Of a stretch of DNA of 64,000 bases, positions 1-64,000 are shown piece after piece; the first letter of the stretch is position 1, and the number at the start of each line of letters is the position of its first letter. The notes beneath the pieces were generated by a model. The model ran no database searches. It was not told the origin of the DNA and was given only the letters and a program-made list of their open reading frames with translations. Position numbers and translations under genes: made by a program. Origin of the DNA: a virus (Duplodnaviria > Caudoviricetes); IMG/VR virus record IMGVR_UViG_2907208306_000002, positions 1 through 64,000 of that record. One strand, 5' to 3'.

Positions 1-444
1 TTATTTTTGATCTGATTTTTCTTCACTTTTTGTTTTTAATACACTGATTGCTCTTTTGAATTGTTCTGGCATGGGAAGACCTAGCCTGCCATAGTTTTCT
101 GCTAAACTGATAAGCTCATTTGAAATATAGAAATATGTCGCGCCCACAGCTAAACTCAATGTTCCACTAAGACCAAGAAGTGAATCGATTCTATACAATA
201 CTGCAATTACAGTAAACATGAGAACTTTTTTAAATATGCCCATAAATCCCTTGTTGGAATTTAATCCCTTAGACTTATCAGATGGACTCTTAAACCCTTC
301 ACGGAGGGAGGCTCCAACTCCTGTGAACCAGTCAAGTACAACTAAGATTGCCAATAGGGAAAGGGCTTCATTCCAACCACCAAAAGCGTATGTAACAACT
401 ACACCAAATGATGCAATCAATCCATTTAAAATTTTGTCATACAC
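1..444 (-). CDS. Phage holin (Phage_holin_4/TcdE-like)
   Basis: Hydrophobic segments, DWFTG and NELISLAENYGRLGLPMP motifs. GTG start at 444 after GGAGG. Confidence 0.9.
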   Translation of the reverse strand: MYDKILNGLIASFGVVVTYAFGGWNEALSLLAILVVLDWFTGVGASLREGFKSPSDKSKGLNSNKGFMGIFKKVLMFTVIAVLYRIDSLLGLSGTLSLAVGATYFYISNELISLAENYGRLGLPMPEQFKRAISVLKTKSEEKSDQK

Positions 445-537
445 CGAAGCTTCCTCCAAAATCAAATTAAAAAAGGACTCTCCACAAATGAAGAGCCCTT
501 TAAAGTAAAAACCTATTTTTCTATAATTTTGTGAGTT

Positions 538-598
538 TAAAACCCTTATAAATAAAGGAGTTTTTAACTCGTTATTCTTAATGAAATGTCCATTTTAT
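538..598. repeat. Composite site copy 1: 21-bp element plus 18-bp palindrome
   Basis: TAAAACCCTTATAAATAAAGG at 538-558 and ATGAAA-TGTCCA-TTTTAT at 581-598. Same layout as 18263-18323. Confidence 0.85.
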
Positions 599-649
599 TT
601 TTCCCCCAGGCAACATGCATAAAAACTACGCCTTGCGGCGCTACGCGGA

Positions 650-889
650 TTACAATATATCATTGTACCCTTTTTCATTATCGGGGTCGCTATCCCTAAT
701 TGCCTGTTTTACATCCACCCTGTTTATTAATGCAATTTGAATCACGTCTCCGAATAACTGCAAAAAAGCTGTGACTGGAGTATAAATACCGTAGTAATTA
801 ATTCCGTCATTCCAGGCTATAGATTCTCCTATAATTGGCATCTCACCAACTAAATAATTTCCTCTTAACCACTGTTCAGCTTCTGACAT
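650..889 (-). CDS. Small protein downstream of tail fibre (possible fibre-associated)
   Basis: ORF with GAGGTG RBS; position only. Confidence 0.6.
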   Translation of the reverse strand: MSEAEQWLRGNYLVGEMPIIGESIAWNDGINYYGIYTPVTAFLQLFGDVIQIALINRVDVKQAIRDSDPDNEKGYNDIL

Positions 890-910
890 TATAAAAACAC
901 CTCTCTTTGG

Positions 911-2230
911 TTACTCATAAGCAAAATACGAAACATTATCAGCCACTTTATCATTTCTGTTGTTTGACAAAAAGAGACTTGAGTTATTGAAACCTACGCC
1001 TACATATCCATAATCAGTAATCGCCCCTGAAGGAAAGGTAGTGCCATTTGGGAAAGTCATTTTATAACCGTTGTTGCTTCCTAATCCACTCATATCAAAA
1101 GTTACCATTCCCTGTTTTGGTGTAAATAACAGGGGAATAGACCTTGTCCCTAAAGCCGGAATACTTGAAGTAGTGCCTGAAGCGAATTGTTTGCCAGCTG
1201 CGACTGCAAAGGCATTGTAGATACCAGATGGAAAGTTTTGTACGCTACCAGATGGGACTATGTTAGTTGTAGATCGTTCTGGTAACGTCCCAATTATTAA
1301 CCCCGTGTCTGTGCCAATCGTCTTTCCTGCCCTTACATCACCGGCTACTGCTGTTCCATACTCACCCCCTTCACCCTGTAAGATAAAAGCCGTTCCGTCC
1401 CAGAAAATTGAGTAGACGCTGGCATAGAGTTTAGCATAATTACCATTAGGCTTTTTTATTCCATATGCCGTACCACCATTAATTTTAAGAGTTGGTGTCG
1501 TCGAACTTGCAGCATTAAATTTAATAGTGAATTTTTGGTTAGAATTTATTGCTTCATTTGTTGAAATGCTGTAAACATCCCCGACATTTGTAGTCGTTCC
1601 TAGATGTGGAACATGTTTTGAATTATCCGCCACATGTGTGTCTACTTTGTCATTGACTGACTTAAGGGCATTGGCCGTCGGAGCTTGAGTAATTGATGTG
1701 CTGGTTGTAGTATTGTTAAGTTGGACTACGCCTTTTTGTGTCGTACTGGCGTCCGGGATTGATATATTATTTACTTTACTATTGACTTCGTTGACCGCAT
1801 TTACGAGAGATGTCTTATTAATTGTTGCCAAATCACCCATTACGCCGATATCGTTACGAATTTGTCCTGCGGTAGTCCCATCCATATAATCAATAATATT
1901 TTGCTTCTTTTGTTCGATTGCTATTAACGCTGAATCTTTGCTATTATCTATCTCTTTTTGCTTGTCTGTTATATATCCCTCTACATTGTCTCTGATGAAC
2001 ACTTCCATATTAACTAGTGCATCTTGAAATTTATTCCATTCATCTGCAGCCATCAGCTTCGAGCGTAATTGAGTAGTTAAATTTCCTAATTCGGTTTCTT
2101 CAGAAGGCGTTCTATTCGATTTAAGCTTCAACTCTTGAAATCGCTGTATTGCTGGGACGTCTGATGCTAATATTTCGGTTTTGAACTGAAAGGAATCAAT
2201 TTGTCCTGGGAAGCTTGAAAAACTTGCCAT
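911..2230 (-). CDS. Tail fibre / receptor-binding protein
   Basis: DASTTQKGVVQL tail-fibre repeat, coiled N-terminus, position between baseplate and holin. Confidence 0.85.
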   Translation of the reverse strand: MASFSSFPGQIDSFQFKTEILASDVPAIQRFQELKLKSNRTPSEETELGNLTTQLRSKLMAADEWNKFQDALVNMEVFIRDNVEGYITDKQKEIDNSKDSALIAIEQKKQNIIDYMDGTTAGQIRNDIGVMGDLATINKTSLVNAVNEVNSKVNNISIPDASTTQKGVVQLNNTTTSTSITQAPTANALKSVNDKVDTHVADNSKHVPHLGTTTNVGDVYSISTNEAINSNQKFTIKFNAASSTTPTLKINGGTAYGIKKPNGNYAKLYASVYSIFWDGTAFILQGEGGEYGTAVAGDVRAGKTIGTDTGLIIGTLPERSTTNIVPSGSVQNFPSGIYNAFAVAAGKQFASGTTSSIPALGTRSIPLLFTPKQGMVTFDMSGLGSNNGYKMTFPNGTTFPSGAITDYGYVGVGFNNSSLFLSNNRNDKVADNVSYFAYE

Positions 2231-3069
2231 TAAACAACCTCCTTAATATTCATATTAACTAGATCTATTTCCTTATTTGTCTCCAAATAAAAAAACTCCT
2301 GAAAGTTTTCGGGAGTAAAGTTTTTCTTTCCATATATTGAGTGAAATTTATTGTGTATTTCTTTGTTTAATGGAACGCCTAAACCATAATTAAAATTTAT
2401 TTCAGCACATACCTTTTTTAGATTTTCTAATTCATACTCACTGTAAAGACTAATGTCATTACATATATTTAGTTTAAGACGACTAACTGTTTCGTTTATG
2501 ATAGAAGCAAAAGGGTAAAGATGATGAACAATCAGATCTTTTGAGGTATTGCTTATTATACATTTATATTTAAATGAAAATAGACTTTTATTTTTCCAAT
2601 CATCTAATATTGATGCGCGTAAATAATGATTTAAGTTTGTAGTTCCTGTCCAATTCGGATGATTAGTACCAGACATTAAAGATAAAGTTTCCTTTCTTTT
2701 GCATCCACATGATGTCGTATGTCCAGATGATATATCGTAAGCAGCCACTTCAATTATGTTTCCACAGGAACATAAACATTTCCAAAGAACACCATTTGAA
2801 CTTCTATTTTTAGTTTTTTCAATTACTGATAATCGCCCAAATATTTTACCATTTAAATCTAAAGATCTTCTTTCCGATGTTATTTCTCGCTTTAAGCAAC
2901 CACAGGAATTTGTTAGACCACTAATTAGACTTGTTGATGCAATTTCTTTTATTTTCCCACAATCACAAATGCACTTCCAATGAGCGCCTTTTTTCTTTTT
3001 AACTTCAGATAGTTCTATCGCCACTAATCTACCAAATCTCTGATTTTTAATATCTCTAATTATCCCAAT
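2230..3069 (-). CDS. HNH homing-endonuclease-like protein with FGRL..WKCxCxCG repeats
   Basis: Two FGRL/WKCxCxCG/SCGC repeats plus C-terminal LIVHHL...HNKFHSIYG. Frame is open to ATT at 3069 behind a GAGGTG RBS. Confidence 0.8.
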   Translation of the reverse strand: MGIIRDIKNQRFGRLVAIELSEVKKKKGAHWKCICDCGKIKEIASTSLISGLTNSCGCLKREITSERRSLDLNGKIFGRLSVIEKTKNRSSNGVLWKCLCSCGNIIEVAAYDISSGHTTSCGCKRKETLSLMSGTNHPNWTGTTNLNHYLRASILDDWKNKSLFSFKYKCIISNTSKDLIVHHLYPFASIINETVSRLKLNICNDISLYSEYELENLKKVCAEINFNYGLGVPLNKEIHNKFHSIYGKKNFTPENFQEFFYLETNKEIDLVNMNIKEVV

Positions 3070-4076
3070 TAAACCACCTCTGCGAAAATATTCATGTCAC
3101 TAAAAATTTGTTGAATGCATACAAAAAAACTAGTCCCAGTAACTATTAGACTAGTGTTGTGTGAACGGTATCCAAATGCATCTTTAAAAACGTGAAATTT
3201 ATTATCTTGACTCCAATACTGCAACGATATCGTCCCATTGATACCTTTTATAACGAAAAGATCTGTGTCCGGTTTTATATTAGTCATCCAAATTTTAATT
3301 GTGAAATCACCGCTTAAACTAAATCCCTCAGAAAAACTAAAAGTATCATCAGTTAGATCAATGAATTCGCCACTAAGATATATTGGACTCTTTGTAGTAG
3401 AGCCTATAATTTGTACAGTATTCCAGGAAATCTTCATTCCCGAATTATCAACATTTTCAGCAGTTAAATTAACCTTGATGTCTGGCTGCTGATACTGTAC
3501 TTTAAATTGTATTAGCCCAGTAGTATTTGTTAATCCTTTTGCGCTGGTTGCCTGTGTTTCTATGTAATATGTGTTTCCACTCTGTAAATTCTCAATTAAT
3601 AAACTAATATCTGGATTAGTACTAATTGGTGACTGATAAATCTTATTCTTGTTAATGTCATATAGATACATTACCCATGATCTAATTGCAATACTTTCTA
3701 GCTGAGTATATGTTGCCGTAAAAGAGTAGGAGGGCGAACCTACAGTATCAATACTATTCATTGTTACCACTGGTTTACTTGAAGTCTGAAATATATCAAA
3801 ATCCGATGTAATTGAAGAGTTAGATTGATTCCATATAATAATCTGTATTTTGAACTCAAGACCATTGGAAATTGAGTTCTTAGGTACAACGTGGTTTTGA
3901 GCATAAGAAGTTATCTTGTTACTATCGTACACGAGTGCATTATCTGCATTTTTGTAGATCTTTACTTGGTAGGCTACGCTTAGATCGCCCGAAACTTGCC
4001 ATGAAACTAAAATAGGATCAGCACTGTCAAGTGTCTGACCTCTGATATTAATATTAAATGGTTTTTGTAATGCCAT
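3069..4076 (-). CDS. Baseplate/tail-tip protein (beta-rich, FN3-like)
   Basis: Position; VSWQ..YQVKIY and LQSGNTYYIE FN3-like patterns. Confidence 0.65.
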   Translation of the reverse strand: MALQKPFNINIRGQTLDSADPILVSWQVSGDLSVAYQVKIYKNADNALVYDSNKITSYAQNHVVPKNSISNGLEFKIQIIIWNQSNSSITSDFDIFQTSSKPVVTMNSIDTVGSPSYSFTATYTQLESIAIRSWVMYLYDINKNKIYQSPISTNPDISLLIENLQSGNTYYIETQATSAKGLTNTTGLIQFKVQYQQPDIKVNLTAENVDNSGMKISWNTVQIIGSTTKSPIYLSGEFIDLTDDTFSFSEGFSLSGDFTIKIWMTNIKPDTDLFVIKGINGTISLQYWSQDNKFHVFKDAFGYRSHNTSLIVTGTSFFVCIQQIFSDMNIFAEVV

Positions 4077-4088
4077 TTATTCACATCC

Positions 4089-4370
4089 TTAAATTCCACG
4101 TTTACATAAAGCAAACTTATCCTTCGAATCACCGTTAACGAAAATTACATAAATATGATCGCCAGGTTTAAAGGCGACATCAGGATTGCAGGGTATTGTT
4201 TGTGATGATGTCGAGCCATCGATAAACACATTGATCTTTTTAGTACTAACTATTGAATCAACAGTCCCCAAGTGCCATTCTCCGCTTAATAAGCCTAAGT
4301 TTCTTATTTCAGTTCTGACTATTTCAGATATTAATTTATATACATATTCTTTTCCATTTGATTCGTTCAT
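4089..4370 (-). CDS. Small baseplate spike-like protein
   Basis: GTVDS..FKPGDHIYVIF OB-fold-like pattern; position. Confidence 0.55.
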   Translation of the reverse strand: MNESNGKEYVYKLISEIVRTEIRNLGLLSGEWHLGTVDSIVSTKKINVFIDGSTSSQTIPCNPDVAFKPGDHIYVIFVNGDSKDKFALCKRGI

Positions 4371-5561
4371 TTAAGCCTCCATTGGAATGAAGTCCCAGTT
4401 ATCAATAACTTTTCTATATTTAATGCATTCGCAACTCATCAAATCAGGTTTAAGAGGAAGCGAAAAACTTTCTAATAAATACTTTCCTGAAACATTGTTC
4501 TCTGGATCATCGATTTCAATGACATCATAAACGTCATGGAGATAGTTAGGACTAATGGATAGGGATAGTTTCTCTGCGTAACCTAATCTCGCTCGCAATT
4601 CAAACTTAGCCCTCCAGAAACACTCATCTTTGGTTGTTAGAAGACCATCAGGATTACCATCATTATGAAGGTAAAGGATGTCGCCCAGTCTTTCTATGCT
4701 ATAAGGACTATCTTTCCAGATGGTTTTCGTCTCAGTGACAACTAATTCATAACTACAAGTGGCGGTTTGAGAAGAGCCTCCACAAACATAGATATGATTG
4801 GCTAATTGGGACTCATCCATTTTTCTAACATTTCCAGCGTAGAAACGTTCGTTTGGATCATTATACTTATATGACCACGTTACTGGCTGGGAGTCAAAAT
4901 CATTAAGATCAATTTTCTTTAATCTTAAAAATCCAAAGACATCGTAATATACTTGGCATTTTGCCAATAATGCTAAGTCTGATATTGCTTGATACAGGTT
5001 GTCATTCGGTTGATAAGTTAATGTATAGGGAACGGTTTCCGTTACCGTATCAAAGTTAAATTGAGTCTCACCCGTCTTGGCTGCAAGAGTTTTAATTGCT
5101 GTACCAATATTTACTCCAACTTCAACGGTGGTTTCAAACTTAAATTTTCCTCGCTTATCTGTGTAAAGAAACATCTTATCTTGACCCGAGACAACTGTCT
5201 TCTTACCGTCTTGTGTGTGGCTATCTTGTGGTTCAGACAGTATAAATACACCTTGTGGTATATATTCAATATTTCCGTTTCTTAATTTCAGACCTGTATA
5301 GGTCTTAACACGTTTATCAATCCAAAGAAGCTTATCTTCGCCCCAAGTGAACTCATTGTTCTTATTTAATAGAGTAAAGGAAAAATTCCTACGAATTGGG
5401 CGAGAAGAATCCACAGAAATTGAACCAATATCATCATTTGTAATCTGCTTTGTAAATTCATTTATGTAATTCATCTTTGAGTCATAGAACTCGAACTTTA
5501 AAAACGCTTGTTTAATAGGAGACTTCATTGCTGTGAGAAAATCTTGTGAGCAAGGGATCAT
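4371..5561 (-). CDS. Baseplate hub/tail-tip protein (YomG-like)
   Basis: GSISVD..RRNF, IPQGVF, YYDVFGFL motifs; position after distal tail. Confidence 0.7.
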   Translation of the reverse strand: MIPCSQDFLTAMKSPIKQAFLKFEFYDSKMNYINEFTKQITNDDIGSISVDSSRPIRRNFSFTLLNKNNEFTWGEDKLLWIDKRVKTYTGLKLRNGNIEYIPQGVFILSEPQDSHTQDGKKTVVSGQDKMFLYTDKRGKFKFETTVEVGVNIGTAIKTLAAKTGETQFNFDTVTETVPYTLTYQPNDNLYQAISDLALLAKCQVYYDVFGFLRLKKIDLNDFDSQPVTWSYKYNDPNERFYAGNVRKMDESQLANHIYVCGGSSQTATCSYELVVTETKTIWKDSPYSIERLGDILYLHNDGNPDGLLTTKDECFWRAKFELRARLGYAEKLSLSISPNYLHDVYDVIEIDDPENNVSGKYLLESFSLPLKPDLMSCECIKYRKVIDNWDFIPMEA

Positions 5562-6427
5562 TAAATAACCCCTTTCACATAATCTTCGTAGTTGCCAATC
5601 TCCATGAAATCAAAAATTATTGTTTTATAATCATAATCACCCCATGTATTTTGAGGAGAAGTGGCTCTAGGGTTACTAATGTCGCATACAAAAACTCTTC
5701 CATCATCAGATTTAACTAAGAAGGGTTTATGATTATAAATAAAATTGTTTAAAACCTCTTCATAATCAAGCCCTGATCGACTGAAATCTTCTGGAATTAA
5801 AACGGTAGAGAGTGAGAAAGATTCGTAATTTTTTTCTGAATAGAATACAGAAGGATACTTACTCAATGTCTCGATGACAGTTCTACCTTGATTCAATTGA
5901 GTTTCAACTTCACCAATTTTATCAATAGCTTGATCAAATCCGAGCACATTGTTTGTGTCTTTATCTACAACCCACCAACCAACAAAATCTGATTTCGCCT
6001 GAACTTCAACTGCTTTTCCGTCTAACATATTTTCAGCAAGTGGAACAATGCTATAAATTAAGTCTGTATTGGGTTGCGTATAGTCCGTATATTCAATCTT
6101 TACGTTGTTTTGAAAGGGGACAGTAGCAAGCGTGTATGAATTCAATTCATTTGCTTTTCTACGCTTAATCATAAAGGATACAATTTTCAATCCATTATTA
6201 TTGATATTCCCTCCTTCAAGGTCGCCCATGAATTTGAATATCGCACGAGTATCAATTTGCCAATCTTCTTTTTCTTTTGTAGTGGACACAGTTGAGTCTG
6301 TGGCTTCACGTATCTCTAATTCATCATATACACCATTCTTTAATTCTCCATAAAAGATGTCTTTTACTGCACTTCCAGGACTTCTGAAAAAGTGTGTCCC
6401 ATAAAAGTCATATCCCATTATTGCCAT
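5561..6427 (-). CDS. Distal tail protein (YomH-like)
   Basis: Directly follows TMP; TLSKYP and KPFLVKSDDGR motifs. Confidence 0.65.
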   Translation of the reverse strand: MAIMGYDFYGTHFFRSPGSAVKDIFYGELKNGVYDELEIREATDSTVSTTKEKEDWQIDTRAIFKFMGDLEGGNINNNGLKIVSFMIKRRKANELNSYTLATVPFQNNVKIEYTDYTQPNTDLIYSIVPLAENMLDGKAVEVQAKSDFVGWWVVDKDTNNVLGFDQAIDKIGEVETQLNQGRTVIETLSKYPSVFYSEKNYESFSLSTVLIPEDFSRSGLDYEEVLNNFIYNHKPFLVKSDDGRVFVCDISNPRATSPQNTWGDYDYKTIIFDFMEIGNYEDYVKGVI

Positions 6428-6444
6428 TTAATCACCGCCAATTT

Positions 6445-6480
6445 AAAAAGAGTAAGGAGGGGAGAGTGCCCCACCTTACT
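6445..6480 (-). terminator. Intrinsic-terminator-like hairpin at TMP stop
   Basis: AGTAAGGTGGGG-CACTCT-CCCCTCCTTACT followed by CTTTTT on the minus strand. Confidence 0.6.
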
Positions 6481-9400
6481 TTCTATTTGAAGCAATATGT
6501 GTTTCTAAACCTTTGAAAAATTCCATTGGGTTATTTGCTTTTACCGTAATATCGCCAGAGAATGTATAACTTGTTCCTGAGTTCGTTGCAACGGTTGGAG
6601 TATTTAAGCGAATATTCGACATTGTGTTTTTAATTCCGCTTGTAAGTGATTCGATAATTGCTCTAGGTTGAGTAATAATATCCTTTAGTTTCTTTTTATG
6701 TTCTTCTGTTAATACTAACTCTCCTAGTTTAAGGATGGCAGGAACTTCACCCTTAGCCAGAGGTTCTTTCCCGACTTCTCCTCCAGTATGGTACTTCCTT
6801 GTTTTAAACGATGCATTATACTCAATTGCTGCTAACGTCTCATCTGAGATTTTATTTCCGTCGATACTTACTAAGTTATTGATGTAATCTGCAGCAGCTT
6901 TTCCTGCAGATGTCGAGGTGTCGATCTTAGAAATAGCATCAGATTTTGCAGACGAGAGTGACCCAGAAGAACTTTTGGAACTTGAACTACCTCCAGACCT
7001 TGATCCTCCACCACCAGACGAACCAATGGAACCCATAGAAGCAGCCAAAGAAGCCATCTGAGCATATAATGCTTGCAGTTGTGATAACTTAGATGATACC
7101 TCACTAATATAAATGTCCCATTTTTGAAGCGATGAAGCTTGCCAGCCATCAACCACCAATTGCAAGAGTTTAGATCCTTCGTCAGCAGAAATAGAACCAT
7201 CCTCTAATCCCTTTTGAAGCGCTTCTTGAAATTGAGTTAATTTAGCTTGTGTATCAGTAACTGATTGTTGATAAAGCGATGAGAGACTGGATTGATACAA
7301 CTTCATTGCCTCAAGATTTTGCTGATGGATTTCTTTTGTCCTATCTAACTTGTCTTGAAGAATTTGTATTGTATCATTTTTCTCTTTCTGCAAACGGTCG
7401 ATTTCATCCTGAATTGCTTGCTTAACATCATCTCGCTCATATTGTTTAACAAGATCGTCTTTTTGTTTCTCTAATTCATCAACACGGGCTTTATCATAAG
7501 TTAAAATCTCTTCGCCAGCTTGGTTGATATATGAAAAACGTTTATCTTTTTTAACTTTATTGATCTCATCGTTAAGTTCTTGAAGCTTCTTGATTCTGTC
7601 TTCCTTGTTGTACTGTTCATCAAGATTTTTCAATATCTCTTGTTGCTTTTCAATTTGGCTGTCATAATACTTCCCAGTATTGTTAATATAATCTGAAATT
7701 GCATCTTCTTCTTTTTGATATTGCAGTTCAGTATCTCGAATTGCATCGTTCATATCATTAATCTTGTTTTTTAAATCAGCGACAAGATTAATTTGTGACT
7801 TAATCTGATTGCTCAAGTCAGACATATTGCTAAAGTTTACATCGCTTAAATCTATTGTATAGTTAAGTGCAGTTTTTACTTCATTGGCAATATCTCTAAC
7901 TTTAGATGCATAGTCCTGAAGATTGGAACGAGTTTGAGAGGTAGTATCTACAAAGTTAACACCGCCACTAAATACTCCATCAACTTTATCTAGGGAAACT
8001 AAAATTGAATCAACGGAGTCATCAAACTCACCAGCATCGAATATTTCTCCAAGATCGAGAGAAGACTTCATTCGGTCAAATACGGTCGTAAGCTTATCAC
8101 TTGCCATTTCATAAAGTGACTTTGTGACATCTTTTATGGACTTGTCGTAATTGACCATATCAATAGTTAGTTGTTGTATTCTTTCACTCTTAGTTTTATA
8201 CTGGTCACTTTCTTTGGGAAGTGTGGAGAGTTGTTGTAATGCTAATGTGAGCTCCTCATTCGCTAATTCTTTCTGTTTACTGATAAGAGGAATTTGTTTC
8301 ATTAGTTCATCACTATACTCTGAAGAAGATTCACTCATGAGTGAGAGTTTAGCTGATGAAATTTCAAGTTGGTCTCCAACACTATTAATTTTACTTACAT
8401 ATTCGTCAAGTTGGCTTTCTCCAATAGCAAATATCTTTTCCTGTTTTTGCTGTTCAATTTCGATCCATTTGCGACTATTGTCAGCAATTTGTTTATCAAA
8501 TTCTCCAGAAGTTATTTTCTTATCATTAACAAGTTTTTTTATGTTGTCGTTGCTTGCATGCAACTCTTTTTGCTGATCTTCTAGTGCTTTGATTTGAGTT
8601 TGCTCTTCATTGCGCCATTGTTGAGATATTTGAGAATATTTAGATTGTTTTGTTTGAGAGTTAGCAATTAGCGTATCTAGGTTTTCGAGCTTGCCCTGAG
8701 ACTCTTTTACAAAATCATTGATGTAGGCAATACGATTCTGATATTGCTTTAATTCATTATCAGATAACTGTTGTTCAGCGTCTGCCTTCGCATTAATTTT
8801 CTCACTTTGTGAAGGATTCTTGGTTGATGTCTTCGTGCCGCTTGAACTCGAAGAGGCGGAAGATACACTACTTGAGCCACCACCACTAACAACTCTTCTT
8901 GCTCCATCGTATTTATAAGTTTCCGTCCATGTTTTACTGTTTAGATTTTGTTCACTCAAACCATGGTTGCCCATTTGGAGGAACTTGCCGTTTCCAGTAT
9001 AAACACCAACATGCGAAGCCGTCTTTCCAGTGGTATTAAAGAATACGAGGTCACCAGGCTGCAAATCCGCCTTATCGACTTTAGTACCTGTTTTAAATTG
9101 CGCAGCCGCTGTACGGGGGAGATTTACATCTGCAAACTGCTTAAACATCTCCTGAACAAACTGAGAACAGTCAGAAAGTGCTCTGTTTACAAACTGGTCA
9201 TATGTTCCCTTGAATTCGCCGGTAATTTGTTTATAAGTAAGTTTTCCTTGAAGTCCTCTGCCATTAGCTATCAGATTATCGATGCTTGATGAAGGAGCAG
9301 AAGAATTAGAGGGAGCGCTATTGGAAGTACCAGACGGAACTTTAGTTGAAGTTGTAACCTTTTGCGATACGAGTTTTGAAGGATCGGCAATTCCTTCTTT

Positions 9401-12400
9401 TAAAAGCTCTGCTTGTTGTTGCAACAGTTTATTTTCTTGCTCAATTGAGTTTCGATATTCCTTCGAACCTTGTTTTAATCTGGATCGTTTATTATCTAGG
9501 TCGCTCAATTCTTTTTTAACTGCAGCCAATCTCTTTTGAGTTTCGGTTAGAAGTTCATTAGTTTCGCTGATTGTATCGTTTGATTGCTTTTGTTGCTTAT
9601 CGGCTTGAGCTGAGGTAGCGGAAAGATCGCTCCTAGCACCTTTAAGAATGTTTAATTGAGTCTCAAGACCATTTAAATTGTCGATCTCAGCTTGAAGAGA
9701 CAAACTTGTTGTATCTCCAATGCGTCTAATGCCAGCGATTTGCCTTTCTGCTTCGCGGTCAGAAATTTGTCCACTAGCAACCATTTCATTAAGTTCATCA
9801 ATACGCTGATTAACTCTTTCTTCGCTTACCTTTTTAAGTGCATTATATTCTTCTTCGAGGGCAGCAATTCTAATTTTCGAGTTACTGATTGCGGACTCCG
9901 TTTTCTTGATTTCGCTATCAAAGAATTCAAATTTTTCTTCTTTTTTTGCTTTAAGGAACTCAAGAACTTTATCTTTACTTAGCCCAGTAACTTTAACAAA
10001 ATCACCATACATTTTATTCAGTTTTGAAACTGTGCTAGTTGATAACGTATTATTCTTAGATAGTTCTCCCTGAGCATCGGTCAATAGTTCAATTTCTGAC
10101 TTAGAACTAGTAATGCTCTCGGCAAGTTTATCGAAATCAGTCGAAGAACCTTGAACAAGATTTGAAATGCTGTTATTAGCGGAGTTTGCTTTCTCGGCAA
10201 TATTATTCAGGCTATTGATAATCTCTGAATTACCCTGAATAGAAGGAATCTGTTTAAGCTCATCAACGACTGCCTGAATATTGCTTCCATCGAAATTACG
10301 AACGACATTTTGAATCTCGACCATACTTTCTTGGAAGTCTTTCGTTGGTTGGGATGAGAAGACACCAGTTAAATTATCAAACAGTTTTGTTTGCTCGTCA
10401 GTGTAATTTTTAACTGCAGCAGATTGCGTCTTGAAAGTATTGATTACTTTTTGATTGCGAAGACTCTCACCATCATTAATTTTGTCCATTAAAGGCTGGA
10501 TTTCGCTAATCTTACTTTCAACCTGTTCCAGAGCCTTTAACCATTCTTCATTTGTTTTGGGTAATGTGCCCATGCTACTGAAGAAATCTTTATAATCATC
10601 TACATTAAGCTTATTGTGGTTGTAAATTTTGTCCTGCAAATCAAGCAAGGTCTTATAATATTCAACCAGACTCATATCCTTAGCTTTAAATGCAGGATTG
10701 TCAATAATTTTATATCCGCCTTCAGCAGAACGATTACTTAGTTTTCCACTCAATACAGGCGATGCAAACTTTTTATCATTGAGCGCGTTGACGATAATGT
10801 CATTGGACTTAATTTGTTCATCTAATTTCTTGCCACTTAGACCTTCAATTAACTTTGCTTGTTCTTCATATTTACCATTAACTAAATCGATTCCTTTGGC
10901 CTCTTCACCAAAACTATCAATCAATTGGCTCTGTAATTCAAACATCTTATCCTTGACGTTCGCGTCCGTTTCAATTGCATTGTGGTTTTCTTTATAATAC
11001 GAAGATACTTCATCTAACGTGCTAGAAAGTTTTGAGTACTTATTGTCGGTATCATCAATCAATTGCTTAGTTTTTTCCAATGAACCGTTCCAATTAGATG
11101 AAACAGTATATAATACTGAAATCCCCGTAGCAATAAGTCCAAATAAACCCAATGCTCTCTGTAACCCGGTCATCGCAACAGCTGTAGTTTCAGCTGCGGT
11201 TGTAGTTGCTTGAAGGGCGGTTCTTGTTGTAAATAATGCAGCAACTGCGGAGGAGAGTGAGGTTATGGTGGATGCTACCGCTTTTGATTTAAATGTTAAG
11301 AAAATTCCAGTAGCTAATATGAGAACATTTCCAATATCACCAAAAACTCCTACTAGCTTTGTTCCTAGATCAATAAGCGATTTTAACCAAGCCGAATCGA
11401 TACTATTACTCCAAAATTCAGATACAGTGTTCTTAAACACAGCAACATGGCCCTGCATGGATTCCATGTATTTTTCATTTTCTCTAGCAGCAGATCCAAA
11501 TGAATTTAATCCGGCCTGTAAAGCTCCTTCAGCATCCTGCCAGTTGTTCAACATACTTGCAACAACGTTACCTTGTAGTTTGCCAGCTACTAATTCCAGG
11601 ATATCGGCACGGTTGAAATCAGAGAGGGTACCCCATACTTTAGCCAAGTCACTGAAGATATCATATGTACTCTTAAACGTATTATCATTTTTCTTTAGTG
11701 TAAGACCAATGGAATTAAATTTCTTTTCCATTGACGGTAACAATGCAGTTAGATCTTCGCCATCTTCTGAGACACCACGAATACGCATAGAGACGGTTTT
11801 GAGGGCATTTCCGACTTTGGCGGGGTCCTGTACTGTCGAATTGGCAGCGGTAATCATGGCTACTGACTCTTCAATAGTGTTACCAGCCTCAGATAAAGAG
11901 GAGGCCGAACGCTTCATTGCTTCACCAATACCGGCAGAACTGATTGCGAATTTATTACCAACTTCATTGTAGACATCGACAACGTGTGAGATGTTCTTTC
12001 CTTGATTATCAACCTCGACACCAAAACCCTTGATGGTTGCAATGAGTGCCTCAGATGCGTCCTCAGCAGTTTTAATATCGCCAACATTTTGGTATACGGT
12101 TGTCTGCTTGGCTAACTGCTGAGATTGTTGAATAGTATAGCCCAATCTTGCCCACATAGTCGTAGACTTAATAACATCAAGTGTTAATGCACCGATTTCA
12201 TTTGCCGTGTTAGATGCTGAGTCGATAAAACTTTTATAAGTTGAATCTGTCTCGTCAGTTACCTTTTTCAGGTCGGTCATTGCAGTATCTAAATCATAAA
12301 CATACTGAATACCATTTTGAAGTGCGTGAAGCGGAGCATATATAGCCGTAGCAGCTACCATCCAGATCGGGAATTTCTGCATTGCAGTCGACAGTGCTTC

Positions 12401-13438
12401 GCCGAATCCGATTGTATGTGAAGTAGCAGTCTTTGCGTTTGCAGTTACTTGTTTTAATTGAGTATTTAAATCGGTAAATTTTGATTTATAGTCACCGATA
12501 TTGCTAATACCTTTTAATTGCGACTCAATATCTCCGAGTCCTGAACGCACTCCAGGGTCGGAACCGAATCTGCGCTTAATATCGGCAATTTTCGCTTCAG
12601 TATCAGCAACTGATTTTAGGTAATCTTGTTCACGCTTAGCATTTTGCTGGAGGGCTAAATAATGCGTCTTTTCAAGTTGTTCAGCATCTTTTAGAATCTT
12701 TTGCTCTTCTTCAAAACGAGCCTTTAGATTAGCAACAAATTCTTTATTGCGCTGTTCTTCTTCCTTAAGGTTTTTATCTGCAATTGCTTTGCGAATATTG
12801 TAATTTTCTTTAGCAACCTGTTCGCGCTGCTTATTTATTTCTTGTTCCTGTTTTAGTGCGTCTTGTTGTTGCTTAAGGTAGTTGGTAACTTCGTCATAGT
12901 TCTTTACATTACCAGACTGGTCAGATCTAACATTAATTGATTGACCAAGTTGGTTTTGATATGTATTTGAATAACTTGTTACTTCGCCAAATTTATTTTT
13001 GTTGGCTTTTGTCTTTGCTAAAGAGTAACCCTCAAGCTCTTTCTCGAGCTGTTTAATAGTTCTAATTTGAGATTGATACTCAGATGATTCGGATTGTAAA
13101 GCTTTCTTGTTTGCATCGTGTATCGTTTTAGTTTTGCTTATTACTTCGCCATTCTTAAGAATCTGTTGAGTTACCTTTTCTATAGAACCATCAAGGTGTT
13201 TGTATTCAGTAACTGTTTCCTGGACAACTTTATTCTGCGATTGAAGGGATACATTCAGTTTTTTAGTGGCATCAATAAAATTGTTGATTGACTTGACAAA
13301 ACTTTGATCGACATCAATCTTCAAACTTAACTTCTGGAGAGAGGGAGATTTAGCAAGGGCTCTAATACCTTGATTTATATCCTTCAGTGCTTTACCTGTG
13401 TTTAACTCTGCTGAGATAAGAATAGACAAATCGGACAT
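6476..13438 (-). CDS. Tail tape measure protein with NlpC/P60 peptidoglycan hydrolase domain
   Basis: ~2320 aa coiled-coil; TP901-type TMP core (LDTAMTDLKKVTD, VGNALKT); DCSQFVQ..LPRTAAAQ..HVGVYTG. ATG at 13438 with RBS. Confidence 0.93.
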   Translation of the reverse strand: MSDLSILISAELNTGKALKDINQGIRALAKSPSLQKLSLKIDVDQSFVKSINNFIDATKKLNVSLQSQNKVVQETVTEYKHLDGSIEKVTQQILKNGEVISKTKTIHDANKKALQSESSEYQSQIRTIKQLEKELEGYSLAKTKANKNKFGEVTSYSNTYQNQLGQSINVRSDQSGNVKNYDEVTNYLKQQQDALKQEQEINKQREQVAKENYNIRKAIADKNLKEEEQRNKEFVANLKARFEEEQKILKDAEQLEKTHYLALQQNAKREQDYLKSVADTEAKIADIKRRFGSDPGVRSGLGDIESQLKGISNIGDYKSKFTDLNTQLKQVTANAKTATSHTIGFGEALSTAMQKFPIWMVAATAIYAPLHALQNGIQYVYDLDTAMTDLKKVTDETDSTYKSFIDSASNTANEIGALTLDVIKSTTMWARLGYTIQQSQQLAKQTTVYQNVGDIKTAEDASEALIATIKGFGVEVDNQGKNISHVVDVYNEVGNKFAISSAGIGEAMKRSASSLSEAGNTIEESVAMITAANSTVQDPAKVGNALKTVSMRIRGVSEDGEDLTALLPSMEKKFNSIGLTLKKNDNTFKSTYDIFSDLAKVWGTLSDFNRADILELVAGKLQGNVVASMLNNWQDAEGALQAGLNSFGSAARENEKYMESMQGHVAVFKNTVSEFWSNSIDSAWLKSLIDLGTKLVGVFGDIGNVLILATGIFLTFKSKAVASTITSLSSAVAALFTTRTALQATTTAAETTAVAMTGLQRALGLFGLIATGISVLYTVSSNWNGSLEKTKQLIDDTDNKYSKLSSTLDEVSSYYKENHNAIETDANVKDKMFELQSQLIDSFGEEAKGIDLVNGKYEEQAKLIEGLSGKKLDEQIKSNDIIVNALNDKKFASPVLSGKLSNRSAEGGYKIIDNPAFKAKDMSLVEYYKTLLDLQDKIYNHNKLNVDDYKDFFSSMGTLPKTNEEWLKALEQVESKISEIQPLMDKINDGESLRNQKVINTFKTQSAAVKNYTDEQTKLFDNLTGVFSSQPTKDFQESMVEIQNVVRNFDGSNIQAVVDELKQIPSIQGNSEIINSLNNIAEKANSANNSISNLVQGSSTDFDKLAESITSSKSEIELLTDAQGELSKNNTLSTSTVSKLNKMYGDFVKVTGLSKDKVLEFLKAKKEEKFEFFDSEIKKTESAISNSKIRIAALEEEYNALKKVSEERVNQRIDELNEMVASGQISDREAERQIAGIRRIGDTTSLSLQAEIDNLNGLETQLNILKGARSDLSATSAQADKQQKQSNDTISETNELLTETQKRLAAVKKELSDLDNKRSRLKQGSKEYRNSIEQENKLLQQQAELLKEGIADPSKLVSQKVTTSTKVPSGTSNSAPSNSSAPSSSIDNLIANGRGLQGKLTYKQITGEFKGTYDQFVNRALSDCSQFVQEMFKQFADVNLPRTAAAQFKTGTKVDKADLQPGDLVFFNTTGKTASHVGVYTGNGKFLQMGNHGLSEQNLNSKTWTETYKYDGARRVVSGGGSSSVSSASSSSSGTKTSTKNPSQSEKINAKADAEQQLSDNELKQYQNRIAYINDFVKESQGKLENLDTLIANSQTKQSKYSQISQQWRNEEQTQIKALEDQQKELHASNDNIKKLVNDKKITSGEFDKQIADNSRKWIEIEQQKQEKIFAIGESQLDEYVSKINSVGDQLEISSAKLSLMSESSSEYSDELMKQIPLISKQKELANEELTLALQQLSTLPKESDQYKTKSERIQQLTIDMVNYDKSIKDVTKSLYEMASDKLTTVFDRMKSSLDLGEIFDAGEFDDSVDSILVSLDKVDGVFSGGVNFVDTTSQTRSNLQDYASKVRDIANEVKTALNYTIDLSDVNFSNMSDLSNQIKSQINLVADLKNKINDMNDAIRDTELQYQKEEDAISDYINNTGKYYDSQIEKQQEILKNLDEQYNKEDRIKKLQELNDEINKVKKDKRFSYINQAGEEILTYDKARVDELEKQKDDLVKQYERDDVKQAIQDEIDRLQKEKNDTIQILQDKLDRTKEIHQQNLEAMKLYQSSLSSLYQQSVTDTQAKLTQFQEALQKGLEDGSISADEGSKLLQLVVDGWQASSLQKWDIYISEVSSKLSQLQALYAQMASLAASMGSIGSSGGGGSRSGGSSSSKSSSGSLSSAKSDAISKIDTSTSAGKAAADYINNLVSIDGNKISDETLAAIEYNASFKTRKYHTGGEVGKEPLAKGEVPAILKLGELVLTEEHKKKLKDIITQPRAIIESLTSGIKNTMSNIRLNTPTVATNSGTSYTFSGDITVKANNPMEFFKGLETHIASNRK

Positions 13439-13517
13439 TACGTATATCACTTCCTTTTTATAATAAAAAAAGAAGCGATATAAGATCGCTTCTTAAGTTG
13501 AGAATATGAAGATTTTT

Positions 13518-13579
13518 AAAAACACTAAGCAATACTGTAGAGATCTTTCTTAACCTCTATAGTATTGCTTAGTGTTTTT
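13518..13579. repeat. 25-bp-arm inverted repeat (1 mismatch, 12-nt loop)
   Basis: AAAAACACTAAGCAATACTGTAGAG / CTCTATAGTATTGCTTAGTGTTTTT. Confidence 0.9.
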
Positions 13580-13623
13580 CATAAAAAAACCACTCAATAT
13601 TGAGTGGAAAGTAGAGCATATGG

Positions 13624-14121
13624 CTATTGAAAATACTGTTTAATGTTTTTATCTAATATATTCTTTATTGACTGAATATCTTCTGCGGATATTCCCGTGC
13701 TTGAATCAACGGCGTAATCGTCATTTTCATTTTTAGTTAAAGTAGGAGAGCTAATTTTAATTGAATCCAAAATTGTTAAATAAGGTTCAGTTAAATCTAA
13801 CATGAGTTTTGCCTTTTCTAGCTCGTTTTTGTTATTCGCGTCTTCAATGTCTGCTGTGAGAAATTCAATATATTGGGGAATTGGATTTTCTAATTTAATT
13901 TCTCCGGTTTTCTTATCACGATTGTTAAAGGCATCGGATAAACTTACATATAGATCTTTAATCATATCGACGGTGGAATCATCATCGATGGTTTTTGCGA
14001 ATTCCGGTTTTAATTTTAAAGAAGATGAGAAAGATACTTCTTTTGCTTTTTCTTTCGCACAGGCTGACAATATGACCGCAAAGCTCAGAACAAATAACAA
14101 CAAAAATAATTTAGATTTCAC
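13624..14121 (-). CDS. Lipoprotein (possible superinfection-exclusion moron)
   Basis: GTG start after GAAAGG; signal peptide MKSKLFLLLFVLSFAVILSAC with lipobox. Function inferred. Confidence 0.75.
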   Translation of the reverse strand: MKSKLFLLLFVLSFAVILSACAKEKAKEVSFSSSLKLKPEFAKTIDDDSTVDMIKDLYVSLSDAFNNRDKKTGEIKLENPIPQYIEFLTADIEDANNKNELEKAKLMLDLTEPYLTILDSIKISSPTLTKNENDDYAVDSSTGISAEDIQSIKNILDKNIKQYFQ

Positions 14122-14250
14122 AGAGTTCAACCTTTCATCTGTATGATAAGAACAGTTTATCATAATTAGTGGGGAAATATGCCATCTAATTAATACGGAT
14201 GAAAGGTGAATGAGTCTCAGTTTATTTTTGATATTATTTATGCAAACTCA

Positions 14251-14297
14251 TGTCTATATATAGTGTTTGAAAATTATATAAATACTATATATAGACA
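14251..14297. repeat. 18-bp-arm inverted repeat
   Basis: TGTCTATATATAGTGTTT / AAATACTATATATAGACA. Confidence 0.85.
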
Positions 14298-14324
14298 AGA
14301 ATTCTTGATAAAATGATAGTTTTA

Positions 14325-15779
14325 TCATGTTGTAAGTTTATTGCTTAGATAATTAATTTCCCGTATTTTGATAAACATCCATGTTACTATGATCCAGTAA
14401 ATAAAACCCGTTGGTGGTAAATTTAATAATTGGTCGATTGCCATCTGCCCCCACATCCCAATAAGTGCAGATATGATAGATACTAGTTGGATAATATCTC
14501 TTTTCTTTTTCATTACCAATGTCTTTTCTTTTCTAATTTTCAACAAGGACATTACACCATAAACCACTGGAAAAAAATAAATGGCTAAGCCGATTAATCC
14601 TGAATAAAGAATCAAGTTCAATAAGCTGCTTTCCACATTTGTAAATACACCCACTGCTTGTGGGCTCGGGTTATATCCAATCCCCTTACCCATTGAGAGA
14701 AATAGTACTTTGTCCATTGGAGATAGATGAGCGAGGTGTGAAAAGAAATCTTGATACTGGAACGTTCTGCCTGCGCCTGTGGGGTCGTTAGCAAATATTC
14801 TTTCCTGTAGACCAAAGGCGAAAACCGAAACCACGATGGCTGCTAAAACACCAATAAAATACTTTAGCATCGGTAAGTACAGAAGTGACAAGGCCATTAA
14901 TCCCAATGCTACTCCAAGCAAGGCACTACGTGAAAGTGACATCATTACGCAAAATAAGGATGAAAGCAGAATCAAAGCGTAAATAATTCTTTGCTTTCGA
15001 CTGGTGAATGCGTTCGACAGAAACCATCCAGTCAATATGAGAACTCCAACAATCATTACGCAGCCGAATAAATTTCCGTTCTGAAAGGTTCCTACTAGTT
15101 TTAAGCCAACTGCAGTAACATTCATTTTCATCTCAAAAAGCTGGTTACCGAACTCTTGATAATCTGAATAATTTACAGTCAGTCCTGGAATTAGAATTGC
15201 ATAATGACCAAACAAATACTGAGCCACACCATAGATTGCTGTAAGTGAAAATGTAATGAAAAATGTTTTAGAGAGTTTTTCTGGTTTGTCATAATATACG
15301 AAATATAGGAACATCGTAGTTAAAATCGGCAAATAAACAGGAATAAATCGAGTCAATGATCCTATCAAACCGTTTTGAGTAAATGAATAGAACATCATCA
15401 ACGATAGGGCTATACCTGAAAAGAACATGTATTTTTGTACCAAAGAAGTGGTAATGGTATAACTCATTTTCATTCTTGATTGACGCATAAATATTAACCC
15501 AAACGAGAAGAGGGCCATACCTAATATTAACGAACTAATAACTATTGGAGAGTCAGCAAGTTTAAGCCCAGCTTTTGGAAAGGTAAAAACAAAAAGAAAG
15601 TATGTAGATGTAATGGCTACTAGATACTTATTTGAAAAAGACATAATACCTAGAAATACTGCAAAAATGGCCCCAAGTAATATCAAGGAAGGAGTTAAAC
15701 CTCTAGAGCAGACTACTCCAACAGCTAATGATAATGCTAATACTAAAAACGTCCCGAAACTTCGCTTTACGGCAAACAT
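14325..15779 (-). CDS. O-antigen ligase/polymerase (Wzy/WaaL)-like polytopic membrane protein
   Basis: About 12 TM segments; GTFQNGNLFG, SLSRSALLG, GRTFQY, GKGIG motifs. Confidence 0.75.
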   Translation of the reverse strand: MFAVKRSFGTFLVLALSLAVGVVCSRGLTPSLILLGAIFAVFLGIMSFSNKYLVAITSTYFLFVFTFPKAGLKLADSPIVISSLILGMALFSFGLIFMRQSRMKMSYTITTSLVQKYMFFSGIALSLMMFYSFTQNGLIGSLTRFIPVYLPILTTMFLYFVYYDKPEKLSKTFFITFSLTAIYGVAQYLFGHYAILIPGLTVNYSDYQEFGNQLFEMKMNVTAVGLKLVGTFQNGNLFGCVMIVGVLILTGWFLSNAFTSRKQRIIYALILLSSLFCVMMSLSRSALLGVALGLMALSLLYLPMLKYFIGVLAAIVVSVFAFGLQERIFANDPTGAGRTFQYQDFFSHLAHLSPMDKVLFLSMGKGIGYNPSPQAVGVFTNVESSLLNLILYSGLIGLAIYFFPVVYGVMSLLKIRKEKTLVMKKKRDIIQLVSIISALIGMWGQMAIDQLLNLPPTGFIYWIIVTWMFIKIREINYLSNKLTT

Positions 15780-15820
15780 ATATCCCCCACCTATAACCTT
15801 ATTCGATACGCTATGTATCG

Positions 15821-15850
15821 ATCATATCCTCTGGTGGCTTATTTTGTCAA
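15821..15850 (-). promoter_or_regulatory. SigmaA-type promoter of the Wzy-like gene
   Basis: TTGACA-18 nt-TATGAT on the minus strand. Confidence 0.55.
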
Positions 15851-15856
15851 TTAATA

Positions 15857-17875
15857 CTAGTTAGATATTTGCTTCCAGTCAGTCGAAGCGGTTGTACCGA
15901 CAGCCATATAGATTATTCCACCTACGATGGCTATTTGTCCTTTGTATAAAGGTGTATTAGTAATGCTCGTGATAGGTGGGTTAGCCCCATCCCATACATC
16001 ACTACCTTTATGCCAGGTTGGCCGTCCCTCTGTTTCGTTAAAGTATTCGAAACCGACAGATACGGCAGTTGTTCCGCCTGATGGTCGTTCCGAGGTTGAT
16101 CCCCGAGCAGACAGAACTCTACTATAAGGCTTCCATCGTGGAGAGACTTCACTGGCATTTAAGTATGAGATGTTAGCGTAGGCATTTGTGACACCGTAGG
16201 TGCCCCCTTGAAAGACGATACCCGGGCTGCTGTCGTTCCGAGTTGAGTAAATACTTCCACCAACAATGACAAACCCATTAGTAATCTCTGAACTATCACC
16301 TCCGCCAATATCAACTCCGAAGGAATTGCTGTCAGTTTTTACATAAAGATTTGCAATGTTCGTTCTCCAGCCTTTGATTACATTAATAGCATTTTTATTA
16401 AAGTCACTACTGTTGGAACGGTTTGGATAGTAGATGCTTAGTTGATTTACAGTAATGTCGATTGTTGAAGACGTAACAAAAGCTCTCTTATCAGAGTTTC
16501 TGATACTTAGTTTTTCGATTGTGACTCCACCAATTTGCTCAGCATAGAAATTTTGTCCACCGTTAATTTTAAGTTCTTCAATGTATATGTCATGGTCTGG
16601 GATGTTGCTGGATATGGGGTATGGGTACCCCAAACTATTTCCGATCAGGTTGAATAACGAACCGTCTGCATGTATTTTCTCAGCGGATATGTTTTTGACA
16701 TTTCGGAATCGGATTTCATTATTTGATCGAACCTTACCGAGAAACTTAACCCCTCGGCATCGTTCAAGATAGACCCCATACAAGGAATTATCATCCACAT
16801 CAATATTTTCAGCGGTAACATCAAATAGGGTAAAATCGTCTTTTGTTGGCCAATCGCTTGCATCCATAAAATTGAAATACTGAACCTGGAAACCTACATT
16901 ATTATTTTTACCCCTAACGTTCCGTATCCGAATTTTTCTGCTTGCTAGATATGACCATTTGATCGTTGTTCCGTCTGCAATTGCACTATCTACAATTACG
17001 GCAGTCTTACGATTCCTAGCGTCTACATTCTCTACTGTGATATCATATCCGCCGCTCACTCTGACACCGTTTGCGTGATCGTCTCCATCTACAATAATAT
17101 TGCGAATGATGGAGTGATTGTTATTTCGTGTGGTCATATCTGGGCTATTAAACGGCGGGCGTCCATTATTGTATACGTACGGGTTTGCGGGATTTGTTAG
17201 ATCGTAATAAGTTACAAGAGCAACACAATCATCGCCAACATCAGTCCCCCGAACTCCGTCAACTAAAATATTTCGATGACACGCATTAAAGTGGAGTCCA
17301 TCTGCATGTGTATGTTCTAAAATGAGGTTTTCGACTACAATATCTCTACATCCCTGAAATATGACTCCAGCTTGCGGAGCGTTTTTTACTCGACAGTTTA
17401 CTAAGTTAATATTTCTTGGGCATTGTTCGGCATCAATACCACCCCAAAAGTAGAATGCGTCACCAGTTGAACGATTAACAGGGCGAACTGCCCACTCAAC
17501 TGCAACATTCTCGAATGTAATATTGTTACAATTTCCTTTAACTACAATACCATTGCATTGGTCCCCGAGGTTGGTAGTTGGGTTTAGGTTATCCATCCAT
17601 AAAACTGCCGCAGGATCAAATAGAATCTTGATGTTTGATATATCGAGTAATGTGATTCCACCATAATCTCTTGTTCGGTCACTCCCTCTTCCGATGCGGT
17701 ATTTACCCTCTGGAAAGTAGAGAATTCCTCCGCCATTTTGTTTTAATCGTGCTATGGCGTTTTTTATTGAATTGAAATCATCGGTTACTCCGTTACCCTT
17801 TGCCCCAAAATCTTTAACAGTTAATATTTTGAAGGAATCTCTAAGTTCGTTTGAAAATAACTTGTTTTCTTTCAT
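15857..17875 (-). CDS. Pectate-lyase-3/beta-helix polysaccharide depolymerase (tailspike-like)
   Basis: VKDFGAKGNGVTDD, YFPEGKY, ADGLHF, GDDCVAL motifs; C-terminal GSTSERP module. Confidence 0.85.
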   Translation of the reverse strand: MKENKLFSNELRDSFKILTVKDFGAKGNGVTDDFNSIKNAIARLKQNGGGILYFPEGKYRIGRGSDRTRDYGGITLLDISNIKILFDPAAVLWMDNLNPTTNLGDQCNGIVVKGNCNNITFENVAVEWAVRPVNRSTGDAFYFWGGIDAEQCPRNINLVNCRVKNAPQAGVIFQGCRDIVVENLILEHTHADGLHFNACHRNILVDGVRGTDVGDDCVALVTYYDLTNPANPYVYNNGRPPFNSPDMTTRNNNHSIIRNIIVDGDDHANGVRVSGGYDITVENVDARNRKTAVIVDSAIADGTTIKWSYLASRKIRIRNVRGKNNNVGFQVQYFNFMDASDWPTKDDFTLFDVTAENIDVDDNSLYGVYLERCRGVKFLGKVRSNNEIRFRNVKNISAEKIHADGSLFNLIGNSLGYPYPISSNIPDHDIYIEELKINGGQNFYAEQIGGVTIEKLSIRNSDKRAFVTSSTIDITVNQLSIYYPNRSNSSDFNKNAINVIKGWRTNIANLYVKTDSNSFGVDIGGGDSSEITNGFVIVGGSIYSTRNDSSPGIVFQGGTYGVTNAYANISYLNASEVSPRWKPYSRVLSARGSTSERPSGGTTAVSVGFEYFNETEGRPTWHKGSDVWDGANPPITSITNTPLYKGQIAIVGGIIYMAVGTTASTDWKQISN

Positions 17876-17881
17876 TCGTCA

Positions 17882-18160
17882 TCACGCTCCATACTTACCA
17901 GACCATTTGTAATCGATTCCGACTTCTACTATGACAACAGATTCAATTAACGCATCATTGTCATTAATCTGGAACCCTTGGTCTGCATCGAGCACATTTT
18001 TATCTTTTCCATTAACAATTACCGTGCAGGCTTGGGAGTTAAGAAAAGAGAATTCATAATATTTGCCTCGGGGTGAATTCCACCTTGCATCAATGACAGG
18101 GAGGACTTCTTGATTTGCAGTTGAAGTACCTTTATCGCTTCTAATACCCAGACTGATCAT
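17882..18160 (-). CDS. Small beta-rich protein preceding depolymerase
   Basis: ORF with GAGGAG RBS. Confidence 0.65.
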   Translation of the reverse strand: MISLGIRSDKGTSTANQEVLPVIDARWNSPRGKYYEFSFLNSQACTVIVNGKDKNVLDADQGFQINDNDALIESVVIVEVGIDYKWSGKYGA

Positions 18161-18262
18161 TCATAATACAACTCCTCAATATAAATTGTTATTTAAAAAC
18201 AGGAGAGAACCAGAGGAGTCTTTGCTTGAAGTGAACGCTCTCGCCTATTAAAATCAAAAAAA

Positions 18263-18323
18263 TAAAACCCTTATAAATAAAGGGTTTTTTGGTGTGAAAA
18301 ACTTGATAAAAGATGGATTTCAT
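18263..18323. repeat. Composite site copy 2
   Basis: TAAAACCCTTATAAATAAAGG at 18263-18283 and ATAAAA-GATGGA-TTTCAT at 18306-18323. Confidence 0.85.
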
Positions 18324-18324
18324 C

Positions 18325-18516
18325 TTAAACGATGGACACACAGGTAATCTTATTCCACTCCATAGGATTCAATGGGGGAGGATCGCCAATAAAGACAGGA
18401 CCATAGGTGTATGTATATTGATTAGGTTGTTTATACTGCTTATCTATTTTATCCTTGAATTCAGCGATTTCTGTAGGTGTACCTTCAACTTCAAAGCCAT
18501 AAATTTTAGCTTTCAT
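18325..18516 (-). CDS. Small hypothetical protein
   Basis: Starts 2 nt after the recombinase stop; GFEVEGTPTEIAEF motif. Confidence 0.65.
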   Translation of the reverse strand: MKAKIYGFEVEGTPTEIAEFKDKIDKQYKQPNQYTYTYGPVFIGDPPPLNPMEWNKITCVSIV

Positions 18517-18518
18517 CG

Positions 18519-19541
18519 TTAATGCTCACTTTCATCTTTTATTTTCTTCTTCAATTGATTAATTTTGTCTCTGATTTCTGCTTTGGATTGAGGTTTAATG
18601 TACGATTGACGCGTAGTTTCTATGGATTTGTGGTTTGCAAGTTCTGCAGCGAGGGACATGTCTCCGGTCTTTTTGTAAATGGAGTTTAATGTTGTTTTCC
18701 GTATACAGTGAGCATGGAAGTCGTCCAATCCAATGATTTCACCAATTTTCTTAATCCGATTTTGGATAGTGCCTTTATCCATTGGCTTGTATTCGTTTCT
18801 ATATTTAGTAATGAATAATGAATCTACAGAAAGGTCGTCCATGTCTTTTCTTATTTCTAGCCAATCAGAGATCAATTGCTTAGCTTCTTCTGAGAAAATG
18901 ACCTCAACTTTATATCCGCGTTTCTCACGAATGTCTGTGAAAATCATGTTTTCTAAATCAAGAGAGGAGAGGGTGAGTTTAGAAATAGCACCAATCCTGT
19001 TTGCGGATTCGAGCATTACTTCCCATATAATACGATCTTGAATATCGTACCTTTTGTCCTCTTCAATCAACCCTTTACGGATAATCTCAATTTGATCGTC
19101 ATCAAGGAAGTATGAGTTTATAATCTTTTCTTCATTTGCACCCTTCATACGTTCAAGTTGTTTATCGAAAGGGTGACGGTCAACATATTTACGTTTCATG
19201 CTCCATAGGTAAAACGAACTGACCGCCGATATCTTAGTGTTAATTACTTTCTTGTTGTTCTTTAATGTTTCCTGACAGAATGAAATGAATGACTCCATAA
19301 TTTCAACTGCGTTTTCAAAGAATTCATCCGAATAAAGACCAATATTATCCCATTCTTCCGAGAGGAAGACCAAGAACTGTGTAAAATAGTTTTCGTAAGC
19401 CTTATATGTAGTCTCTTTAACATCGCGGTTTTTGATGATGCTACTATGTAAATACTTCTCGTATAGCTTCTTATTATCTGGAGAAATCCTAGCTTTGCGT
19501 TCTGCTGTAAAATACTTCACTTTAATTATTTTTGCCGCCAA
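18519..19541 (-). CDS. Tyrosine recombinase within late operon (YomM-like)
   Basis: Catalytic residues R (ANRIG), K (REKRG), HxxR (HCIR), H (ANHKS), Y (RQSY). Confidence 0.9.
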   Translation of the reverse strand: MAAKIIKVKYFTAERKARISPDNKKLYEKYLHSSIIKNRDVKETTYKAYENYFTQFLVFLSEEWDNIGLYSDEFFENAVEIMESFISFCQETLKNNKKVINTKISAVSSFYLWSMKRKYVDRHPFDKQLERMKGANEEKIINSYFLDDDQIEIIRKGLIEEDKRYDIQDRIIWEVMLESANRIGAISKLTLSSLDLENMIFTDIREKRGYKVEVIFSEEAKQLISDWLEIRKDMDDLSVDSLFITKYRNEYKPMDKGTIQNRIKKIGEIIGLDDFHAHCIRKTTLNSIYKKTGDMSLAAELANHKSIETTRQSYIKPQSKAEIRDKINQLKKKIKDESEH

Positions 19542-19543
19542 TT

Positions 19544-20551
19544 TTAACTCACCCTGATTTCATAATCATATCCCACGCCAGAATAAATCTCTTCATAAGA
19601 TAGCCATTCTGGCCGTTTAATCTCATGCAAAAAGCCAAACATCTCGTCCAATGTTCTTTCTTTGAAATCTTGAGGATAGAATATTTTATAATTAAAAATA
19701 CTCAATAGCTCGGAAACCTTATGATCAAATCTTTCTTTGTAATCTTTCTCCATTCGACTTATCTTTTCCCCATAAGGATATAGACCAGCAATTTCGAGCC
19801 AAATAATATCGCCATTATACAAAATTACATAGTCGCAATCTTTCTTTCCTTCGTAATCAGGAATCCATTCGTTATAAGATACATTTCTTAAATAAGATAT
19901 TTTATTTTTTCGAAGCCAGTTTGAGACATCAAATTCATAATTACTTTTACACAGTTCACCATTAGCGAATTCATGATGTGATCCAGAATTTCCGACACTA
20001 ATATCAAAACCGTAATGAATTAATGTTTTATTCCAAGATCCATACCTGTTTTGATAGCACCAAAAGGAAGGGTAATCTGGATTGTTATTGAATTCATGTA
20101 ATTTAGGAGGACGACCATTCAAATTAACGAAGTCCATAAACTTCTCTTTTAGTTCGATATCTGTATAGCGAGAGACCTTCTCTTTCAGTCCAGCAGCTTT
20201 GATTGCGTTATTCCACGATCCGAATTCTTTATTAAAATGGTACGACGAGGGGTAACCTTTTGCGTCATCCATATCTTTGGCATAAGGCTGTCTGCCGAAC
20301 TCATTTATGAAACGATCTATTTCAGTTAAAAGATATTCCTTGGTATAGTTGAGTTTAGGTGGAATATCGAAACCTGCTTGCCTAAGCGCTTCATCGAAAG
20401 AGGGGAAATGATTAGTAAAAGTTTTTCGAGATGGATATCCTTCAAGCTTTTCAAAATCTTTCTGTACCGGCATTCTTCCATGCTCTTTGACAAACCTTTG
20501 AAGCTCAGCGATAAGAAATTCTTGTTTATATCCACTATATTTACTTTTGAT
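19544..20551 (-). CDS. Homing-endonuclease-associated repeat protein with C-terminal PD-(D/E)xK-like domain
   Basis: Three repeats (F..GR.P..YPS..FGSWN type) plus DCDY..WLEIAG. Frame is open to ATC at 20551, 8 nt after AGGAG. Confidence 0.7.
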   Translation of the reverse strand: MKSKYSGYKQEFLIAELQRFVKEHGRMPVQKDFEKLEGYPSRKTFTNHFPSFDEALRQAGFDIPPKLNYTKEYLLTEIDRFINEFGRQPYAKDMDDAKGYPSSYHFNKEFGSWNNAIKAAGLKEKVSRYTDIELKEKFMDFVNLNGRPPKLHEFNNNPDYPSFWCYQNRYGSWNKTLIHYGFDISVGNSGSHHEFANGELCKSNYEFDVSNWLRKNKISYLRNVSYNEWIPDYEGKKDCDYVILYNGDIIWLEIAGLYPYGEKISRMEKDYKERFDHKVSELLSIFNYKIFYPQDFKERTLDEMFGFLHEIKRPEWLSYEEIYSGVGYDYEIRVS

Positions 20552-20583
20552 ATCAAATACTCCTTTCCGATAAAATAACTCTT

Positions 20584-21018
20584 TTATTTAACTTTCACGT
20601 CTAGTCCTTGTTTCTTGAGTCCGACATACAACGCAGCTACGTGACCCCTGGTATCTGCAAGTTCTTCTTTAGTAGCTTCAACAAAGTCACGAGGTCTGCC
20701 ATAGTAGGGGAATTCAAAATCGTAACCATCTCCGCTGACGATAACTTCACTCACATTCTTATCTCCATCCATGCGATGCGACTCAATGGATAATGTAGTA
20801 TCATTGACCATTGTCGTAAGGATGTTTTCGTCATCAGTTAGACCGCCATCATCTTTTTGTCTTTCGTATAAAACAGGTTCATAAACTGCATATACAACAT
20901 CTTCAATTTTCTCTTTCATTGTTTCTCTGCCAACTTGAGCAACACTTGTTTGAAGTGACTTACTTATTTTCGCTTTAATCAGGTTCTCAAGCTCTTTTAA
21001 GTCTTTTGCTTTAGGCAT
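20584..21018 (-). CDS. Tail-associated protein (YomN-like)
   Basis: VYAVYEP..YER and PRDFVEAT motifs; position. Confidence 0.6.
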   Translation of the reverse strand: MPKAKDLKELENLIKAKISKSLQTSVAQVGRETMKEKIEDVVYAVYEPVLYERQKDDGGLTDDENILTTMVNDTTLSIESHRMDGDKNVSEVIVSGDGYDFEFPYYGRPRDFVEATKEELADTRGHVAALYVGLKKQGLDVKVK

Positions 21019-21478
21019 TTACTTCACCAGTTGAAAGAGAAGAGGAGATTGCATATTCGCCAATAAGTTTTCCAAGGCGATTACTATTTTTTGCGAGTTT
21101 ATCATATACTTTGTTCAATTCTGACTCTTCATAGGAATTAATCACTTCCTCAAGAATGCCTGTATCATACAGTACCTTTGCAACTTCAATAAACTTAGCC
21201 ACATTACGGTCTTTAGGAATCATTGGGACATTGGAGAACTCTCTTAAAATTAATGTTTGAAGAATGGCTCCCGTTCCTCGAATAAACTCGTCGTCAATTT
21301 GATTTCCTCTACTTACTTCCTCAAACATAGACAGATAGTCGAAGATAACTGTATCGATTTTCGATTCCTTAAATGCGATATCGATTACTACTTCTTTATC
21401 ACCTAATACATATACAGTCTTTTTTTTATCTTTAGACTTTGCTGCGTTGTTAATAGCAGACGCTGTTAGTTTACTCAT
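21011..21478 (-). CDS. Putative tail assembly chaperone
   Basis: Follows tail tube gene. Confidence 0.5.
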   Translation of the reverse strand: MSKLTASAINNAAKSKDKKKTVYVLGDKEVVIDIAFKESKIDTVIFDYLSMFEEVSRGNQIDDEFIRGTGAILQTLILREFSNVPMIPKDRNVAKFIEVAKVLYDTGILEEVINSYEESELNKVYDKLAKNSNRLGKLIGEYAISSSLSTGEVNA

Positions 21479-21570
21479 TTATTTCACTCCCGTTTTATTG
21501 ATGTGTCCTAAGACACTTTATTAAACATTCTTTTGAGAAGAAGGCTCTAAAAATGCCTTAATAAAAAGTA

Positions 21571-21605
21571 AAAAGAAGAGACTATATCAAAATAGTCTCT
21601 TCTTT
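21571..21605 (-). terminator. Intrinsic terminator after tail tube gene
   Basis: AAAGAAGAGACTAT / ATAGTCTCTTCTTT stem with T tract. Confidence 0.75.
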
Positions 21606-21626
21606 GAAAGTGTTATATTTATTTAA

Positions 21627-22424
21627 TTAAGCGACTTCATTTTGATCGTAAATAGTCATTGTGTACAGTTCATTGCCATTAACCGGCTTTAGGATTTGCA
21701 TTGGAATATCAAATGCAGAAGGATCTCCATCAGCAGCCATCGAAATTGTCCAGTTATCTTCCATCTTGGCTTTATTAATTACAATTTGTGCAGCATAATC
21801 TTTCTCATCTTCTGTATTACGAACAAGGCAATCAAGTACAACTTTATATGTACCAGCGAACTTGTCAGAAGATACGGTAATGGTTTTCGCTGTTGTTCCA
21901 GTGTTAACTTTGTAGTAAACTGCAACTTCTTCGCCATCCTCAAACTCTCCATCTGCAAAGGTAACCACTTTAGCAGCAAGAGTGTACTCACCAGTTTCTG
22001 CAGTATCTGATGCAAATGTAATCTCTTCGCCATGTGTACCATCAGCATTCAGTTTGTAAACGCTGATTAGTCCTTTAGCGGCATCTAGCGGAGTCGATTT
22101 CAGTGTCACCTTATCAGAAGCAACTTTCAATGCTTCTCTTTGGTACACAGATTTCGCACCAGTAGCAATATCGTTACCCGTCATCATTGCAATAACCTCA
22201 TTAGTGAATACTGCGTCTTGAAGTGTTACCGTACCACCACGGTTACCAGAAAATCCAACGATGTTGGCATTACCGCGACCACCTTTTGCATAAACGGTTT
22301 CGGCGGTATTCTCAAGACCAGAAGTTTTGAGGTTCGTTAATTGGACACGAGCTTTACCCGTAGATAGATCATAGAATGTAGCAAGCGCTACTTCTCGTAC
22401 TGCCCATACGTTTGGTGTTGCCAT
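21627..22424 (-). CDS. Major tail tube protein (YomU-like)
   Basis: LKTSGLE..GGRGN and AADGDPSAFDI motifs; terminator downstream. Confidence 0.75.
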   Translation of the reverse strand: MATPNVWAVREVALATFYDLSTGKARVQLTNLKTSGLENTAETVYAKGGRGNANIVGFSGNRGGTVTLQDAVFTNEVIAMMTGNDIATGAKSVYQREALKVASDKVTLKSTPLDAAKGLISVYKLNADGTHGEEITFASDTAETGEYTLAAKVVTFADGEFEDGEEVAVYYKVNTGTTAKTITVSSDKFAGTYKVVLDCLVRNTEDEKDYAAQIVINKAKMEDNWTISMAADGDPSAFDIPMQILKPVNGNELYTMTIYDQNEVA

Positions 22425-22440
22425 TAAATAATTCCTCCAT

Positions 22441-23160
22441 TTATGTATTTATTTTATTTGCCCAGTGAATATCGGACATTTTTATGTTTTTACCATCTAT
22501 AGTGCCTGCGTACATTCCTGTAAGAGTATGATGATAGTTATCAATATTGTTTGTGATATAAAAACCACTATAGATTTGGAAGATGTTTAAATCAAATACA
22601 TTAAAGATATTTAAACCATTCTGCTTCCAAGCTAGGGCGGTAACAATGCTTACTAAGTCCATTTTTTCTTTTGGTTTAGGCTGCTTTTTTCTGTTCTTTA
22701 AAATTGCATTTATCATTTCTTGTGCTTTAGAGTTACCAGGTTTAAACTCTGGTTCTTTTTCGAACTTTATATGATTTGCAGTTTTAATTGCATGCTGAAA
22801 GCTATCAAAGTTGGAATGATCAAGCCTTCCATCGTCTCCAATAATAAAAAATGCTTCATACATGCTGTCAGTCATGACAACATTTGATCTGAAAAGCATT
22901 TTTAAAGCTGCCAAAGAAGCATTTCTGAAGTCTTCATCGTGATAACAGTTTGCATAGAATACGTCAAAATTGGTGATAGAATCATCTATGCTTTGCTGAA
23001 GCATGGTTTTATCGATTATTAGCTGTGCCAAAAGTTGATTATATGTACTTAGGCCTATCTCGGACACTTCGCGAAATGTTGGAATATAAATAAATCCAGC
23101 CTTGTCTAATGGAATAGGGAGGTTAGCTAGTAGTTTGCATTCCAGGTCTTCTTGGTTCAT
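22441..23160 (-). CDS. Virion morphogenesis protein
   Basis: Position in head-tail cluster. Confidence 0.55.
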   Translation of the reverse strand: MNQEDLECKLLANLPIPLDKAGFIYIPTFREVSEIGLSTYNQLLAQLIIDKTMLQQSIDDSITNFDVFYANCYHDEDFRNASLAALKMLFRSNVVMTDSMYEAFFIIGDDGRLDHSNFDSFQHAIKTANHIKFEKEPEFKPGNSKAQEMINAILKNRKKQPKPKEKMDLVSIVTALAWKQNGLNIFNVFDLNIFQIYSGFYITNNIDNYHHTLTGMYAGTIDGKNIKMSDIHWANKINT

Positions 23161-23164
23161 ATAA

Positions 23165-23632
23165 TCACTCCACTAACTTGAAAGAGGTATAGAACCCTGC
23201 GTAACTGTCGTTAACATACATCTCATCCATCTTATAAAAATTGGTTTTTCCAATTCCTATCCCTCGCTGACCATCCATTAGTTTGTTAATCTCATCCAAT
23301 AAGTAGTCACTTCTGAGAAATCCATAATCAGTTCTCATTAGGCTATTGTGAATGATTACGTAGAGATAAATATATCCTTTGGTAAATCGGTTGTTGATTG
23401 GTCCATAACCTCTAAAAGCCATTGTGATATAACTTTTTGCCTCGACACTCAACTCAGGCACTTTGCTTGTTGGATAGATGTTTTCATAAAACAAATCGCT
23501 ACCATCTTCAATGTCTGGCTTATCTAAGAAGTCACTATCTGGGTAATACAGTGCTTTACACAAGTCAGGTGAGCCGATAAGCCTTAGCATAATCGTTTCT
23601 TTGTCTTTGCTTAAATCCTTTAATCTGCTCAT
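23165..23632 (-). CDS. Tail completion/terminator-like protein
   Basis: Position; RSDY..GIGIGK motif. Confidence 0.5.
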   Translation of the reverse strand: MSRLKDLSKDKETIMLRLIGSPDLCKALYYPDSDFLDKPDIEDGSDLFYENIYPTSKVPELSVEAKSYITMAFRGYGPINNRFTKGYIYLYVIIHNSLMRTDYGFLRSDYLLDEINKLMDGQRGIGIGKTNFYKMDEMYVNDSYAGFYTSFKLVE

Positions 23633-23645
23633 CGAACACACCTCC

Positions 23646-24836
23646 TCAGATAGCAGATTTTATTTGAATCTGTTTTGATGAAGAAATTAACCCATCATCT
23701 GATTCAACATGTAGTAAGACATAACCAATAGAATCTCCCCGAACAGAGCATGCGTTGTTCGATTGAGATGTAATTATTGCCGATGAGGTAGAATTACCAT
23801 TTAAATCGGTTAGCCTAAACAATCCAGATATATGAACTTCGGTTCCATTGTCACAAAAGACACAATTATAAGATTTTGATTTTGACTTAGTAATCGTAGT
23901 GTCACCATTAATCATTACTGAATAGTTATGACTTTCGACAACTGATATTGTAACTTCGATTATCATATAAACATCCTTATATCCGACAGTTACTGTAGCT
24001 TGACCATCAGAAATACCGGTTATAAGTCCTAATTCATCGACAGTGCAAATATCGGGGTCCGAAGATACAAAAGATAGAGTAGGGGAGAGGAGAGGAGTCC
24101 CATTATTAGTGACTGTAACAGAGGGGATAAAAGTATCTCCGACTTTTAATGAAATGTTTGTTTGATCAAGTTGGATAGAGTAATTTGGTTTAACATAATC
24201 AGCAATGCGCAGTTCAACATTATCCTTTGATGGGTCGATTGCATCAGCATCAAGAACAAGATATATCAAGTTGTCTTCAAGTCTATCAATAGCGCTTATT
24301 TTCCAGGCTCGACCATCAAAAACAAACCTTCGTCCCTTTGTGAAAAGAGAGGTGTGAGTATTATTTTGAATTGTCAACTGTCTTCGCTCATTATCCAGGT
24401 TGATAATTTTCCCGTCTTGAATACCAAAGTTACTCAACGCAGTTGTTGTATAAGTAAACCAAGTCTCTTGAACATCACCAGCGGAATCAAGCCACTTTAG
24501 AGTTGATAAGCATTTACGCAATATGCCACTCTTATAAACTTCACTGTTTTCATCGTAGTGAATGACAATCCACTTATCATTTTTCCATTCTACAGTTCTA
24601 CCGGCTATGATTGACGAATGAAATGGTGCAATGAAATCCTTAGTATCCTTTGCATCACTATTATCTGTGATTTGAAGATCGTATTTATCATTGGAATCTA
24701 CATCTACTACCTGATAGTAAACAGGAGATTCTTTAAATACAGAATTTAAATTCTGTTCACTAACATTCACTCTGATGTCACGGATATTTGCTCCATACAT
24801 TTCATCACGTAATTTATACTTGTCTTTATAACTCAT
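23646..24836 (-). CDS. Head closure protein with Ig-like (Big_2) domain
   Basis: FVSSDPDICTVDELGLITGISDGQATVTV Ig motif. Confidence 0.65.
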   Translation of the reverse strand: MSYKDKYKLRDEMYGANIRDIRVNVSEQNLNSVFKESPVYYQVVDVDSNDKYDLQITDNSDAKDTKDFIAPFHSSIIAGRTVEWKNDKWIVIHYDENSEVYKSGILRKCLSTLKWLDSAGDVQETWFTYTTTALSNFGIQDGKIINLDNERRQLTIQNNTHTSLFTKGRRFVFDGRAWKISAIDRLEDNLIYLVLDADAIDPSKDNVELRIADYVKPNYSIQLDQTNISLKVGDTFIPSVTVTNNGTPLLSPTLSFVSSDPDICTVDELGLITGISDGQATVTVGYKDVYMIIEVTISVVESHNYSVMINGDTTITKSKSKSYNCVFCDNGTEVHISGLFRLTDLNGNSTSSAIITSQSNNACSVRGDSIGYVLLHVESDDGLISSSKQIQIKSAI

Positions 24837-25258
24837 TTGAGGTTACCCAAATTACCATTGTTATAGGTGTAATCGAGTATAAGTTTCTCTGCTTCTTTTC
24901 TCTTGGTATCCCTAATATCCAATAGCTGCTTTAAATGTGCCGCTTGAGATGTCATTGAGAAATCTTTTGTTGACATGAATTGTTTTAGATTCTCAATAGA
25001 TATAATAAGTGGATTAAGGTATTCAACAACCATCAGCGTTCCGAGTATTAATATGTCTTCGTCTCCAAGTCTCTCTTCAAAAGACAGTCCATCTCGCTTG
25101 GACAAATCTAATTTACACTTTCTAAATCGAGGAATACTGTTCAGCAGATATCGATATTTTAGGCCGTCATCAGCATCATTCTCCATGAAAATAGAGTCCG
25201 ATATCTGACTTAAAAACACATCGTAAATTTCATCAAATTGAGTTCCCACTAGCAACAC
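24833..25258 (-). CDS. Head-tail adaptor-like protein
   Basis: TQFDEIYDVFLSQISD and KDFSMTSQAAHL motifs; position. Confidence 0.6.
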   Translation of the reverse strand: MLLVGTQFDEIYDVFLSQISDSIFMENDADDGLKYRYLLNSIPRFRKCKLDLSKRDGLSFEERLGDEDILILGTLMVVEYLNPLIISIENLKQFMSTKDFSMTSQAAHLKQLLDIRDTKRKEAEKLILDYTYNNGNLGNLK

Positions 25259-25263
25259 CCCAA

Positions 25264-25800
25264 TTAGTTATTAGGGTCTAGTTTTTGTCCTAAACCTTCT
25301 TCGATTGCTTTGATGACATGAACATCTCTAAGTTCCCCAACTAAATATTTATCTCTTGCAAATCCAAAAATCAGAGATTTAGTATTCGCATTCGCTTCTT
25401 TAATTGCTTGTTTAATTTGCTCAGGAGATTGTCCAAGAATATGATTGATGTCATCTAAATCAACAACATTTTTCTGGAATCGAGCAAGGTTCAAATATTC
25501 AACTGCCTCTTGATCCAATACCTTAAGCCATCCTTTTTCAAGGAATGATCGCTGCGACGAAAGCATTGTTCTGAGTTCGCTCAATTCCATAACGTCTTCA
25601 TCACCAAAGTCAGTGAATTTCCAGACCTGACCAGAACGAGGGGATTTATAAATCAAGCCACCTTTGACATTACTGGCTACTGAGACCAACATATTCTCGT
25701 CTAACTTTTTACGTACTTTCTTTTGTTCTTGAGTTTGTTCTTTGTTCTCTGTTTTATTTGTACTCATAGATTGTTTTGCCAAAATATTTACTCCCTTCAA
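25264..25800 (-). CDS. Hypothetical protein downstream of capsid gene (YonA-like position)
   Basis: Position; true start probably the TTG about 21 nt inside. Confidence 0.55.
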   Translation of the reverse strand: MKGVNILAKQSMSTNKTENKEQTQEQKKVRKKLDENMLVSVASNVKGGLIYKSPRSGQVWKFTDFGDEDVMELSELRTMLSSQRSFLEKGWLKVLDQEAVEYLNLARFQKNVVDLDDINHILGQSPEQIKQAIKEANANTKSLIFGFARDKYLVGELRDVHVIKAIEEGLGQKLDPNN

Positions 25801-25843
25801 AATAAATTTTTAAAGGAGGGGAGTATCCCCTCCAGTTTTGCAA

Positions 25844-26827
25844 TTAAGCCAGAATATATACGCCGTATTTAGTGGCAGTTTCCACGCCTACGCCATATTT
25901 CTTACGAAGTTCGTATTCCTTGGAGTCATCTTTATTTCCTGTTGCTTCGTTAATGAGTGCTTCACCTTCCATGACAAACTTAACAATCTTCTCATCACCG
26001 TTAGGAAGAATGAGCAGGAAGTTATTATCAATTGCAAATTCATCGGTACCGACTTTGTGTGCTTGAGGCATAATGCCGAACGTAATACCATCTACTTCTT
26101 TAAAGTAGCCATCAGCATTGCGGGCGTTTTTCATGTCCTCAGAAACGTAAGAAGGAACTGCTTTCTGAACTGCAAGACGAGTACCAATAACCATTGGATT
26201 CATGCCTGTTTGAGCACGAACATGTTCTACAAGTGTATTGAATTCATCTGCATCCCAAGATCCGGTATATTTGTACGGAGCGGTAAGGCCATTATAAGCA
26301 GCTTTAACAGCATTAAAAATTTGTTCAGTAGCTTTAGCTTTAAAAGATGCCTCGACTTTATTTACAAGTTTAACCCAATCAACACGACCGGCAAGGAAAC
26401 GTTCAAGTTCTTCATAAATTGCTACTCCATACCAATCAGTATCGATTTGGTAAGGTTGGCCTTCAGCAATTCTCTGGCGTTGCAGGTTGTTAGTGCCACC
26501 GGCAATTTTTGCAACTTCAAAGAGTTCATCGGACTCTGGAAGAAAGGAGAGTTTGTCACCGAATGCCGTAGAGCGATAATCAACGAATTGATCGAATTGA
26601 TCTTTAATTCCTTCTTCAACACGCACGTCTACAACTTCTTCAATGATCTCGAAAATGTCGTTTTTGTTTCTGCGGAATTTCTTAGCATCGAATTTACCAT
26701 CTGCGGAACCAGTAAGTTTGTTTAGAGCTTCACGAAGCTTTTCGTTAGCTTCTTCTTTGGAGTATGTTGCAACAGAGCCTTTCAATAGATCTGTTGCCAA
26801 ATCAATAATCGCATTTTGTGTTTCCAT
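25844..26827 (-). CDS. Major capsid protein
   Basis: 327 aa, strong RBS, biased codons, follows protease and decoration genes, hairpin downstream. Confidence 0.85.
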   Translation of the reverse strand: METQNAIIDLATDLLKGSVATYSKEEANEKLREALNKLTGSADGKFDAKKFRRNKNDIFEIIEEVVDVRVEEGIKDQFDQFVDYRSTAFGDKLSFLPESDELFEVAKIAGGTNNLQRQRIAEGQPYQIDTDWYGVAIYEELERFLAGRVDWVKLVNKVEASFKAKATEQIFNAVKAAYNGLTAPYKYTGSWDADEFNTLVEHVRAQTGMNPMVIGTRLAVQKAVPSYVSEDMKNARNADGYFKEVDGITFGIMPQAHKVGTDEFAIDNNFLLILPNGDEKIVKFVMEGEALINEATGNKDDSKEYELRKKYGVGVETATKYGVYILA

Positions 26828-26865
26828 AAAATTATAAATCCTCCTGTATAATTATATATATTTTA

Positions 26866-27336
26866 TTAGGCTTGAATAACGCGGAAAGTAGTTGCAGGTT
26901 GTCCGTAAAGCTTTCCTTTGCGAATAACTACCGCAGCGAATCGAGTACCACCAGTAAGATCGGCCGCTGCAGCAAGTTTTGTTTTCCCATTAGCAGGAAG
27001 GAGATACTTATCAACAGCGCTTACTCCATCAATTACATCATCAGTTACGGTAACAATGTCACCTACATAAAAATGATCAGCACGAGATGGTTTACCTGCT
27101 TTGTTTACAAAGTCAAGAAGACCTTTGCCTTTCTCATAGACTAGTTCAGGTGAGGAAACAATAAGAATTTCTTGTGTAGTTACGTCAGTCGGTGCTACAC
27201 CGTTAACCAATTCTCTTTCATTAGCAACTGGGGAACCTAGAGCTACAACTTGACCGTTTTGAGTATCAGCAGCAAGAACAATACTTTCAATATTGCCTGC
27301 TACAACAGATTGCATTTTATCTTTGCGAATCGCCAT
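26866..27336 (-). CDS. Head decoration/minor capsid protein
   Basis: Position between scaffold and capsid genes. Confidence 0.6.
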   Translation of the reverse strand: MAIRKDKMQSVVAGNIESIVLAADTQNGQVVALGSPVANERELVNGVAPTDVTTQEILIVSSPELVYEKGKGLLDFVNKAGKPSRADHFYVGDIVTVTDDVIDGVSAVDKYLLPANGKTKLAAAADLTGGTRFAAVVIRKGKLYGQPATTFRVIQA

Positions 27337-27425
27337 AATTTATAAAATCCTCCTTGGTTTTTAAAAGAAAATAAATAAACACACCATTGGTGTGTTAAAT
27401 AATTTAATATAATTTTGTTATCTGC

Positions 27426-29036
27426 TTAGCTTTCAAACAAGATATCATATGACTTGCCAGACTTTTTAGGTTTTTCGTTTTTGATTTCAATATCGATAGT
27501 CGGTTTAACGTCAACACTAAAATTTAGTTTAGCCTTTTTCTTACCGACTAAAGTAAAGAGTTTTTCCCCAATTTGTTCCAGAGAGAACTGATCCTTTGAT
27601 TCTTTGACAGGCTTCATTTCTTCATCTGATAGCTCACCAGCAAAGGAATCGAAAAGAGCTGCTTCGGCATCGCTACGTTCTTTCTGAAGTTTAGCCGAAT
27701 ACTCAGACGATACCTTTGAATACTCTTCTTGAAGTTGAGTGTACGTCTGATTAAGCGAAGTAATTTCATTGTCTTTTTCAGACAATTTAGCTTCAAACTC
27801 AGCTTTTGTGCTTTCAGATGTGTGTGACTTAACCTGGTTGGCAAAGTTTTTAATGGATTCACTAAATAAAGAAGTGTTTTCATCGTTTAGATCCATCGGT
27901 GCATAGTTCACCTTAAATCTTTGTAATGATTCCTTTTCAATGTTTACCTTGTCACCAGATACCGAATAATTGAATCCAATAATATACCAATTGTCGTAAT
28001 CATAAGCAACTACATACTTATTATCAGTATCAACATCCACTAAAGAATACTTTGGATATTCAAAGCCCCAGTATTCATCAGTGATTGTACCAAAACTAGA
28101 AATTTCACGACCAACTTCTTCAAACAATTGAGAACCTGTAAGTGCAAAAGTATCAACTTTTTCAGTTTCAGATGTTTCTTGTTTATCTGCAACAGTAAAT
28201 TTTGTTTTTACTTTATTTTCGAGTTCTTCAAGTGAGAAGTCTTCGTGGTTAATTCCTTTTGCTTGCAAGTCTTCAACTGTCAAATTGTAAGACTTCAGCA
28301 TCGCTAGAATTTCTTCCACTTTATTTCCTCCTTGCGAATCATTTATTTTAACCTCAGAAGAGGATGATTCTGTTAAAGAATATTTGAGTTCATTTAGCAT
28401 TTGTTTAAAATCTTCTTTAAACTTATCTTTATCTAATTGATAAGCTACAATAGACGCAGATTCGAAGCAAGGTTCTACATGTCCATCAGGATCAGATTCT
28501 TTATCGATTCCCAAAATACATAAGGCCGAGAACAAAAATTTCTCAACTTCATAAGCCTTTTGACCATTGATGTTAGAATAATTACCCTTCTGCACTTCAA
28601 TTTCCATGGATTGATTAAACTGTTGTCCAATTAACATTTGTGCTTCAGGATAACGACCCGTCCATAAGAAAGCATTATCAACAACGAGGTACTCGTTAGT
28701 AGATCCATCTGCCTCGACAACTTCTTCCCAATATATAATTGCGCTCTCAGGAACAAGACCATATGGAACTGTAGTATTAACCCATTTCGGTTTGTCGCCT
28801 GACACATCAATTGTGCCCCCATGCCCGCCAAAGTTATCTGCTTCCTGTTGATACTCTCCGACAATAGGGATATTAAACATTGACGGCAAAGCTTCTTCAA
28901 TGGATTTACGAGATAGGTAAGAGTTGTTTCGATTTAAGCCTGCATATAAAACTCTGATTTTACACTTTGAAAAGAGGGGGTTTATTTTTTCAACATCCGA
29001 GATCTGTACATCAAAGCGTAGAGTGCTGTCATTCAA
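27426..29036 (-). CDS. Prohead protease/scaffold fusion (YonD-like)
   Basis: NRNNS, LWTGRY, QSMEI, FSALCILG, PCFESA motifs; acidic coiled C-terminus. Confidence 0.8.
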   Translation of the reverse strand: MNDSTLRFDVQISDVEKINPLFSKCKIRVLYAGLNRNNSYLSRKSIEEALPSMFNIPIVGEYQQEADNFGGHGGTIDVSGDKPKWVNTTVPYGLVPESAIIYWEEVVEADGSTNEYLVVDNAFLWTGRYPEAQMLIGQQFNQSMEIEVQKGNYSNINGQKAYEVEKFLFSALCILGIDKESDPDGHVEPCFESASIVAYQLDKDKFKEDFKQMLNELKYSLTESSSSEVKINDSQGGNKVEEILAMLKSYNLTVEDLQAKGINHEDFSLEELENKVKTKFTVADKQETSETEKVDTFALTGSQLFEEVGREISSFGTITDEYWGFEYPKYSLVDVDTDNKYVVAYDYDNWYIIGFNYSVSGDKVNIEKESLQRFKVNYAPMDLNDENTSLFSESIKNFANQVKSHTSESTKAEFEAKLSEKDNEITSLNQTYTQLQEEYSKVSSEYSAKLQKERSDAEAALFDSFAGELSDEEMKPVKESKDQFSLEQIGEKLFTLVGKKKAKLNFSVDVKPTIDIEIKNEKPKKSGKSYDILFES

Positions 29037-29050
29037 TAATTATCACCTCC

Positions 29051-30529
29051 TTAACCATCTACATTACTTTCCAGGTCTCGTGTCTGCAATCCCTTATCAC
29101 TCAAATCGGTTTCGTTTTTGGTTGGAGCGCCATTTTGACTAGTGGGGTCTCCTGATGCAGTGTGACTGGATTTCAGTGGAACAAGTTTAGAAGGTAATTC
29201 CAGCACTTCATTTTCAAGATATGTATTTAAATACATCGAACTTGGTTGTGAACCCATGACGGCAAGTATTTCATTCTTAACTGGCATTCCAAACTGAGCT
29301 GCTTTAAGTCTGCTATCTAGGTAGGCGTCCTTATTGTGCTTAGTCGTTTCAAGAATCCTAACTCTGAACTTATAGTTTCCAGTTTGAGTGGCCTTCAAAT
29401 GTTCATTGATCCAACGTTCAATATCTCTGATTAATACTGATGCATCAGATTCGTCCGCAATAATAGATGATTTTAAAGCTGCACTTGAATTCGAATTTGA
29501 ACCAAACAACAACTCAGAAACACCGGCTTCATTCCAGTATTGACTTGTGGCCTGACCTACTTTGTTTTTATCTATAGAGTCACGGTCAAAATTGATTGCT
29601 TGGATATCCATAGGGGAGGTCATCAAACCAACTTGAGGAGGAAGATTTTCTTCAATATTGTCATGGAAGACTTGTGCGAAGTCCTTGTCAATGAGAAATG
29701 AATTTATCTGCGCATCCTTATCTGTTCTCATCGGGATTTTTTGAAAAAGAAGTTTATAGTTCCCGATTTCCTCATTGTTCTTATTTAATGCTTTGAAGTC
29801 GGCAATATCTAATAATCCTTCAAACAATGAAACAAATGGGGGAATGGCGCAAGTGTCACTATTTGTTTTGATACAGATTGCAAGCGGTGACTCGATTCTT
29901 ACAGTAGTCTCACTCGACTTCTTATCTCGTATTTTTTTATAAATATCTTGAAATTCTTCTGGATACGATTCTATTTTATTGGTCGATGAATTTATTGATG
30001 TAAAATCAAATGAATATCCGAGAAGTCCAGTTGTTGCATCAATAAATGACAATCGGCAATAATCAGGATTTAACTCCTGGATGTAAAAACCATCTTTTGA
30101 TACCCTCGCAAATCCAAAAAAGATACCGTCTCTATATGCAATTAACCTGGCTTTAGTAAATTCATTTCTTATATTCATCCGCTCAACATAATTGACATGG
30201 GTGAGATATGCATTTTTGAATTTTGTTTTGTTGATTTTGTCTGGGTTAATATCGTATCCTTCTACCACATAATCCAAGTTAAATAATGTGGCATAATAAT
30301 TTATTAACCTACGATACTGTGATGATGAATAATAAAGTTGTTTACTTATATCTCTCAGTTTCTTTTGATTGTCGGGATTCGTTCTGTCTTTCAAATACTT
30401 CTTCAAATCATCTTTAGTATATGTACCAATAATTCGGTTTGAGCCGTTTTCTGAATTTAAACTTATTAATGCTATTTGTTTAAATGCATCAATCATCTGT
30501 TGCTTAGTAAAGTTAGAAGTTTGTTCCAA
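29051..30529 (-). CDS. Portal protein
   Basis: 492 aa between terminase and protease. Confidence 0.8.
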   Translation of the reverse strand: MEQTSNFTKQQMIDAFKQIALISLNSENGSNRIIGTYTKDDLKKYLKDRTNPDNQKKLRDISKQLYYSSSQYRRLINYYATLFNLDYVVEGYDINPDKINKTKFKNAYLTHVNYVERMNIRNEFTKARLIAYRDGIFFGFARVSKDGFYIQELNPDYCRLSFIDATTGLLGYSFDFTSINSSTNKIESYPEEFQDIYKKIRDKKSSETTVRIESPLAICIKTNSDTCAIPPFVSLFEGLLDIADFKALNKNNEEIGNYKLLFQKIPMRTDKDAQINSFLIDKDFAQVFHDNIEENLPPQVGLMTSPMDIQAINFDRDSIDKNKVGQATSQYWNEAGVSELLFGSNSNSSAALKSSIIADESDASVLIRDIERWINEHLKATQTGNYKFRVRILETTKHNKDAYLDSRLKAAQFGMPVKNEILAVMGSQPSSMYLNTYLENEVLELPSKLVPLKSSHTASGDPTSQNGAPTKNETDLSDKGLQTRDLESNVDG

Positions 30530-30542
30530 TTTATCACCACCT

Positions 30543-32297
30543 TTACTTTTTGGAATAGATATTAGGTTTCCGCATTAAAAAGAAATCGTGAGGATTTATA
30601 TTGACTTTCTCTTTTGTCTTATCCATAAATGCTTTTATGTACCATAACCCCATACTCAACGAACTATACCTATCTTTATCTACTCTTTTTGTTAGCTGCT
30701 CTACCGTAAATTTACCTCCACTAAGTTGTTTAATTTTCAAGTTGGCAACCTCTTCTAGAAGTAGATCTGTTTGCGTATGAGGATATAACTTCTTAACGTG
30801 CTCTTTGTCGTTAATATCATAATTATTATCTGTATTTTTCACCAACAATTGAAGCTTGCTGCTTTCAACCATATCGATGAAGTTAACAATAATATCATGG
30901 TTTATCCCTTGAGAGGTTAACGCATATAGAATCTTTTCTGATTCACTGGACTCCGGTTCATCATCTGTATTTATTGTATTCCAGCAACCAAGATTATCGC
31001 CTGTTATTGGATCAATAGTGTCTTTTAGAAGCTCATCTTTTAAGCCCACACCAACACCATTGGTATCCACAACCACCACTTTTGCTTCATATAGCGATTT
31101 TAGACGCTTTACTTCAATAGCTTGAGCGCTGAAATTTAAACCATTAGGAAGGTTTATTAAGTTAACCAAATAAACCCTTAGAATTTTACCATCTTTATTC
31201 CTCTTTATTTTCAATATGGAAATTGATGTCTGGTTATTGTTTTGCGATGACGATCTGGCAACGTCAACCGAAATTACGTATTCGGACTTACCATCACCTT
31301 TAAATTCAGGTGATGAGAGCGTCCTTAAATCAATAACTTTATTGATGTTAACAATCGCTCCATCAGAGGCACCAACCCACTTACTTTCGTAGTTCATAGC
31401 AAAGAATGTGGGCGATAGTTTACTCTTTTTATCTAACAAAGCCGATTTAGGTTCGCCTCGACCATAATTAACTGCAAGCTGCCAGTCTGAACCAATTACA
31501 ACTTTTCCTTTTAGTTCAGCCATCTCATCTATCATTCTAAGGTTTCTTTCGAATTCGTCAGAACCTCTAAAGCCAGATGTGGTAAAAAAGTTGATTTGGC
31601 CATTAAGTTCTTCAGGATTAATAACCGCTTCTTTGCCAATCGTTCTTCTAGGCACGTTAGGAATAGGCTCAAGACAGTCCTCAAATAAAGCATTATTCAA
31701 CAAAGCGGATTCTTCTATCTGCAGTCTTTTTCGTCGCTGTCCTTTGCTGCTCTGGGCATTAGCTAAAACATCTATTCTTCCACCTGATATAAAATTAATT
31801 TCAGCACTATCTTTACTAAAAGAAGGATTGCCTTTAACTTCATTGTTCAACAATGGATAGAAACGGGTCAACTCACGCCATTTATCTTCAAAGATACTGC
31901 TGGCATTTTGTAATGTTTGAGCTGTCATTGATATTTCGATATCAGGATAAAAGATTGCAGCATGAACCATACCCATGACTTCGATTAATGTTTTTCCATA
32001 TCCACGGGGAAAGACTCCATAGGTTGAAATGAACCTGGCAATACACCTTAAAAATACACGCTGATCTAAGTCCAACCTAATACCACCGGTTTCGGGGGTA
32101 ATTAAGTCATACCAAAGATCGGGGTTCCACCGACACCAGCTTACCAAATCTTTGTACTTAGATAAGTTTTTCGTAAAGTTATCTACTTGTGCCTCAGTAA
32201 CCATCTCAATATTATTATTGAAATTTGGATCATGGACGTCCGTTCTATTTTTAGTATGTTTTGCACTTTTTGATTGAAAGTTTTTATAAGAAGACAT
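30543..32297 (-). CDS. Terminase large subunit
   Basis: Walker A RGYGKT, Walker B LQIEES, nuclease VDVAR and KDRYS. Confidence 0.92.
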   Translation of the reverse strand: MSSYKNFQSKSAKHTKNRTDVHDPNFNNNIEMVTEAQVDNFTKNLSKYKDLVSWCRWNPDLWYDLITPETGGIRLDLDQRVFLRCIARFISTYGVFPRGYGKTLIEVMGMVHAAIFYPDIEISMTAQTLQNASSIFEDKWRELTRFYPLLNNEVKGNPSFSKDSAEINFISGGRIDVLANAQSSKGQRRKRLQIEESALLNNALFEDCLEPIPNVPRRTIGKEAVINPEELNGQINFFTTSGFRGSDEFERNLRMIDEMAELKGKVVIGSDWQLAVNYGRGEPKSALLDKKSKLSPTFFAMNYESKWVGASDGAIVNINKVIDLRTLSSPEFKGDGKSEYVISVDVARSSSQNNNQTSISILKIKRNKDGKILRVYLVNLINLPNGLNFSAQAIEVKRLKSLYEAKVVVVDTNGVGVGLKDELLKDTIDPITGDNLGCWNTINTDDEPESSESEKILYALTSQGINHDIIVNFIDMVESSKLQLLVKNTDNNYDINDKEHVKKLYPHTQTDLLLEEVANLKIKQLSGGKFTVEQLTKRVDKDRYSSLSMGLWYIKAFMDKTKEKVNINPHDFFLMRKPNIYSKK

Positions 32298-33195
32298 TAT
32301 CTTCACCGTCTATGTTACTTTCATATTCCTTTTTACGCTGATCGTAAAAGGCAAAAATATCTTTATACTCAGCAGGAGGAAGACCTTTAAGATCTCTGAC
32401 ATAATTGACATAGCACCAGATAGTAAAGTCTACCTTGTCTTGAGGTCTTTCTTTGAATTGAGGCAGAATCTCAATCACATCAATTGCCTGTTCAACATTT
32501 CGCGTTAATTGTGAGAAACTATCCAATCCATCTGATAAGTCTGACTTTGATAACTGAGACGGATTTATCTTAGCGGCTACAGCAGCGTCTTTGGCTAATT
32601 TACCCCAACTTTCAGCCTCTTTAGATTGTCCCTTTTGAGTTGCTAATTCTTCTTTAACTCGATACCGAACATAGATTTGCAATGCTTCAATATGCATTGC
32701 TGTTCGTTCAGGATAGTTAACTTTTAGTTGTTGATACTTCTTTTCAAACAATATAATTTCATCAGGTGGGTAATTTCCCCATTTTTCAATTAAATCAGGG
32801 GTCACTACAACCGCTGGCTGAGTAGGGGCCGAGACAGATATCTCACTATTTTCAATAGATTTTTTCTCAAATACACTATCTTCCCATGTCATTCCTCTAT
32901 AATTTGGTAGTGAGTTGATTTGTCTTAGATAATTCCCAAATGTTTTACCAATTCTATTTGAAGAGTCCTCCCATAAATCAATAAGAAAGGGGAGATCCAT
33001 CGCTCTCAAGGCTGAATGGACGGTTTTAATGTCAGAGTAATCAATCATCTCATTAATACATTTCTTACAGAGAGGAGACTTCCCATCTGACATAGGATTA
33101 TTATTGTTATAAAAATTTATTAAGGACAAAACTCTTTTACATTCAGAACATTTTTTTGTTGGTTTTTCTTTATTTATTTTTGGTGTTTTAGTCAC
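32284..33195 (-). CDS. Zn-finger protein, probable terminase small subunit (YonG-like)
   Basis: Two CxxC pairs; overlaps TerL start. Confidence 0.55.
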   Translation of the reverse strand: MTKTPKINKEKPTKKCSECKRVLSLINFYNNNNPMSDGKSPLCKKCINEMIDYSDIKTVHSALRAMDLPFLIDLWEDSSNRIGKTFGNYLRQINSLPNYRGMTWEDSVFEKKSIENSEISVSAPTQPAVVVTPDLIEKWGNYPPDEIILFEKKYQQLKVNYPERTAMHIEALQIYVRYRVKEELATQKGQSKEAESWGKLAKDAAVAAKINPSQLSKSDLSDGLDSFSQLTRNVEQAIDVIEILPQFKERPQDKVDFTIWCYVNYVRDLKGLPPAEYKDIFAFYDQRKKEYESNIDGEDNVFL

Positions 33196-33380
33196 TTTCT
33201 CACCTTCCTTATAACTCCCATAGAGATAATCTTTGATTTAGTCGGCGTGTTGCCAAAGTAAAAAAGAGTAAAAGGGCGGGAGGGAGTGCCCGTTTTAGAT
33301 ATCGATTGATAAATCCCTTTTACTAAAATACAAACAACAAAAAAGACGATCTTACAATCGTCTAAGGAATTCTTTGTATT

Positions 33381-33734
33381 TTATTCTTCGTCTTCATCGA
33401 CAATCTCGATATCATATCCAGCCATCGATAACATATCGAAACGTAGCATTTCAACATCCATTTGTAGTTTATCTAGTCGTTCAGAAATTCTTCCGTGAGA
33501 CGAAGCGTGATCCCAAATGGTCATTAGGGCATCTTTGAGGTGAGATTTGTTTCTAACCTTAATGATTTGCTCAACATAGTTATCTAGAATGAGATCGATA
33601 TTTGGTTTATAGTTTGGAATCATAACTATATTTGTTGAGTCAGCAATGTCTTCTTCAGACAAGAATGAAGAAGGGAGGTCATTCTCCTCTGGTGGTTCGC
33701 CCTGCATGTATTCATCTTCAGTCAAGGATCTCAC
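33381..33734 (-). CDS. Acidic hypothetical protein
   Basis: ORF within operon. Confidence 0.55.
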   Translation of the reverse strand: MRSLTEDEYMQGEPPEENDLPSSFLSEEDIADSTNIVMIPNYKPNIDLILDNYVEQIIKVRNKSHLKDALMTIWDHASSHGRISERLDKLQMDVEMLRFDMLSMAGYDIEIVDEDEE

Positions 33735-33740
33735 CCACCC

Positions 33741-34916
33741 TTACTTAAATTTAATTTTATAGGTACATTCAATCTCAGAGCCATCTAGTACTATGTATTT
33801 CTGCATGGGAGAGGCAAAATATCGTTTTGATACTGCATAATCATCTGGCCCCATAAGACTTCCAGAAACAATTACTTCAGTCAGACCAAATTCTTTTTCG
33901 TAATTATGGTGAATATGTCCGCTGTAAATATATTTAGGGACAAAACCAAGGATCTGAGGGAGGTTCTTGGCAGAAGTTGCGGCTGGGTCGAGATCTCCGT
34001 GTACAAAGACGTGCTTTTCGCCATTGATGTCTTCAATATACAGACCGTCTTCATCTCGAACGATTTCTATATTAGCGAAGTCTTTTAATCGAGTTTCAAG
34101 AAACCAAGGGATCAGATACTCTAAATTTTCCCTAAAAATAGATTCATTCTTATTGCTAATCAATCTGGAGTGATTTCCAATAATGTTAATGAACTTTATT
34201 TTCTTGTGATACTTTGATAGTTCAGCAAGCGACTCTGCCATTGATTCTGCTGCAATCTGAATTTGATTGATTACGTCTTCACCAGACTGTACTCTGGCTG
34301 AAACGTGAATTGCACCATGTAGTGCGTCTCCCAGGTTTGCAACGATTAACTCGGAAACATTGTTTTTAATACTATATTGAATCGTTTTTTCTACAAGCGT
34401 TTTTAAACGATCTCTAAATACGATGATGTTGTATGTATTAAAGCTATTCTTAAATTCGCTCCCAATATGGAAGTCAGACCACAAAGAAATGGCCTTTTTG
34501 CTATCTGTTGCCTGTACACAAATCTCAGGTTTTAGTGGTTTGAGTTTTGCAAGTTCGGCTATTGCGACCGATACTTCATCTCTAAGGTGTTCAAATCTTG
34601 CTTGTTGTCTAATTAAATTAGTATATTCGCGTTTTTGATCCTGATATTTAAAACGTTCTTTTTGAAGTTGTACAGTTTTGTCTTCAATTTCTTGAATGTA
34701 CTCATTGCTTTCCGATTTTTTTACTCCAATGGAAATTCCGCGATTCAATAAATGATATTCTTTTCGATATTTAGATTCTGAAAAGTCTTCATTAAGAAAT
34801 TCGTTCATGAGAGAGGCGATATCATTCCAGGATAGATTGAGTTCATCTTTGTTAGATCCGATACGCAGAAGGTATTCCTCGTATGTTTCATTCTCTGTAT
34901 TATGTAATGGAGTCAT
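33741..34916 (-). CDS. Metallophosphoesterase (calcineurin-like)
   Basis: SDFH, GDALHG, GNHS, HGD, GHIH motifs. Confidence 0.85.
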   Translation of the reverse strand: MTPLHNTENETYEEYLLRIGSNKDELNLSWNDIASLMNEFLNEDFSESKYRKEYHLLNRGISIGVKKSESNEYIQEIEDKTVQLQKERFKYQDQKREYTNLIRQQARFEHLRDEVSVAIAELAKLKPLKPEICVQATDSKKAISLWSDFHIGSEFKNSFNTYNIIVFRDRLKTLVEKTIQYSIKNNVSELIVANLGDALHGAIHVSARVQSGEDVINQIQIAAESMAESLAELSKYHKKIKFINIIGNHSRLISNKNESIFRENLEYLIPWFLETRLKDFANIEIVRDEDGLYIEDINGEKHVFVHGDLDPAATSAKNLPQILGFVPKYIYSGHIHHNYEKEFGLTEVIVSGSLMGPDDYAVSKRYFASPMQKYIVLDGSEIECTYKIKFK

Positions 34917-34927
34917 TTAATCACTCC

Positions 34928-35122
34928 TCAATCTTCCACAATGTGACTCGGATCAAAGTCAGAGCCAATAGTAATAGATACATTCCCGCCATCAAATTCC
35001 TTTAGCAATGACTTCAAATCAAATACTTGAATACCGTTCTTGTCTTCGTGGGTAATCGTCATCGTTTCCATTTCAAAAGAACCGGTTCGATTTACTGTTT
35101 TTGTATCCTTATTTTTAGCCAT
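34928..35122 (-). CDS. yonK: YonK family protein
   Basis: 64 aa; FDLKSLLKEFDGGNVSITI; SPbeta synteny. Confidence 0.75.
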   Translation of the reverse strand: MAKNKDTKTVNRTGSFEMETMTITHEDKNGIQVFDLKSLLKEFDGGNVSITIGSDFDPSHIVED

Positions 35123-35152
35123 AATTAAATACTCCCTTAGTATTTTTATTTT

Positions 35153-36469
35153 TTAAAGCATATCTGCACATAGTTGAGAGATTGTGGATCTTTCACCTTT
35201 AGTGAAAGTAATGTGCCCAACCTCTTTTTGTTCTTTCATTGCCTCAGTAAAATGAGTAAGACCATTAGAGTAGATATCAAGATATGGACTATCGATTTGA
35301 AATGGGTCACCTAAAAGTACGAGCTTACTACCTTCCCCTAAGCGAGTCGCAATAGTTTTTACTTCATGGCGGCTCAAATTCTGAGCTTCATCAATAATGA
35401 TCCATTGATTCGGAATGGATCGACCTCGAATATACGTTAATGCCTCAACCTTAATTATGTCTTCATATCCTTGAAGCAACTTGTTAAGTTGGTCTTCGTC
35501 CTTACAATCAAACAAATACTCTAAATTATCATAAATGGGTTGCATCCACGGACGAAGTTTCTCGTCTTTTTCCCCAGGCAGATAACCAATATCTTTTCCC
35601 ATAGGTACAACAGGTCTACCAACAAGAACTTTTCTATACGTTTGCTCATCTAATGTTTTTTGTAGTGAAACCGCCAGTGCAAGTAAAGTCTTACCTGTGC
35701 CTGCTTTGCCTGATAGTGTCACAATAGGAACGTTATCATCAAGCAACAAGTCTAGCGCCATCATTTGCTCAACATTTTTATGTTTAATAGTACCGAAGAT
35801 AGGATTCTCGGTTGAGTATTGATAAAGAGGTACTAGTTTCCCCTTAAGTTTTCTGCAGACTGCACTTTTGCTATCATTTATCTCTGACTTAAGAATGAAA
35901 AAGTGGTTTTCTGGATAGGAATCAAACATTTTATCTCTAAGAGACTTGTTCCTATAAAACCTATTTACCATTTCATCGGGGACGGATACAGTGGAGTAGC
36001 CCTTATATAGTTCGTCTTCGCTTGTGGCAACTTTATCATTCAGATAATCTTCTGAGTTAACCGAAACAGTATCTGCCTTTACACGTACCAATACATCTTT
36101 AGAGATGAGCACAACTTGCGTATCTAGACTTGTCTCTTTTAATTCAAAAGCAACCGCAATAATTGCATTATCATTTTTATCATCAAGAAATCTTTCGAAA
36201 ATGGGGGATTTTGAATCGTGAGTCTTAACTACAAGATTGCCGCCATTTCGTAATAGTACACCATTATGTAGTTTGCCGATTTCACGTAGAGCATCCAGTT
36301 CACGAGCAACATGTCTCGCATTTCGTCCTAATTCATCAGGTAGTTTTTTCTTACTGTCCAATTCCTCTAATACAACGCTTGGGATAACCACATTATTATC
36401 TTCAAATGCGTAAATGGCTAATGGATCTGATAAAAGGACGTTTGTATCTAGAACATAAGTTTTCTTCAT
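35153..36469 (-). CDS. phoH: PIN-PhoH (PhoH2/YlaK-like) ATPase
   Basis: YVLDTNVL PIN domain, GKAGTGKT, IGYLPG, RGRS, DEAQN. ATG at 36469 with GAGGT RBS. Confidence 0.92.
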   Translation of the reverse strand: MKKTYVLDTNVLLSDPLAIYAFEDNNVVIPSVVLEELDSKKKLPDELGRNARHVARELDALREIGKLHNGVLLRNGGNLVVKTHDSKSPIFERFLDDKNDNAIIAVAFELKETSLDTQVVLISKDVLVRVKADTVSVNSEDYLNDKVATSEDELYKGYSTVSVPDEMVNRFYRNKSLRDKMFDSYPENHFFILKSEINDSKSAVCRKLKGKLVPLYQYSTENPIFGTIKHKNVEQMMALDLLLDDNVPIVTLSGKAGTGKTLLALAVSLQKTLDEQTYRKVLVGRPVVPMGKDIGYLPGEKDEKLRPWMQPIYDNLEYLFDCKDEDQLNKLLQGYEDIIKVEALTYIRGRSIPNQWIIIDEAQNLSRHEVKTIATRLGEGSKLVLLGDPFQIDSPYLDIYSNGLTHFTEAMKEQKEVGHITFTKGERSTISQLCADML

Positions 36470-36627
36470 CGGCTTTACCTCTTTGGGTAGAATAGGGGAA
36501 AGAGGCACCACCCAAAGGCCGCACCCCTTAAAATAGTGATTCATCTGCATAATCGCAGTCAAATTAATGGTTCCTGGTGGATAATCCACAATGTTTCTGG
36601 TATATGTATTAAAATGAAATTATAGTT

Positions 36628-36906
36628 TTATTGTACGTTTACAGCATCTTTAAGTGCTTTCTTTGGTTTAAATGCTGGAACTTTTTTGGCAGCAATTTCA
36701 ACTGGTTCTCCAGTTTGAGGATTTCGACCTGTACGAGCATTGCGTTGCCGAGATTCGAATTCTCCGAATCCTGAAATCGACACTTTTTCTCCATTTGCGA
36801 GTGCTTCAATAATTACCTCAAACACTGCATTAGTTGCAGTCTCAACGTCTTTTTTTGTATAATCTGTTTTCTCTACAACTTTATTGTATAGATCTTGTTT
36901 ATTCAT
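36628..36906 (-). CDS. hup: HU DNA-binding protein (YonN-like)
   Basis: [21 protein letters not shown] motifs. Confidence 0.96.
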
Positions 36907-37176
36907 ATTTCATTTCTCCCTTGAAATTTTATATTTTGTTTATGTATTGTAATCGGGTAAGGGCATATAATAGCCTCTTCACTTTGTATATCAGGATAAG
37001 ATACGCTCTCCCTAAAAGACCATCTTGTTTTTTGCTTATTATGATTGAGTTTTTTGAAAAACCCTTATAAACAAAGGGAATTTATGATAAAATATAATTA
37101 TATTTATCTTTAAAAGCCATTACAATAGTGAAAAAAGTCAATGTTTATTAGGGTTTTATGAAATAGTTCCAAAAGG

Positions 37177-39783
37177 TTAGACTTTTCTATGTTTTTCGTA
37201 CCATCTTTTAAATTTTTCTCTATTCTGTTTCTTTTTTACTTCCACCAAACAGTGTTCACAATATTTCTTTTGATTGTTTACCTTTTCAATCCTATCACCA
37301 CAAACTTCACACTGTATATATCCATCATCCAAGCTCATTTCAACATTCTTTTTAATATTTCCTACAATTATATCACCAAAACTCGACCATAGAGTTGTCT
37401 TATAGCTACTCTTCTTTTGCTTATACAGATATTCGACGAGAACATCAACAACATAAGATACATTTGAATTCACTTCTAACAATTTACTGCGAATTTCTTT
37501 ATAAGCAAGAATATCATCTGTGTTTGTCTTATCATCAATTGTGCCCGACATCATAAAGTGCTTTTTAAGGTCTAACTCTGTATATGTATTAATTATTTGT
37601 TGATCTAACTTAATCTCAGCATTCTTGCTACTCATAAGTAACTTATAATCAAACTTACCTAAATTGGCGGCTTTAAAATTAATTTTCGGATTTGGGATCA
37701 ATTTACCAAGTCTATTGACCACGCTATTGTTTTGTTCTGCGACATTTTCCTCAAGTTTGTCTTTAGCATAAATAAAGAAGTGGGGGACTTTGGATTTAGT
37801 GAAATCAGTAATTAGTTTCTTCTTACTTTGCGGTCGAACTGGCTTATATAGAGTTTTAGCATAGTCGATAGTAAAGTTATTCTCCATGCAAAGCAATTTA
37901 ATCACGTCTAAATTGACATTATTACTGTTCCATATTTTTGTGATATCATTACTAATCACTCCGATATTCCCGCCAGTATAGGCAGCGACCAATCCGCCAT
38001 AAATGCTGCTATTCGTAATTTTTTCTGCTTCAGCTTTAGCCATTTTATAATACAGCGGATATACATCCTTCATATTTCTCTCTGCAACTTCTACCAAAGT
38101 CTTATCATTACAGACAAGGGCTTTGTCGCCGTCATTGTCGAACATAAGAATTTTGCTTATTGGGTCTTGGCAGCTTGTATAGACGCTATTAGTTACAAAC
38201 CAGCGCTTCATTTCTTTAGTAATTACATTTTTCCTAACTGCGTGTTCTCGATAAAGATGGGGGCTTCTTAAGCAATTGAGCTTTTCGTTATTGCCATATA
38301 GGGAGCAAAATACTTCTCCGTTGTTTAGTAATCCTTTGGGTTCTTGAACTCCAAGAAATAAATACTCACAGAATGCATATAGGTCTGGACTTATAAATGT
38401 ATACTTACCACTAATATCAATTTTTCCTGCTTTGGCGTTCTTCATCATGCTGCGTTTTACTTGTTTTAAAATTTCTCTGCTATATGTATCATTCAGTAAC
38501 TCAGGATATATCTCTAGTGCCTGTTGCAGGTAATTTTTATTAGTATTAGTGTCTGATACTCCAAGAAGTTTTAGCATAGTATTTCGGTCAGATCCAACAT
38601 TTAAAATCTTATGTATTGTTTTGTTGCTTAACTTTAGCAATTCATCGTTTGAGATTTCCGTCAAGGTTTGAAGCATTTGATAATTTAATTTGGCGTTCCC
38701 AATTAAATCCTCTTCTTCGTTACACTTACCAGCGTGACAATTATATTTGATGAAATTGTCTGTATATTCTCCCCAGCAAGAATAATATTTCCACATCTTA
38801 AACTGGCTCTTAGTGAATATTACTTCAATTTTTTCTTTAATAATATCGTGCTCTACACCGTAGATATCTTTGACAACACCATATTTGCTTTTACCTTTAG
38901 CATTAGCTTCGCGGATAAATTTATCGAAAGGGAAGGGGATAAGTAACCCCTTAATCCAAGGAAGTCTTACCATCATTCCCTTCTTAGATTTTCGAGGGAG
39001 GATCATTCCACATCCATCCGTATGCTCAATCGCTATATTCATGCTTTGTCTTGTAATTTCATATGTTTCATCATCAATGTAATCGACAATACTCTGTACC
39101 GGTGTTTCCATATCGTCTACGACAATTGCTTTGGTGATATCAAACTCTTTCCATTCCTCGGTGGCACTATTGCATAGGGCAAGGTAGGCCAAATACTTAT
39201 TAATGTTGACCCCACCTAATTCATTAATTCTTTCGATTGTGAGACCACACATTAACGCTGCATGATGCTTTGTATATACACTCTCTTTGATAAAAACTGT
39301 TTTTTTGGTTCGAATTTGTCCTGCACTTGCTGTGAAGCATATATACTTTTCGCCATTATGAATAAAGCCGTCATTTACAATATTGTTTAGAATGTCGAAG
39401 AAGTACGTCTGAACTACCATGACATCTTCTGAAAGTTTGTTTTGCTGAATGCCCAACGTCCTTGTTAATGTAGATTCAAATACAGAAATAATGGACTTCT
39501 TACTGAGTAATGCTTCGAGACGAAGATGCCGAACCCCTTGATGCAAGGTAAATTGATGATACAGTTTCTCTTTAATTCGTTTGATTCTCTTGTTTGTATT
39601 TGTAATGAGCTGATCAATCTTTTGGCTTTCTAGCTCGTCCGTCTTTTTCTTTAATTGTTTAAGTTTATTTCTGAACTTATAGTTCTTATTCAACCTTTTA
39701 TGTATTTGCATTTCATTATCATCATAAAAAGAACTAGTATCTAAACTGTAAACATTGACTTGTTTATTCAAATTTATAGTCAT
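37177..39783 (-). CDS. yonO: YonO-type single-subunit phage RNA polymerase
   Basis: Catalytic FDNDGD; SAGQIRTKK, HTDGCGM, RLPWIKG, RSPHL motifs; heads the late cluster. Confidence 0.92.
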   Translation of the reverse strand: MTINLNKQVNVYSLDTSSFYDDNEMQIHKRLNKNYKFRNKLKQLKKKTDELESQKIDQLITNTNKRIKRIKEKLYHQFTLHQGVRHLRLEALLSKKSIISVFESTLTRTLGIQQNKLSEDVMVVQTYFFDILNNIVNDGFIHNGEKYICFTASAGQIRTKKTVFIKESVYTKHHAALMCGLTIERINELGGVNINKYLAYLALCNSATEEWKEFDITKAIVVDDMETPVQSIVDYIDDETYEITRQSMNIAIEHTDGCGMILPRKSKKGMMVRLPWIKGLLIPFPFDKFIREANAKGKSKYGVVKDIYGVEHDIIKEKIEVIFTKSQFKMWKYYSCWGEYTDNFIKYNCHAGKCNEEEDLIGNAKLNYQMLQTLTEISNDELLKLSNKTIHKILNVGSDRNTMLKLLGVSDTNTNKNYLQQALEIYPELLNDTYSREILKQVKRSMMKNAKAGKIDISGKYTFISPDLYAFCEYLFLGVQEPKGLLNNGEVFCSLYGNNEKLNCLRSPHLYREHAVRKNVITKEMKRWFVTNSVYTSCQDPISKILMFDNDGDKALVCNDKTLVEVAERNMKDVYPLYYKMAKAEAEKITNSSIYGGLVAAYTGGNIGVISNDITKIWNSNNVNLDVIKLLCMENNFTIDYAKTLYKPVRPQSKKKLITDFTKSKVPHFFIYAKDKLEENVAEQNNSVVNRLGKLIPNPKINFKAANLGKFDYKLLMSSKNAEIKLDQQIINTYTELDLKKHFMMSGTIDDKTNTDDILAYKEIRSKLLEVNSNVSYVVDVLVEYLYKQKKSSYKTTLWSSFGDIIVGNIKKNVEMSLDDGYIQCEVCGDRIEKVNNQKKYCEHCLVEVKKKQNREKFKRWYEKHRKV

Positions 39784-39809
39784 TAACACCCCTTTGTAAA
39801 AAAATATAT

Positions 39810-40043
39810 TTATTTAATCGGTGTAACTTCAGACAGTTTCTCGGACTTATAAGGTTCTCGATAGAATCTACCGCTGTTTGCTTTCATTAACCACACTGCT
39901 TCATTATCAATCACTTCTTCTATGTATTCAACACAATCATTAGTTCCTTGCTTCATTTCTGGTGAAACATATCTTTCATCACAATAATCAACATCTCCAT
40001 CATAATATTGCTCCTGGAAAGTTCTAAAATATTTGTTTGCCAT
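39810..40043 (-). CDS. Small hypothetical protein upstream of RNAP
   Basis: ORF with GAGG upstream. Confidence 0.5.
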   Translation of the reverse strand: MANKYFRTFQEQYYDGDVDYCDERYVSPEMKQGTNDCVEYIEEVIDNEAVWLMKANSGRFYREPYKSEKLSEVTPIK

Positions 40044-40252
40044 TAAGTATTCATAAATCCTCTCTAATTTTGAATTCAGAGAGCAACATTCATTAGATTA
40101 CTTTTTTACTTGTTATCCAGAGAATGTTAATCTCTGTAATTTCAATATATCAGGACTTCATGATATAGTCAATAATATTTTTATGTTTATTTAATTGACT
40201 TTGATTTCATTATAATGGTAAAATGTAATTAATCGAAGGGAGGCTGCTAAAA

Positions 40253-41293
40253 ATGAATGCCACAAAGAATAATATCGTTGGGTTACATATTGGGTCTGTA
40301 TATGAAGACATTCAGACATTCATTTCTAAGTTTGATAGTAAAAATACACAGACGAATTACGAAAGAAGTATTAGGTCTTTCTTTATGTGGTTTGCAAAAA
40401 AACCACTGGAGTTATTACAAAGAGAGGATTTACATGTTCGCAATGCCGATGTGATTAAATACCAAACTTATTTAAGAAATCATGAAGCCGATTATACGAA
40501 CACAACTATTAACAATATGATGGCTGCTATCCAGAGCTTATATGAGTTCCTGGAGATTAATGAATACGGTGTGAATTCAAAATATGTAAAGGTTGATGTT
40601 CTAACCGATGATTCAGAGAGTGCCGGTGATTTATTTCATCATGAAGCTGAAGCCATGGCCAATCTGGTTAAAGGACATAAGAAAGGTCAAGAGAAGTCGG
40701 CGTTAATTAGATTGGCTTATACAACTAGTTTTCGTAAATCCTCATTGCTGAATCTAGAATGGACAGATATTAAAAGAAACCCAGAAGCAGACCATTATCT
40801 TATTACTACAACTGGTAAGGGAGGAAAGAAGCATACTGTCCCTATCTCTGCAGAGCTTTACAATGAGTTAGAACTTATTAAGGAACAGAAGTATTATCAA
40901 CAGTACAGCGATAATAAGATATTTCACTTAAGCAAGACCACAATTCAAAACATGATGGATACACTTAAAATGGAAATGAGTATCCCAGATGAGCGCAATA
41001 TTGTGTTTCACAGTTTCCGAAATGTAGCAGCGAGTTATGGGTCACTTGAGGAAGTAAAAGCTCATCTAAATCATAGCGATATCAATACAACTAATAAGTA
41101 TTACAGACACAAAATGAAGGATTACTCTCAAAGCATAAGCTTAAGAATGGAGGATAAGCTCGATGATGATGTGTTTGAACTGCTAAGCAAGGAGGAACTA
41201 ATTCGCTTAATTAAGCAGCAAGCAGTGGGAACAGTTATCCAAATGAAAAAAGAAGCAATTGAAATGACTAATAAAAGGGAGATGAATAATTGA
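40253..41293 (+). CDS. Tyrosine recombinase (second)
   Basis: R (SFRKS), K (GKGGK), HSFR, LNHS, KYY; GGAGG RBS. Confidence 0.88.
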   Translation: MNATKNNIVGLHIGSVYEDIQTFISKFDSKNTQTNYERSIRSFFMWFAKKPLELLQREDLHVRNADVIKYQTYLRNHEADYTNTTINNMMAAIQSLYEFLEINEYGVNSKYVKVDVLTDDSESAGDLFHHEAEAMANLVKGHKKGQEKSALIRLAYTTSFRKSSLLNLEWTDIKRNPEADHYLITTTGKGGKKHTVPISAELYNELELIKEQKYYQQYSDNKIFHLSKTTIQNMMDTLKMEMSIPDERNIVFHSFRNVAASYGSLEEVKAHLNHSDINTTNKYYRHKMKDYSQSISLRMEDKLDDDVFELLSKEELIRLIKQQAVGTVIQMKKEAIEMTNKREMNN

Positions 41294-42336
41294 GTTTGAT
41301 TGAACTAAAATTAACACCTGAACGCATGATGTACCCTAAGAGTGAAGCGCTAAATAAAAATGATTTCCGAATCTATGCCTGTACTTCAGATAGCGCGGAT
41401 GTAGAGAAGAATGGTTTTGGTAACATTTCGATTAAAGGAATCATGCAACGCTTAGAGTTAGGTACAGAGTACACCGCACAAATTACTTTAGATAAGATTG
41501 ATCCCAAGTATGGAGCAAGTTACAATGTCTTGTCAATTTATCAAGACGTGCCAGAAACCCTTGATGGACAGAGGGAGTTTCTGGCTACATTAATGACAGA
41601 AATGCAGTTAGAAGAGGTGTATAAGACATATCCAGATGCAGATGTGATTGATTTAATACTGAACGACAAATTCGATTACAAGCAAGTGAAGTACTTTGGA
41701 GAAAAGACGTACTTAAAAATTAAGCATAGGATCAAAGAGAACATTGTAGGTACGGTTCAAATAAATAAATATATACAAAGTATAGTTAATCCTGAATGTG
41801 AGAATAAAAAGCAGCACGAATATGGTAAAGACAATGATAATGTGATACGTGTCGGTGATTTTGTTCTCAACACAGTAAATATGTACCAGGTCAAAAATCT
41901 AGAAGAAAGCAGCGTAGATATCGTGAATGGCGATGCCGGTAAAGTTCTAGATATAAAGTTTGAAGATGATAAACGAGATGATGATGACGAAGATTTACTC
42001 GAAAGAGAAAAGAAAGGTATTATCATTGGGTTTGATAGCGGAGCGTTTAGAATTGACTTTAATGATGTATTTCAATTATTAGCAGGGTGGTGTAGAACTG
42101 GTCATAAAGCACAGGGAGATAGTGCTCCTGCAGTGTTGAGCATTGTTGACCGGTCTCACAAGTTTCAAGTTTCAGCAAACATGCTATATACGATGCTTAC
42201 ACGGGCGAAGAAGAAAGGAATATTGATTACACAATCAGAGACAATCAACTTTGCAATTCGTAAGGTTGAAAGCAAGAGAAGGAATACTCATCTTTGTGAG
42301 CTGCTAAAACATACTGAGGCGGTAGCGGATGAGTAA
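41290..42336 (+). pseudogene. RecD2-like helicase with in-frame internal deletion
   Basis: N-terminal OB-like part and C-terminal motifs (VNGDAG, HKAQGD, LYTMLTRAK) present; no Walker A or B. Confidence 0.7.
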
Positions 42337-42955
42337 TGTAGCATGGATTCAACTACCAAGAAGTATCATCAAGGACCCAAGGCTTAGCAGCTTAGAGTTC
42401 TGCATTTTAGCAAGGTTCAAATTTCTGCAGTTTGCTTCATCTGGAATGGGTAAATTTGAGATTGATCTAAATGAACTAAAACGAAGTCTTGAAGTTAATG
42501 ATAACAGAACCCTTAAAAAAGCATTGGACAACTTATATCAGTATAAATACATAAGCAAACAGGTGACCTTCAACAGAGGGAGACCGGTTGAAGTGATATT
42601 AGATTTAGACAAGATGAATTTGAACAATGACTTTACACAGTTGCCACTGAAACTGTTCTCTAAGGTGGGCGAGATTGGTCACCATGGCTTCAGACTGCTT
42701 TACTACTATGAGAGTTACGTCAATCGGAATAAAGACCATAAGCAATTTTGTTTTGCTGCCTTAGAGACTATAGAGAATGAAACGGGCATATCCAGGAAGA
42801 CCATAGTGAAGTACAACAAGATACTAGTTAAAGCAAAGTTACTACAGATCGACAGACATGAACTTGAAACAGACTATCAGTATGATGAAGCAGGGGAACT
42901 AATTTTCAATAAATATAATAACCACTATGAAGTGAGGCTGGAGAAGTTGCTCTAG
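42329..42955 (+). CDS. Winged-helix replication initiator-like protein
   Basis: Two wHTH-like repeats (WIQLP.. and FTQLP..CFAALETIENETGISRKTI); iterons follow. Confidence 0.65.
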   Translation: MSNVAWIQLPRSIIKDPRLSSLEFCILARFKFLQFASSGMGKFEIDLNELKRSLEVNDNRTLKKALDNLYQYKYISKQVTFNRGRPVEVILDLDKMNLNNDFTQLPLKLFSKVGEIGHHGFRLLYYYESYVNRNKDHKQFCFAALETIENETGISRKTIVKYNKILVKAKLLQIDRHELETDYQYDEAGELIFNKYNNHYEVRLEKLL

Positions 42956-42993
42956 CCTCTTTTTAACCCCCCCTGTAGGCCCATTTTTACCTA

Positions 42994-43130
42994 AGTGTAA
43001 ATTATGCAGGAATCAGTGGAAATCATGCAGCTTCTAAGTGTAAAAAATGCAACTTCTAAGTGTAATTTATGCTGCATAAAATACACTCTATATATATATT
43101 AAATATAAAGTATAAAATATAAGAAAAGAT
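42994..43130. repeat. Iteron array plus AT-rich tract (putative origin)
   Basis: AGTGTAAATTATGCAG-like 16-mers at 42994, 43015, 43037, 43059; inverted copy at 43072-43087; then AT-rich run. Confidence 0.8.
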
Positions 43131-43642
43131 AACCAGTATTTAAAAGGGGGCCGGGAAAGATTCGCCCCTGTTTTTGTTGCTGTCTTTTTTGCTGGTGGGT
43201 GAGTTTTTGGAATTGGGGGGTAGATGATTTATTGGTTAGTTGTTTTTACCGATAAATTACAATGAAATTTGATGATGATTAGTTGGGGAAGGGTATTTGT
43301 ACCCATGGAGGGGGATATGTTGAAAATTTATGATTAATTAATTGTAATTTGAGGCTTAGAATCGATGTATGAGTGTAGGGTGAAGGTGAACACTCAGGAG
43401 GCAGTTATAGAGTTGTTGAAAATGTTTGAGTTGTTGTGTTGTGTGGGGTATGAGAGAACTTTATGAGGAGACTTGCTTATATTGCAATTAAATAATCAAT
43501 GAAATTGAGCATGGAATGTCTGGGTAGGGTGTTTGTATGGGTAAGGGTAGTAGTGTCCAAGATTCATGATAAATTAATTAGAAATTGGAGCGCAGAATCG
43601 ATGTTTAAAAGTCGAGTGGTCTACACTCCAATTGAAAGAACA

Positions 43643-44326
43643 CTATTTTGAGTTCAATGGGATCTCATCAATTAGTTCCGGATTAACATTCTTCACATTT
43701 CCCACCGATTTTGATACTGGATAAGAAATCATCTCTTCTGCAGGATATGGAGTTAACAAATCCAATAAAAGATCTTTGTCGGATGTCCCCTCATCAATCC
43801 AGATATTTAAATTCTCTTTGGTTAATATTACGGGCATTCTATCATGCACATCTTTAACAAGTGTGTTTGGTGTTGTGGTAATTATGGTACAACTTTGAAT
43901 GATATCCCCGGTTGGTGATTTCCACTGGTCATACAATCCTGCAAAGCCATATACCTTTTTTGTTTCAATCTGAAAACGATAAGGCTGCTTATCAGATCCG
44001 ATTTTCTTCCACTCATAAAAGCCGTCACTGGGAATAACTATTCGTTTATGAGCAATTAAATTTCTATATGCCGGTTTGGTTTGGAGAGTCTCTGCACGAG
44101 CATTAATCATGGAGAACCCAATTTTGATATCCTTTGCCCAAAACGGAACTAATCCCCATCTATACTCACTTAAGATACGCTTACCGTTTTCTTCGGTGAT
44201 TCCAAGGATCTTTTGAGACGGAGCAATATTATATCTTGGCTTATAATCCACATTAATGGATTCATCTATTGCAAACTCATTCATGATATTTTCAATGTCT
44301 GTTGTTAATGTAAATCTCCCGCACAT
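43643..44326 (-). CDS. SRAP/HMCES-family abasic-site protein (YoqW-like)
   Basis: MCGRF, RYNIAPSQ, WGLVPFW, NARAET, GFYEW, HDRMPVIL motifs. Confidence 0.95.
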   Translation of the reverse strand: MCGRFTLTTDIENIMNEFAIDESINVDYKPRYNIAPSQKILGITEENGKRILSEYRWGLVPFWAKDIKIGFSMINARAETLQTKPAYRNLIAHKRIVIPSDGFYEWKKIGSDKQPYRFQIETKKVYGFAGLYDQWKSPTGDIIQSCTIITTTPNTLVKDVHDRMPVILTKENLNIWIDEGTSDKDLLLDLLTPYPAEEMISYPVSKSVGNVKNVNPELIDEIPLNSK

Positions 44327-45372
44327 GCTCATAACCCCCATTTGATAACTGTTTGTTATTATCTGTTTACCCAAATATGAAGAAATTAAGAATGAAAAGT
44401 TAACCAGGTTCAAATGTAAAGGGAGGAGATGTAGTGGGTTAACTAGTTTAGAAAGTATTGATCGCATTACGACAGTGTTACGATAGCATTTTGCGAGTAA
44501 GAGCTGAAAAAGTCAATAAATATAAGGGGAAATTGGGTCAGGGGGTATATGAATCGGGAGGTGAGATCGTAAAAAGTGATATGGGATAAGAGAAAAATGG
44601 TGATTTGGAGGCGAAATAGGGGGAGGATGGAGAGAATACGTAAAAAAGTAAGGTGAAAAAGTGCTTAATTTATAAGGGGAAAATGGAGAAGGAACGATTG
44701 CATTTACGATTGCAGATTAGGTGAAAATGACGGAAATAAGTGGAAATGAAGGAGGGGGAGATGAAAATTTAAGTTGGGTGTGGAGATGGAAGTGCTGCCG
44801 GACTTTTTTGCATTTTTGCCATATTTTGGACTTTTAACTATCCCCCCACTCCCTTTATAGATGGTACATAAGATATATTGTATGCCATTTAGAGATAAGG
44901 AGGAGGTAAACCAATCCAGGACACCGGATTGAAAAGAAATGAAAGAAGTTTGAAAATTTTCACTCAAAAAGGGGATAGAAAAGCTCAATTTGGCTGCTCC
45001 TAGTCATATAGGAGGAGGGGGTATGCATATTCGTATAGTAACAGCGGAATTTTTGGCTTAGACTTATTATAGGTTGTATCTATCACATTATATCTATCCA
45101 TAGATCACATCTATATCATTACACTGACTTACACTATCGTTCCATTCACTCATACTCGCATATTATCGTTTATCTATAGTTTATATCTATATAATAATCC
45201 AACTCTATAGACAACATCTATAATGTAATATTCAATCACACCATACCTAATCTCTAATCTTAATTATAAATAAATATAAATATAGTATTTAAATTTCAAA
45301 TCATCCATGTTATAATTAAATAGTGTATATTCATCTCACATTTCATAATATCCAAATATAAGGAGGAGTTAA

Positions 45373-46299
45373 ATGATAGTTCACCCAGCATTCAATAATG
45401 ACAATCCATTGTATTCATGCAAGGTTACCGAGCTTCTTTCTAACCGAGATAACATACAGGGAGGAGGAGTTTATCAGATTAGAAACGTATCAAACAATAA
45501 AGTATACATAGGTAGCACCAAGAATTTTTATGATCGATTTAAGCAACACTATTATAGTTTAATCAACAACGCTAATGTATCTAAGCTTCAGAATGATTGG
45601 AATAGCCATGGTATTGATAAGCCTTTTACTTTTGATATACTTAAAGTTGTGAGTGACAATACTGATAGGGAAATGCTTTACAACCTGGAACAAGTATATT
45701 TAAATGAACATCGACCATTTGAATGTGGTTATAACACAATTAAGGAATCAGAAAGTACTGTCAAATATAAAAGCAGTAATAAAAGATTGAACAATATTAA
45801 GATGACTAAAGAACTTGAAATAGCCAGATATGAATGTCTTGAATACTTAAAGGATAATGCCAATAAACTTGTTGAAGCTGTATTTCAATATGAAGAAAAG
45901 AAGATGACTCCATTTGTTTATGATAAGTTGATTAAACTATACACCATCTTTCCATGTTTCTATCGTGCTGTATTAGATTATGTTGTACCACAATTCCCAG
46001 ACATGGAATGCAAACTAAAAATTATTGCATGGACAATTTATCTAAGAGATGACAATTGGCCACAGTTTAGAATAAGAGGGCAGGATAATAATCAAGACTT
46101 CATACGCTATGATATATCTTATGATCAATTAATTGAACTCCAACAGACATTAAACTTAGCTTATTATGATATTTTCAAACTCATATTCACGAACCAAGTT
46201 AGTTTCAACAAAATATCTATTGTTGAGAATAAGCGCAAAAGAAAAGGATCTAAACGATCAGCAGCATCAACAAAGAAAAGAATGTTGAAAATAAAATAA
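45373..46299 (+). CDS. GIY-YIG nuclease domain protein
   Basis: GVYQI..VYIGST..R. Confidence 0.8.
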   Translation: MIVHPAFNNDNPLYSCKVTELLSNRDNIQGGGVYQIRNVSNNKVYIGSTKNFYDRFKQHYYSLINNANVSKLQNDWNSHGIDKPFTFDILKVVSDNTDREMLYNLEQVYLNEHRPFECGYNTIKESESTVKYKSSNKRLNNIKMTKELEIARYECLEYLKDNANKLVEAVFQYEEKKMTPFVYDKLIKLYTIFPCFYRAVLDYVVPQFPDMECKLKIIAWTIYLRDDNWPQFRIRGQDNNQDFIRYDISYDQLIELQQTLNLAYYDIFKLIFTNQVSFNKISIVENKRKRKGSKRSAASTKKRMLKIK

Positions 46300-46329
46300 A
46301 TATATATGTTATATATAAGGAGAAATTAA

Positions 46330-47280
46330 ATGATCGACACATCAAAACTTTATAGTGGTCAACTTTTCAAGAACTATAAAGAATTATGTATGTTTCTTGA
46401 TGAGCCAATCAAGACAGCAGGAACCAAGTTAAAGCAGCTTGATGAGTTATCTAAGCATTGTTTATTTAATATTGCTAACAACAAAGAAATATATATTCAT
46501 CTGGTGTATGATGAGCCATTAGAACTCTCTCATACTAAATTTATTCTGAACAGGTTGGAACGTTATGTAATTGAGCATTACTTTATGTATGATAATGAAG
46601 ATAGAGTATTTATTCCTTTCGATAATATTAAAAGGATTACTCTGGATATAATCGAGGATCTGCAGAATTGTCTTTCTAAGTCTTATGACATTGATATGAA
46701 CATCGTTACACAATGCTTTAATGTTGATGATAATTCATTGCATAAATACATTGAGAAAATACTCAAGAAGCTAAATGGTCAATGTATAATCTATTGGACA
46801 CCCCAAAATAAGACCAGCACAGAGTATAGTATTATAGTTAACACATATTACTTTCAAAAGCAGATAATTAAAGAAGACATACTTAAACTGAACCTTTCGA
46901 AATATAAAATAAATATAGATGAATACAATGAAAATGTGCAAGGTATATACGCTATTTTTAATAAAGCTACAGGTAAAATTTATATCGGAAGTTCAATTAA
47001 TATACATAAGAGGATAGCACAACATATTGTTTTACTAAGCACCAATGGCCACTGTAATTCAGAATTGCAAAAAGATTACGCTAATTGTTCAACGGATTTT
47101 GAATTCATACTTATAGAGGAAGTTAACCACATTCCCGATTTGCCAAGTAACGAATCAAGTTGGATAAATATATTTGGTGGTCGCTTCAGCCAGAATGTCT
47201 ACAATCGATCTAATCCAACGAAGGAAGAAGGAGTAATAAAGGTAAGAAATGAAATTTATAGGAGGAGAACATATCAATAA
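46330..47280 (+). CDS. Protein with C-terminal GIY-YIG domain
   Basis: GIYAI..IYIGSS..KRI. Confidence 0.8.
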   Translation: MIDTSKLYSGQLFKNYKELCMFLDEPIKTAGTKLKQLDELSKHCLFNIANNKEIYIHLVYDEPLELSHTKFILNRLERYVIEHYFMYDNEDRVFIPFDNIKRITLDIIEDLQNCLSKSYDIDMNIVTQCFNVDDNSLHKYIEKILKKLNGQCIIYWTPQNKTSTEYSIIVNTYYFQKQIIKEDILKLNLSKYKINIDEYNENVQGIYAIFNKATGKIYIGSSINIHKRIAQHIVLLSTNGHCNSELQKDYANCSTDFEFILIEEVNHIPDLPSNESSWINIFGGRFSQNVYNRSNPTKEEGVIKVRNEIYRRRTYQ

Positions 47281-47349
47281 AAGTTAAGTGTATAATTGAC
47301 TAAATGATAAACAACATAATACAATCCATCTAAAAAGGAGCAGGAGAAC

Positions 47350-47775
47350 ATGAGCCTTACAAAATGTGTTGAATGTGGATCTAATGAGTTTAAACCAATT
47401 GAATACACAATGGAGCACCAGGAGAACGATAAAACGTTAGTTATCGAAAATATCCCAGCTGTACAATGCAATAACTGTAATGAAATCTATATCACTGCAG
47501 AAGGTAGCAAATACATTGATAAACAATTAGCAATATTCAGAAATGAAGGATTTGAAAATGCTGCCAAAGAGGTAATCAAGAATAAAGGTATTACTCAGGA
47601 ACAATTAGGGAACGCCTTAAACGTCACTAAGCAACGTGCTAATCAAATTTTGTCTGATGGTAATCTAGATGCACAAACAATGATCAAAGTATCTAAAGCA
47701 GTCAATGAACCGGTAGAGGTATTGTTTAAGTTCAGAAGGATTACCCAGAAGAATGATAAATATTACATTGTATAA
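47350..47775 (+). CDS. MqsA/YgiT-type Zn finger plus XRE HTH protein
   Basis: CVECG..IENIPAVQCNNCNE; HTH ITQEQLGNALNVTKQ. Confidence 0.8.
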   Translation: MSLTKCVECGSNEFKPIEYTMEHQENDKTLVIENIPAVQCNNCNEIYITAEGSKYIDKQLAIFRNEGFENAAKEVIKNKGITQEQLGNALNVTKQRANQILSDGNLDAQTMIKVSKAVNEPVEVLFKFRRITQKNDKYYIV

Positions 47776-47801
47776 CCGCTAAAACAGGCGGTTATTTTTT
47801 T
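47773..47801 (+). terminator. Intrinsic terminator
   Basis: TAACCGC..GCGGTTA followed by T run. Confidence 0.75.
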
Positions 47802-47816
47802 ATAAAACATTCGAAT

Positions 47817-47860
47817 AAAGTAAAGTAATTGCTTGACTTTATTAATAAAATAATTATAAT
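47817..47860 (+). promoter_or_regulatory. Repeated early promoter, class 1
   Basis: AAAGTAAA-N8-TTGACT-N16-TATAAT. Confidence 0.7.
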
Positions 47861-47898
47861 AATATATATAAGGAATAAACAAAAGGAGATGTTAATAA

Positions 47899-48546
47899 AT
47901 GAACTTCAATCAACTTTCCCAAATGGAACAAATGGATTATCTGTCTGAGCTTCTGGCAAATGAAATCTTTAATCTTGGTGAACTGCCGTACCATAAATTA
48001 TTACTTGGTCAGCAATTGACGGTTAAGAAAGGTTTTCATGAATCCCTGAAAGCTGAAAACATTCAAATTACAGACGTTCTTATCAAAGTAGTAGAGGAGG
48101 AGTTTGCAGGTTCTCCGATGGCTTCATTCCTTCGTGAGTATGGGTATTCCATTACTCAATCCAGTGAATTTACCGAAGTTGTGGAGCAGCTCACACCAGA
48201 ACGTAAAGTTACACTTATCAAGTTTTCGGAGTTTGGTTTCCCTGTGTTTATTAATACAGTTATTAACAGTGTAGAGGTTAAACCTTACGCACAATATAAT
48301 GAGTCTTTGCGTATCATCCACAAACCTAAAAAGAAACGGTCTTTGTGGCAAAATATCATTCTGCCTAAAGATGAACTACTTGTGTATGATGGTTGGTTAA
48401 ATGTTGATCTGGATATCATCACTAAAGAAACCATAAAGGAAAATGAATCAGTAAAAGTGACTCAATCTAAATATTCCAGTTTTGACCGTACTTTTATTGC
48501 TGATATTGTTTCTGCACTTGGTCAACCTATTGCAAAAGTTAATTGA
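47899..48546 (+). CDS. Hypothetical early protein
   Basis: AAGGAG RBS and promoter upstream. Confidence 0.7.
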   Translation: MNFNQLSQMEQMDYLSELLANEIFNLGELPYHKLLLGQQLTVKKGFHESLKAENIQITDVLIKVVEEEFAGSPMASFLREYGYSITQSSEFTEVVEQLTPERKVTLIKFSEFGFPVFINTVINSVEVKPYAQYNESLRIIHKPKKKRSLWQNIILPKDELLVYDGWLNVDLDIITKETIKENESVKVTQSKYSSFDRTFIADIVSALGQPIAKVN

Positions 48547-48566
48547 TTCAATCAATAAAACAACTA

Positions 48567-48595
48567 TATACATAATATGAATTACGTGCTATAAT
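48567..48595 (+). promoter_or_regulatory. Repeated early promoter, class 2
   Basis: TATACA-N17 (TG extended)-TATAAT; also at 56040-56068. Confidence 0.6.
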
Positions 48596-48638
48596 TAAGT
48601 ATATTCAAAAAACGGATAATACATAGGAGGTTGTTAAA

Positions 48639-50960
48639 ATGTGGTACGGTGACAAAAGAGAAGCTAAGGTAAATATCATGGGTAAATTAGTTGATGCAGG
48701 TTGGAAAGTATTTGGTTATTCTCCTGATCAATCAGACAGCATGACTGATTATTATGATCCTGCGTCCTGGTCTGGTGTAGCTACTAAGAATGGCTATGTA
48801 TTGTTGATCGATATTTATAGTTTACATGATTCTGGTCGTGAAGTTCGCAAATACAACTATAACAATAAAACATATGTTTCCAATGCACGTATTGAAAAAC
48901 TGAAAGCCATGATGAATGATCCAGCATCCACAGAAAACGAAAAAGCATCTTGTGCAACTTTGATTGAGAAGGAAATCGAAAAATCTAATGTTGAACCAAC
49001 TTATACGGTAGTGGAAACCTATCCAACATTTATGTACGCTAATCCAAGGGGGACAACTTGGCACATTGAAAAAGACGGTCAAATTATCGCAAAAGGTAAA
49101 GGCGTATTCTCCACAAATACATATGATTGGGAAAACAAAGAGTTAAACAGCACACAGCAAAAGGAAATTAAAATCAATGCATTTGTTGAACGTATCGAAA
49201 AGGTATTGAAGGATTCCGATGCATTGCAAGCTCATGTAATTAAGGTTCCAGTTAAGACAATTAAAGCAGTTGAAAAAGATGTCACTTCTATTACTGATGC
49301 AGATATCAAAGAAGGCTTTACATTTGTAATGAAAGTAGCCTATACACACGGAAATGGTAAGGGCACGAAATATTCTTTAGTTTATAAAGATGAACAATAT
49401 AATAAATATCATACCTTCGCTAAACTTGGAAAAACAAACAAACCTTCTAAAAGTATTGATAAATCTTGGAGTTTGTCCGTAGAGCGCATTAATGAATTAC
49501 TGGGTAAAGGTCATATTGCTATTATCGAATTTGTTGAAGTTACAGAATACCAAGAAAAGACAGTATTTAAAAAAACATCTCGCAAACAAACAGTTTCTAA
49601 TGCTCCAGCAATCGAAACAACGGAAGAAGTAAAAGAAACAGTAAACAACACAGAAGAAAACGAAGTTGCAGAACCGGCGACATCTAGACAGTTATGGGCA
49701 TTACATTGTGCAACTAAACTTGATACTAGAGAATTGAAAATTAGTAAAACAAAAGCCTCCGAACTGATTACTAAATCAAAGGCAGGACATAGCATCATTG
49801 AGGAAGTAAAAGTCTACATGAACACTAATGAAACGGTAGCACCTAACGAAGCAAAATCAAATAACGAAGAAGCTCAAACAGAAGCAAAAGAAGAGCAAAG
49901 CCAAGTGAAGTACATTTCTAAAATTAATAAGCAATTTGAAACAGTACAAAAGAAACTAGATTCTATTTCTGGCGAATATCTAACCAACACTTGGAAACGT
50001 CAAAATGAAGAAGCTTCTAGAGACGAAAAGAGGGAACAATACCGTTTTGATATTTCTTTGTTAAATCTGTTCAAAGAAAAGGCATCTAATAATGAAATGT
50101 CGTCTTTTGAAATAGCTTTACTAAATGGTGCTTTCCGCGAAGATATTAGAAGTAAATACAATTCAAAAATGAAACATAATTATGATATTAAATACCCAGA
50201 AATTGATCCTAAGTTAGACCTAAGTGGATGGTGGAATGTTGAAGTTCCTAAACGTCAAAAGCGATATAATAAAGCTAATATATACAATACAGAACAACTG
50301 ATCGAAGCAGTAAACCAATATGGAGAACTAGTAAAAGCAATCGAAACACCTGTAAATCCTGTTCAGCAGCAAATTAAAAAGCTTGAGAATGATGTTAAAT
50401 TAAGTAAAATACCTGGATACTTCCCAACTCCAAAAACAATTGTTCAATATATGATCGAGATGGCAGATATACAAGACGGTGAGACTATTTTAGAGCCGTC
50501 GGCAGGGAATGGAAACATTTTAGATGGGATAACACAATACACAATGGAAGAGGGTTTAGGCGTAAATCTAGAGGCTTTAGAATGGAATTATAGACTGTCC
50601 GAGATACTGGAACTAAAACAATATAAGATTGTGGGTAATGATTTCACAGAATTCGAACCAAATAATCTTTATGACAAGATTATTATGAATCCACCTTTTG
50701 AGAAAAACCAAGATGTTGAACACGTATTAAAGGCTTATGAGTGTTTGAAAGATGGAGGTAAAATAGTTGCTATCATGTCTCCACATTGGACCTTTGCAAG
50801 CGATTCTAAAAGCGTTCAGTTCCGTGAATGGCTCAGTGATAAGGGGACAACCGAAAAGCTTCCAGAGGGGTCATTTAAAGAGTCTGGGACGGGAGTAAAT
50901 ACTGTTTTAGTGGTCATTGATAAGCCATACAATAATACAAGTGAGCAATTAGCGGGTTAA
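48639..50960 (+). CDS. Large protein with C-terminal amino (N6-adenine-type) DNA methyltransferase-like domain
   Basis: YFPTP, ILEPSAGNG (SAM binding), IMNPPF (motif IV), FKESGT. Confidence 0.82.
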   Translation: MWYGDKREAKVNIMGKLVDAGWKVFGYSPDQSDSMTDYYDPASWSGVATKNGYVLLIDIYSLHDSGREVRKYNYNNKTYVSNARIEKLKAMMNDPASTENEKASCATLIEKEIEKSNVEPTYTVVETYPTFMYANPRGTTWHIEKDGQIIAKGKGVFSTNTYDWENKELNSTQQKEIKINAFVERIEKVLKDSDALQAHVIKVPVKTIKAVEKDVTSITDADIKEGFTFVMKVAYTHGNGKGTKYSLVYKDEQYNKYHTFAKLGKTNKPSKSIDKSWSLSVERINELLGKGHIAIIEFVEVTEYQEKTVFKKTSRKQTVSNAPAIETTEEVKETVNNTEENEVAEPATSRQLWALHCATKLDTRELKISKTKASELITKSKAGHSIIEEVKVYMNTNETVAPNEAKSNNEEAQTEAKEEQSQVKYISKINKQFETVQKKLDSISGEYLTNTWKRQNEEASRDEKREQYRFDISLLNLFKEKASNNEMSSFEIALLNGAFREDIRSKYNSKMKHNYDIKYPEIDPKLDLSGWWNVEVPKRQKRYNKANIYNTEQLIEAVNQYGELVKAIETPVNPVQQQIKKLENDVKLSKIPGYFPTPKTIVQYMIEMADIQDGETILEPSAGNGNILDGITQYTMEEGLGVNLEALEWNYRLSEILELKQYKIVGNDFTEFEPNNLYDKIIMNPPFEKNQDVEHVLKAYECLKDGGKIVAIMSPHWTFASDSKSVQFREWLSDKGTTEKLPEGSFKESGTGVNTVLVVIDKPYNNTSEQLAG

Positions 50961-50964
50961 AATA

Positions 50965-51021
50965 AAAGTAAAACGAACACTTGACTTTTTCTTATAAAGT
51001 AAATATAATGATAATATAAAG
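50965..51021 (+). promoter_or_regulatory. Repeated early promoter, class 1
   Basis: AAAGTAAA-N8-TTGACT-N17-TATAAT-GATAATATAAAG. Confidence 0.8.
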
Positions 51022-51044
51022 TTTATTCATTGGAGGCGGTAGAG

Positions 51045-51272
51045 ATGACGGGTGAAAATTTTAAAGGTTTGAACCGTAAAAACTCAGCAATCGAAAAATT
51101 AAAAGAGGAATTACAAAGTGCAAAAGAATCCTTTACTAAGTATGCAAAAAATGCTGATGAAGAAAGTTGGTCTTTTATTACACTGAATAAACTAGAAAAT
51201 GAAATTATGGAGTTAGAATATGAATTGGATTGTGCTATTTATGAAGACAATCGAAGAAGAAACTGGAAGTGA
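51045..51272 (+). CDS. Small coiled-coil hypothetical protein
   Basis: GGAGG RBS before ATG at 51045. Confidence 0.65.
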   Translation: MTGENFKGLNRKNSAIEKLKEELQSAKESFTKYAKNADEESWSFITLNKLENEIMELEYELDCAIYEDNRRRNWK

Positions 51273-51333
51273 CCGGGTCATTGTTAGATAGATAACATAA
51301 TGAAATGCGAATTTTATAAGGAGTTGAATACCC

Positions 51334-51528
51334 ATGAATTTTAAACCGTTATCTATTTACCTGATCGACTATGGAACGCATACCAAACTTGCTACATTTA
51401 GGATCAAACAAAAGAACTTAAATCATTTCTTTGATGTTGATGGAGAGTTTTCATTATCGGACGAATTCCTTAAAAGAGGAGTTATTGTAGTGACAGAGCT
51501 TGAAGAAGATGAGGAAGGCATATTCTAA
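51334..51528 (+). CDS. Small hypothetical protein
   Basis: AAGGAG RBS directly after palindrome. Confidence 0.65.
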   Translation: MNFKPLSIYLIDYGTHTKLATFRIKQKNLNHFFDVDGEFSLSDEFLKRGVIVVTELEEDEEGIF

Positions 51529-51551
51529 AAGTAGGCAGCGAAAATATTTAA

Positions 51552-51608
51552 AAAGTAAAATAAATACTTGACTTAAACCAATAAAACAAATATAATAATA
51601 ATATAAAG
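51552..51608 (+). promoter_or_regulatory. Repeated early promoter, class 1
   Basis: AAAGTAAA-N8-TTGACT-N17-TATAAT-AATAATATAAAG. Confidence 0.8.
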
Positions 51609-51652
51609 TAAATAAGTAATTGAAATACTCATTTTATAAGGAGTTGAATGAG

Positions 51653-51841
51653 ATGAAAGTTTCTCAATCCAAAGTATTGCACAAAGAAGGCTCTGTAAGA
51701 ACTAGAGTAGTATATCAAAATAAGAAAGGCTACTACTGTACCGTTGAAGCAAAACGAATATATTTAATAAAAGAAGACGGAATAGTTAATGAGGGGATTT
51801 CAAAAGGGATACAATATGAATTCAAGGAAAATAGCTTATAA
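51653..51841 (+). CDS. Small hypothetical protein bounded by palindromes
   Basis: RBS after 51620 site; stop inside 51838 site. Confidence 0.65.
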   Translation: MKVSQSKVLHKEGSVRTRVVYQNKKGYYCTVEAKRIYLIKEDGIVNEGISKGIQYEFKENSL

Positions 51842-51891
51842 AAGAGTGATTTTATAGTGATATGAAAAATTAAAAATTGGAGGAATTTAAT

Positions 51892-52293
51892 ATGAACACC
51901 GATTCCGTTAAAGCGAGAAGTTTATTAAAAACAGCAAAGCAAGATATCTTAAAAATGTATGGATGGACAGCAAAAGATTATTCTGCACGTATTTCAGAAA
52001 CCAAACAAGGGTTGAAGTTGAATATTAAGTTATTAGTTCCCAGAAAGGGATTTAAAACAATCTGTGATTTTTTGATTGATAAAGTAGGCACAAGACACAG
52101 CCATGTAGATGTTATGCATAAGTCAGTTTTATCACAGGTTGAGTCTATAATTGAACAGGAAGTTGAAAAGGGCATTGATTATGGTTCAATCTCCAGTATG
52201 GACTGGATAGTATATTCAACAGAGGGTTCTAGAAAAGTACAGAACTCGACAATTAGATTTATGAATAGTTTATATGATTACTCAATAGCTTAA
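51892..52293 (+). CDS. Hypothetical protein
   Basis: GGAGG RBS before ATG at 51892. Confidence 0.65.
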   Translation: MNTDSVKARSLLKTAKQDILKMYGWTAKDYSARISETKQGLKLNIKLLVPRKGFKTICDFLIDKVGTRHSHVDVMHKSVLSQVESIIEQEVEKGIDYGSISSMDWIVYSTEGSRKVQNSTIRFMNSLYDYSIA

Positions 52294-52349
52294 TTAGTGA
52301 ATAAAATTCTTGTTTCATTAAAATAAAAATAGGCAGGATAAGAATACTT

Positions 52350-52613
52350 ATGATTGATTCAAAAATTATCATGATGATTCACAATGAAAAAGAGAGCATT
52401 AAGCAAAAGCAAAGGCAACTACTCATCAAATATGGATTCGGCAAGCATTCCAGAGATATTGATAAACAAATCACAGTGTCATTCTTTAGAATGGCAGAGG
52501 AGAGTCAAGAGGATTTAAACTCCTTCATTGATTTAGAAAAGGAATATGTTTGCTGTAACAGTAGGTTAGTTAGTTTGAGGATGAGTAAGCGTGAAGTATT
52601 AAATTCAAGGTAA
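52350..52613 (+). CDS. Hypothetical protein bounded by palindromes
   Basis: Between 52301 and 52610 sites. Confidence 0.6.
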   Translation: MIDSKIIMMIHNEKESIKQKQRQLLIKYGFGKHSRDIDKQITVSFFRMAEESQEDLNSFIDLEKEYVCCNSRLVSLRMSKREVLNSR

Positions 52614-52703
52614 AATGCTTATTTTACCAAACATCATTGCTCAAGCATCTAACGCTAACATATAATCAGAGTGGATAAATTAACTCTGGAGGCTCATAAA
52701 CTC

Positions 52704-52892
52704 ATGGTGTGGACTATATTAGGCATAATCTTAGGTGTTCTTTCAGTGTTATCATTAGTTTTAGGTATGATAAGTTTATTTAATAAAGAGGATTATTCCT
52801 TTACTGGAAGTCGAAGTTATAATAATATGAGTCCATTTATGATGACCATTGTTTATGGAATATTGGCCTATATTATGTTTACGGTGAAATAA
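52704..52892 (+). CDS. Small two-TM membrane protein
   Basis: GGAGG RBS; two hydrophobic stretches. Confidence 0.6.
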   Translation: MVWTILGIILGVLSVLSLVLGMISLFNKEDYSFTGSRSYNNMSPFMMTIVYGILAYIMFTVK

Positions 52893-52939
52893 GAAGTAAA
52901 TAAATTCTTTAAAAGTAAAAATACATTGGAGGATAAGTA

Positions 52940-53134
52940 ATGAATATCGATCAAAAACAAATTGAAAAGATGTGGCAGGAGCTCAAAGAGGTTTCTTTTG
53001 ATGAAGATTACGAAAATCAAGCCTTATACCTTGCTGAAGATTGGAAGCACTTTAAAGAGGGAACATACCAGGAGGAAATACTGCAATGGTTTGACGAAAA
53101 CTATAGTAAGGGTGCTTCAGTTTTCAACCATTAA
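52940..53134 (+). CDS. Small acidic hypothetical protein
   Basis: GGAGG RBS. Confidence 0.65.
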   Translation: MNIDQKQIEKMWQELKEVSFDEDYENQALYLAEDWKHFKEGTYQEEILQWFDENYSKGASVFNH

Positions 53135-53154
53135 ACGATATGGGAGGGTTACAA

Positions 53155-53343
53155 ATGAATCCACTCTTTAAAAAGGTAATCAAGATTTTAAAAGCGCACG
53201 ATATTGAGTTTACTGTCGAAGGCAGTACGATCCTAACGGCTCTTTGCTCTATAGAAATCGGTATGAATGAAGTCAAAGTAAATGACAAACCGGTTAATAT
53301 AGACGGTTTATGGATCACTATAGCAGCCATTGAGGGGAGGTAG
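53155..53343 (+). CDS. Small hypothetical protein
   Basis: GGAGG RBS before ATG at 53155. Confidence 0.6.
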   Translation: MNPLFKKVIKILKAHDIEFTVEGSTILTALCSIEIGMNEVKVNDKPVNIDGLWITIAAIEGR

Positions 53344-53554
53344 GCGGAAGGGTAGCAGAGAGGTCAAGGCCTCAAAAAAACGGCCAGAAACAATTCATAC
53401 ATCCACGATTTTTCTGAATGAAGGGTTACTTTTATCATCTCTCAAAAATGCGAAATTACATATAATAGCGAGCATATTTTGTTTGGGGGATATTTTACAT
53501 AACAGCCAGCACTTTTTCTTTGACCGAAAGTTTTAATTGAGAGGCGGGAACGAG

Positions 53555-53653
53555 ATGAACAAATTTATTAAGCGATTCACCTTTGAAAGTGTTGTATTAT
53601 ACTCGCTTTGTGCAGTCCCTTGGATGGTCTCTATTGTTAAAGCAGTTAATTAA
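53555..53653 (+). CDS. 32-aa hydrophobic peptide
   Basis: MNKFIKRFTFESVVLYSLCAVPWMVSIVKAVN with GAGG upstream; below ORF-track size. Confidence 0.4.
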   Translation: MNKFIKRFTFESVVLYSLCAVPWMVSIVKAVN

Positions 53654-53695
53654 ATTAACATACATAAAATAGTTAATATGAATAGAGGAGGGCTC

Positions 53696-53890
53696 ATGCA
53701 CAAAGTGACGTTGACCAACGCCGAAATAGCCGAATACACTAAGAACCGCCAGGCAATCCGGGACAGTCGAACGCGGTTTGAGGTACGATATCATACCGAA
53801 ATGTGTCTCGGTATTTTGCAGCGTGGCCGAAACCGGTACATAGATAGTTTGGAACATGAGATTACGGAATCAAGTAGCGATGATATTTAA
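53696..53890 (+). CDS. Small hypothetical protein
   Basis: AGGAGG RBS; followed by 53891 site. Confidence 0.6.
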   Translation: MHKVTLTNAEIAEYTKNRQAIRDSRTRFEVRYHTEMCLGILQRGRNRYIDSLEHEITESSSDDI

Positions 53891-53914
53891 ATAAAGCAAC
53901 GATTTTACAGAGAA

Positions 53915-54169
53915 ATGGGGCGAAGATCCGTGGACAAATATGTGATTAAAACGAATCAAGGTTACGTAAAAAATATATTAAAAAGTAAAATCCTTTATAC
54001 CGATGACTTGTCACACGCCAAACTTTATCACTCTTCATATAAGTGCATAGTTTCAATGGCGAATTACAAGTCGTTATTTAAACAGACGTGTCCTTCGATA
54101 CTAAAAATTAAAATGAATATCGAAGCATTTGAGTGGGTAGAAAGTCGATATTTAGTTCAATATCAGTAA
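53915..54169 (+). CDS. Small hypothetical protein
   Basis: ORF after palindrome. Confidence 0.5.
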   Translation: MGRRSVDKYVIKTNQGYVKNILKSKILYTDDLSHAKLYHSSYKCIVSMANYKSLFKQTCPSILKIKMNIEAFEWVESRYLVQYQ

Positions 54170-54197
54170 TTAATTTTAAATATAAATATAGGGAGAT

Positions 54198-54989
54198 ATG
54201 ATAATGACAAAACAGGTTTCTATGGAGTTCAGCGGAAATGAATTGATTTTAATTGAAAGCAGAACGATGCGCGATGAGTATGTGTTCAAAGACACCGTTA
54301 TGGATAAAGTAAAAATTGTTCCACTAATTCCCCATTCAACGGAACTGACAATTCAAATGGCTGCTTCTTATTATGAAGTTGGTGGAGATGCAGTTGAGTC
54401 TATTATTAGAAGAAATCGTGAAGAATTTAATGAATATGGAGAAGTAAGACTATTAAAAGGGAAAACTCTTAAAGAGTTTCGTGACCGTCAGCCTGACGGA
54501 AGCGAAATTATCAGCTCTAACACAAGAAGCTTAACCCTTATTACTCGTCGTGGTTTGTTGCGTATTGGGATGCTTCTTACTCAATCAGAAGTAGCTAAAT
54601 CAATCCGTAACTATCTGCTGAATGTTGAAGAACTAGCACCAGACGAAGTTAGACAATGGGCTGTTGAACGCGAAATTTCGAAGCGTGAACGTAGGCTGTT
54701 AACAGATTCAATTCAAGAGTTCTATATTGCTACTTCGAGTATGGATGACAAATTTAAATATGCCAACTTCACAAATTTGGTTTATAAAGTTCTATGGGAT
54801 ACAGACGCCAAATCACTCAAAGATATGTATGGTATAGAAAAGAATGAATTACTAAGAGATGCATTTAGTACAGAGGATCTAAGAAAAGTCGTCAGTGTAG
54901 AGAGGGCTATTGCAGGGATGTTAAATGTTGACTTTAAGTATGATGAAATTAAAGATAGATTAATGAGTAATCGTTCAAGATTTCAATAA
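54198..54989 (+). CDS. Antirepressor-like DNA-binding protein
   Basis: AASYYEV..IRRNREEF, LLRIGMLLTQSEVAKSIRNYLL, RRLLTDSI..YANFTNLVYK motifs. Confidence 0.55.
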   Translation: MIMTKQVSMEFSGNELILIESRTMRDEYVFKDTVMDKVKIVPLIPHSTELTIQMAASYYEVGGDAVESIIRRNREEFNEYGEVRLLKGKTLKEFRDRQPDGSEIISSNTRSLTLITRRGLLRIGMLLTQSEVAKSIRNYLLNVEELAPDEVRQWAVEREISKRERRLLTDSIQEFYIATSSMDDKFKYANFTNLVYKVLWDTDAKSLKDMYGIEKNELLRDAFSTEDLRKVVSVERAIAGMLNVDFKYDEIKDRLMSNRSRFQ

Positions 54990-55078
54990 AATGCTTTTAA
55001 ATAAAAATAAGTATTAATTAATTCGCTATTGCATATGTTGTTTTATAACTGCATTGCCTGGGAAAAAGGAGGCTTTTT

Positions 55079-55582
55079 ATGAAGAAGCTCATGTTTCTTA
55101 TCAGTGCCTTTCTGATATTTAGTGTTCTAACGGGCTGTAGCAATACTGATCCGGTAGCAGAGGAATTAATATCTTATATTAACGAACAAATGACTCCTCT
55201 GGGAAAAGAGGAACAAGAGTTGCTTAATGCTTACGAAAGCGTAACAGGAGAAAATTATAAAGATGACGAAACAACTCACAAAGTTTTGGTGGAAGAAGTA
55301 ATACCTGGTTACAACGAGTACATTGGGAAAATAGAAGCGATCAAGATTGAATCAAAAGAGTTAAGAGAGGTACATGAAATTTATATAGATGGATTAAATC
55401 TTCAAATCTCGGCCATAACGTCAATCGCTATCGCCTTAGAACAGCAGGATGGAGAGGCTATTGTTGAAGCGAATGAGAAGCTTTCAGAGGCTAGGAAGAT
55501 GATGAGAGAATTTCAGACTAAATTAAAGGAACTAACTAAAGAACACAAAATAAAAATCGAAAATAACAAAAATAACTCCTAG
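55079..55582 (+). CDS. Lipoprotein
   Basis: Signal peptide with LTGC lipobox; terminator follows. Confidence 0.8.
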   Translation: MKKLMFLISAFLIFSVLTGCSNTDPVAEELISYINEQMTPLGKEEQELLNAYESVTGENYKDDETTHKVLVEEVIPGYNEYIGKIEAIKIESKELREVHEIYIDGLNLQISAITSIAIALEQQDGEAIVEANEKLSEARKMMREFQTKLKELTKEHKIKIENNKNNS

Positions 55583-55749
55583 TTCTTCAAGGGGTTATTT
55601 TTTATACACCTTGTTTTTATAAAAGTTTATTATCAAAGAGTAGTTATAAGCTGCTCTTTTTGTTTCATTGAAAAAATAAATTTCATTTGAATATTTAAAT
55701 TGTATAATTAAAATTGAAATAAATAAATTAACACAAAGGATTTGGTAGC

Positions 55750-55989
55750 TTGAAGACTATTAACTTTTTTCATCCAAGTACAAAAATACCCATGATTGCC
55801 GAATGGGACGAAGACGGAAAAACGGTAATGTTCAATTATGACAACTTTGAACAAGCCAGGAAAGACTTCGACTCAAAGGCGATCGAAGAAACGAGAGAAT
55901 GGTGTATTCAAAGCGCGATAAATTGTTACAGCATTGAACAAGCTAATGACCATCTGGCTCATCTGAAAATCATCTCAACATTTAATTAG
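55750..55989 (+). CDS. Small hypothetical protein
   Basis: AAGGA RBS; terminator at about 55998-56027. Confidence 0.6.
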   Translation: MKTINFFHPSTKIPMIAEWDEDGKTVMFNYDNFEQARKDFDSKAIEETREWCIQSAINCYSIEQANDHLAHLKIISTFN

Positions 55990-56097
55990 ACCCAAATAAG
56001 GAACCTTAAATATAGGGGTTCCTTTTTATAAAATAAATATATACATACAATAAATTGTGTGATATAATTTAACTAACAAATCAAAGAGGTGAAGAAA

Positions 56098-56241
56098 ATG
56101 TATAAGGTAAAGGTTATGGAAAAAGTTCTGGGCAAACTTGTTTTGAATACATATACTTTTTCTAGAGAAGATCAGATGCTAATGTTCAAGCAAATGTGTG
56201 AAGAGGACGGAGTATTAGTTTTCATCCAAAAGGCAGCTTAA
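56098..56241 (+). CDS. 47-aa hypothetical protein
   Basis: GAGGTGA RBS after class 2 promoter. Confidence 0.55.
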   Translation: MYKVKVMEKVLGKLVLNTYTFSREDQMLMFKQMCEEDGVLVFIQKAA

Positions 56242-56256
56242 GGTATATCTAAGGAG

Positions 56257-56481
56257 ATGGAGTTAATGATTACAACTGAGTCAATTTTTTCAAAGTTAAG
56301 TGATGATGATCTTCGTAAAGCTTTTGCGGAATATGAAAACTGGAGAGAAACAGGGGTTCTACAGGAAGGAATAATCCGTAGAGCACATGAAGAACTTCAA
56401 GAAGTAAATGGATATTCGATTATGATTCATTCTCTAACTGAACCACTGTTGTACGTGATTATCAAAAGACTGATAAAATGA
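56257..56481 (+). CDS. Small hypothetical protein
   Basis: Stop lies within 56473 palindrome. Confidence 0.6.
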   Translation: MELMITTESIFSKLSDDDLRKAFAEYENWRETGVLQEGIIRRAHEELQEVNGYSIMIHSLTEPLLYVIIKRLIK

Positions 56482-56518
56482 TCCTTTTATTCAAATAAAT
56501 TAGATAAGGAATGATACT

Positions 56519-56896
56519 ATGTTGAGCAGAATTAATAGATTTGATGAAAAGGTGAAGCTAGAAAACACATATAAAGTAAAAAACGATCATTATATTGTTG
56601 AGATAGAAATTAAAGAATTTGCAAATATCTTTGGTATTGATGTTGTCTATACAGAGCGCAACCTGCAAGAAGACGAAAGTCCACCACAACTTACAGTCAA
56701 TATTAACTTTAACAAAAAGTACACTTCTTATAATCCGTTTATTAAAATGCTTGAGGTCAGTGGAAGTTATTTGTTCGTCGATGGTATTTTGAAATTCGAA
56801 CGGTTTCCACAACTTAAAGAATCCAAAGTGCTGATGTTCATTACTACTATTGATCATTTGGAAGCAGAGAATTTAAAGAAACCAGTAAGAAAATAA
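56519..56896 (+). CDS. Hypothetical protein bounded by palindromes
   Basis: Between 56473 and 56893 sites. Confidence 0.6.
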   Translation: MLSRINRFDEKVKLENTYKVKNDHYIVEIEIKEFANIFGIDVVYTERNLQEDESPPQLTVNINFNKKYTSYNPFIKMLEVSGSYLFVDGILKFERFPQLKESKVLMFITTIDHLEAENLKKPVRK

Positions 56897-56926
56897 AATG
56901 AATATTTCATAAGGAGGAGGATTGTA

Positions 56927-57445
56927 ATGAAATTTAAGGATATCAAACCATACATACAGTGCAATAACTATTCTGTTGATGTTTCTTTGAGATATCTTGA
57001 AAGCACCATAGATGAGTATATTGAAGAGATGGGTTTGGAATTAGATCCAGACTTTCAAAGAGGCCATGTTTGGACGGAACAACAACAAGAGCTTTATATA
57101 GAACATTTGTTGCGCGAGGGTGTCTCAGGGTTAGACATTTACTTCAATCATACTAAATGGCAAGGAACAGAGGGAAAGGGGGATGGATGGTTCGTGTGCG
57201 TTGATGGGCTACAACGTCTTACGGCATGCCTTGGATTCCTTAGAAATCAAATTAAAGCATTTGGTCACTTTTACGAAGACTTTGAAGATAAGATTCCAAT
57301 GATGATACGCTTGAGTTTTCATGTTAATAACCTTCAAACTCGTAAAGAAGTACTTGAATGGTACTTACAGATGAATAGTGGCGGCACTGTTCACAGTCAA
57401 GATGAGTTGGATCGAGTTACGGGATTATTGGCAGCTGAGTCTTGA
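56927..57445 (+). CDS. Stand-alone DUF262 (ParB/Srx-like) domain protein
   Basis: PDFQRGHVW, VDGLQRLT, MNSGG motifs. Confidence 0.8.
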   Translation: MKFKDIKPYIQCNNYSVDVSLRYLESTIDEYIEEMGLELDPDFQRGHVWTEQQQELYIEHLLREGVSGLDIYFNHTKWQGTEGKGDGWFVCVDGLQRLTACLGFLRNQIKAFGHFYEDFEDKIPMMIRLSFHVNNLQTRKEVLEWYLQMNSGGTVHSQDELDRVTGLLAAES

Positions 57446-57479
57446 TAAAAAGATTATTTTATGAAGAGATGAGAATTAT

Positions 57480-57644
57480 ATGAAACTCATATCTAAGCAA
57501 TTGGTTAAGATCGAGGAATACGCATACGATACACAGGAAGAATGTAATGAACATGCTAAGAAGATGATTCACGATGGCTTTGAGATAAGAATTAAATATC
57601 ATGATGTGTATCAATATTACAGAGAGTACGCTAAGTGCAGCTGA
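57480..57644 (+). CDS. 54-aa hypothetical protein
   Basis: Fills the gap between 57445 and 57643 sites. Confidence 0.5.
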   Translation: MKLISKQLVKIEEYAYDTQEECNEHAKKMIHDGFEIRIKYHDVYQYYREYAKCS

Positions 57645-57674
57645 TATAAGGTTCTTTCATAAGGAGATGATTAT

Positions 57675-57863
57675 GTGAAGAAAGTGAAAATCAACATTGA
57701 GAACGTGGACTTTGGTGGTATTTCAAAAGATATTGAGAGAAAAATTAGAAAAACTCCAGAGAAGATATATGATGTCGTAAAGGTTGAAACTGCTACATAT
57801 CCAATAACGTTGGAAGGTATTATGTATAGATTTAAACAGAGTGAATTGATCGTAATCGAGTAA
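57675..57863 (+). CDS. Small hypothetical protein
   Basis: AAGGAG RBS. Confidence 0.6.
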   Translation: MKKVKINIENVDFGGISKDIERKIRKTPEKIYDVVKVETATYPITLEGIMYRFKQSELIVIE

Positions 57864-57893
57864 AAAACTATTTTATAAGGAGATGAGAAAGAT

Positions 57894-58136
57894 ATGGCAT
57901 TTCTGGAGGGTAAGAATGTTGCCCCACGATTAGCAGTTGAGTCAAAAAAGTTGGTTGGTAAGCGCGTAAGATATCTAAGATCTCAAGATATCGATAAATC
58001 AGGTCGAGGCCATTTCTTTCCACGTACAGGTATTGTTGAAAGCATATATGGTAGGAATATAATGCTGGATAATGGCATAGATATCCATTTCAGCGATATT
58101 GTTGAGTTGGTTGTAATAAATGATGAAACAGAATGA
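57894..58136 (+). CDS. Small SH3-like hypothetical protein
   Basis: AAGGAG RBS; stop inside 58133 site. Confidence 0.65.
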   Translation: MAFLEGKNVAPRLAVESKKLVGKRVRYLRSQDIDKSGRGHFFPRTGIVESIYGRNIMLDNGIDIHFSDIVELVVINDETE

Positions 58137-58165
58137 AAGGATTCATTTACTGGGAGTTGAATTAG

Positions 58166-58273
58166 ATGATAAAAAAGTATTTACCAGTATTTTTCGGAGT
58201 GTTTATGGGGCTATGCATTCTTGGATTAGCAATATGGTGGAGCGAAGGTATTAAATTGATAGCTAATAAATAA
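58166..58273 (+). CDS. 35-aa single-TM peptide
   Basis: MIKKYLPVFFGVFMGLCILGLAIWWSEGIKLIANK; GGGAG RBS. Confidence 0.55.
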   Translation: MIKKYLPVFFGVFMGLCILGLAIWWSEGIKLIANK

Positions 58274-58315
58274 GCTAGTAATAGAAGTAATTTATTCGCT
58301 TAGGAGGTATTATAA

Positions 58316-58480
58316 ATGTTGTACAAACTTCTAACAAGAATGTTGGCCAATAAGTTGAATTTATGGGTATCCACTTCCCATGGAATATTTATTGCTGATG
58401 TTCGTGGACATTCTTTTTCAAAAGAGTTCAGAAACTGGAAAGAGGCTCACCGATTTTTAAAAACAATGTACAAACTCTAA
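58316..58480 (+). CDS. 54-aa hypothetical protein
   Basis: AGGAGG RBS. Confidence 0.6.
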   Translation: MLYKLLTRMLANKLNLWVSTSHGIFIADVRGHSFSKEFRNWKEAHRFLKTMYKL

Positions 58481-58536
58481 AATAGGCTTCTTTGTAAAAT
58501 AAATATAAATAAAATTATAATAATGGAGGAATTCAA

Positions 58537-58716
58537 ATGGATACATACGATATCGTTGTGAATAAACAAGTGGTGGAAAGCATCCCTCAGCAAGGACGCT
58601 GCAGAGAGGCTATGAGCTTCATTATTATGGACAGGGTGTACAAGCTTACAAGCGAATTCAAAACGTATGTAGAGGTCTACAGCCGCAAAACAGGAGGGGT
58701 TTACCGATATGTTTAG
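58537..58716 (+). CDS. 59-aa hypothetical protein
   Basis: GGAGG RBS. Confidence 0.6.
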   Translation: MDTYDIVVNKQVVESIPQQGRCREAMSFIIMDRVYKLTSEFKTYVEVYSRKTGGVYRYV

Positions 58717-59116
58717 GGGAGGCAAATAGATTAAAGGAAAACTGTATGTTCGAACTCCTGGCTCTAATTGGGTGGAATTAAAATTATTAATTAGGAGGGA
58801 GTGAGGGAGTATTAAAGCCATTAGCGACCTACAAAAACAGCGTGATACCCTAGCAATGTTGTATAATTTAAATTTACAGTCAACAACTGAATTAGAGTTA
58901 GAAGTCATAAAAAATGAAATTAATGATTTAGACAGAATGATCTCAAAATATCTGTTGAAAATGATAGATAATACTGTTCTTGACTTACCTAGTATTGTAA
59001 GATATTAATAACTCGGTTAGATAACGATATGTATTAACACCAATTGAAAATTAAACCGATATAGGCGATCTAAGCTCTTAGGTCGTCTATATTTTACAAC
59101 TTAGGAGGAGCTGCAG

Positions 59117-59368
59117 ATGGTGAAATCAAAGACTCCCAAAAGGCCGACAAGGGACGAATTTGTGTTAGAGGAGTTAGGTAATCAGCTTACAGAGGCTTAT
59201 CAAGAGGAATCGCAAATTCAGCTTACTGTGTGGGCCTGGGAAGAGCCGGTAAGAGGACAGATTGATAAAATGGACTCCCGTACGGGGAAAGTGCACATCA
59301 AGAAGGATGGAATCATTACCAAGGTTCCGTTCATGGACATAATGGAAGTTAACTATCCAAGGGATTGA
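59117..59368 (+). CDS. yolD: YolD-like protein
   Basis: RPTRDEFVLEELGNQLTEA..LTVW..G.I..MD pattern; size. Confidence 0.7.
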   Translation: MVKSKTPKRPTRDEFVLEELGNQLTEAYQEESQIQLTVWAWEEPVRGQIDKMDSRTGKVHIKKDGIITKVPFMDIMEVNYPRD

Positions 59369-59420
59369 TTGTTCAATAAAGGCTGCTATATCCTATATAA
59401 ATGGAGGATGGATTATTAAT

Positions 59421-59576
59421 ATGAGCGAGTTTTATAAAAACCTTATGAGGGGACTTGGAGTGGGCTTTTCTATTTTAATAATTTTTATCCTCTTACTCCT
59501 TATTATGGAGTTTGTTTTTAGCAGTTCTTTATTCGATGATTTAACAACCTATTTATATAGATTGGCCTTAAAATAA
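59421..59576 (+). CDS. 51-aa single-TM peptide
   Basis: GGAGG RBS; hydrophobic core. Confidence 0.55.
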   Translation: MSEFYKNLMRGLGVGFSILIIFILLLLIMEFVFSSSLFDDLTTYLYRLALK

Positions 59577-59597
59577 CTATTTATATGGAGGAATACG

Positions 59598-59858
59598 ATG
59601 CTATTTTATAAAATACCAAATGACAGAGAACACGAATTTCATGGGGATGCCAGGTATTATTATGTCGTATCTTTTGACGTGCCTTCAAAGCAATATGAAG
59701 GAAAAATCATGGTTCCATCCGATGAAAAATTGGAAGAAGATGATATTTTTCAAGCGGCTCAGGACTATTTGATGGATCACTTTAAAAATGTCTTTGGAAA
59801 AGTCAAATTTGCCGCAGAAGTTAAAATACTAGAAGCATATGATAGGATGGCGGAGTGA
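59598..59858 (+). CDS. Small hypothetical protein
   Basis: GGAGG RBS. Confidence 0.6.
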   Translation: MLFYKIPNDREHEFHGDARYYYVVSFDVPSKQYEGKIMVPSDEKLEEDDIFQAAQDYLMDHFKNVFGKVKFAAEVKILEAYDRMAE

Positions 59859-59922
59859 TTGCTCAGACTCAATTGTCTAGGCAATTTACTTGTTTTATTT
59901 TTAATATCAAAGGGGGACTAAT

Positions 59923-60165
59923 ATGATCTATTCTGAACAGTTAATCAATGAGATCAAAGATGTTCTTAAAAAAGATTTCAACTTGAAACAAGTGATTTTT
60001 AAGGAGCAACTTGGTGAGGATTTATACTTCGAAGCGCTGGGAATGGAACGAGGAAGCGAATACAGTTTTAGATATAAGCCACAGGCCAAAACTCTCTTCC
60101 ATAAGTTAAATAATAATTGGTCTCAAATCAAGGGATATCAAATCGAATTAACCAATCAAATGTAG
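59923..60165 (+). CDS. Small hypothetical protein
   Basis: GGGGG RBS. Confidence 0.6.
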   Translation: MIYSEQLINEIKDVLKKDFNLKQVIFKEQLGEDLYFEALGMERGSEYSFRYKPQAKTLFHKLNNNWSQIKGYQIELTNQM

Positions 60166-60218
60166 ATTCCATTCGAAATTTATATATTAACTTTCATCGG
60201 GACGAAAATGAACCTGCC

Positions 60219-60719
60219 TTAAATGGCAGGTTTTTCTTTGTTTGTGAGACCTAATTTTTCAGCTCTTCTGATAATCTCAAGCAAATTTTTCATGTCCTCA
60301 GTAACGTCTGATGGCTTAGAATTAAGCTGCTGTTCGAGTTCAGCATTCCTGTTCTGCAGGTTAGCGATGGTTACTCTCATGCCTTCAAGTTGATCTTTGA
60401 TTGCTTGTAACGAGTTAATTACCTGGTCTATATCGATCTCAGGCGCGTATGGTTTAACTGAGGGGATTGCGGCAGAGAGTTTGGGCTGTTTTATTCCTTG
60501 AGTTTGTTTTCTTTTTAATTTTGCTTCTTTAATCTGCCCTTCATATCGCTTACGTAAATTAGAATTCCATCTAAATCCACATGCTGCCGGTGTTCTGTTT
60601 GTTTTTTCAGCAACCAGATCAAAAGCATATAATTGTGTTTCACCCTTCTCAATACAGTTTAATACTGTTTCAGAGAGACAGATATCGTCTTCATAAGTCC
60701 ATCCGTCTTGTCTTTTCAT
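60219..60719 (-). CDS. rsfA: RsfA/YlbO-family transcriptional regulator
   Basis: RQDGWTYEDD..L.ETVL..GETQL.AF..RTPAACGFRWNS; GGAGG RBS. Confidence 0.85.
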   Translation of the reverse strand: MKRQDGWTYEDDICLSETVLNCIEKGETQLYAFDLVAEKTNRTPAACGFRWNSNLRKRYEGQIKEAKLKRKQTQGIKQPKLSAAIPSVKPYAPEIDIDQVINSLQAIKDQLEGMRVTIANLQNRNAELEQQLNSKPSDVTEDMKNLLEIIRRAEKLGLTNKEKPAI

Positions 60720-60814
60720 AAAGATACCTCCAATAAAATGTGCTATTAACATGTTTATCCAAAATGTCAATAGGTTATGCATTTATTTTCGTATACTATG
60801 AAAAAGGCTTGACA

Positions 60815-60828
60815 AGAACAAATGTTCC
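60815..60828. promoter_or_regulatory. LexA (Cheo) box immediately after TTGACA
   Basis: AGAAC-AAAT-GTTCC versus Firmicute consensus CGAAC-N4-GTTCG. Confidence 0.6.
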
Positions 60829-60947
60829 GTATTGTATAGGGGGTGTTTATTGGTTATAATAATAACATAAATATAATAATACAACTTAAAAAGACATATT
60901 ATAGTGTTGAGAATAGTTTGATTAATTACAAAAACTAAATATAGGAG

Positions 60948-61349
60948 TTGTTAAATAAGATGGCTGTAGCAATTAATAATAAAGTACATAATGAAGCAGT
61001 AAAACAATTTGAAATTTGGCTTGCTGACCTTGGTGATGAATCTAAGGGATCTGTGCAAAGAGGTGTAAGACCAGTAATCATTATTTCGAATGACAAAAGT
61101 AATAAATTTGCACCAATAGTGATGGTATCACCGATAACAAGTAGTTCTACAAAAGCTAAGATTCCTACGCATGTTAGTTTAAAAGCAGATGAAGTTGGAT
61201 TTATTCATGACAGTGTTATTTTGTTTGAGCAGCATCTAACAATTGATAAGAGCCAATTAATTCATAAGTTAGTTGACATGCCGGTTCGTTATGAAGATCA
61301 ATTATTGAGAGCATTAGAAATTAGTACTACACGTATGTTCAGTAGATAG
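60948..61349 (+). CDS. mazF: PemK/MazF-family endoribonuclease
   Basis: EIWLADL..GSVQRGVRPVIIISND..PITSS..KIPTHV..DSVILFEQ..IDK. Confidence 0.88.
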   Translation: MLNKMAVAINNKVHNEAVKQFEIWLADLGDESKGSVQRGVRPVIIISNDKSNKFAPIVMVSPITSSSTKAKIPTHVSLKADEVGFIHDSVILFEQHLTIDKSQLIHKLVDMPVRYEDQLLRALEISTTRMFSR

Positions 61350-61455
61350 TTAACAAATATAAAATAAAACAAATAAATGTAAATAAATCGGAGGAATTTA
61401 TCATGAAGATTTATTTATTGTAAGCTCCAGTGGAATCCGTCTGGAGCTTCTTGTC

Positions 61456-61665
61456 TTATTTATTTTTAAGAATCAATAAATCAGAAACATCTATCTCTAA
61501 CTCATCGCAGATTAGTGCAATATTATTAAGTGGCAAATGCCTTGATTTGTTATTGCACATCTCAGATATAGTAGGGTGTCGGATGCCAGTCCTTTTCGCA
61601 AGTTCTCTAGCACTCATTCCCTTTTTGTCTAATATGTATTGAAGATTAATAAAGATATACGACAT
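61456..61665 (-). CDS. XRE/Cro-type HTH regulator
   Basis: SARELAKRTGIRHPTISEMCNN; ATG at 61665. Confidence 0.85.
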   Translation of the reverse strand: MSYIFINLQYILDKKGMSARELAKRTGIRHPTISEMCNNKSRHLPLNNIALICDELEIDVSDLLILKNK

Positions 61666-61862
61666 TTTCTTCCCCCAAATGAATACTAAAAACGGTTGAC
61701 AATGTAAATTGAAAAGTCTATATTGATAATAGGTTGTTACGATTTGCGTAACAAAATTAAGGCATGACAAAAAGCTCCCCCTTATATGGTGGGAGCTTAT
61801 TCCAGTTTATTCTAACAGATTCAATAAATCTTTTACAACATCTTTGCGGAGGCAGCTAGAAT

Positions 61863-62042
61863 ATGATAAATAATAAAAGGTATGTTCTTCAAAAATTTAT
61901 TTCTTATGATGAAAAAGCTAAGTTAGAGACATGGATGATTACAACTATCAAAAGCGATAACTTGGATGCATTAATGAACTTTCTTTCTAATGGTTATCGT
62001 ATCTTTGATACAGTTTCTAATAAAGAAGTGATAAGAAATTAA
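61863..62042 (+). CDS. 59-aa hypothetical protein
   Basis: GGAGG upstream; open frame. Confidence 0.5.
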   Translation: MINNKRYVLQKFISYDEKAKLETWMITTIKSDNLDALMNFLSNGYRIFDTVSNKEVIRN

Positions 62043-62162
62043 TTAATTCAAGTGTATTTTATCTTGATTAAAGATCTAGTTTTTTTACTAAAATAACTAG
62101 ATTTAAACACATTACTGTAATATTCTTATAAGTATAAATAAGTAGCAATAATAAGGTGATTT

Positions 62163-62642
62163 ATGGAAAAAGATAGTAAGAATGATAAATTATATATTAT
62201 GAAATACACTTTAAGCAGTGGGATTAGAGGTACAGTACCATTATCGACTAATAGTATTAATGACTGGTTGGAATGCTACAATTTAAATAAAGTCTTTATT
62301 ACTAAGATTGGTACTGAGTACTTTGGACTAGATCCTAAATATGTAGCTGATTTCAAAGTACATAATGAGCAGCATGATAGTTTTAAGAATGATAGTAAAC
62401 ACTTTGATTCATTAAGTGAAGCATATAACATAGAGAAGATAATTATAAAAGTAGATTGTAAGTGTAACACTATATACAACACTGAATTATCGTATTACAC
62501 AAGTAAGTGGTATTGTAGTAAGTGCAAAGAATCTGTATATCATGATAAAAACTATTCAGAAACTAAGAGTGACAAAAGAACTATTTTGTATTTTACAAAC
62601 AAACATCAATCTGAACATGTGTGTAGTCTGAATGAACTGTAG
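62163..62642 (+). CDS. Hypothetical protein with C-terminal Zn ribbon
   Basis: CKC..WYCSKC; AAGGTGA RBS. Confidence 0.6.
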   Translation: MEKDSKNDKLYIMKYTLSSGIRGTVPLSTNSINDWLECYNLNKVFITKIGTEYFGLDPKYVADFKVHNEQHDSFKNDSKHFDSLSEAYNIEKIIIKVDCKCNTIYNTELSYYTSKWYCSKCKESVYHDKNYSETKSDKRTILYFTNKHQSEHVCSLNEL

Positions 62643-62720
62643 AAGTATATTTACATTGTATATTTCGATTGTATTTTGCTATACTTATATATATGTACAT
62701 AATAAGGGGTGAGCTATGAC

Positions 62721-64000
62721 TTGAAAAAAGACCGCGAAGAACTTGAGGTTAACTTAAGGAATGTTATTGATGACAATAAACATAAGACAAAAATGCTTGC
62801 GAAAATAAATGACTTTCTTGATGAATATGGAATATTACCAGGCTTTATCAATGACATTGCAAGAAGTACCACATCACTTTCTAATTTAGAAACACACTTA
62901 CTTATAGTGGTAACAGACGCTGTGTATCGAGTTACAGGTGATGGCAGGATTATCAGTCAGGATTACTTTTCTAAGTCTGAATTAGATAAATCTTTAGAGC
63001 TTACCAGACAGAAATCAAATAAAATGAATTTAGAATTACCAATTGAAATATCTAATGTTTTAAATGTAGATCAACTAACATATTTCACTAAAATTGATAT
63101 AAAACTCTTAGTTGATATGTTTCACTCTAAATTGATAATTTACGATTATGAGACTCAAAGAAGTGCAAAATATCGTATGGGTAAAGATGGAGTAGTTCCA
63201 GTTCCTGATGTGAATAAGAAGAGTGTAGATGACATTGCTAAGCACATGTTAGAGGGCACTTATTTACCAGACATGTTGACTTTGAATGTCTATTCTGAAG
63301 AAGTTGAACCATTAAGTTATGACGAAAGAAATAAAATTCTCACAATCAATAAAGGATCAAGCATTTCTATTCTAGATGGATTCCATCGCCTACAGGGTGG
63401 AGTTAAGGCCTTAACTATAAACCCTAATCTGTGCTTAGAATTACTCTTATCGATAAGATCTTATGATACAGAGATAGCTAAGAAATACTTTGGGCAGATA
63501 AATACAATAAACGTTGTAAAGAAGGAGAGACTTAAAGAACTTAAGTCAGAAAACTGGTCTGTTGCTGTCGTAAGAGATCTTCAACAAAAGTCAGAATTAA
63601 AGGGTAATAAGATTGCTTCTGCTGCAAACATAAGTGAAATTGCTGGCCAACTAACGACATTTGATATTATGTCTTATGGAGTTGAACAGATTTTTTCTCC
63701 AGATAATTTCTTAGAATATAAAGAAGTAGCAAATTATCTTACTGAGTTTTTTGGATATTTAACTGGTCACTTCTATGATGAATTCATTTCCAATCCAAGC
63801 GCATATCGTAAAACATATGTTAATCATCCTCTGATGTTCTTAGGATATATTCAGATTGCAAAGAATTTTAAAGATCAGAACAAGGATTTAAGTGAAGTAT
63901 CTCACATTAAATCCTCAATAAATTTTGATGATAAAGAGTTGATAAACATTTTGAATAGTAAGAGCGGAATAAACTCAAATAGAGTAAGAAATCAAATAAT
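62721..64000 (+). CDS. YopQ/DndB-like (DGQHR-type) protein, truncated by window end
   Basis: Not in the ORF track. TTG start, MKKDREELE..YDYETQR..ILDGFHRL..YFGQINT. Confidence 0.75.
   Translation, partial: MKKDREELEVNLRNVIDDNKHKTKMLAKINDFLDEYGILPGFINDIARSTTSLSNLETHLLIVVTDAVYRVTGDGRIISQDYFSKSELDKSLELTRQKSNKMNLELPIEISNVLNVDQLTYFTKIDIKLLVDMFHSKLIIYDYETQRSAKYRMGKDGVVPVPDVNKKSVDDIAKHMLEGTYLPDMLTLNVYSEEVEPLSYDERNKILTINKGSSISILDGFHRLQGGVKALTINPNLCLELLLSIRSYDTEIAKKYFGQINTINVVKKERLKELKSENWSVAVVRDLQQKSELKGNKIASAANISEIAGQLTTFDIMSYGVEQIFSPDNFLEYKEVANYLTEFFGYLTGHFYDEFISNPSAYRKTYVNHPLMFLGYIQIAKNFKDQNKDLSEVSHIKSSINFDDKELINILNSKSGINSNRVRNQI

Follow-up and report, generated by a model that had tools for sequence, protein, structure and literature searches.

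The window, that is, the whole stretch of 64,000 nt analysed here, is part of an approximately 131-kb SPbeta-like Paenibacillus prophage (C11 ~466000–597500) and carries 16 exact copies of the 18-bp palindrome RTRAAA-N6-TTTYAY, in which inverted arms enclose a 6-bp centre, together with genes for two intact tyrosine recombinases. All 12 exact copies that the first-pass annotation had listed were present, and its list was incomplete by four further ones situated within coding sequence (2574, 6350, 28946 and 39962). The features are given below, where palindromes are exact unless stated otherwise and centres in common with the related genomes G147, G168, G331 and G357 are indicated, the last of these being the nearest relative.

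581–598: palindrome, centre TGTCCA; left boundary of the tail/host-range module
2574–2591, 6350–6367, 28946–28963 and 39962–39979: exact matches within coding sequence, of uncertain status
14308–14325: palindrome, centre TGATAG; touches the 3' end of gene 14325–15779
18306–18323: palindrome, centre GATGGA (common to G357); right boundary of the 17.7-kb module
18519–19541, minus strand: second intact tyrosine recombinase, 340 aa (Pfam 1.4e-22)
20570–20587: palindrome, centre TAACTC; overlaps the stop of gene 20584–21018
36614–36631: palindrome, centre TTATAG (common to G357); overlaps the stop of the HU-like gene 36628–36906
40253–41293, plus strand: YopP-like tyrosine recombinase, 346 aa; candidate site reader
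51300–51317: palindrome, centre TGCGAA; right arm abuts the RBS AAGGAG
51620–51637: one-mismatch copy, left arm TTGAAA; RBS directly after
51838–51855: palindrome, centre GAGTGA (common to G147 and G357); putative left address of a one-gene slot
52301–52318: palindrome, centre TTCTTG (common to G147 and G331); putative right address of the 51838–52301 slot
52610–52627: palindrome with arms GTAAAA/TTTTAC, centre TGCTTA; overlaps the stop of gene 52350–52613
53891–53908: one-mismatch copy, directly 3' of the stop of gene 53696–53890
56473–56490: palindrome, centre TGATCC (common to G147, G331 and G357); putative left address of a variable slot
56893–56910: palindrome, centre TGAATA; stop codon in the left arm, RBS abutting the right arm
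57445–57462: palindrome, centre AGATTA (common to G147, G331, G168 and G357)
58133–58150: one-mismatch copy; overlaps the stop of gene 57894–58136

Enrichment, architecture and distribution of the palindrome

Dinucleotide shuffling gave 0.58 ± 0.87 matches per window against the 16 observed, and the enrichment of the 18-mer was confirmed as real. The other 7.7 Mb of the genome held 12 exact copies compared to 37 in the prophage, and a host signal was rejected. The excess was confined to a single arrangement: in a scan of the prophage, inverted arms at N6 accounted for the 37 copies, any other spacer from 0 to 20 gave 0–3 each, and everted and direct arrangements of the arms stayed at background level. 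The claimed geometry of a tyrosine-recombinase core site, i.e. two inverted arms around a spacer of 6–8 bp, was thereby supported. The arms of such core sites, each bound by a recombinase monomer, are approximately 9–13 bp long; strong conservation in the 18-mer covers just 6–7 bp per arm, a short stretch for a core site of this kind, about half of the sites also show a weaker outer symmetry (cTTG...CAAg), and symmetry extends to the flanks and to the first and last bases of the centre. When palindromes with 6-mer arms were scanned without prior assumption, RTRAAA/TTTYAY came out on top in five of seven genomes. One-mismatch copies were modestly over-represented (36 vs ~20), and two-mismatch copies were not. 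Of the degenerate copies proposed earlier, the three with one mismatch (51620, 53891 and 58133) are plausible. The one at 57859 has either an N5 spacer or two mismatches, only a right half-site is present at 57643, and those at 59568, 18180, 36528 and 62045, with at least three mismatches, found no support.

The N6 form was counted 15 times in SPbeta, 16–22 times in four SPbeta relatives, 49 times in G147, 54 in G331, 26 in G168, 53 in G357, 30 in FADO, 27 in E3, 20 in PBC2, 18 in vB_BcoS-136 and 12 in a Staphylococcus SPbeta-like phage, compared to 0–5 in controls with other spacers or the everted arrangement. Counts in other phages were zero in SPO1 and BSP21, two in phage K (one per terminal repeat), one in A511 (two in its control) and six in AR9 (four in its control), and Sundance and MMB025 were without the motif. 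The 18-mer is specific to a phage clade and not to the host, and the clade that carries it is that of large (105–170 kb) siphoviruses of Bacilli, including Paenibacillaceae prophages. Such a clade-specific distribution argues for a phage-encoded reader. It also bears on the idea that the palindromes are pseudo-dif sites on which XerC/XerD-type recombinases of the host would act, in the manner of pdif modules and Xer-exploiting elements. The arm–6 bp–arm geometry would suit these enzymes, which are universal in the hosts concerned, but other large, AT-rich phages that infect these hosts lack the motif, and we regard this explanation as highly improbable. The palindrome arms are also unlike what we take to be the arms of B. 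subtilis dif, and an approximate query for the presumed dif sequence had no match in this genome at up to three mismatches.

Placement between stop codons and ribosome-binding sites

Against a background in which 12.5% of the prophage is noncoding, the site centre lay outside coding sequence at 30 of the 37 prophage sites (binomial P = 4e-21) and at 12 of the 16 window sites (P = 2e-8). The four exact copies in genes outnumber the 0.6 expected by chance; elsewhere, some in-gene sites have conserved centres (88944, common to G357). The upstream stop codon often falls inside the left arm (offsets −4, −9, −1 and 0), and the right arm ends 12–36 nt ahead of the next start codon, often with the RBS abutting it. 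At some single genes this produces a site–RBS–ORF–site layout, for example at 51838–52301 and 56893–57445. That every junction between 56.5 and 58.2 kb carries a site was an overstatement, as only 28–44% of the co-directional junctions in the early blocks have one with at most one mismatch, and the picture of one site per gene gives way to one in which about a third of junctions are so marked. The palindromes occur on both prophage arms, not beside either recombinase gene; they stand within operons between co-directional genes, and some stand where neighbouring genes converge or diverge, or within a gene. Site 581 is preceded, at a distance of 13 nt, by a terminator-like hairpin.

The fixed place between stop codon and RBS, with the Shine-Dalgarno sequence directly after the right arm, would be consistent with a signal at the RNA level, namely an AU hairpin or protein-binding motif in polycistronic mRNA that serves processing, translational coupling or initiation. 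However, positions 3 and 16 did not covary, the sense strand having A.C as often as G.U, and six A-U pairs are too weak, with 27 copies present in E3, a phage of thermophilic Geobacillus. Moreover, the symmetry holds for both strands, sites are also found at convergent and divergent junctions and inside genes, and conserved loops that are specific to a position have no obvious RNA rationale. An RNA signal therefore appears very unlikely.

A position-specific centre

While the variable centre had been treated as incidental in the first-pass annotation, it proved to be the most informative part of the element, a conserved label that is specific to its position. Among 295 sites in 11 genomes, no centre was repeated inside one genome (4.9 expected; P = 0.005), so that no two sites within a genome match, and a single centre was self-complementary (6.4 expected; P = 0.0125). 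The spacer is asymmetric and gives direction, as in a core site. Sixteen of the 37 centres were shared with G357, all of them collinear and in the same orientation, where about 1.9 would be shared by chance according to the per-pair rate. All eight centres shared with G147 were likewise collinear (P < 0.0005), as were all 18 shared between G147 and G331, and orientation was conserved in both comparisons. The flanks of shared-centre sites were at random-level identity and the flanking genes mostly non-homologous; the centres shared with G357, too, mostly lacked flanking similarity, as at site 36614, whose flanks gave no blastn similarity. At shared sites, 28% of the R/Y positions in the arms differ, a drift that would leave only 14% of centres identical, in contrast to the 16 of 37 observed (P = 1.2e-5). 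Centres were either identical or unrelated, with just one near match found.

These properties weigh on the earlier proposal of an integron-like system, in which a phage recombinase would excise, insert and shuffle single promoterless genes as circles within one genome. The prophage does encode two intact recombinases, some genes have the site–RBS–ORF–site layout, and gene 56927–57445 is found at another address in G357. Tyrosine recombinases need matching centres for exchange, however, and no centre is shared by two sites in any of the 11 genomes; nor is any gene flanked by direct repeats of one centre, and site-bounded units can be as small as a single gene or as large as 17.7 kb. The likeness to integrons lies in putative recombination sites at gene boundaries and a tyrosine recombinase on the same element. 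Integron attC sites, in contrast, measure 57–141 bp, work in a folded, single-stranded form with extrahelical bases and do not require matching spacers, and each integron cassette contributes one promoterless gene to an array beside intI, attI and Pc, whereas the palindromes have 18 bp, no attC-like fold, no covariation and no recombinase gene beside an array in the attI/Pc manner. Single-gene shuffling is thus unsupported, and we consider it improbable.

Gene exchange between relatives

Comparison of related genomes shows the palindromes to be places where phages have exchanged genes. The 17.7-kb tail module between 581 and 18306 has 6% similarity to its counterpart between the same centres in G357, and segment 18306–20570 has 0% similarity there. 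The slot 51838–52301 contains 445 bp, unrelated to the 265 bp that G147 has between these centres, and the slot 56473–57445 contains 954 bp compared to 382 bp in G147, 1695 bp in G331 and 844 bp in G357, with 0% similarity. Unrelated content between the same pair of addresses was also found in slots of Goe13, L8 and phi3T from the SPbeta group. At site 581, where centre, order and orientation are the same in G357, the block of homology to that genome stops precisely at base 598, on both sides of the comparison; at site 20570 a block begins exactly at the first base, again in both, and at site 57445 a block stops 3 bp from its end. In five SPbeta-group genomes, block starts piled up at −1 to +1 of the first palindrome base (23 cases) and block ends at −3 to +3 of the last (26 cases), and one and the same site and centre may go with the left or the right block depending on the comparison (SPbeta 83687 vs L4 and phi3T). 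Between 9 and 13 of ~120 breakpoints per genome lay in palindromes, where 0.5–0.8 are expected for random positions. The alignment of relatives suggested earlier as a check thus placed block edges at palindrome edges, though for only about 10% of the mosaic breakpoints in the SPbeta group. Relative to gene junctions picked at random, the enrichment was only 1.6–2 fold, and palindromes and breakpoints are both concentrated in the plastic early regions.

Since the palindromes mark boundaries and relatives swapped genes exactly there, they may be understood as labelled crossover points, and the combination of constant arms with a centre for each position at the swap boundaries suggests that these points are addressed. 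On the strength of these genome comparisons, we consider it on balance probable that the palindromes are addressed crossover points for the exchange of modules between phages, probably as tyrosine-recombinase core sites, with the YopP-like enzyme as a candidate. The cis element has two parts, constant inverted arms and an asymmetric 6-bp centre, which is never repeated in a genome and is retained at its map position among related phages. When related genomes meet, through co-infection or superinfection of a lysogen, recombination would occur between sites with the same centre, and the genes or modules on one side would be swapped while gene order and the tight stop–site–RBS junction are preserved. 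Constant inverted arms and an asymmetric 6-bp overlap that needs a match would agree with what a tyrosine recombinase requires of its core, and the YopP-like recombinase (40253–41293) would be the candidate acting enzyme. That exchange is site-specific and not driven by 18 bp of identity is, like the acting protein, something that we infer; 18 bp of identity could suffice for phage annealing proteins, without a site-specific enzyme. If the palindromes do work as addressed crossover points, whole modules, including tail and host-range genes, would be swapped between co-resident phages without scrambling of gene order. A more far-reaching form, in which 40–50 natural heterospecific sites per phage would be spread genome-wide, with 6-bp addresses shared by the population and a YopP-like reader swapping the modules, is put forward tentatively.

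Candidate readers of the site

The YopP-like product matches Pfam Phage_integrase (PF00589, 8.9e-16) and a SAM-like N-terminal domain (PF02899, 1.6e-07), and its residues R161, the GKGGKK hairpin (188–193), H253-x-x-R256, H274 and Y283/Y284 correspond to the R-K-H-x-x-R-H/W-Y pattern of the tyrosine recombinase family. Homologues were present in nine of nine motif-rich phages compared, and R, K, H-x-x-R/K, H and Y are retained in the family across 12 phages, with H-x-x-K replacing H-x-x-R in several members. An MrpR-like protein was likewise found in nine of nine motif-rich phages, so that co-occurrence with the motif does not single out the YopP-like protein. Sundance encodes homologues of both, and MMB025 a YopP-like homologue, though these phages are without the motif. 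The YopP-like proteins are only 24–37% identical across phages with unchanged arms, and constant arms with such diverged recombinases are unusual for a recombinase–site pair. We infer only that this protein may be the enzyme that reads the palindromes. The second recombinase (R182, H278-x-x-R281, H304 and Y314) gave no full-length homologue in related phages by blastp, with partial matches of ~100 aa in FADO, PBC2 and vB_BcoS-136 and none in the other five compared. Because of this, and because its gene lies inside the swappable segment 18306–20570, it is unlikely to be the site reader.

Alternatively, the palindrome could mainly be bound by a dimeric protein that is specific to the clade and acts in regulation or as an architectural factor, such as a silencer or roadblock between genes, or a recombinase-fold protein that binds without cutting, like MrpR, and swaps would end there through the conserved 18-bp identity. 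A precedent is MrpR itself, a repressor with a tyrosine-recombinase fold whose target in SPbeta is the repeated SPBRE (PMC10516654). The symmetry of the site, which includes the flanks and the outermost centre bases, its place directly upstream of the RBS, the MrpR-family protein in all nine motif-rich phages, the arms invariant across very divergent phages and the share of about 10% of breakpoints are all in line with a binding site. However, a plain operator needs no unique, asymmetric, map-conserved centre between arms that drift at their R/Y positions. No −35/−10 elements were associated with the palindromes, which are intra-operon between co-directional genes, the promoters of the prophage being separate elements, and the ten MrpR ChAP-seq peaks in SPbeta lie at SPBRE promoters and miss most of the 15 palindromes (PMC10516654). 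We therefore judge the binding-site explanation rather unlikely.

Comparison with known systems

As addressed crossover points, the palindromes would resemble heterospecific lox and FRT sites, used with Cre and Flp in cassette exchange, where spacer identity decides which sites recombine; both have constant inverted arms, an asymmetric spacer and different cassettes between the same pair of sites. The lox and FRT sites are engineered variants with 13-bp arms, 8-bp spacers and proven enzymology, whereas here 37–54 natural sites per genome have conserved arms of 6–7 bp and a candidate enzyme only. Clark et al., in 2001, are said to have described boundary or linker sequences of lambdoid phages, short and conserved at mosaic joints, and to have proposed that these focus recombination; unlike the palindromes, those linkers are homologies at gene ends and have neither a shared palindromic core nor centres tied to position.

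The PeSL cassettes of T4-type phages (Arbiol et al. 2010) likewise involve a short conserved intergenic motif in variable regions of a large phage genome, at which indels and replacements between relatives end (PMC2839356). Each PeSL is a longer unit that carries a strong sigma70 promoter as well as a terminator; the copies in one genome are nearly identical, and homologous recombination between them yields mini-circles (PMC2839356). In contrast, the element described here has 18 bp, no promoter and a centre that is never repeated, and exchange would take place between genomes at matching positions. The SPBRE of SPbeta, present in about ten promoter-located copies (Kohm et al. 2023, PMC10516654), is also a repeated intergenic element of an SPbeta-like genome and is read by a protein with a tyrosine-recombinase fold. 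Its consensus, derived here from ten published target promoters, is ACAAATACAAAWAATATGTATA; the 15 SPbeta palindromes differ from it in sequence and stand at other places, and the SPBRE/MrpR operator was accordingly rejected as the identity of the 18-mer, as was the YonO promoter. The prophage has an SPBRE-like promoter element of its own, located elsewhere than the palindromes.

An 18-bp palindrome at gene junctions

The palindrome RTRAAA-N6-TTTYAY was matched exactly 16 times in the window, compared to 0.58 expected from dinucleotide shuffles. These include all 12 exact sites listed in the first-pass annotation, which had read them as gene boundary marks, together with four further matches that all lie within genes. 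The window belongs to a low-GC (35%) region of approximately 131 kb in a genome of 7.9 Mb with 52% GC, and the predicted gene content of this region (a YonO-like RNA polymerase, a 2320-aa tape measure protein and an MrpR-family protein) agrees with that of an SPbeta-like Paenibacillus prophage. The prophage holds 37 exact copies, while the remaining 7.7 Mb hold 12. When spacers of 0–20 were scanned, the 37 copies at N6 compared with 0–3 at any other length, and everted and direct arrangements of the arms stayed at background level.

Copies with one mismatch were modestly over-represented (36 compared to about 20), and those with two mismatches showed no excess; for this reason, six of the nine 'degenerate' copies proposed in the first-pass annotation are unsupported. 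At the junction at 57860-57876, where one would look for an N6 site, an N5 variant (GTAAAA-AACTA-TTTTAT) is directly followed by AAGGAG, and at 57643-57660 the right half-site alone is kept. Both may be decayed sites.

The sites are strongly concentrated outside genes, with 30 of 37 in non-coding DNA, a fraction that covers 12.5% of the prophage (P about 4e-21). Typically, the upstream stop codon lies within or just ahead of the left arm, and the next start codon follows 13–36 nt after the end of the right arm, often with the RBS abutting that arm. This abutment, together with the absence of a conserved -35, led to the rejection of a sigma-A promoter or extended -10 as an explanation. The layout is tightest in Bacillus phage FADO, where a stop codon, ATAAAA-N6-TTTTAT, ACAGGAGG and a start codon follow one another with a site-to-start distance of only 12–14 nt.

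The symmetry extends on both strands to the outermost base at either end of the centre and to an outer cTTG/CAAg, which points to double-stranded DNA that would be read by a symmetric protein assembly. A hairpin in RNA or DNA was rejected, since no covariation was seen between positions 3 and 16 and the sense strand often carries A.C combinations. It is further disfavoured by phage E3 of the thermophile Geobacillus, in which 27 copies would have to form a stem of six A-U pairs.

A YonO late promoter was also rejected, as YonO initiates the SPbeta late operon from a single promoter (PMC5467207) and the palindrome occurs mostly in early regions. Similarly, the palindrome is not an operator of the SPBRE type. 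SPBRE is a repeat of SPbeta to which MrpR, a repressor with a recombinase fold, binds (PMC10516654), and as derived from the SPbeta sequence and ten published MrpR target promoters it reads ACAAATACAAAWAATATGTATA, unlike the palindrome; the presence of a separate SPBRE-like promoter element elsewhere in the studied prophage further excludes such an identity. Identity with integron attC sites was rejected as well, the element failing attC tests.

A second repeat, AATAAAATAAATATATACATA, followed approximately 17 bp on by TG-n-TATAAT, is found at 48550-48620 and 56020-56090, and beyond the window at 80360-80430 and 116080-116150 (loci L084 and L086). It resembles a local counterpart of SPBRE and is probably the operator recognised by the MrpR-family repressor (gene at 64042-65052).

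Distribution among phages

In SPbeta itself, the palindrome occurs 15 times, at N6 only. An N6-specific excess was found in the related Paenibacillaceae prophages G147 (49 copies), G331 (54), G168 (26) and G357 (53, the nearest relative located), in four further B. subtilis relatives of SPbeta (16–22 copies), in the Bacillus phages FADO (30), PBC2 (20) and vB_BcoS-136 (18), and in Geobacillus phage E3. A Staphylococcus SPbeta-like phage holds 12 copies, and Lactococcus phage 949 shows a weak excess with 7. In an unbiased scan of all palindromes with 6-mer arms, ATAAAA-N6-TTTTAT ranked first in five motif-bearing genomes. The palindrome is judged to be a real, clade-wide element.

The motif is missing from other phages that are large, AT-rich and infect the same hosts: SPO1 and BSP21 have no copies, A511 has one, K has two (one in each terminal repeat) and AR9 has six, compared to four in the control. 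A motif for a host factor was therefore rejected, and a reader encoded by the phage clade is more likely than one encoded by the host. The HU-like protein encoded at 36628-36906 was rejected as this reader, as FADO and PBC2 have no match to it (blastp, E<=1e-4).

The centre TCGCTC/GAGCGA was found in exact sites of two distant phages, at 111644 in FADO, within a long gene, and at 123120 in vB_BcoS-136 (loci L054 and L081). A search for relatives of the studied prophage by megablast of 50–60 kb against phages gave no match, and in the genomes of sixty relatives the sole match to prophage DNA was one host-like gene. G357 was located via the recombinase protein, its YopP-like protein being 84% identical to that of the studied prophage. 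The small gene at 59117-59368 has an 86%-identical copy in the host genome (contig C27:210675-210949) and is matched at 68–77% in 17 further genomes of the same genus, so that the phage probably carries it as a gene of host origin.

The centre as an address

The 6-bp centres behave as labels specific to a position. Across 11 genomes with 295 exact sites in total, no genome contained the same centre twice (4.9 repeats expected; P=0.005), and only one centre was self-complementary (6.4 expected; P=0.0125). The studied prophage and G147 share eight centres, all collinear and in the expected orientation (P<0.0005), and for G147 and G331 the corresponding count is 18 of 18. With G357, 16 of 37 centres are shared, where about 1.9 would be expected by chance as estimated from the per-pair rate, and both collinearity and orientation are retained at every one of the 16.

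Of the 16 centres shared with G357, about nine are in regions with no blastn similarity, and four coincide exactly with a homology-block edge. When the flanks at shared centres were compared directly, identity was at random level, and the flanking genes were mostly non-homologous. At shared sites, 28% of R/Y positions in the arms differ, a rate which predicts that 14% of centres would be identical, compared to the 16 of 37 observed (P=1.2e-5). The remaining centres included one near match only, and centres are thus either identical or unrelated. Since sharing with G168, FADO, SPbeta and E3 was at chance level, the address map holds within a sub-clade and not across the whole group.

Recombination breakpoints and exchanged modules

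Breakpoints were assessed in five SPbeta-group genomes, with shared stretches of 88% identity or more taken as homology blocks. Their starts clustered at -1 to +1 of the first base of the palindrome (23 cases) and their ends at -3 to +3 of its last base (26 cases). In the alignments, DNA was unrelated as far as a site and nearly identical from its first base onwards, or the reverse. The site at SPbeta 83687 (centre TGTAAG) goes with the downstream block in the comparison with phi3T and with the upstream block in that with SPbetaL4. Per genome, 9–13 of about 120 breakpoints fell within palindromes, compared to 0.5–0.8 for random positions and 5–8 for random gene junctions. The palindromes are therefore real joints, although they account for only about one tenth of all joints. 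Between G147 and G331, a more distant pair, synteny breakpoints were also associated with sites (17:3 for junctions with a site, 63:60 for those without; P=0.006), an association confounded by the concentration of both in the plastic early regions.

Segments bounded by the same pair of addresses are occupied by unrelated DNA:

51838-52301: slot of 445 bp in the studied prophage and 265 bp in G147; unrelated
56473-57445: slot of 954 bp in the studied prophage, 382 bp in G147, 1695 bp in G331 and 844 bp in G357; 0% similarity in all
18306-20570: slot of 2246 bp in the studied prophage, containing the second intact tyrosine recombinase and an HNH gene, and 1041 bp in G357; 0% similarity
581-18306: slot with a tail-fibre, tape-measure and depolymerase module, 17.7 kb in the studied prophage and 14.6 kb in G357; 6% similarity

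The same slot pattern was found in Goe13, L8 and phi3T of the SPbeta group. The gene at 56927-57445 stands at a different address in G357, and contents can thus also move. In both genomes, homology between the studied prophage and G357 ends exactly at base 598 and restarts exactly at base 20570.

The module at 599-18305 has only 6% nucleotide similarity to the G357 counterpart, and its neighbours are conserved on both sides, a pattern that resembles the exchange of a host-range module with ends exact to the base. A terminator-like hairpin, AAAACCCTTATAAATAAAGGGTTTTT, at 540-570, 18265-18295 and, beyond the window, 94917-94947 (locus L085) lies approximately 13 nt ahead of the palindromes at 581, 18306 and 94958, forming composite terminator-plus-site units, two of which flank the 17.7-kb tail module.

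The most likely role of the palindrome, judged from these comparisons, would be addressed exchange of modules between phages. Mosaicism of tailed phages is usually ascribed either to selection acting on the products of rare illegitimate recombination or to exchange by homology within conserved genes. If the proposed role is correct, a labelled set of dedicated crossover sites would add a third mechanism, intrinsic to the phage, and would explain the clean replacement of accessory genes at the stop-RBS junction in phages of 105–170 kb, as well as that of a 15–18 kb host-range module. SPbeta and its sequenced B. subtilis relatives render each step directly testable.

The closest described system is the promoter-early stem-loop (PeSL) cassette of T4-type phages, which has in common with the palindrome a shuffling of accessory genes bounded by a motif; PeSLs differ, however, in being promoter-terminator units, in being repeated within a genome, unlike the palindrome centres, and in recombining intragenomically to yield mini-circles (PMC2839356). 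No published description of the palindrome was found in the literature searched, though an earlier one is possible, for instance in Lazarevic et al. 1999 (SPbeta genome).

Candidate reader of the sites

Constant inverted arms, a matching asymmetric 6-bp centre and exchange of the adjoining DNA would follow the logic of a tyrosine-recombinase core site, and the palindrome has the geometry of such a site. Heterospecific lox/FRT cassette exchange obeys the same logic. Two recombinase-fold proteins were found in all nine motif-rich phages compared, and in the studied prophage these are encoded at:

40253-41293: YopP-like protein
64042-65052 (locus L084:42-1052, just beyond the window): MrpR-family protein with the Pfam domains MrpR_N_CB and MrpR_C_cat

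The MrpR family lacks the catalytic set, both in our comparison and as published, and SPbeta MrpR has been assigned to SPBRE (PMC10516654). The YopP-like family retains R, K, H-x-x-R/K, H and Y in 12 phages, and YopP is a core gene of SPbeta-like phages, expressed in lysogeny, with no role assigned (PMC10516654; bioRxiv 10.1101/2021.11.22.469490). Because of these retained residues and of the conservation, lysogenic expression and vacant role of YopP, we infer the YopP-like protein to be the best candidate reader. Against this stand Sundance, which encodes both YopP-like and MrpR-like proteins while the motif is absent, and MMB025, which lacks the motif yet has a YopP-like homologue, as well as the invariance of the arms across proteins of 24–37% identity and the limited number of conserved base pairs per arm, 6–7 only. 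Co-occurrence was rejected as a test of the reader, since the presence of both proteins in 9/9 motif-rich phages and the motif-free Sundance and MMB025 make it non-discriminating. Alternatively, the arms may constitute an operator or architectural site, with the 18 bp of identity merely focusing ordinary recombination.

Were the YopP-like protein the reader, YopP would gain a testable function, and if the enzymology holds, dozens of naturally orthogonal recombination sites would be available for genome engineering. A comparison of the YopP-like protein with PDB sequences gave no match at 1e-3. The second tyrosine recombinase (18519-19541) is intact and lies within a replaced segment, with only partial matches of approximately 100 aa in three of eight related phages. 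Directly after the YopP-like recombinase, 41290-42955 encodes a RecD/UvrD-like protein and an HTH_36 protein, and homologues of the helicase-like gene occur in six of eight related phages.
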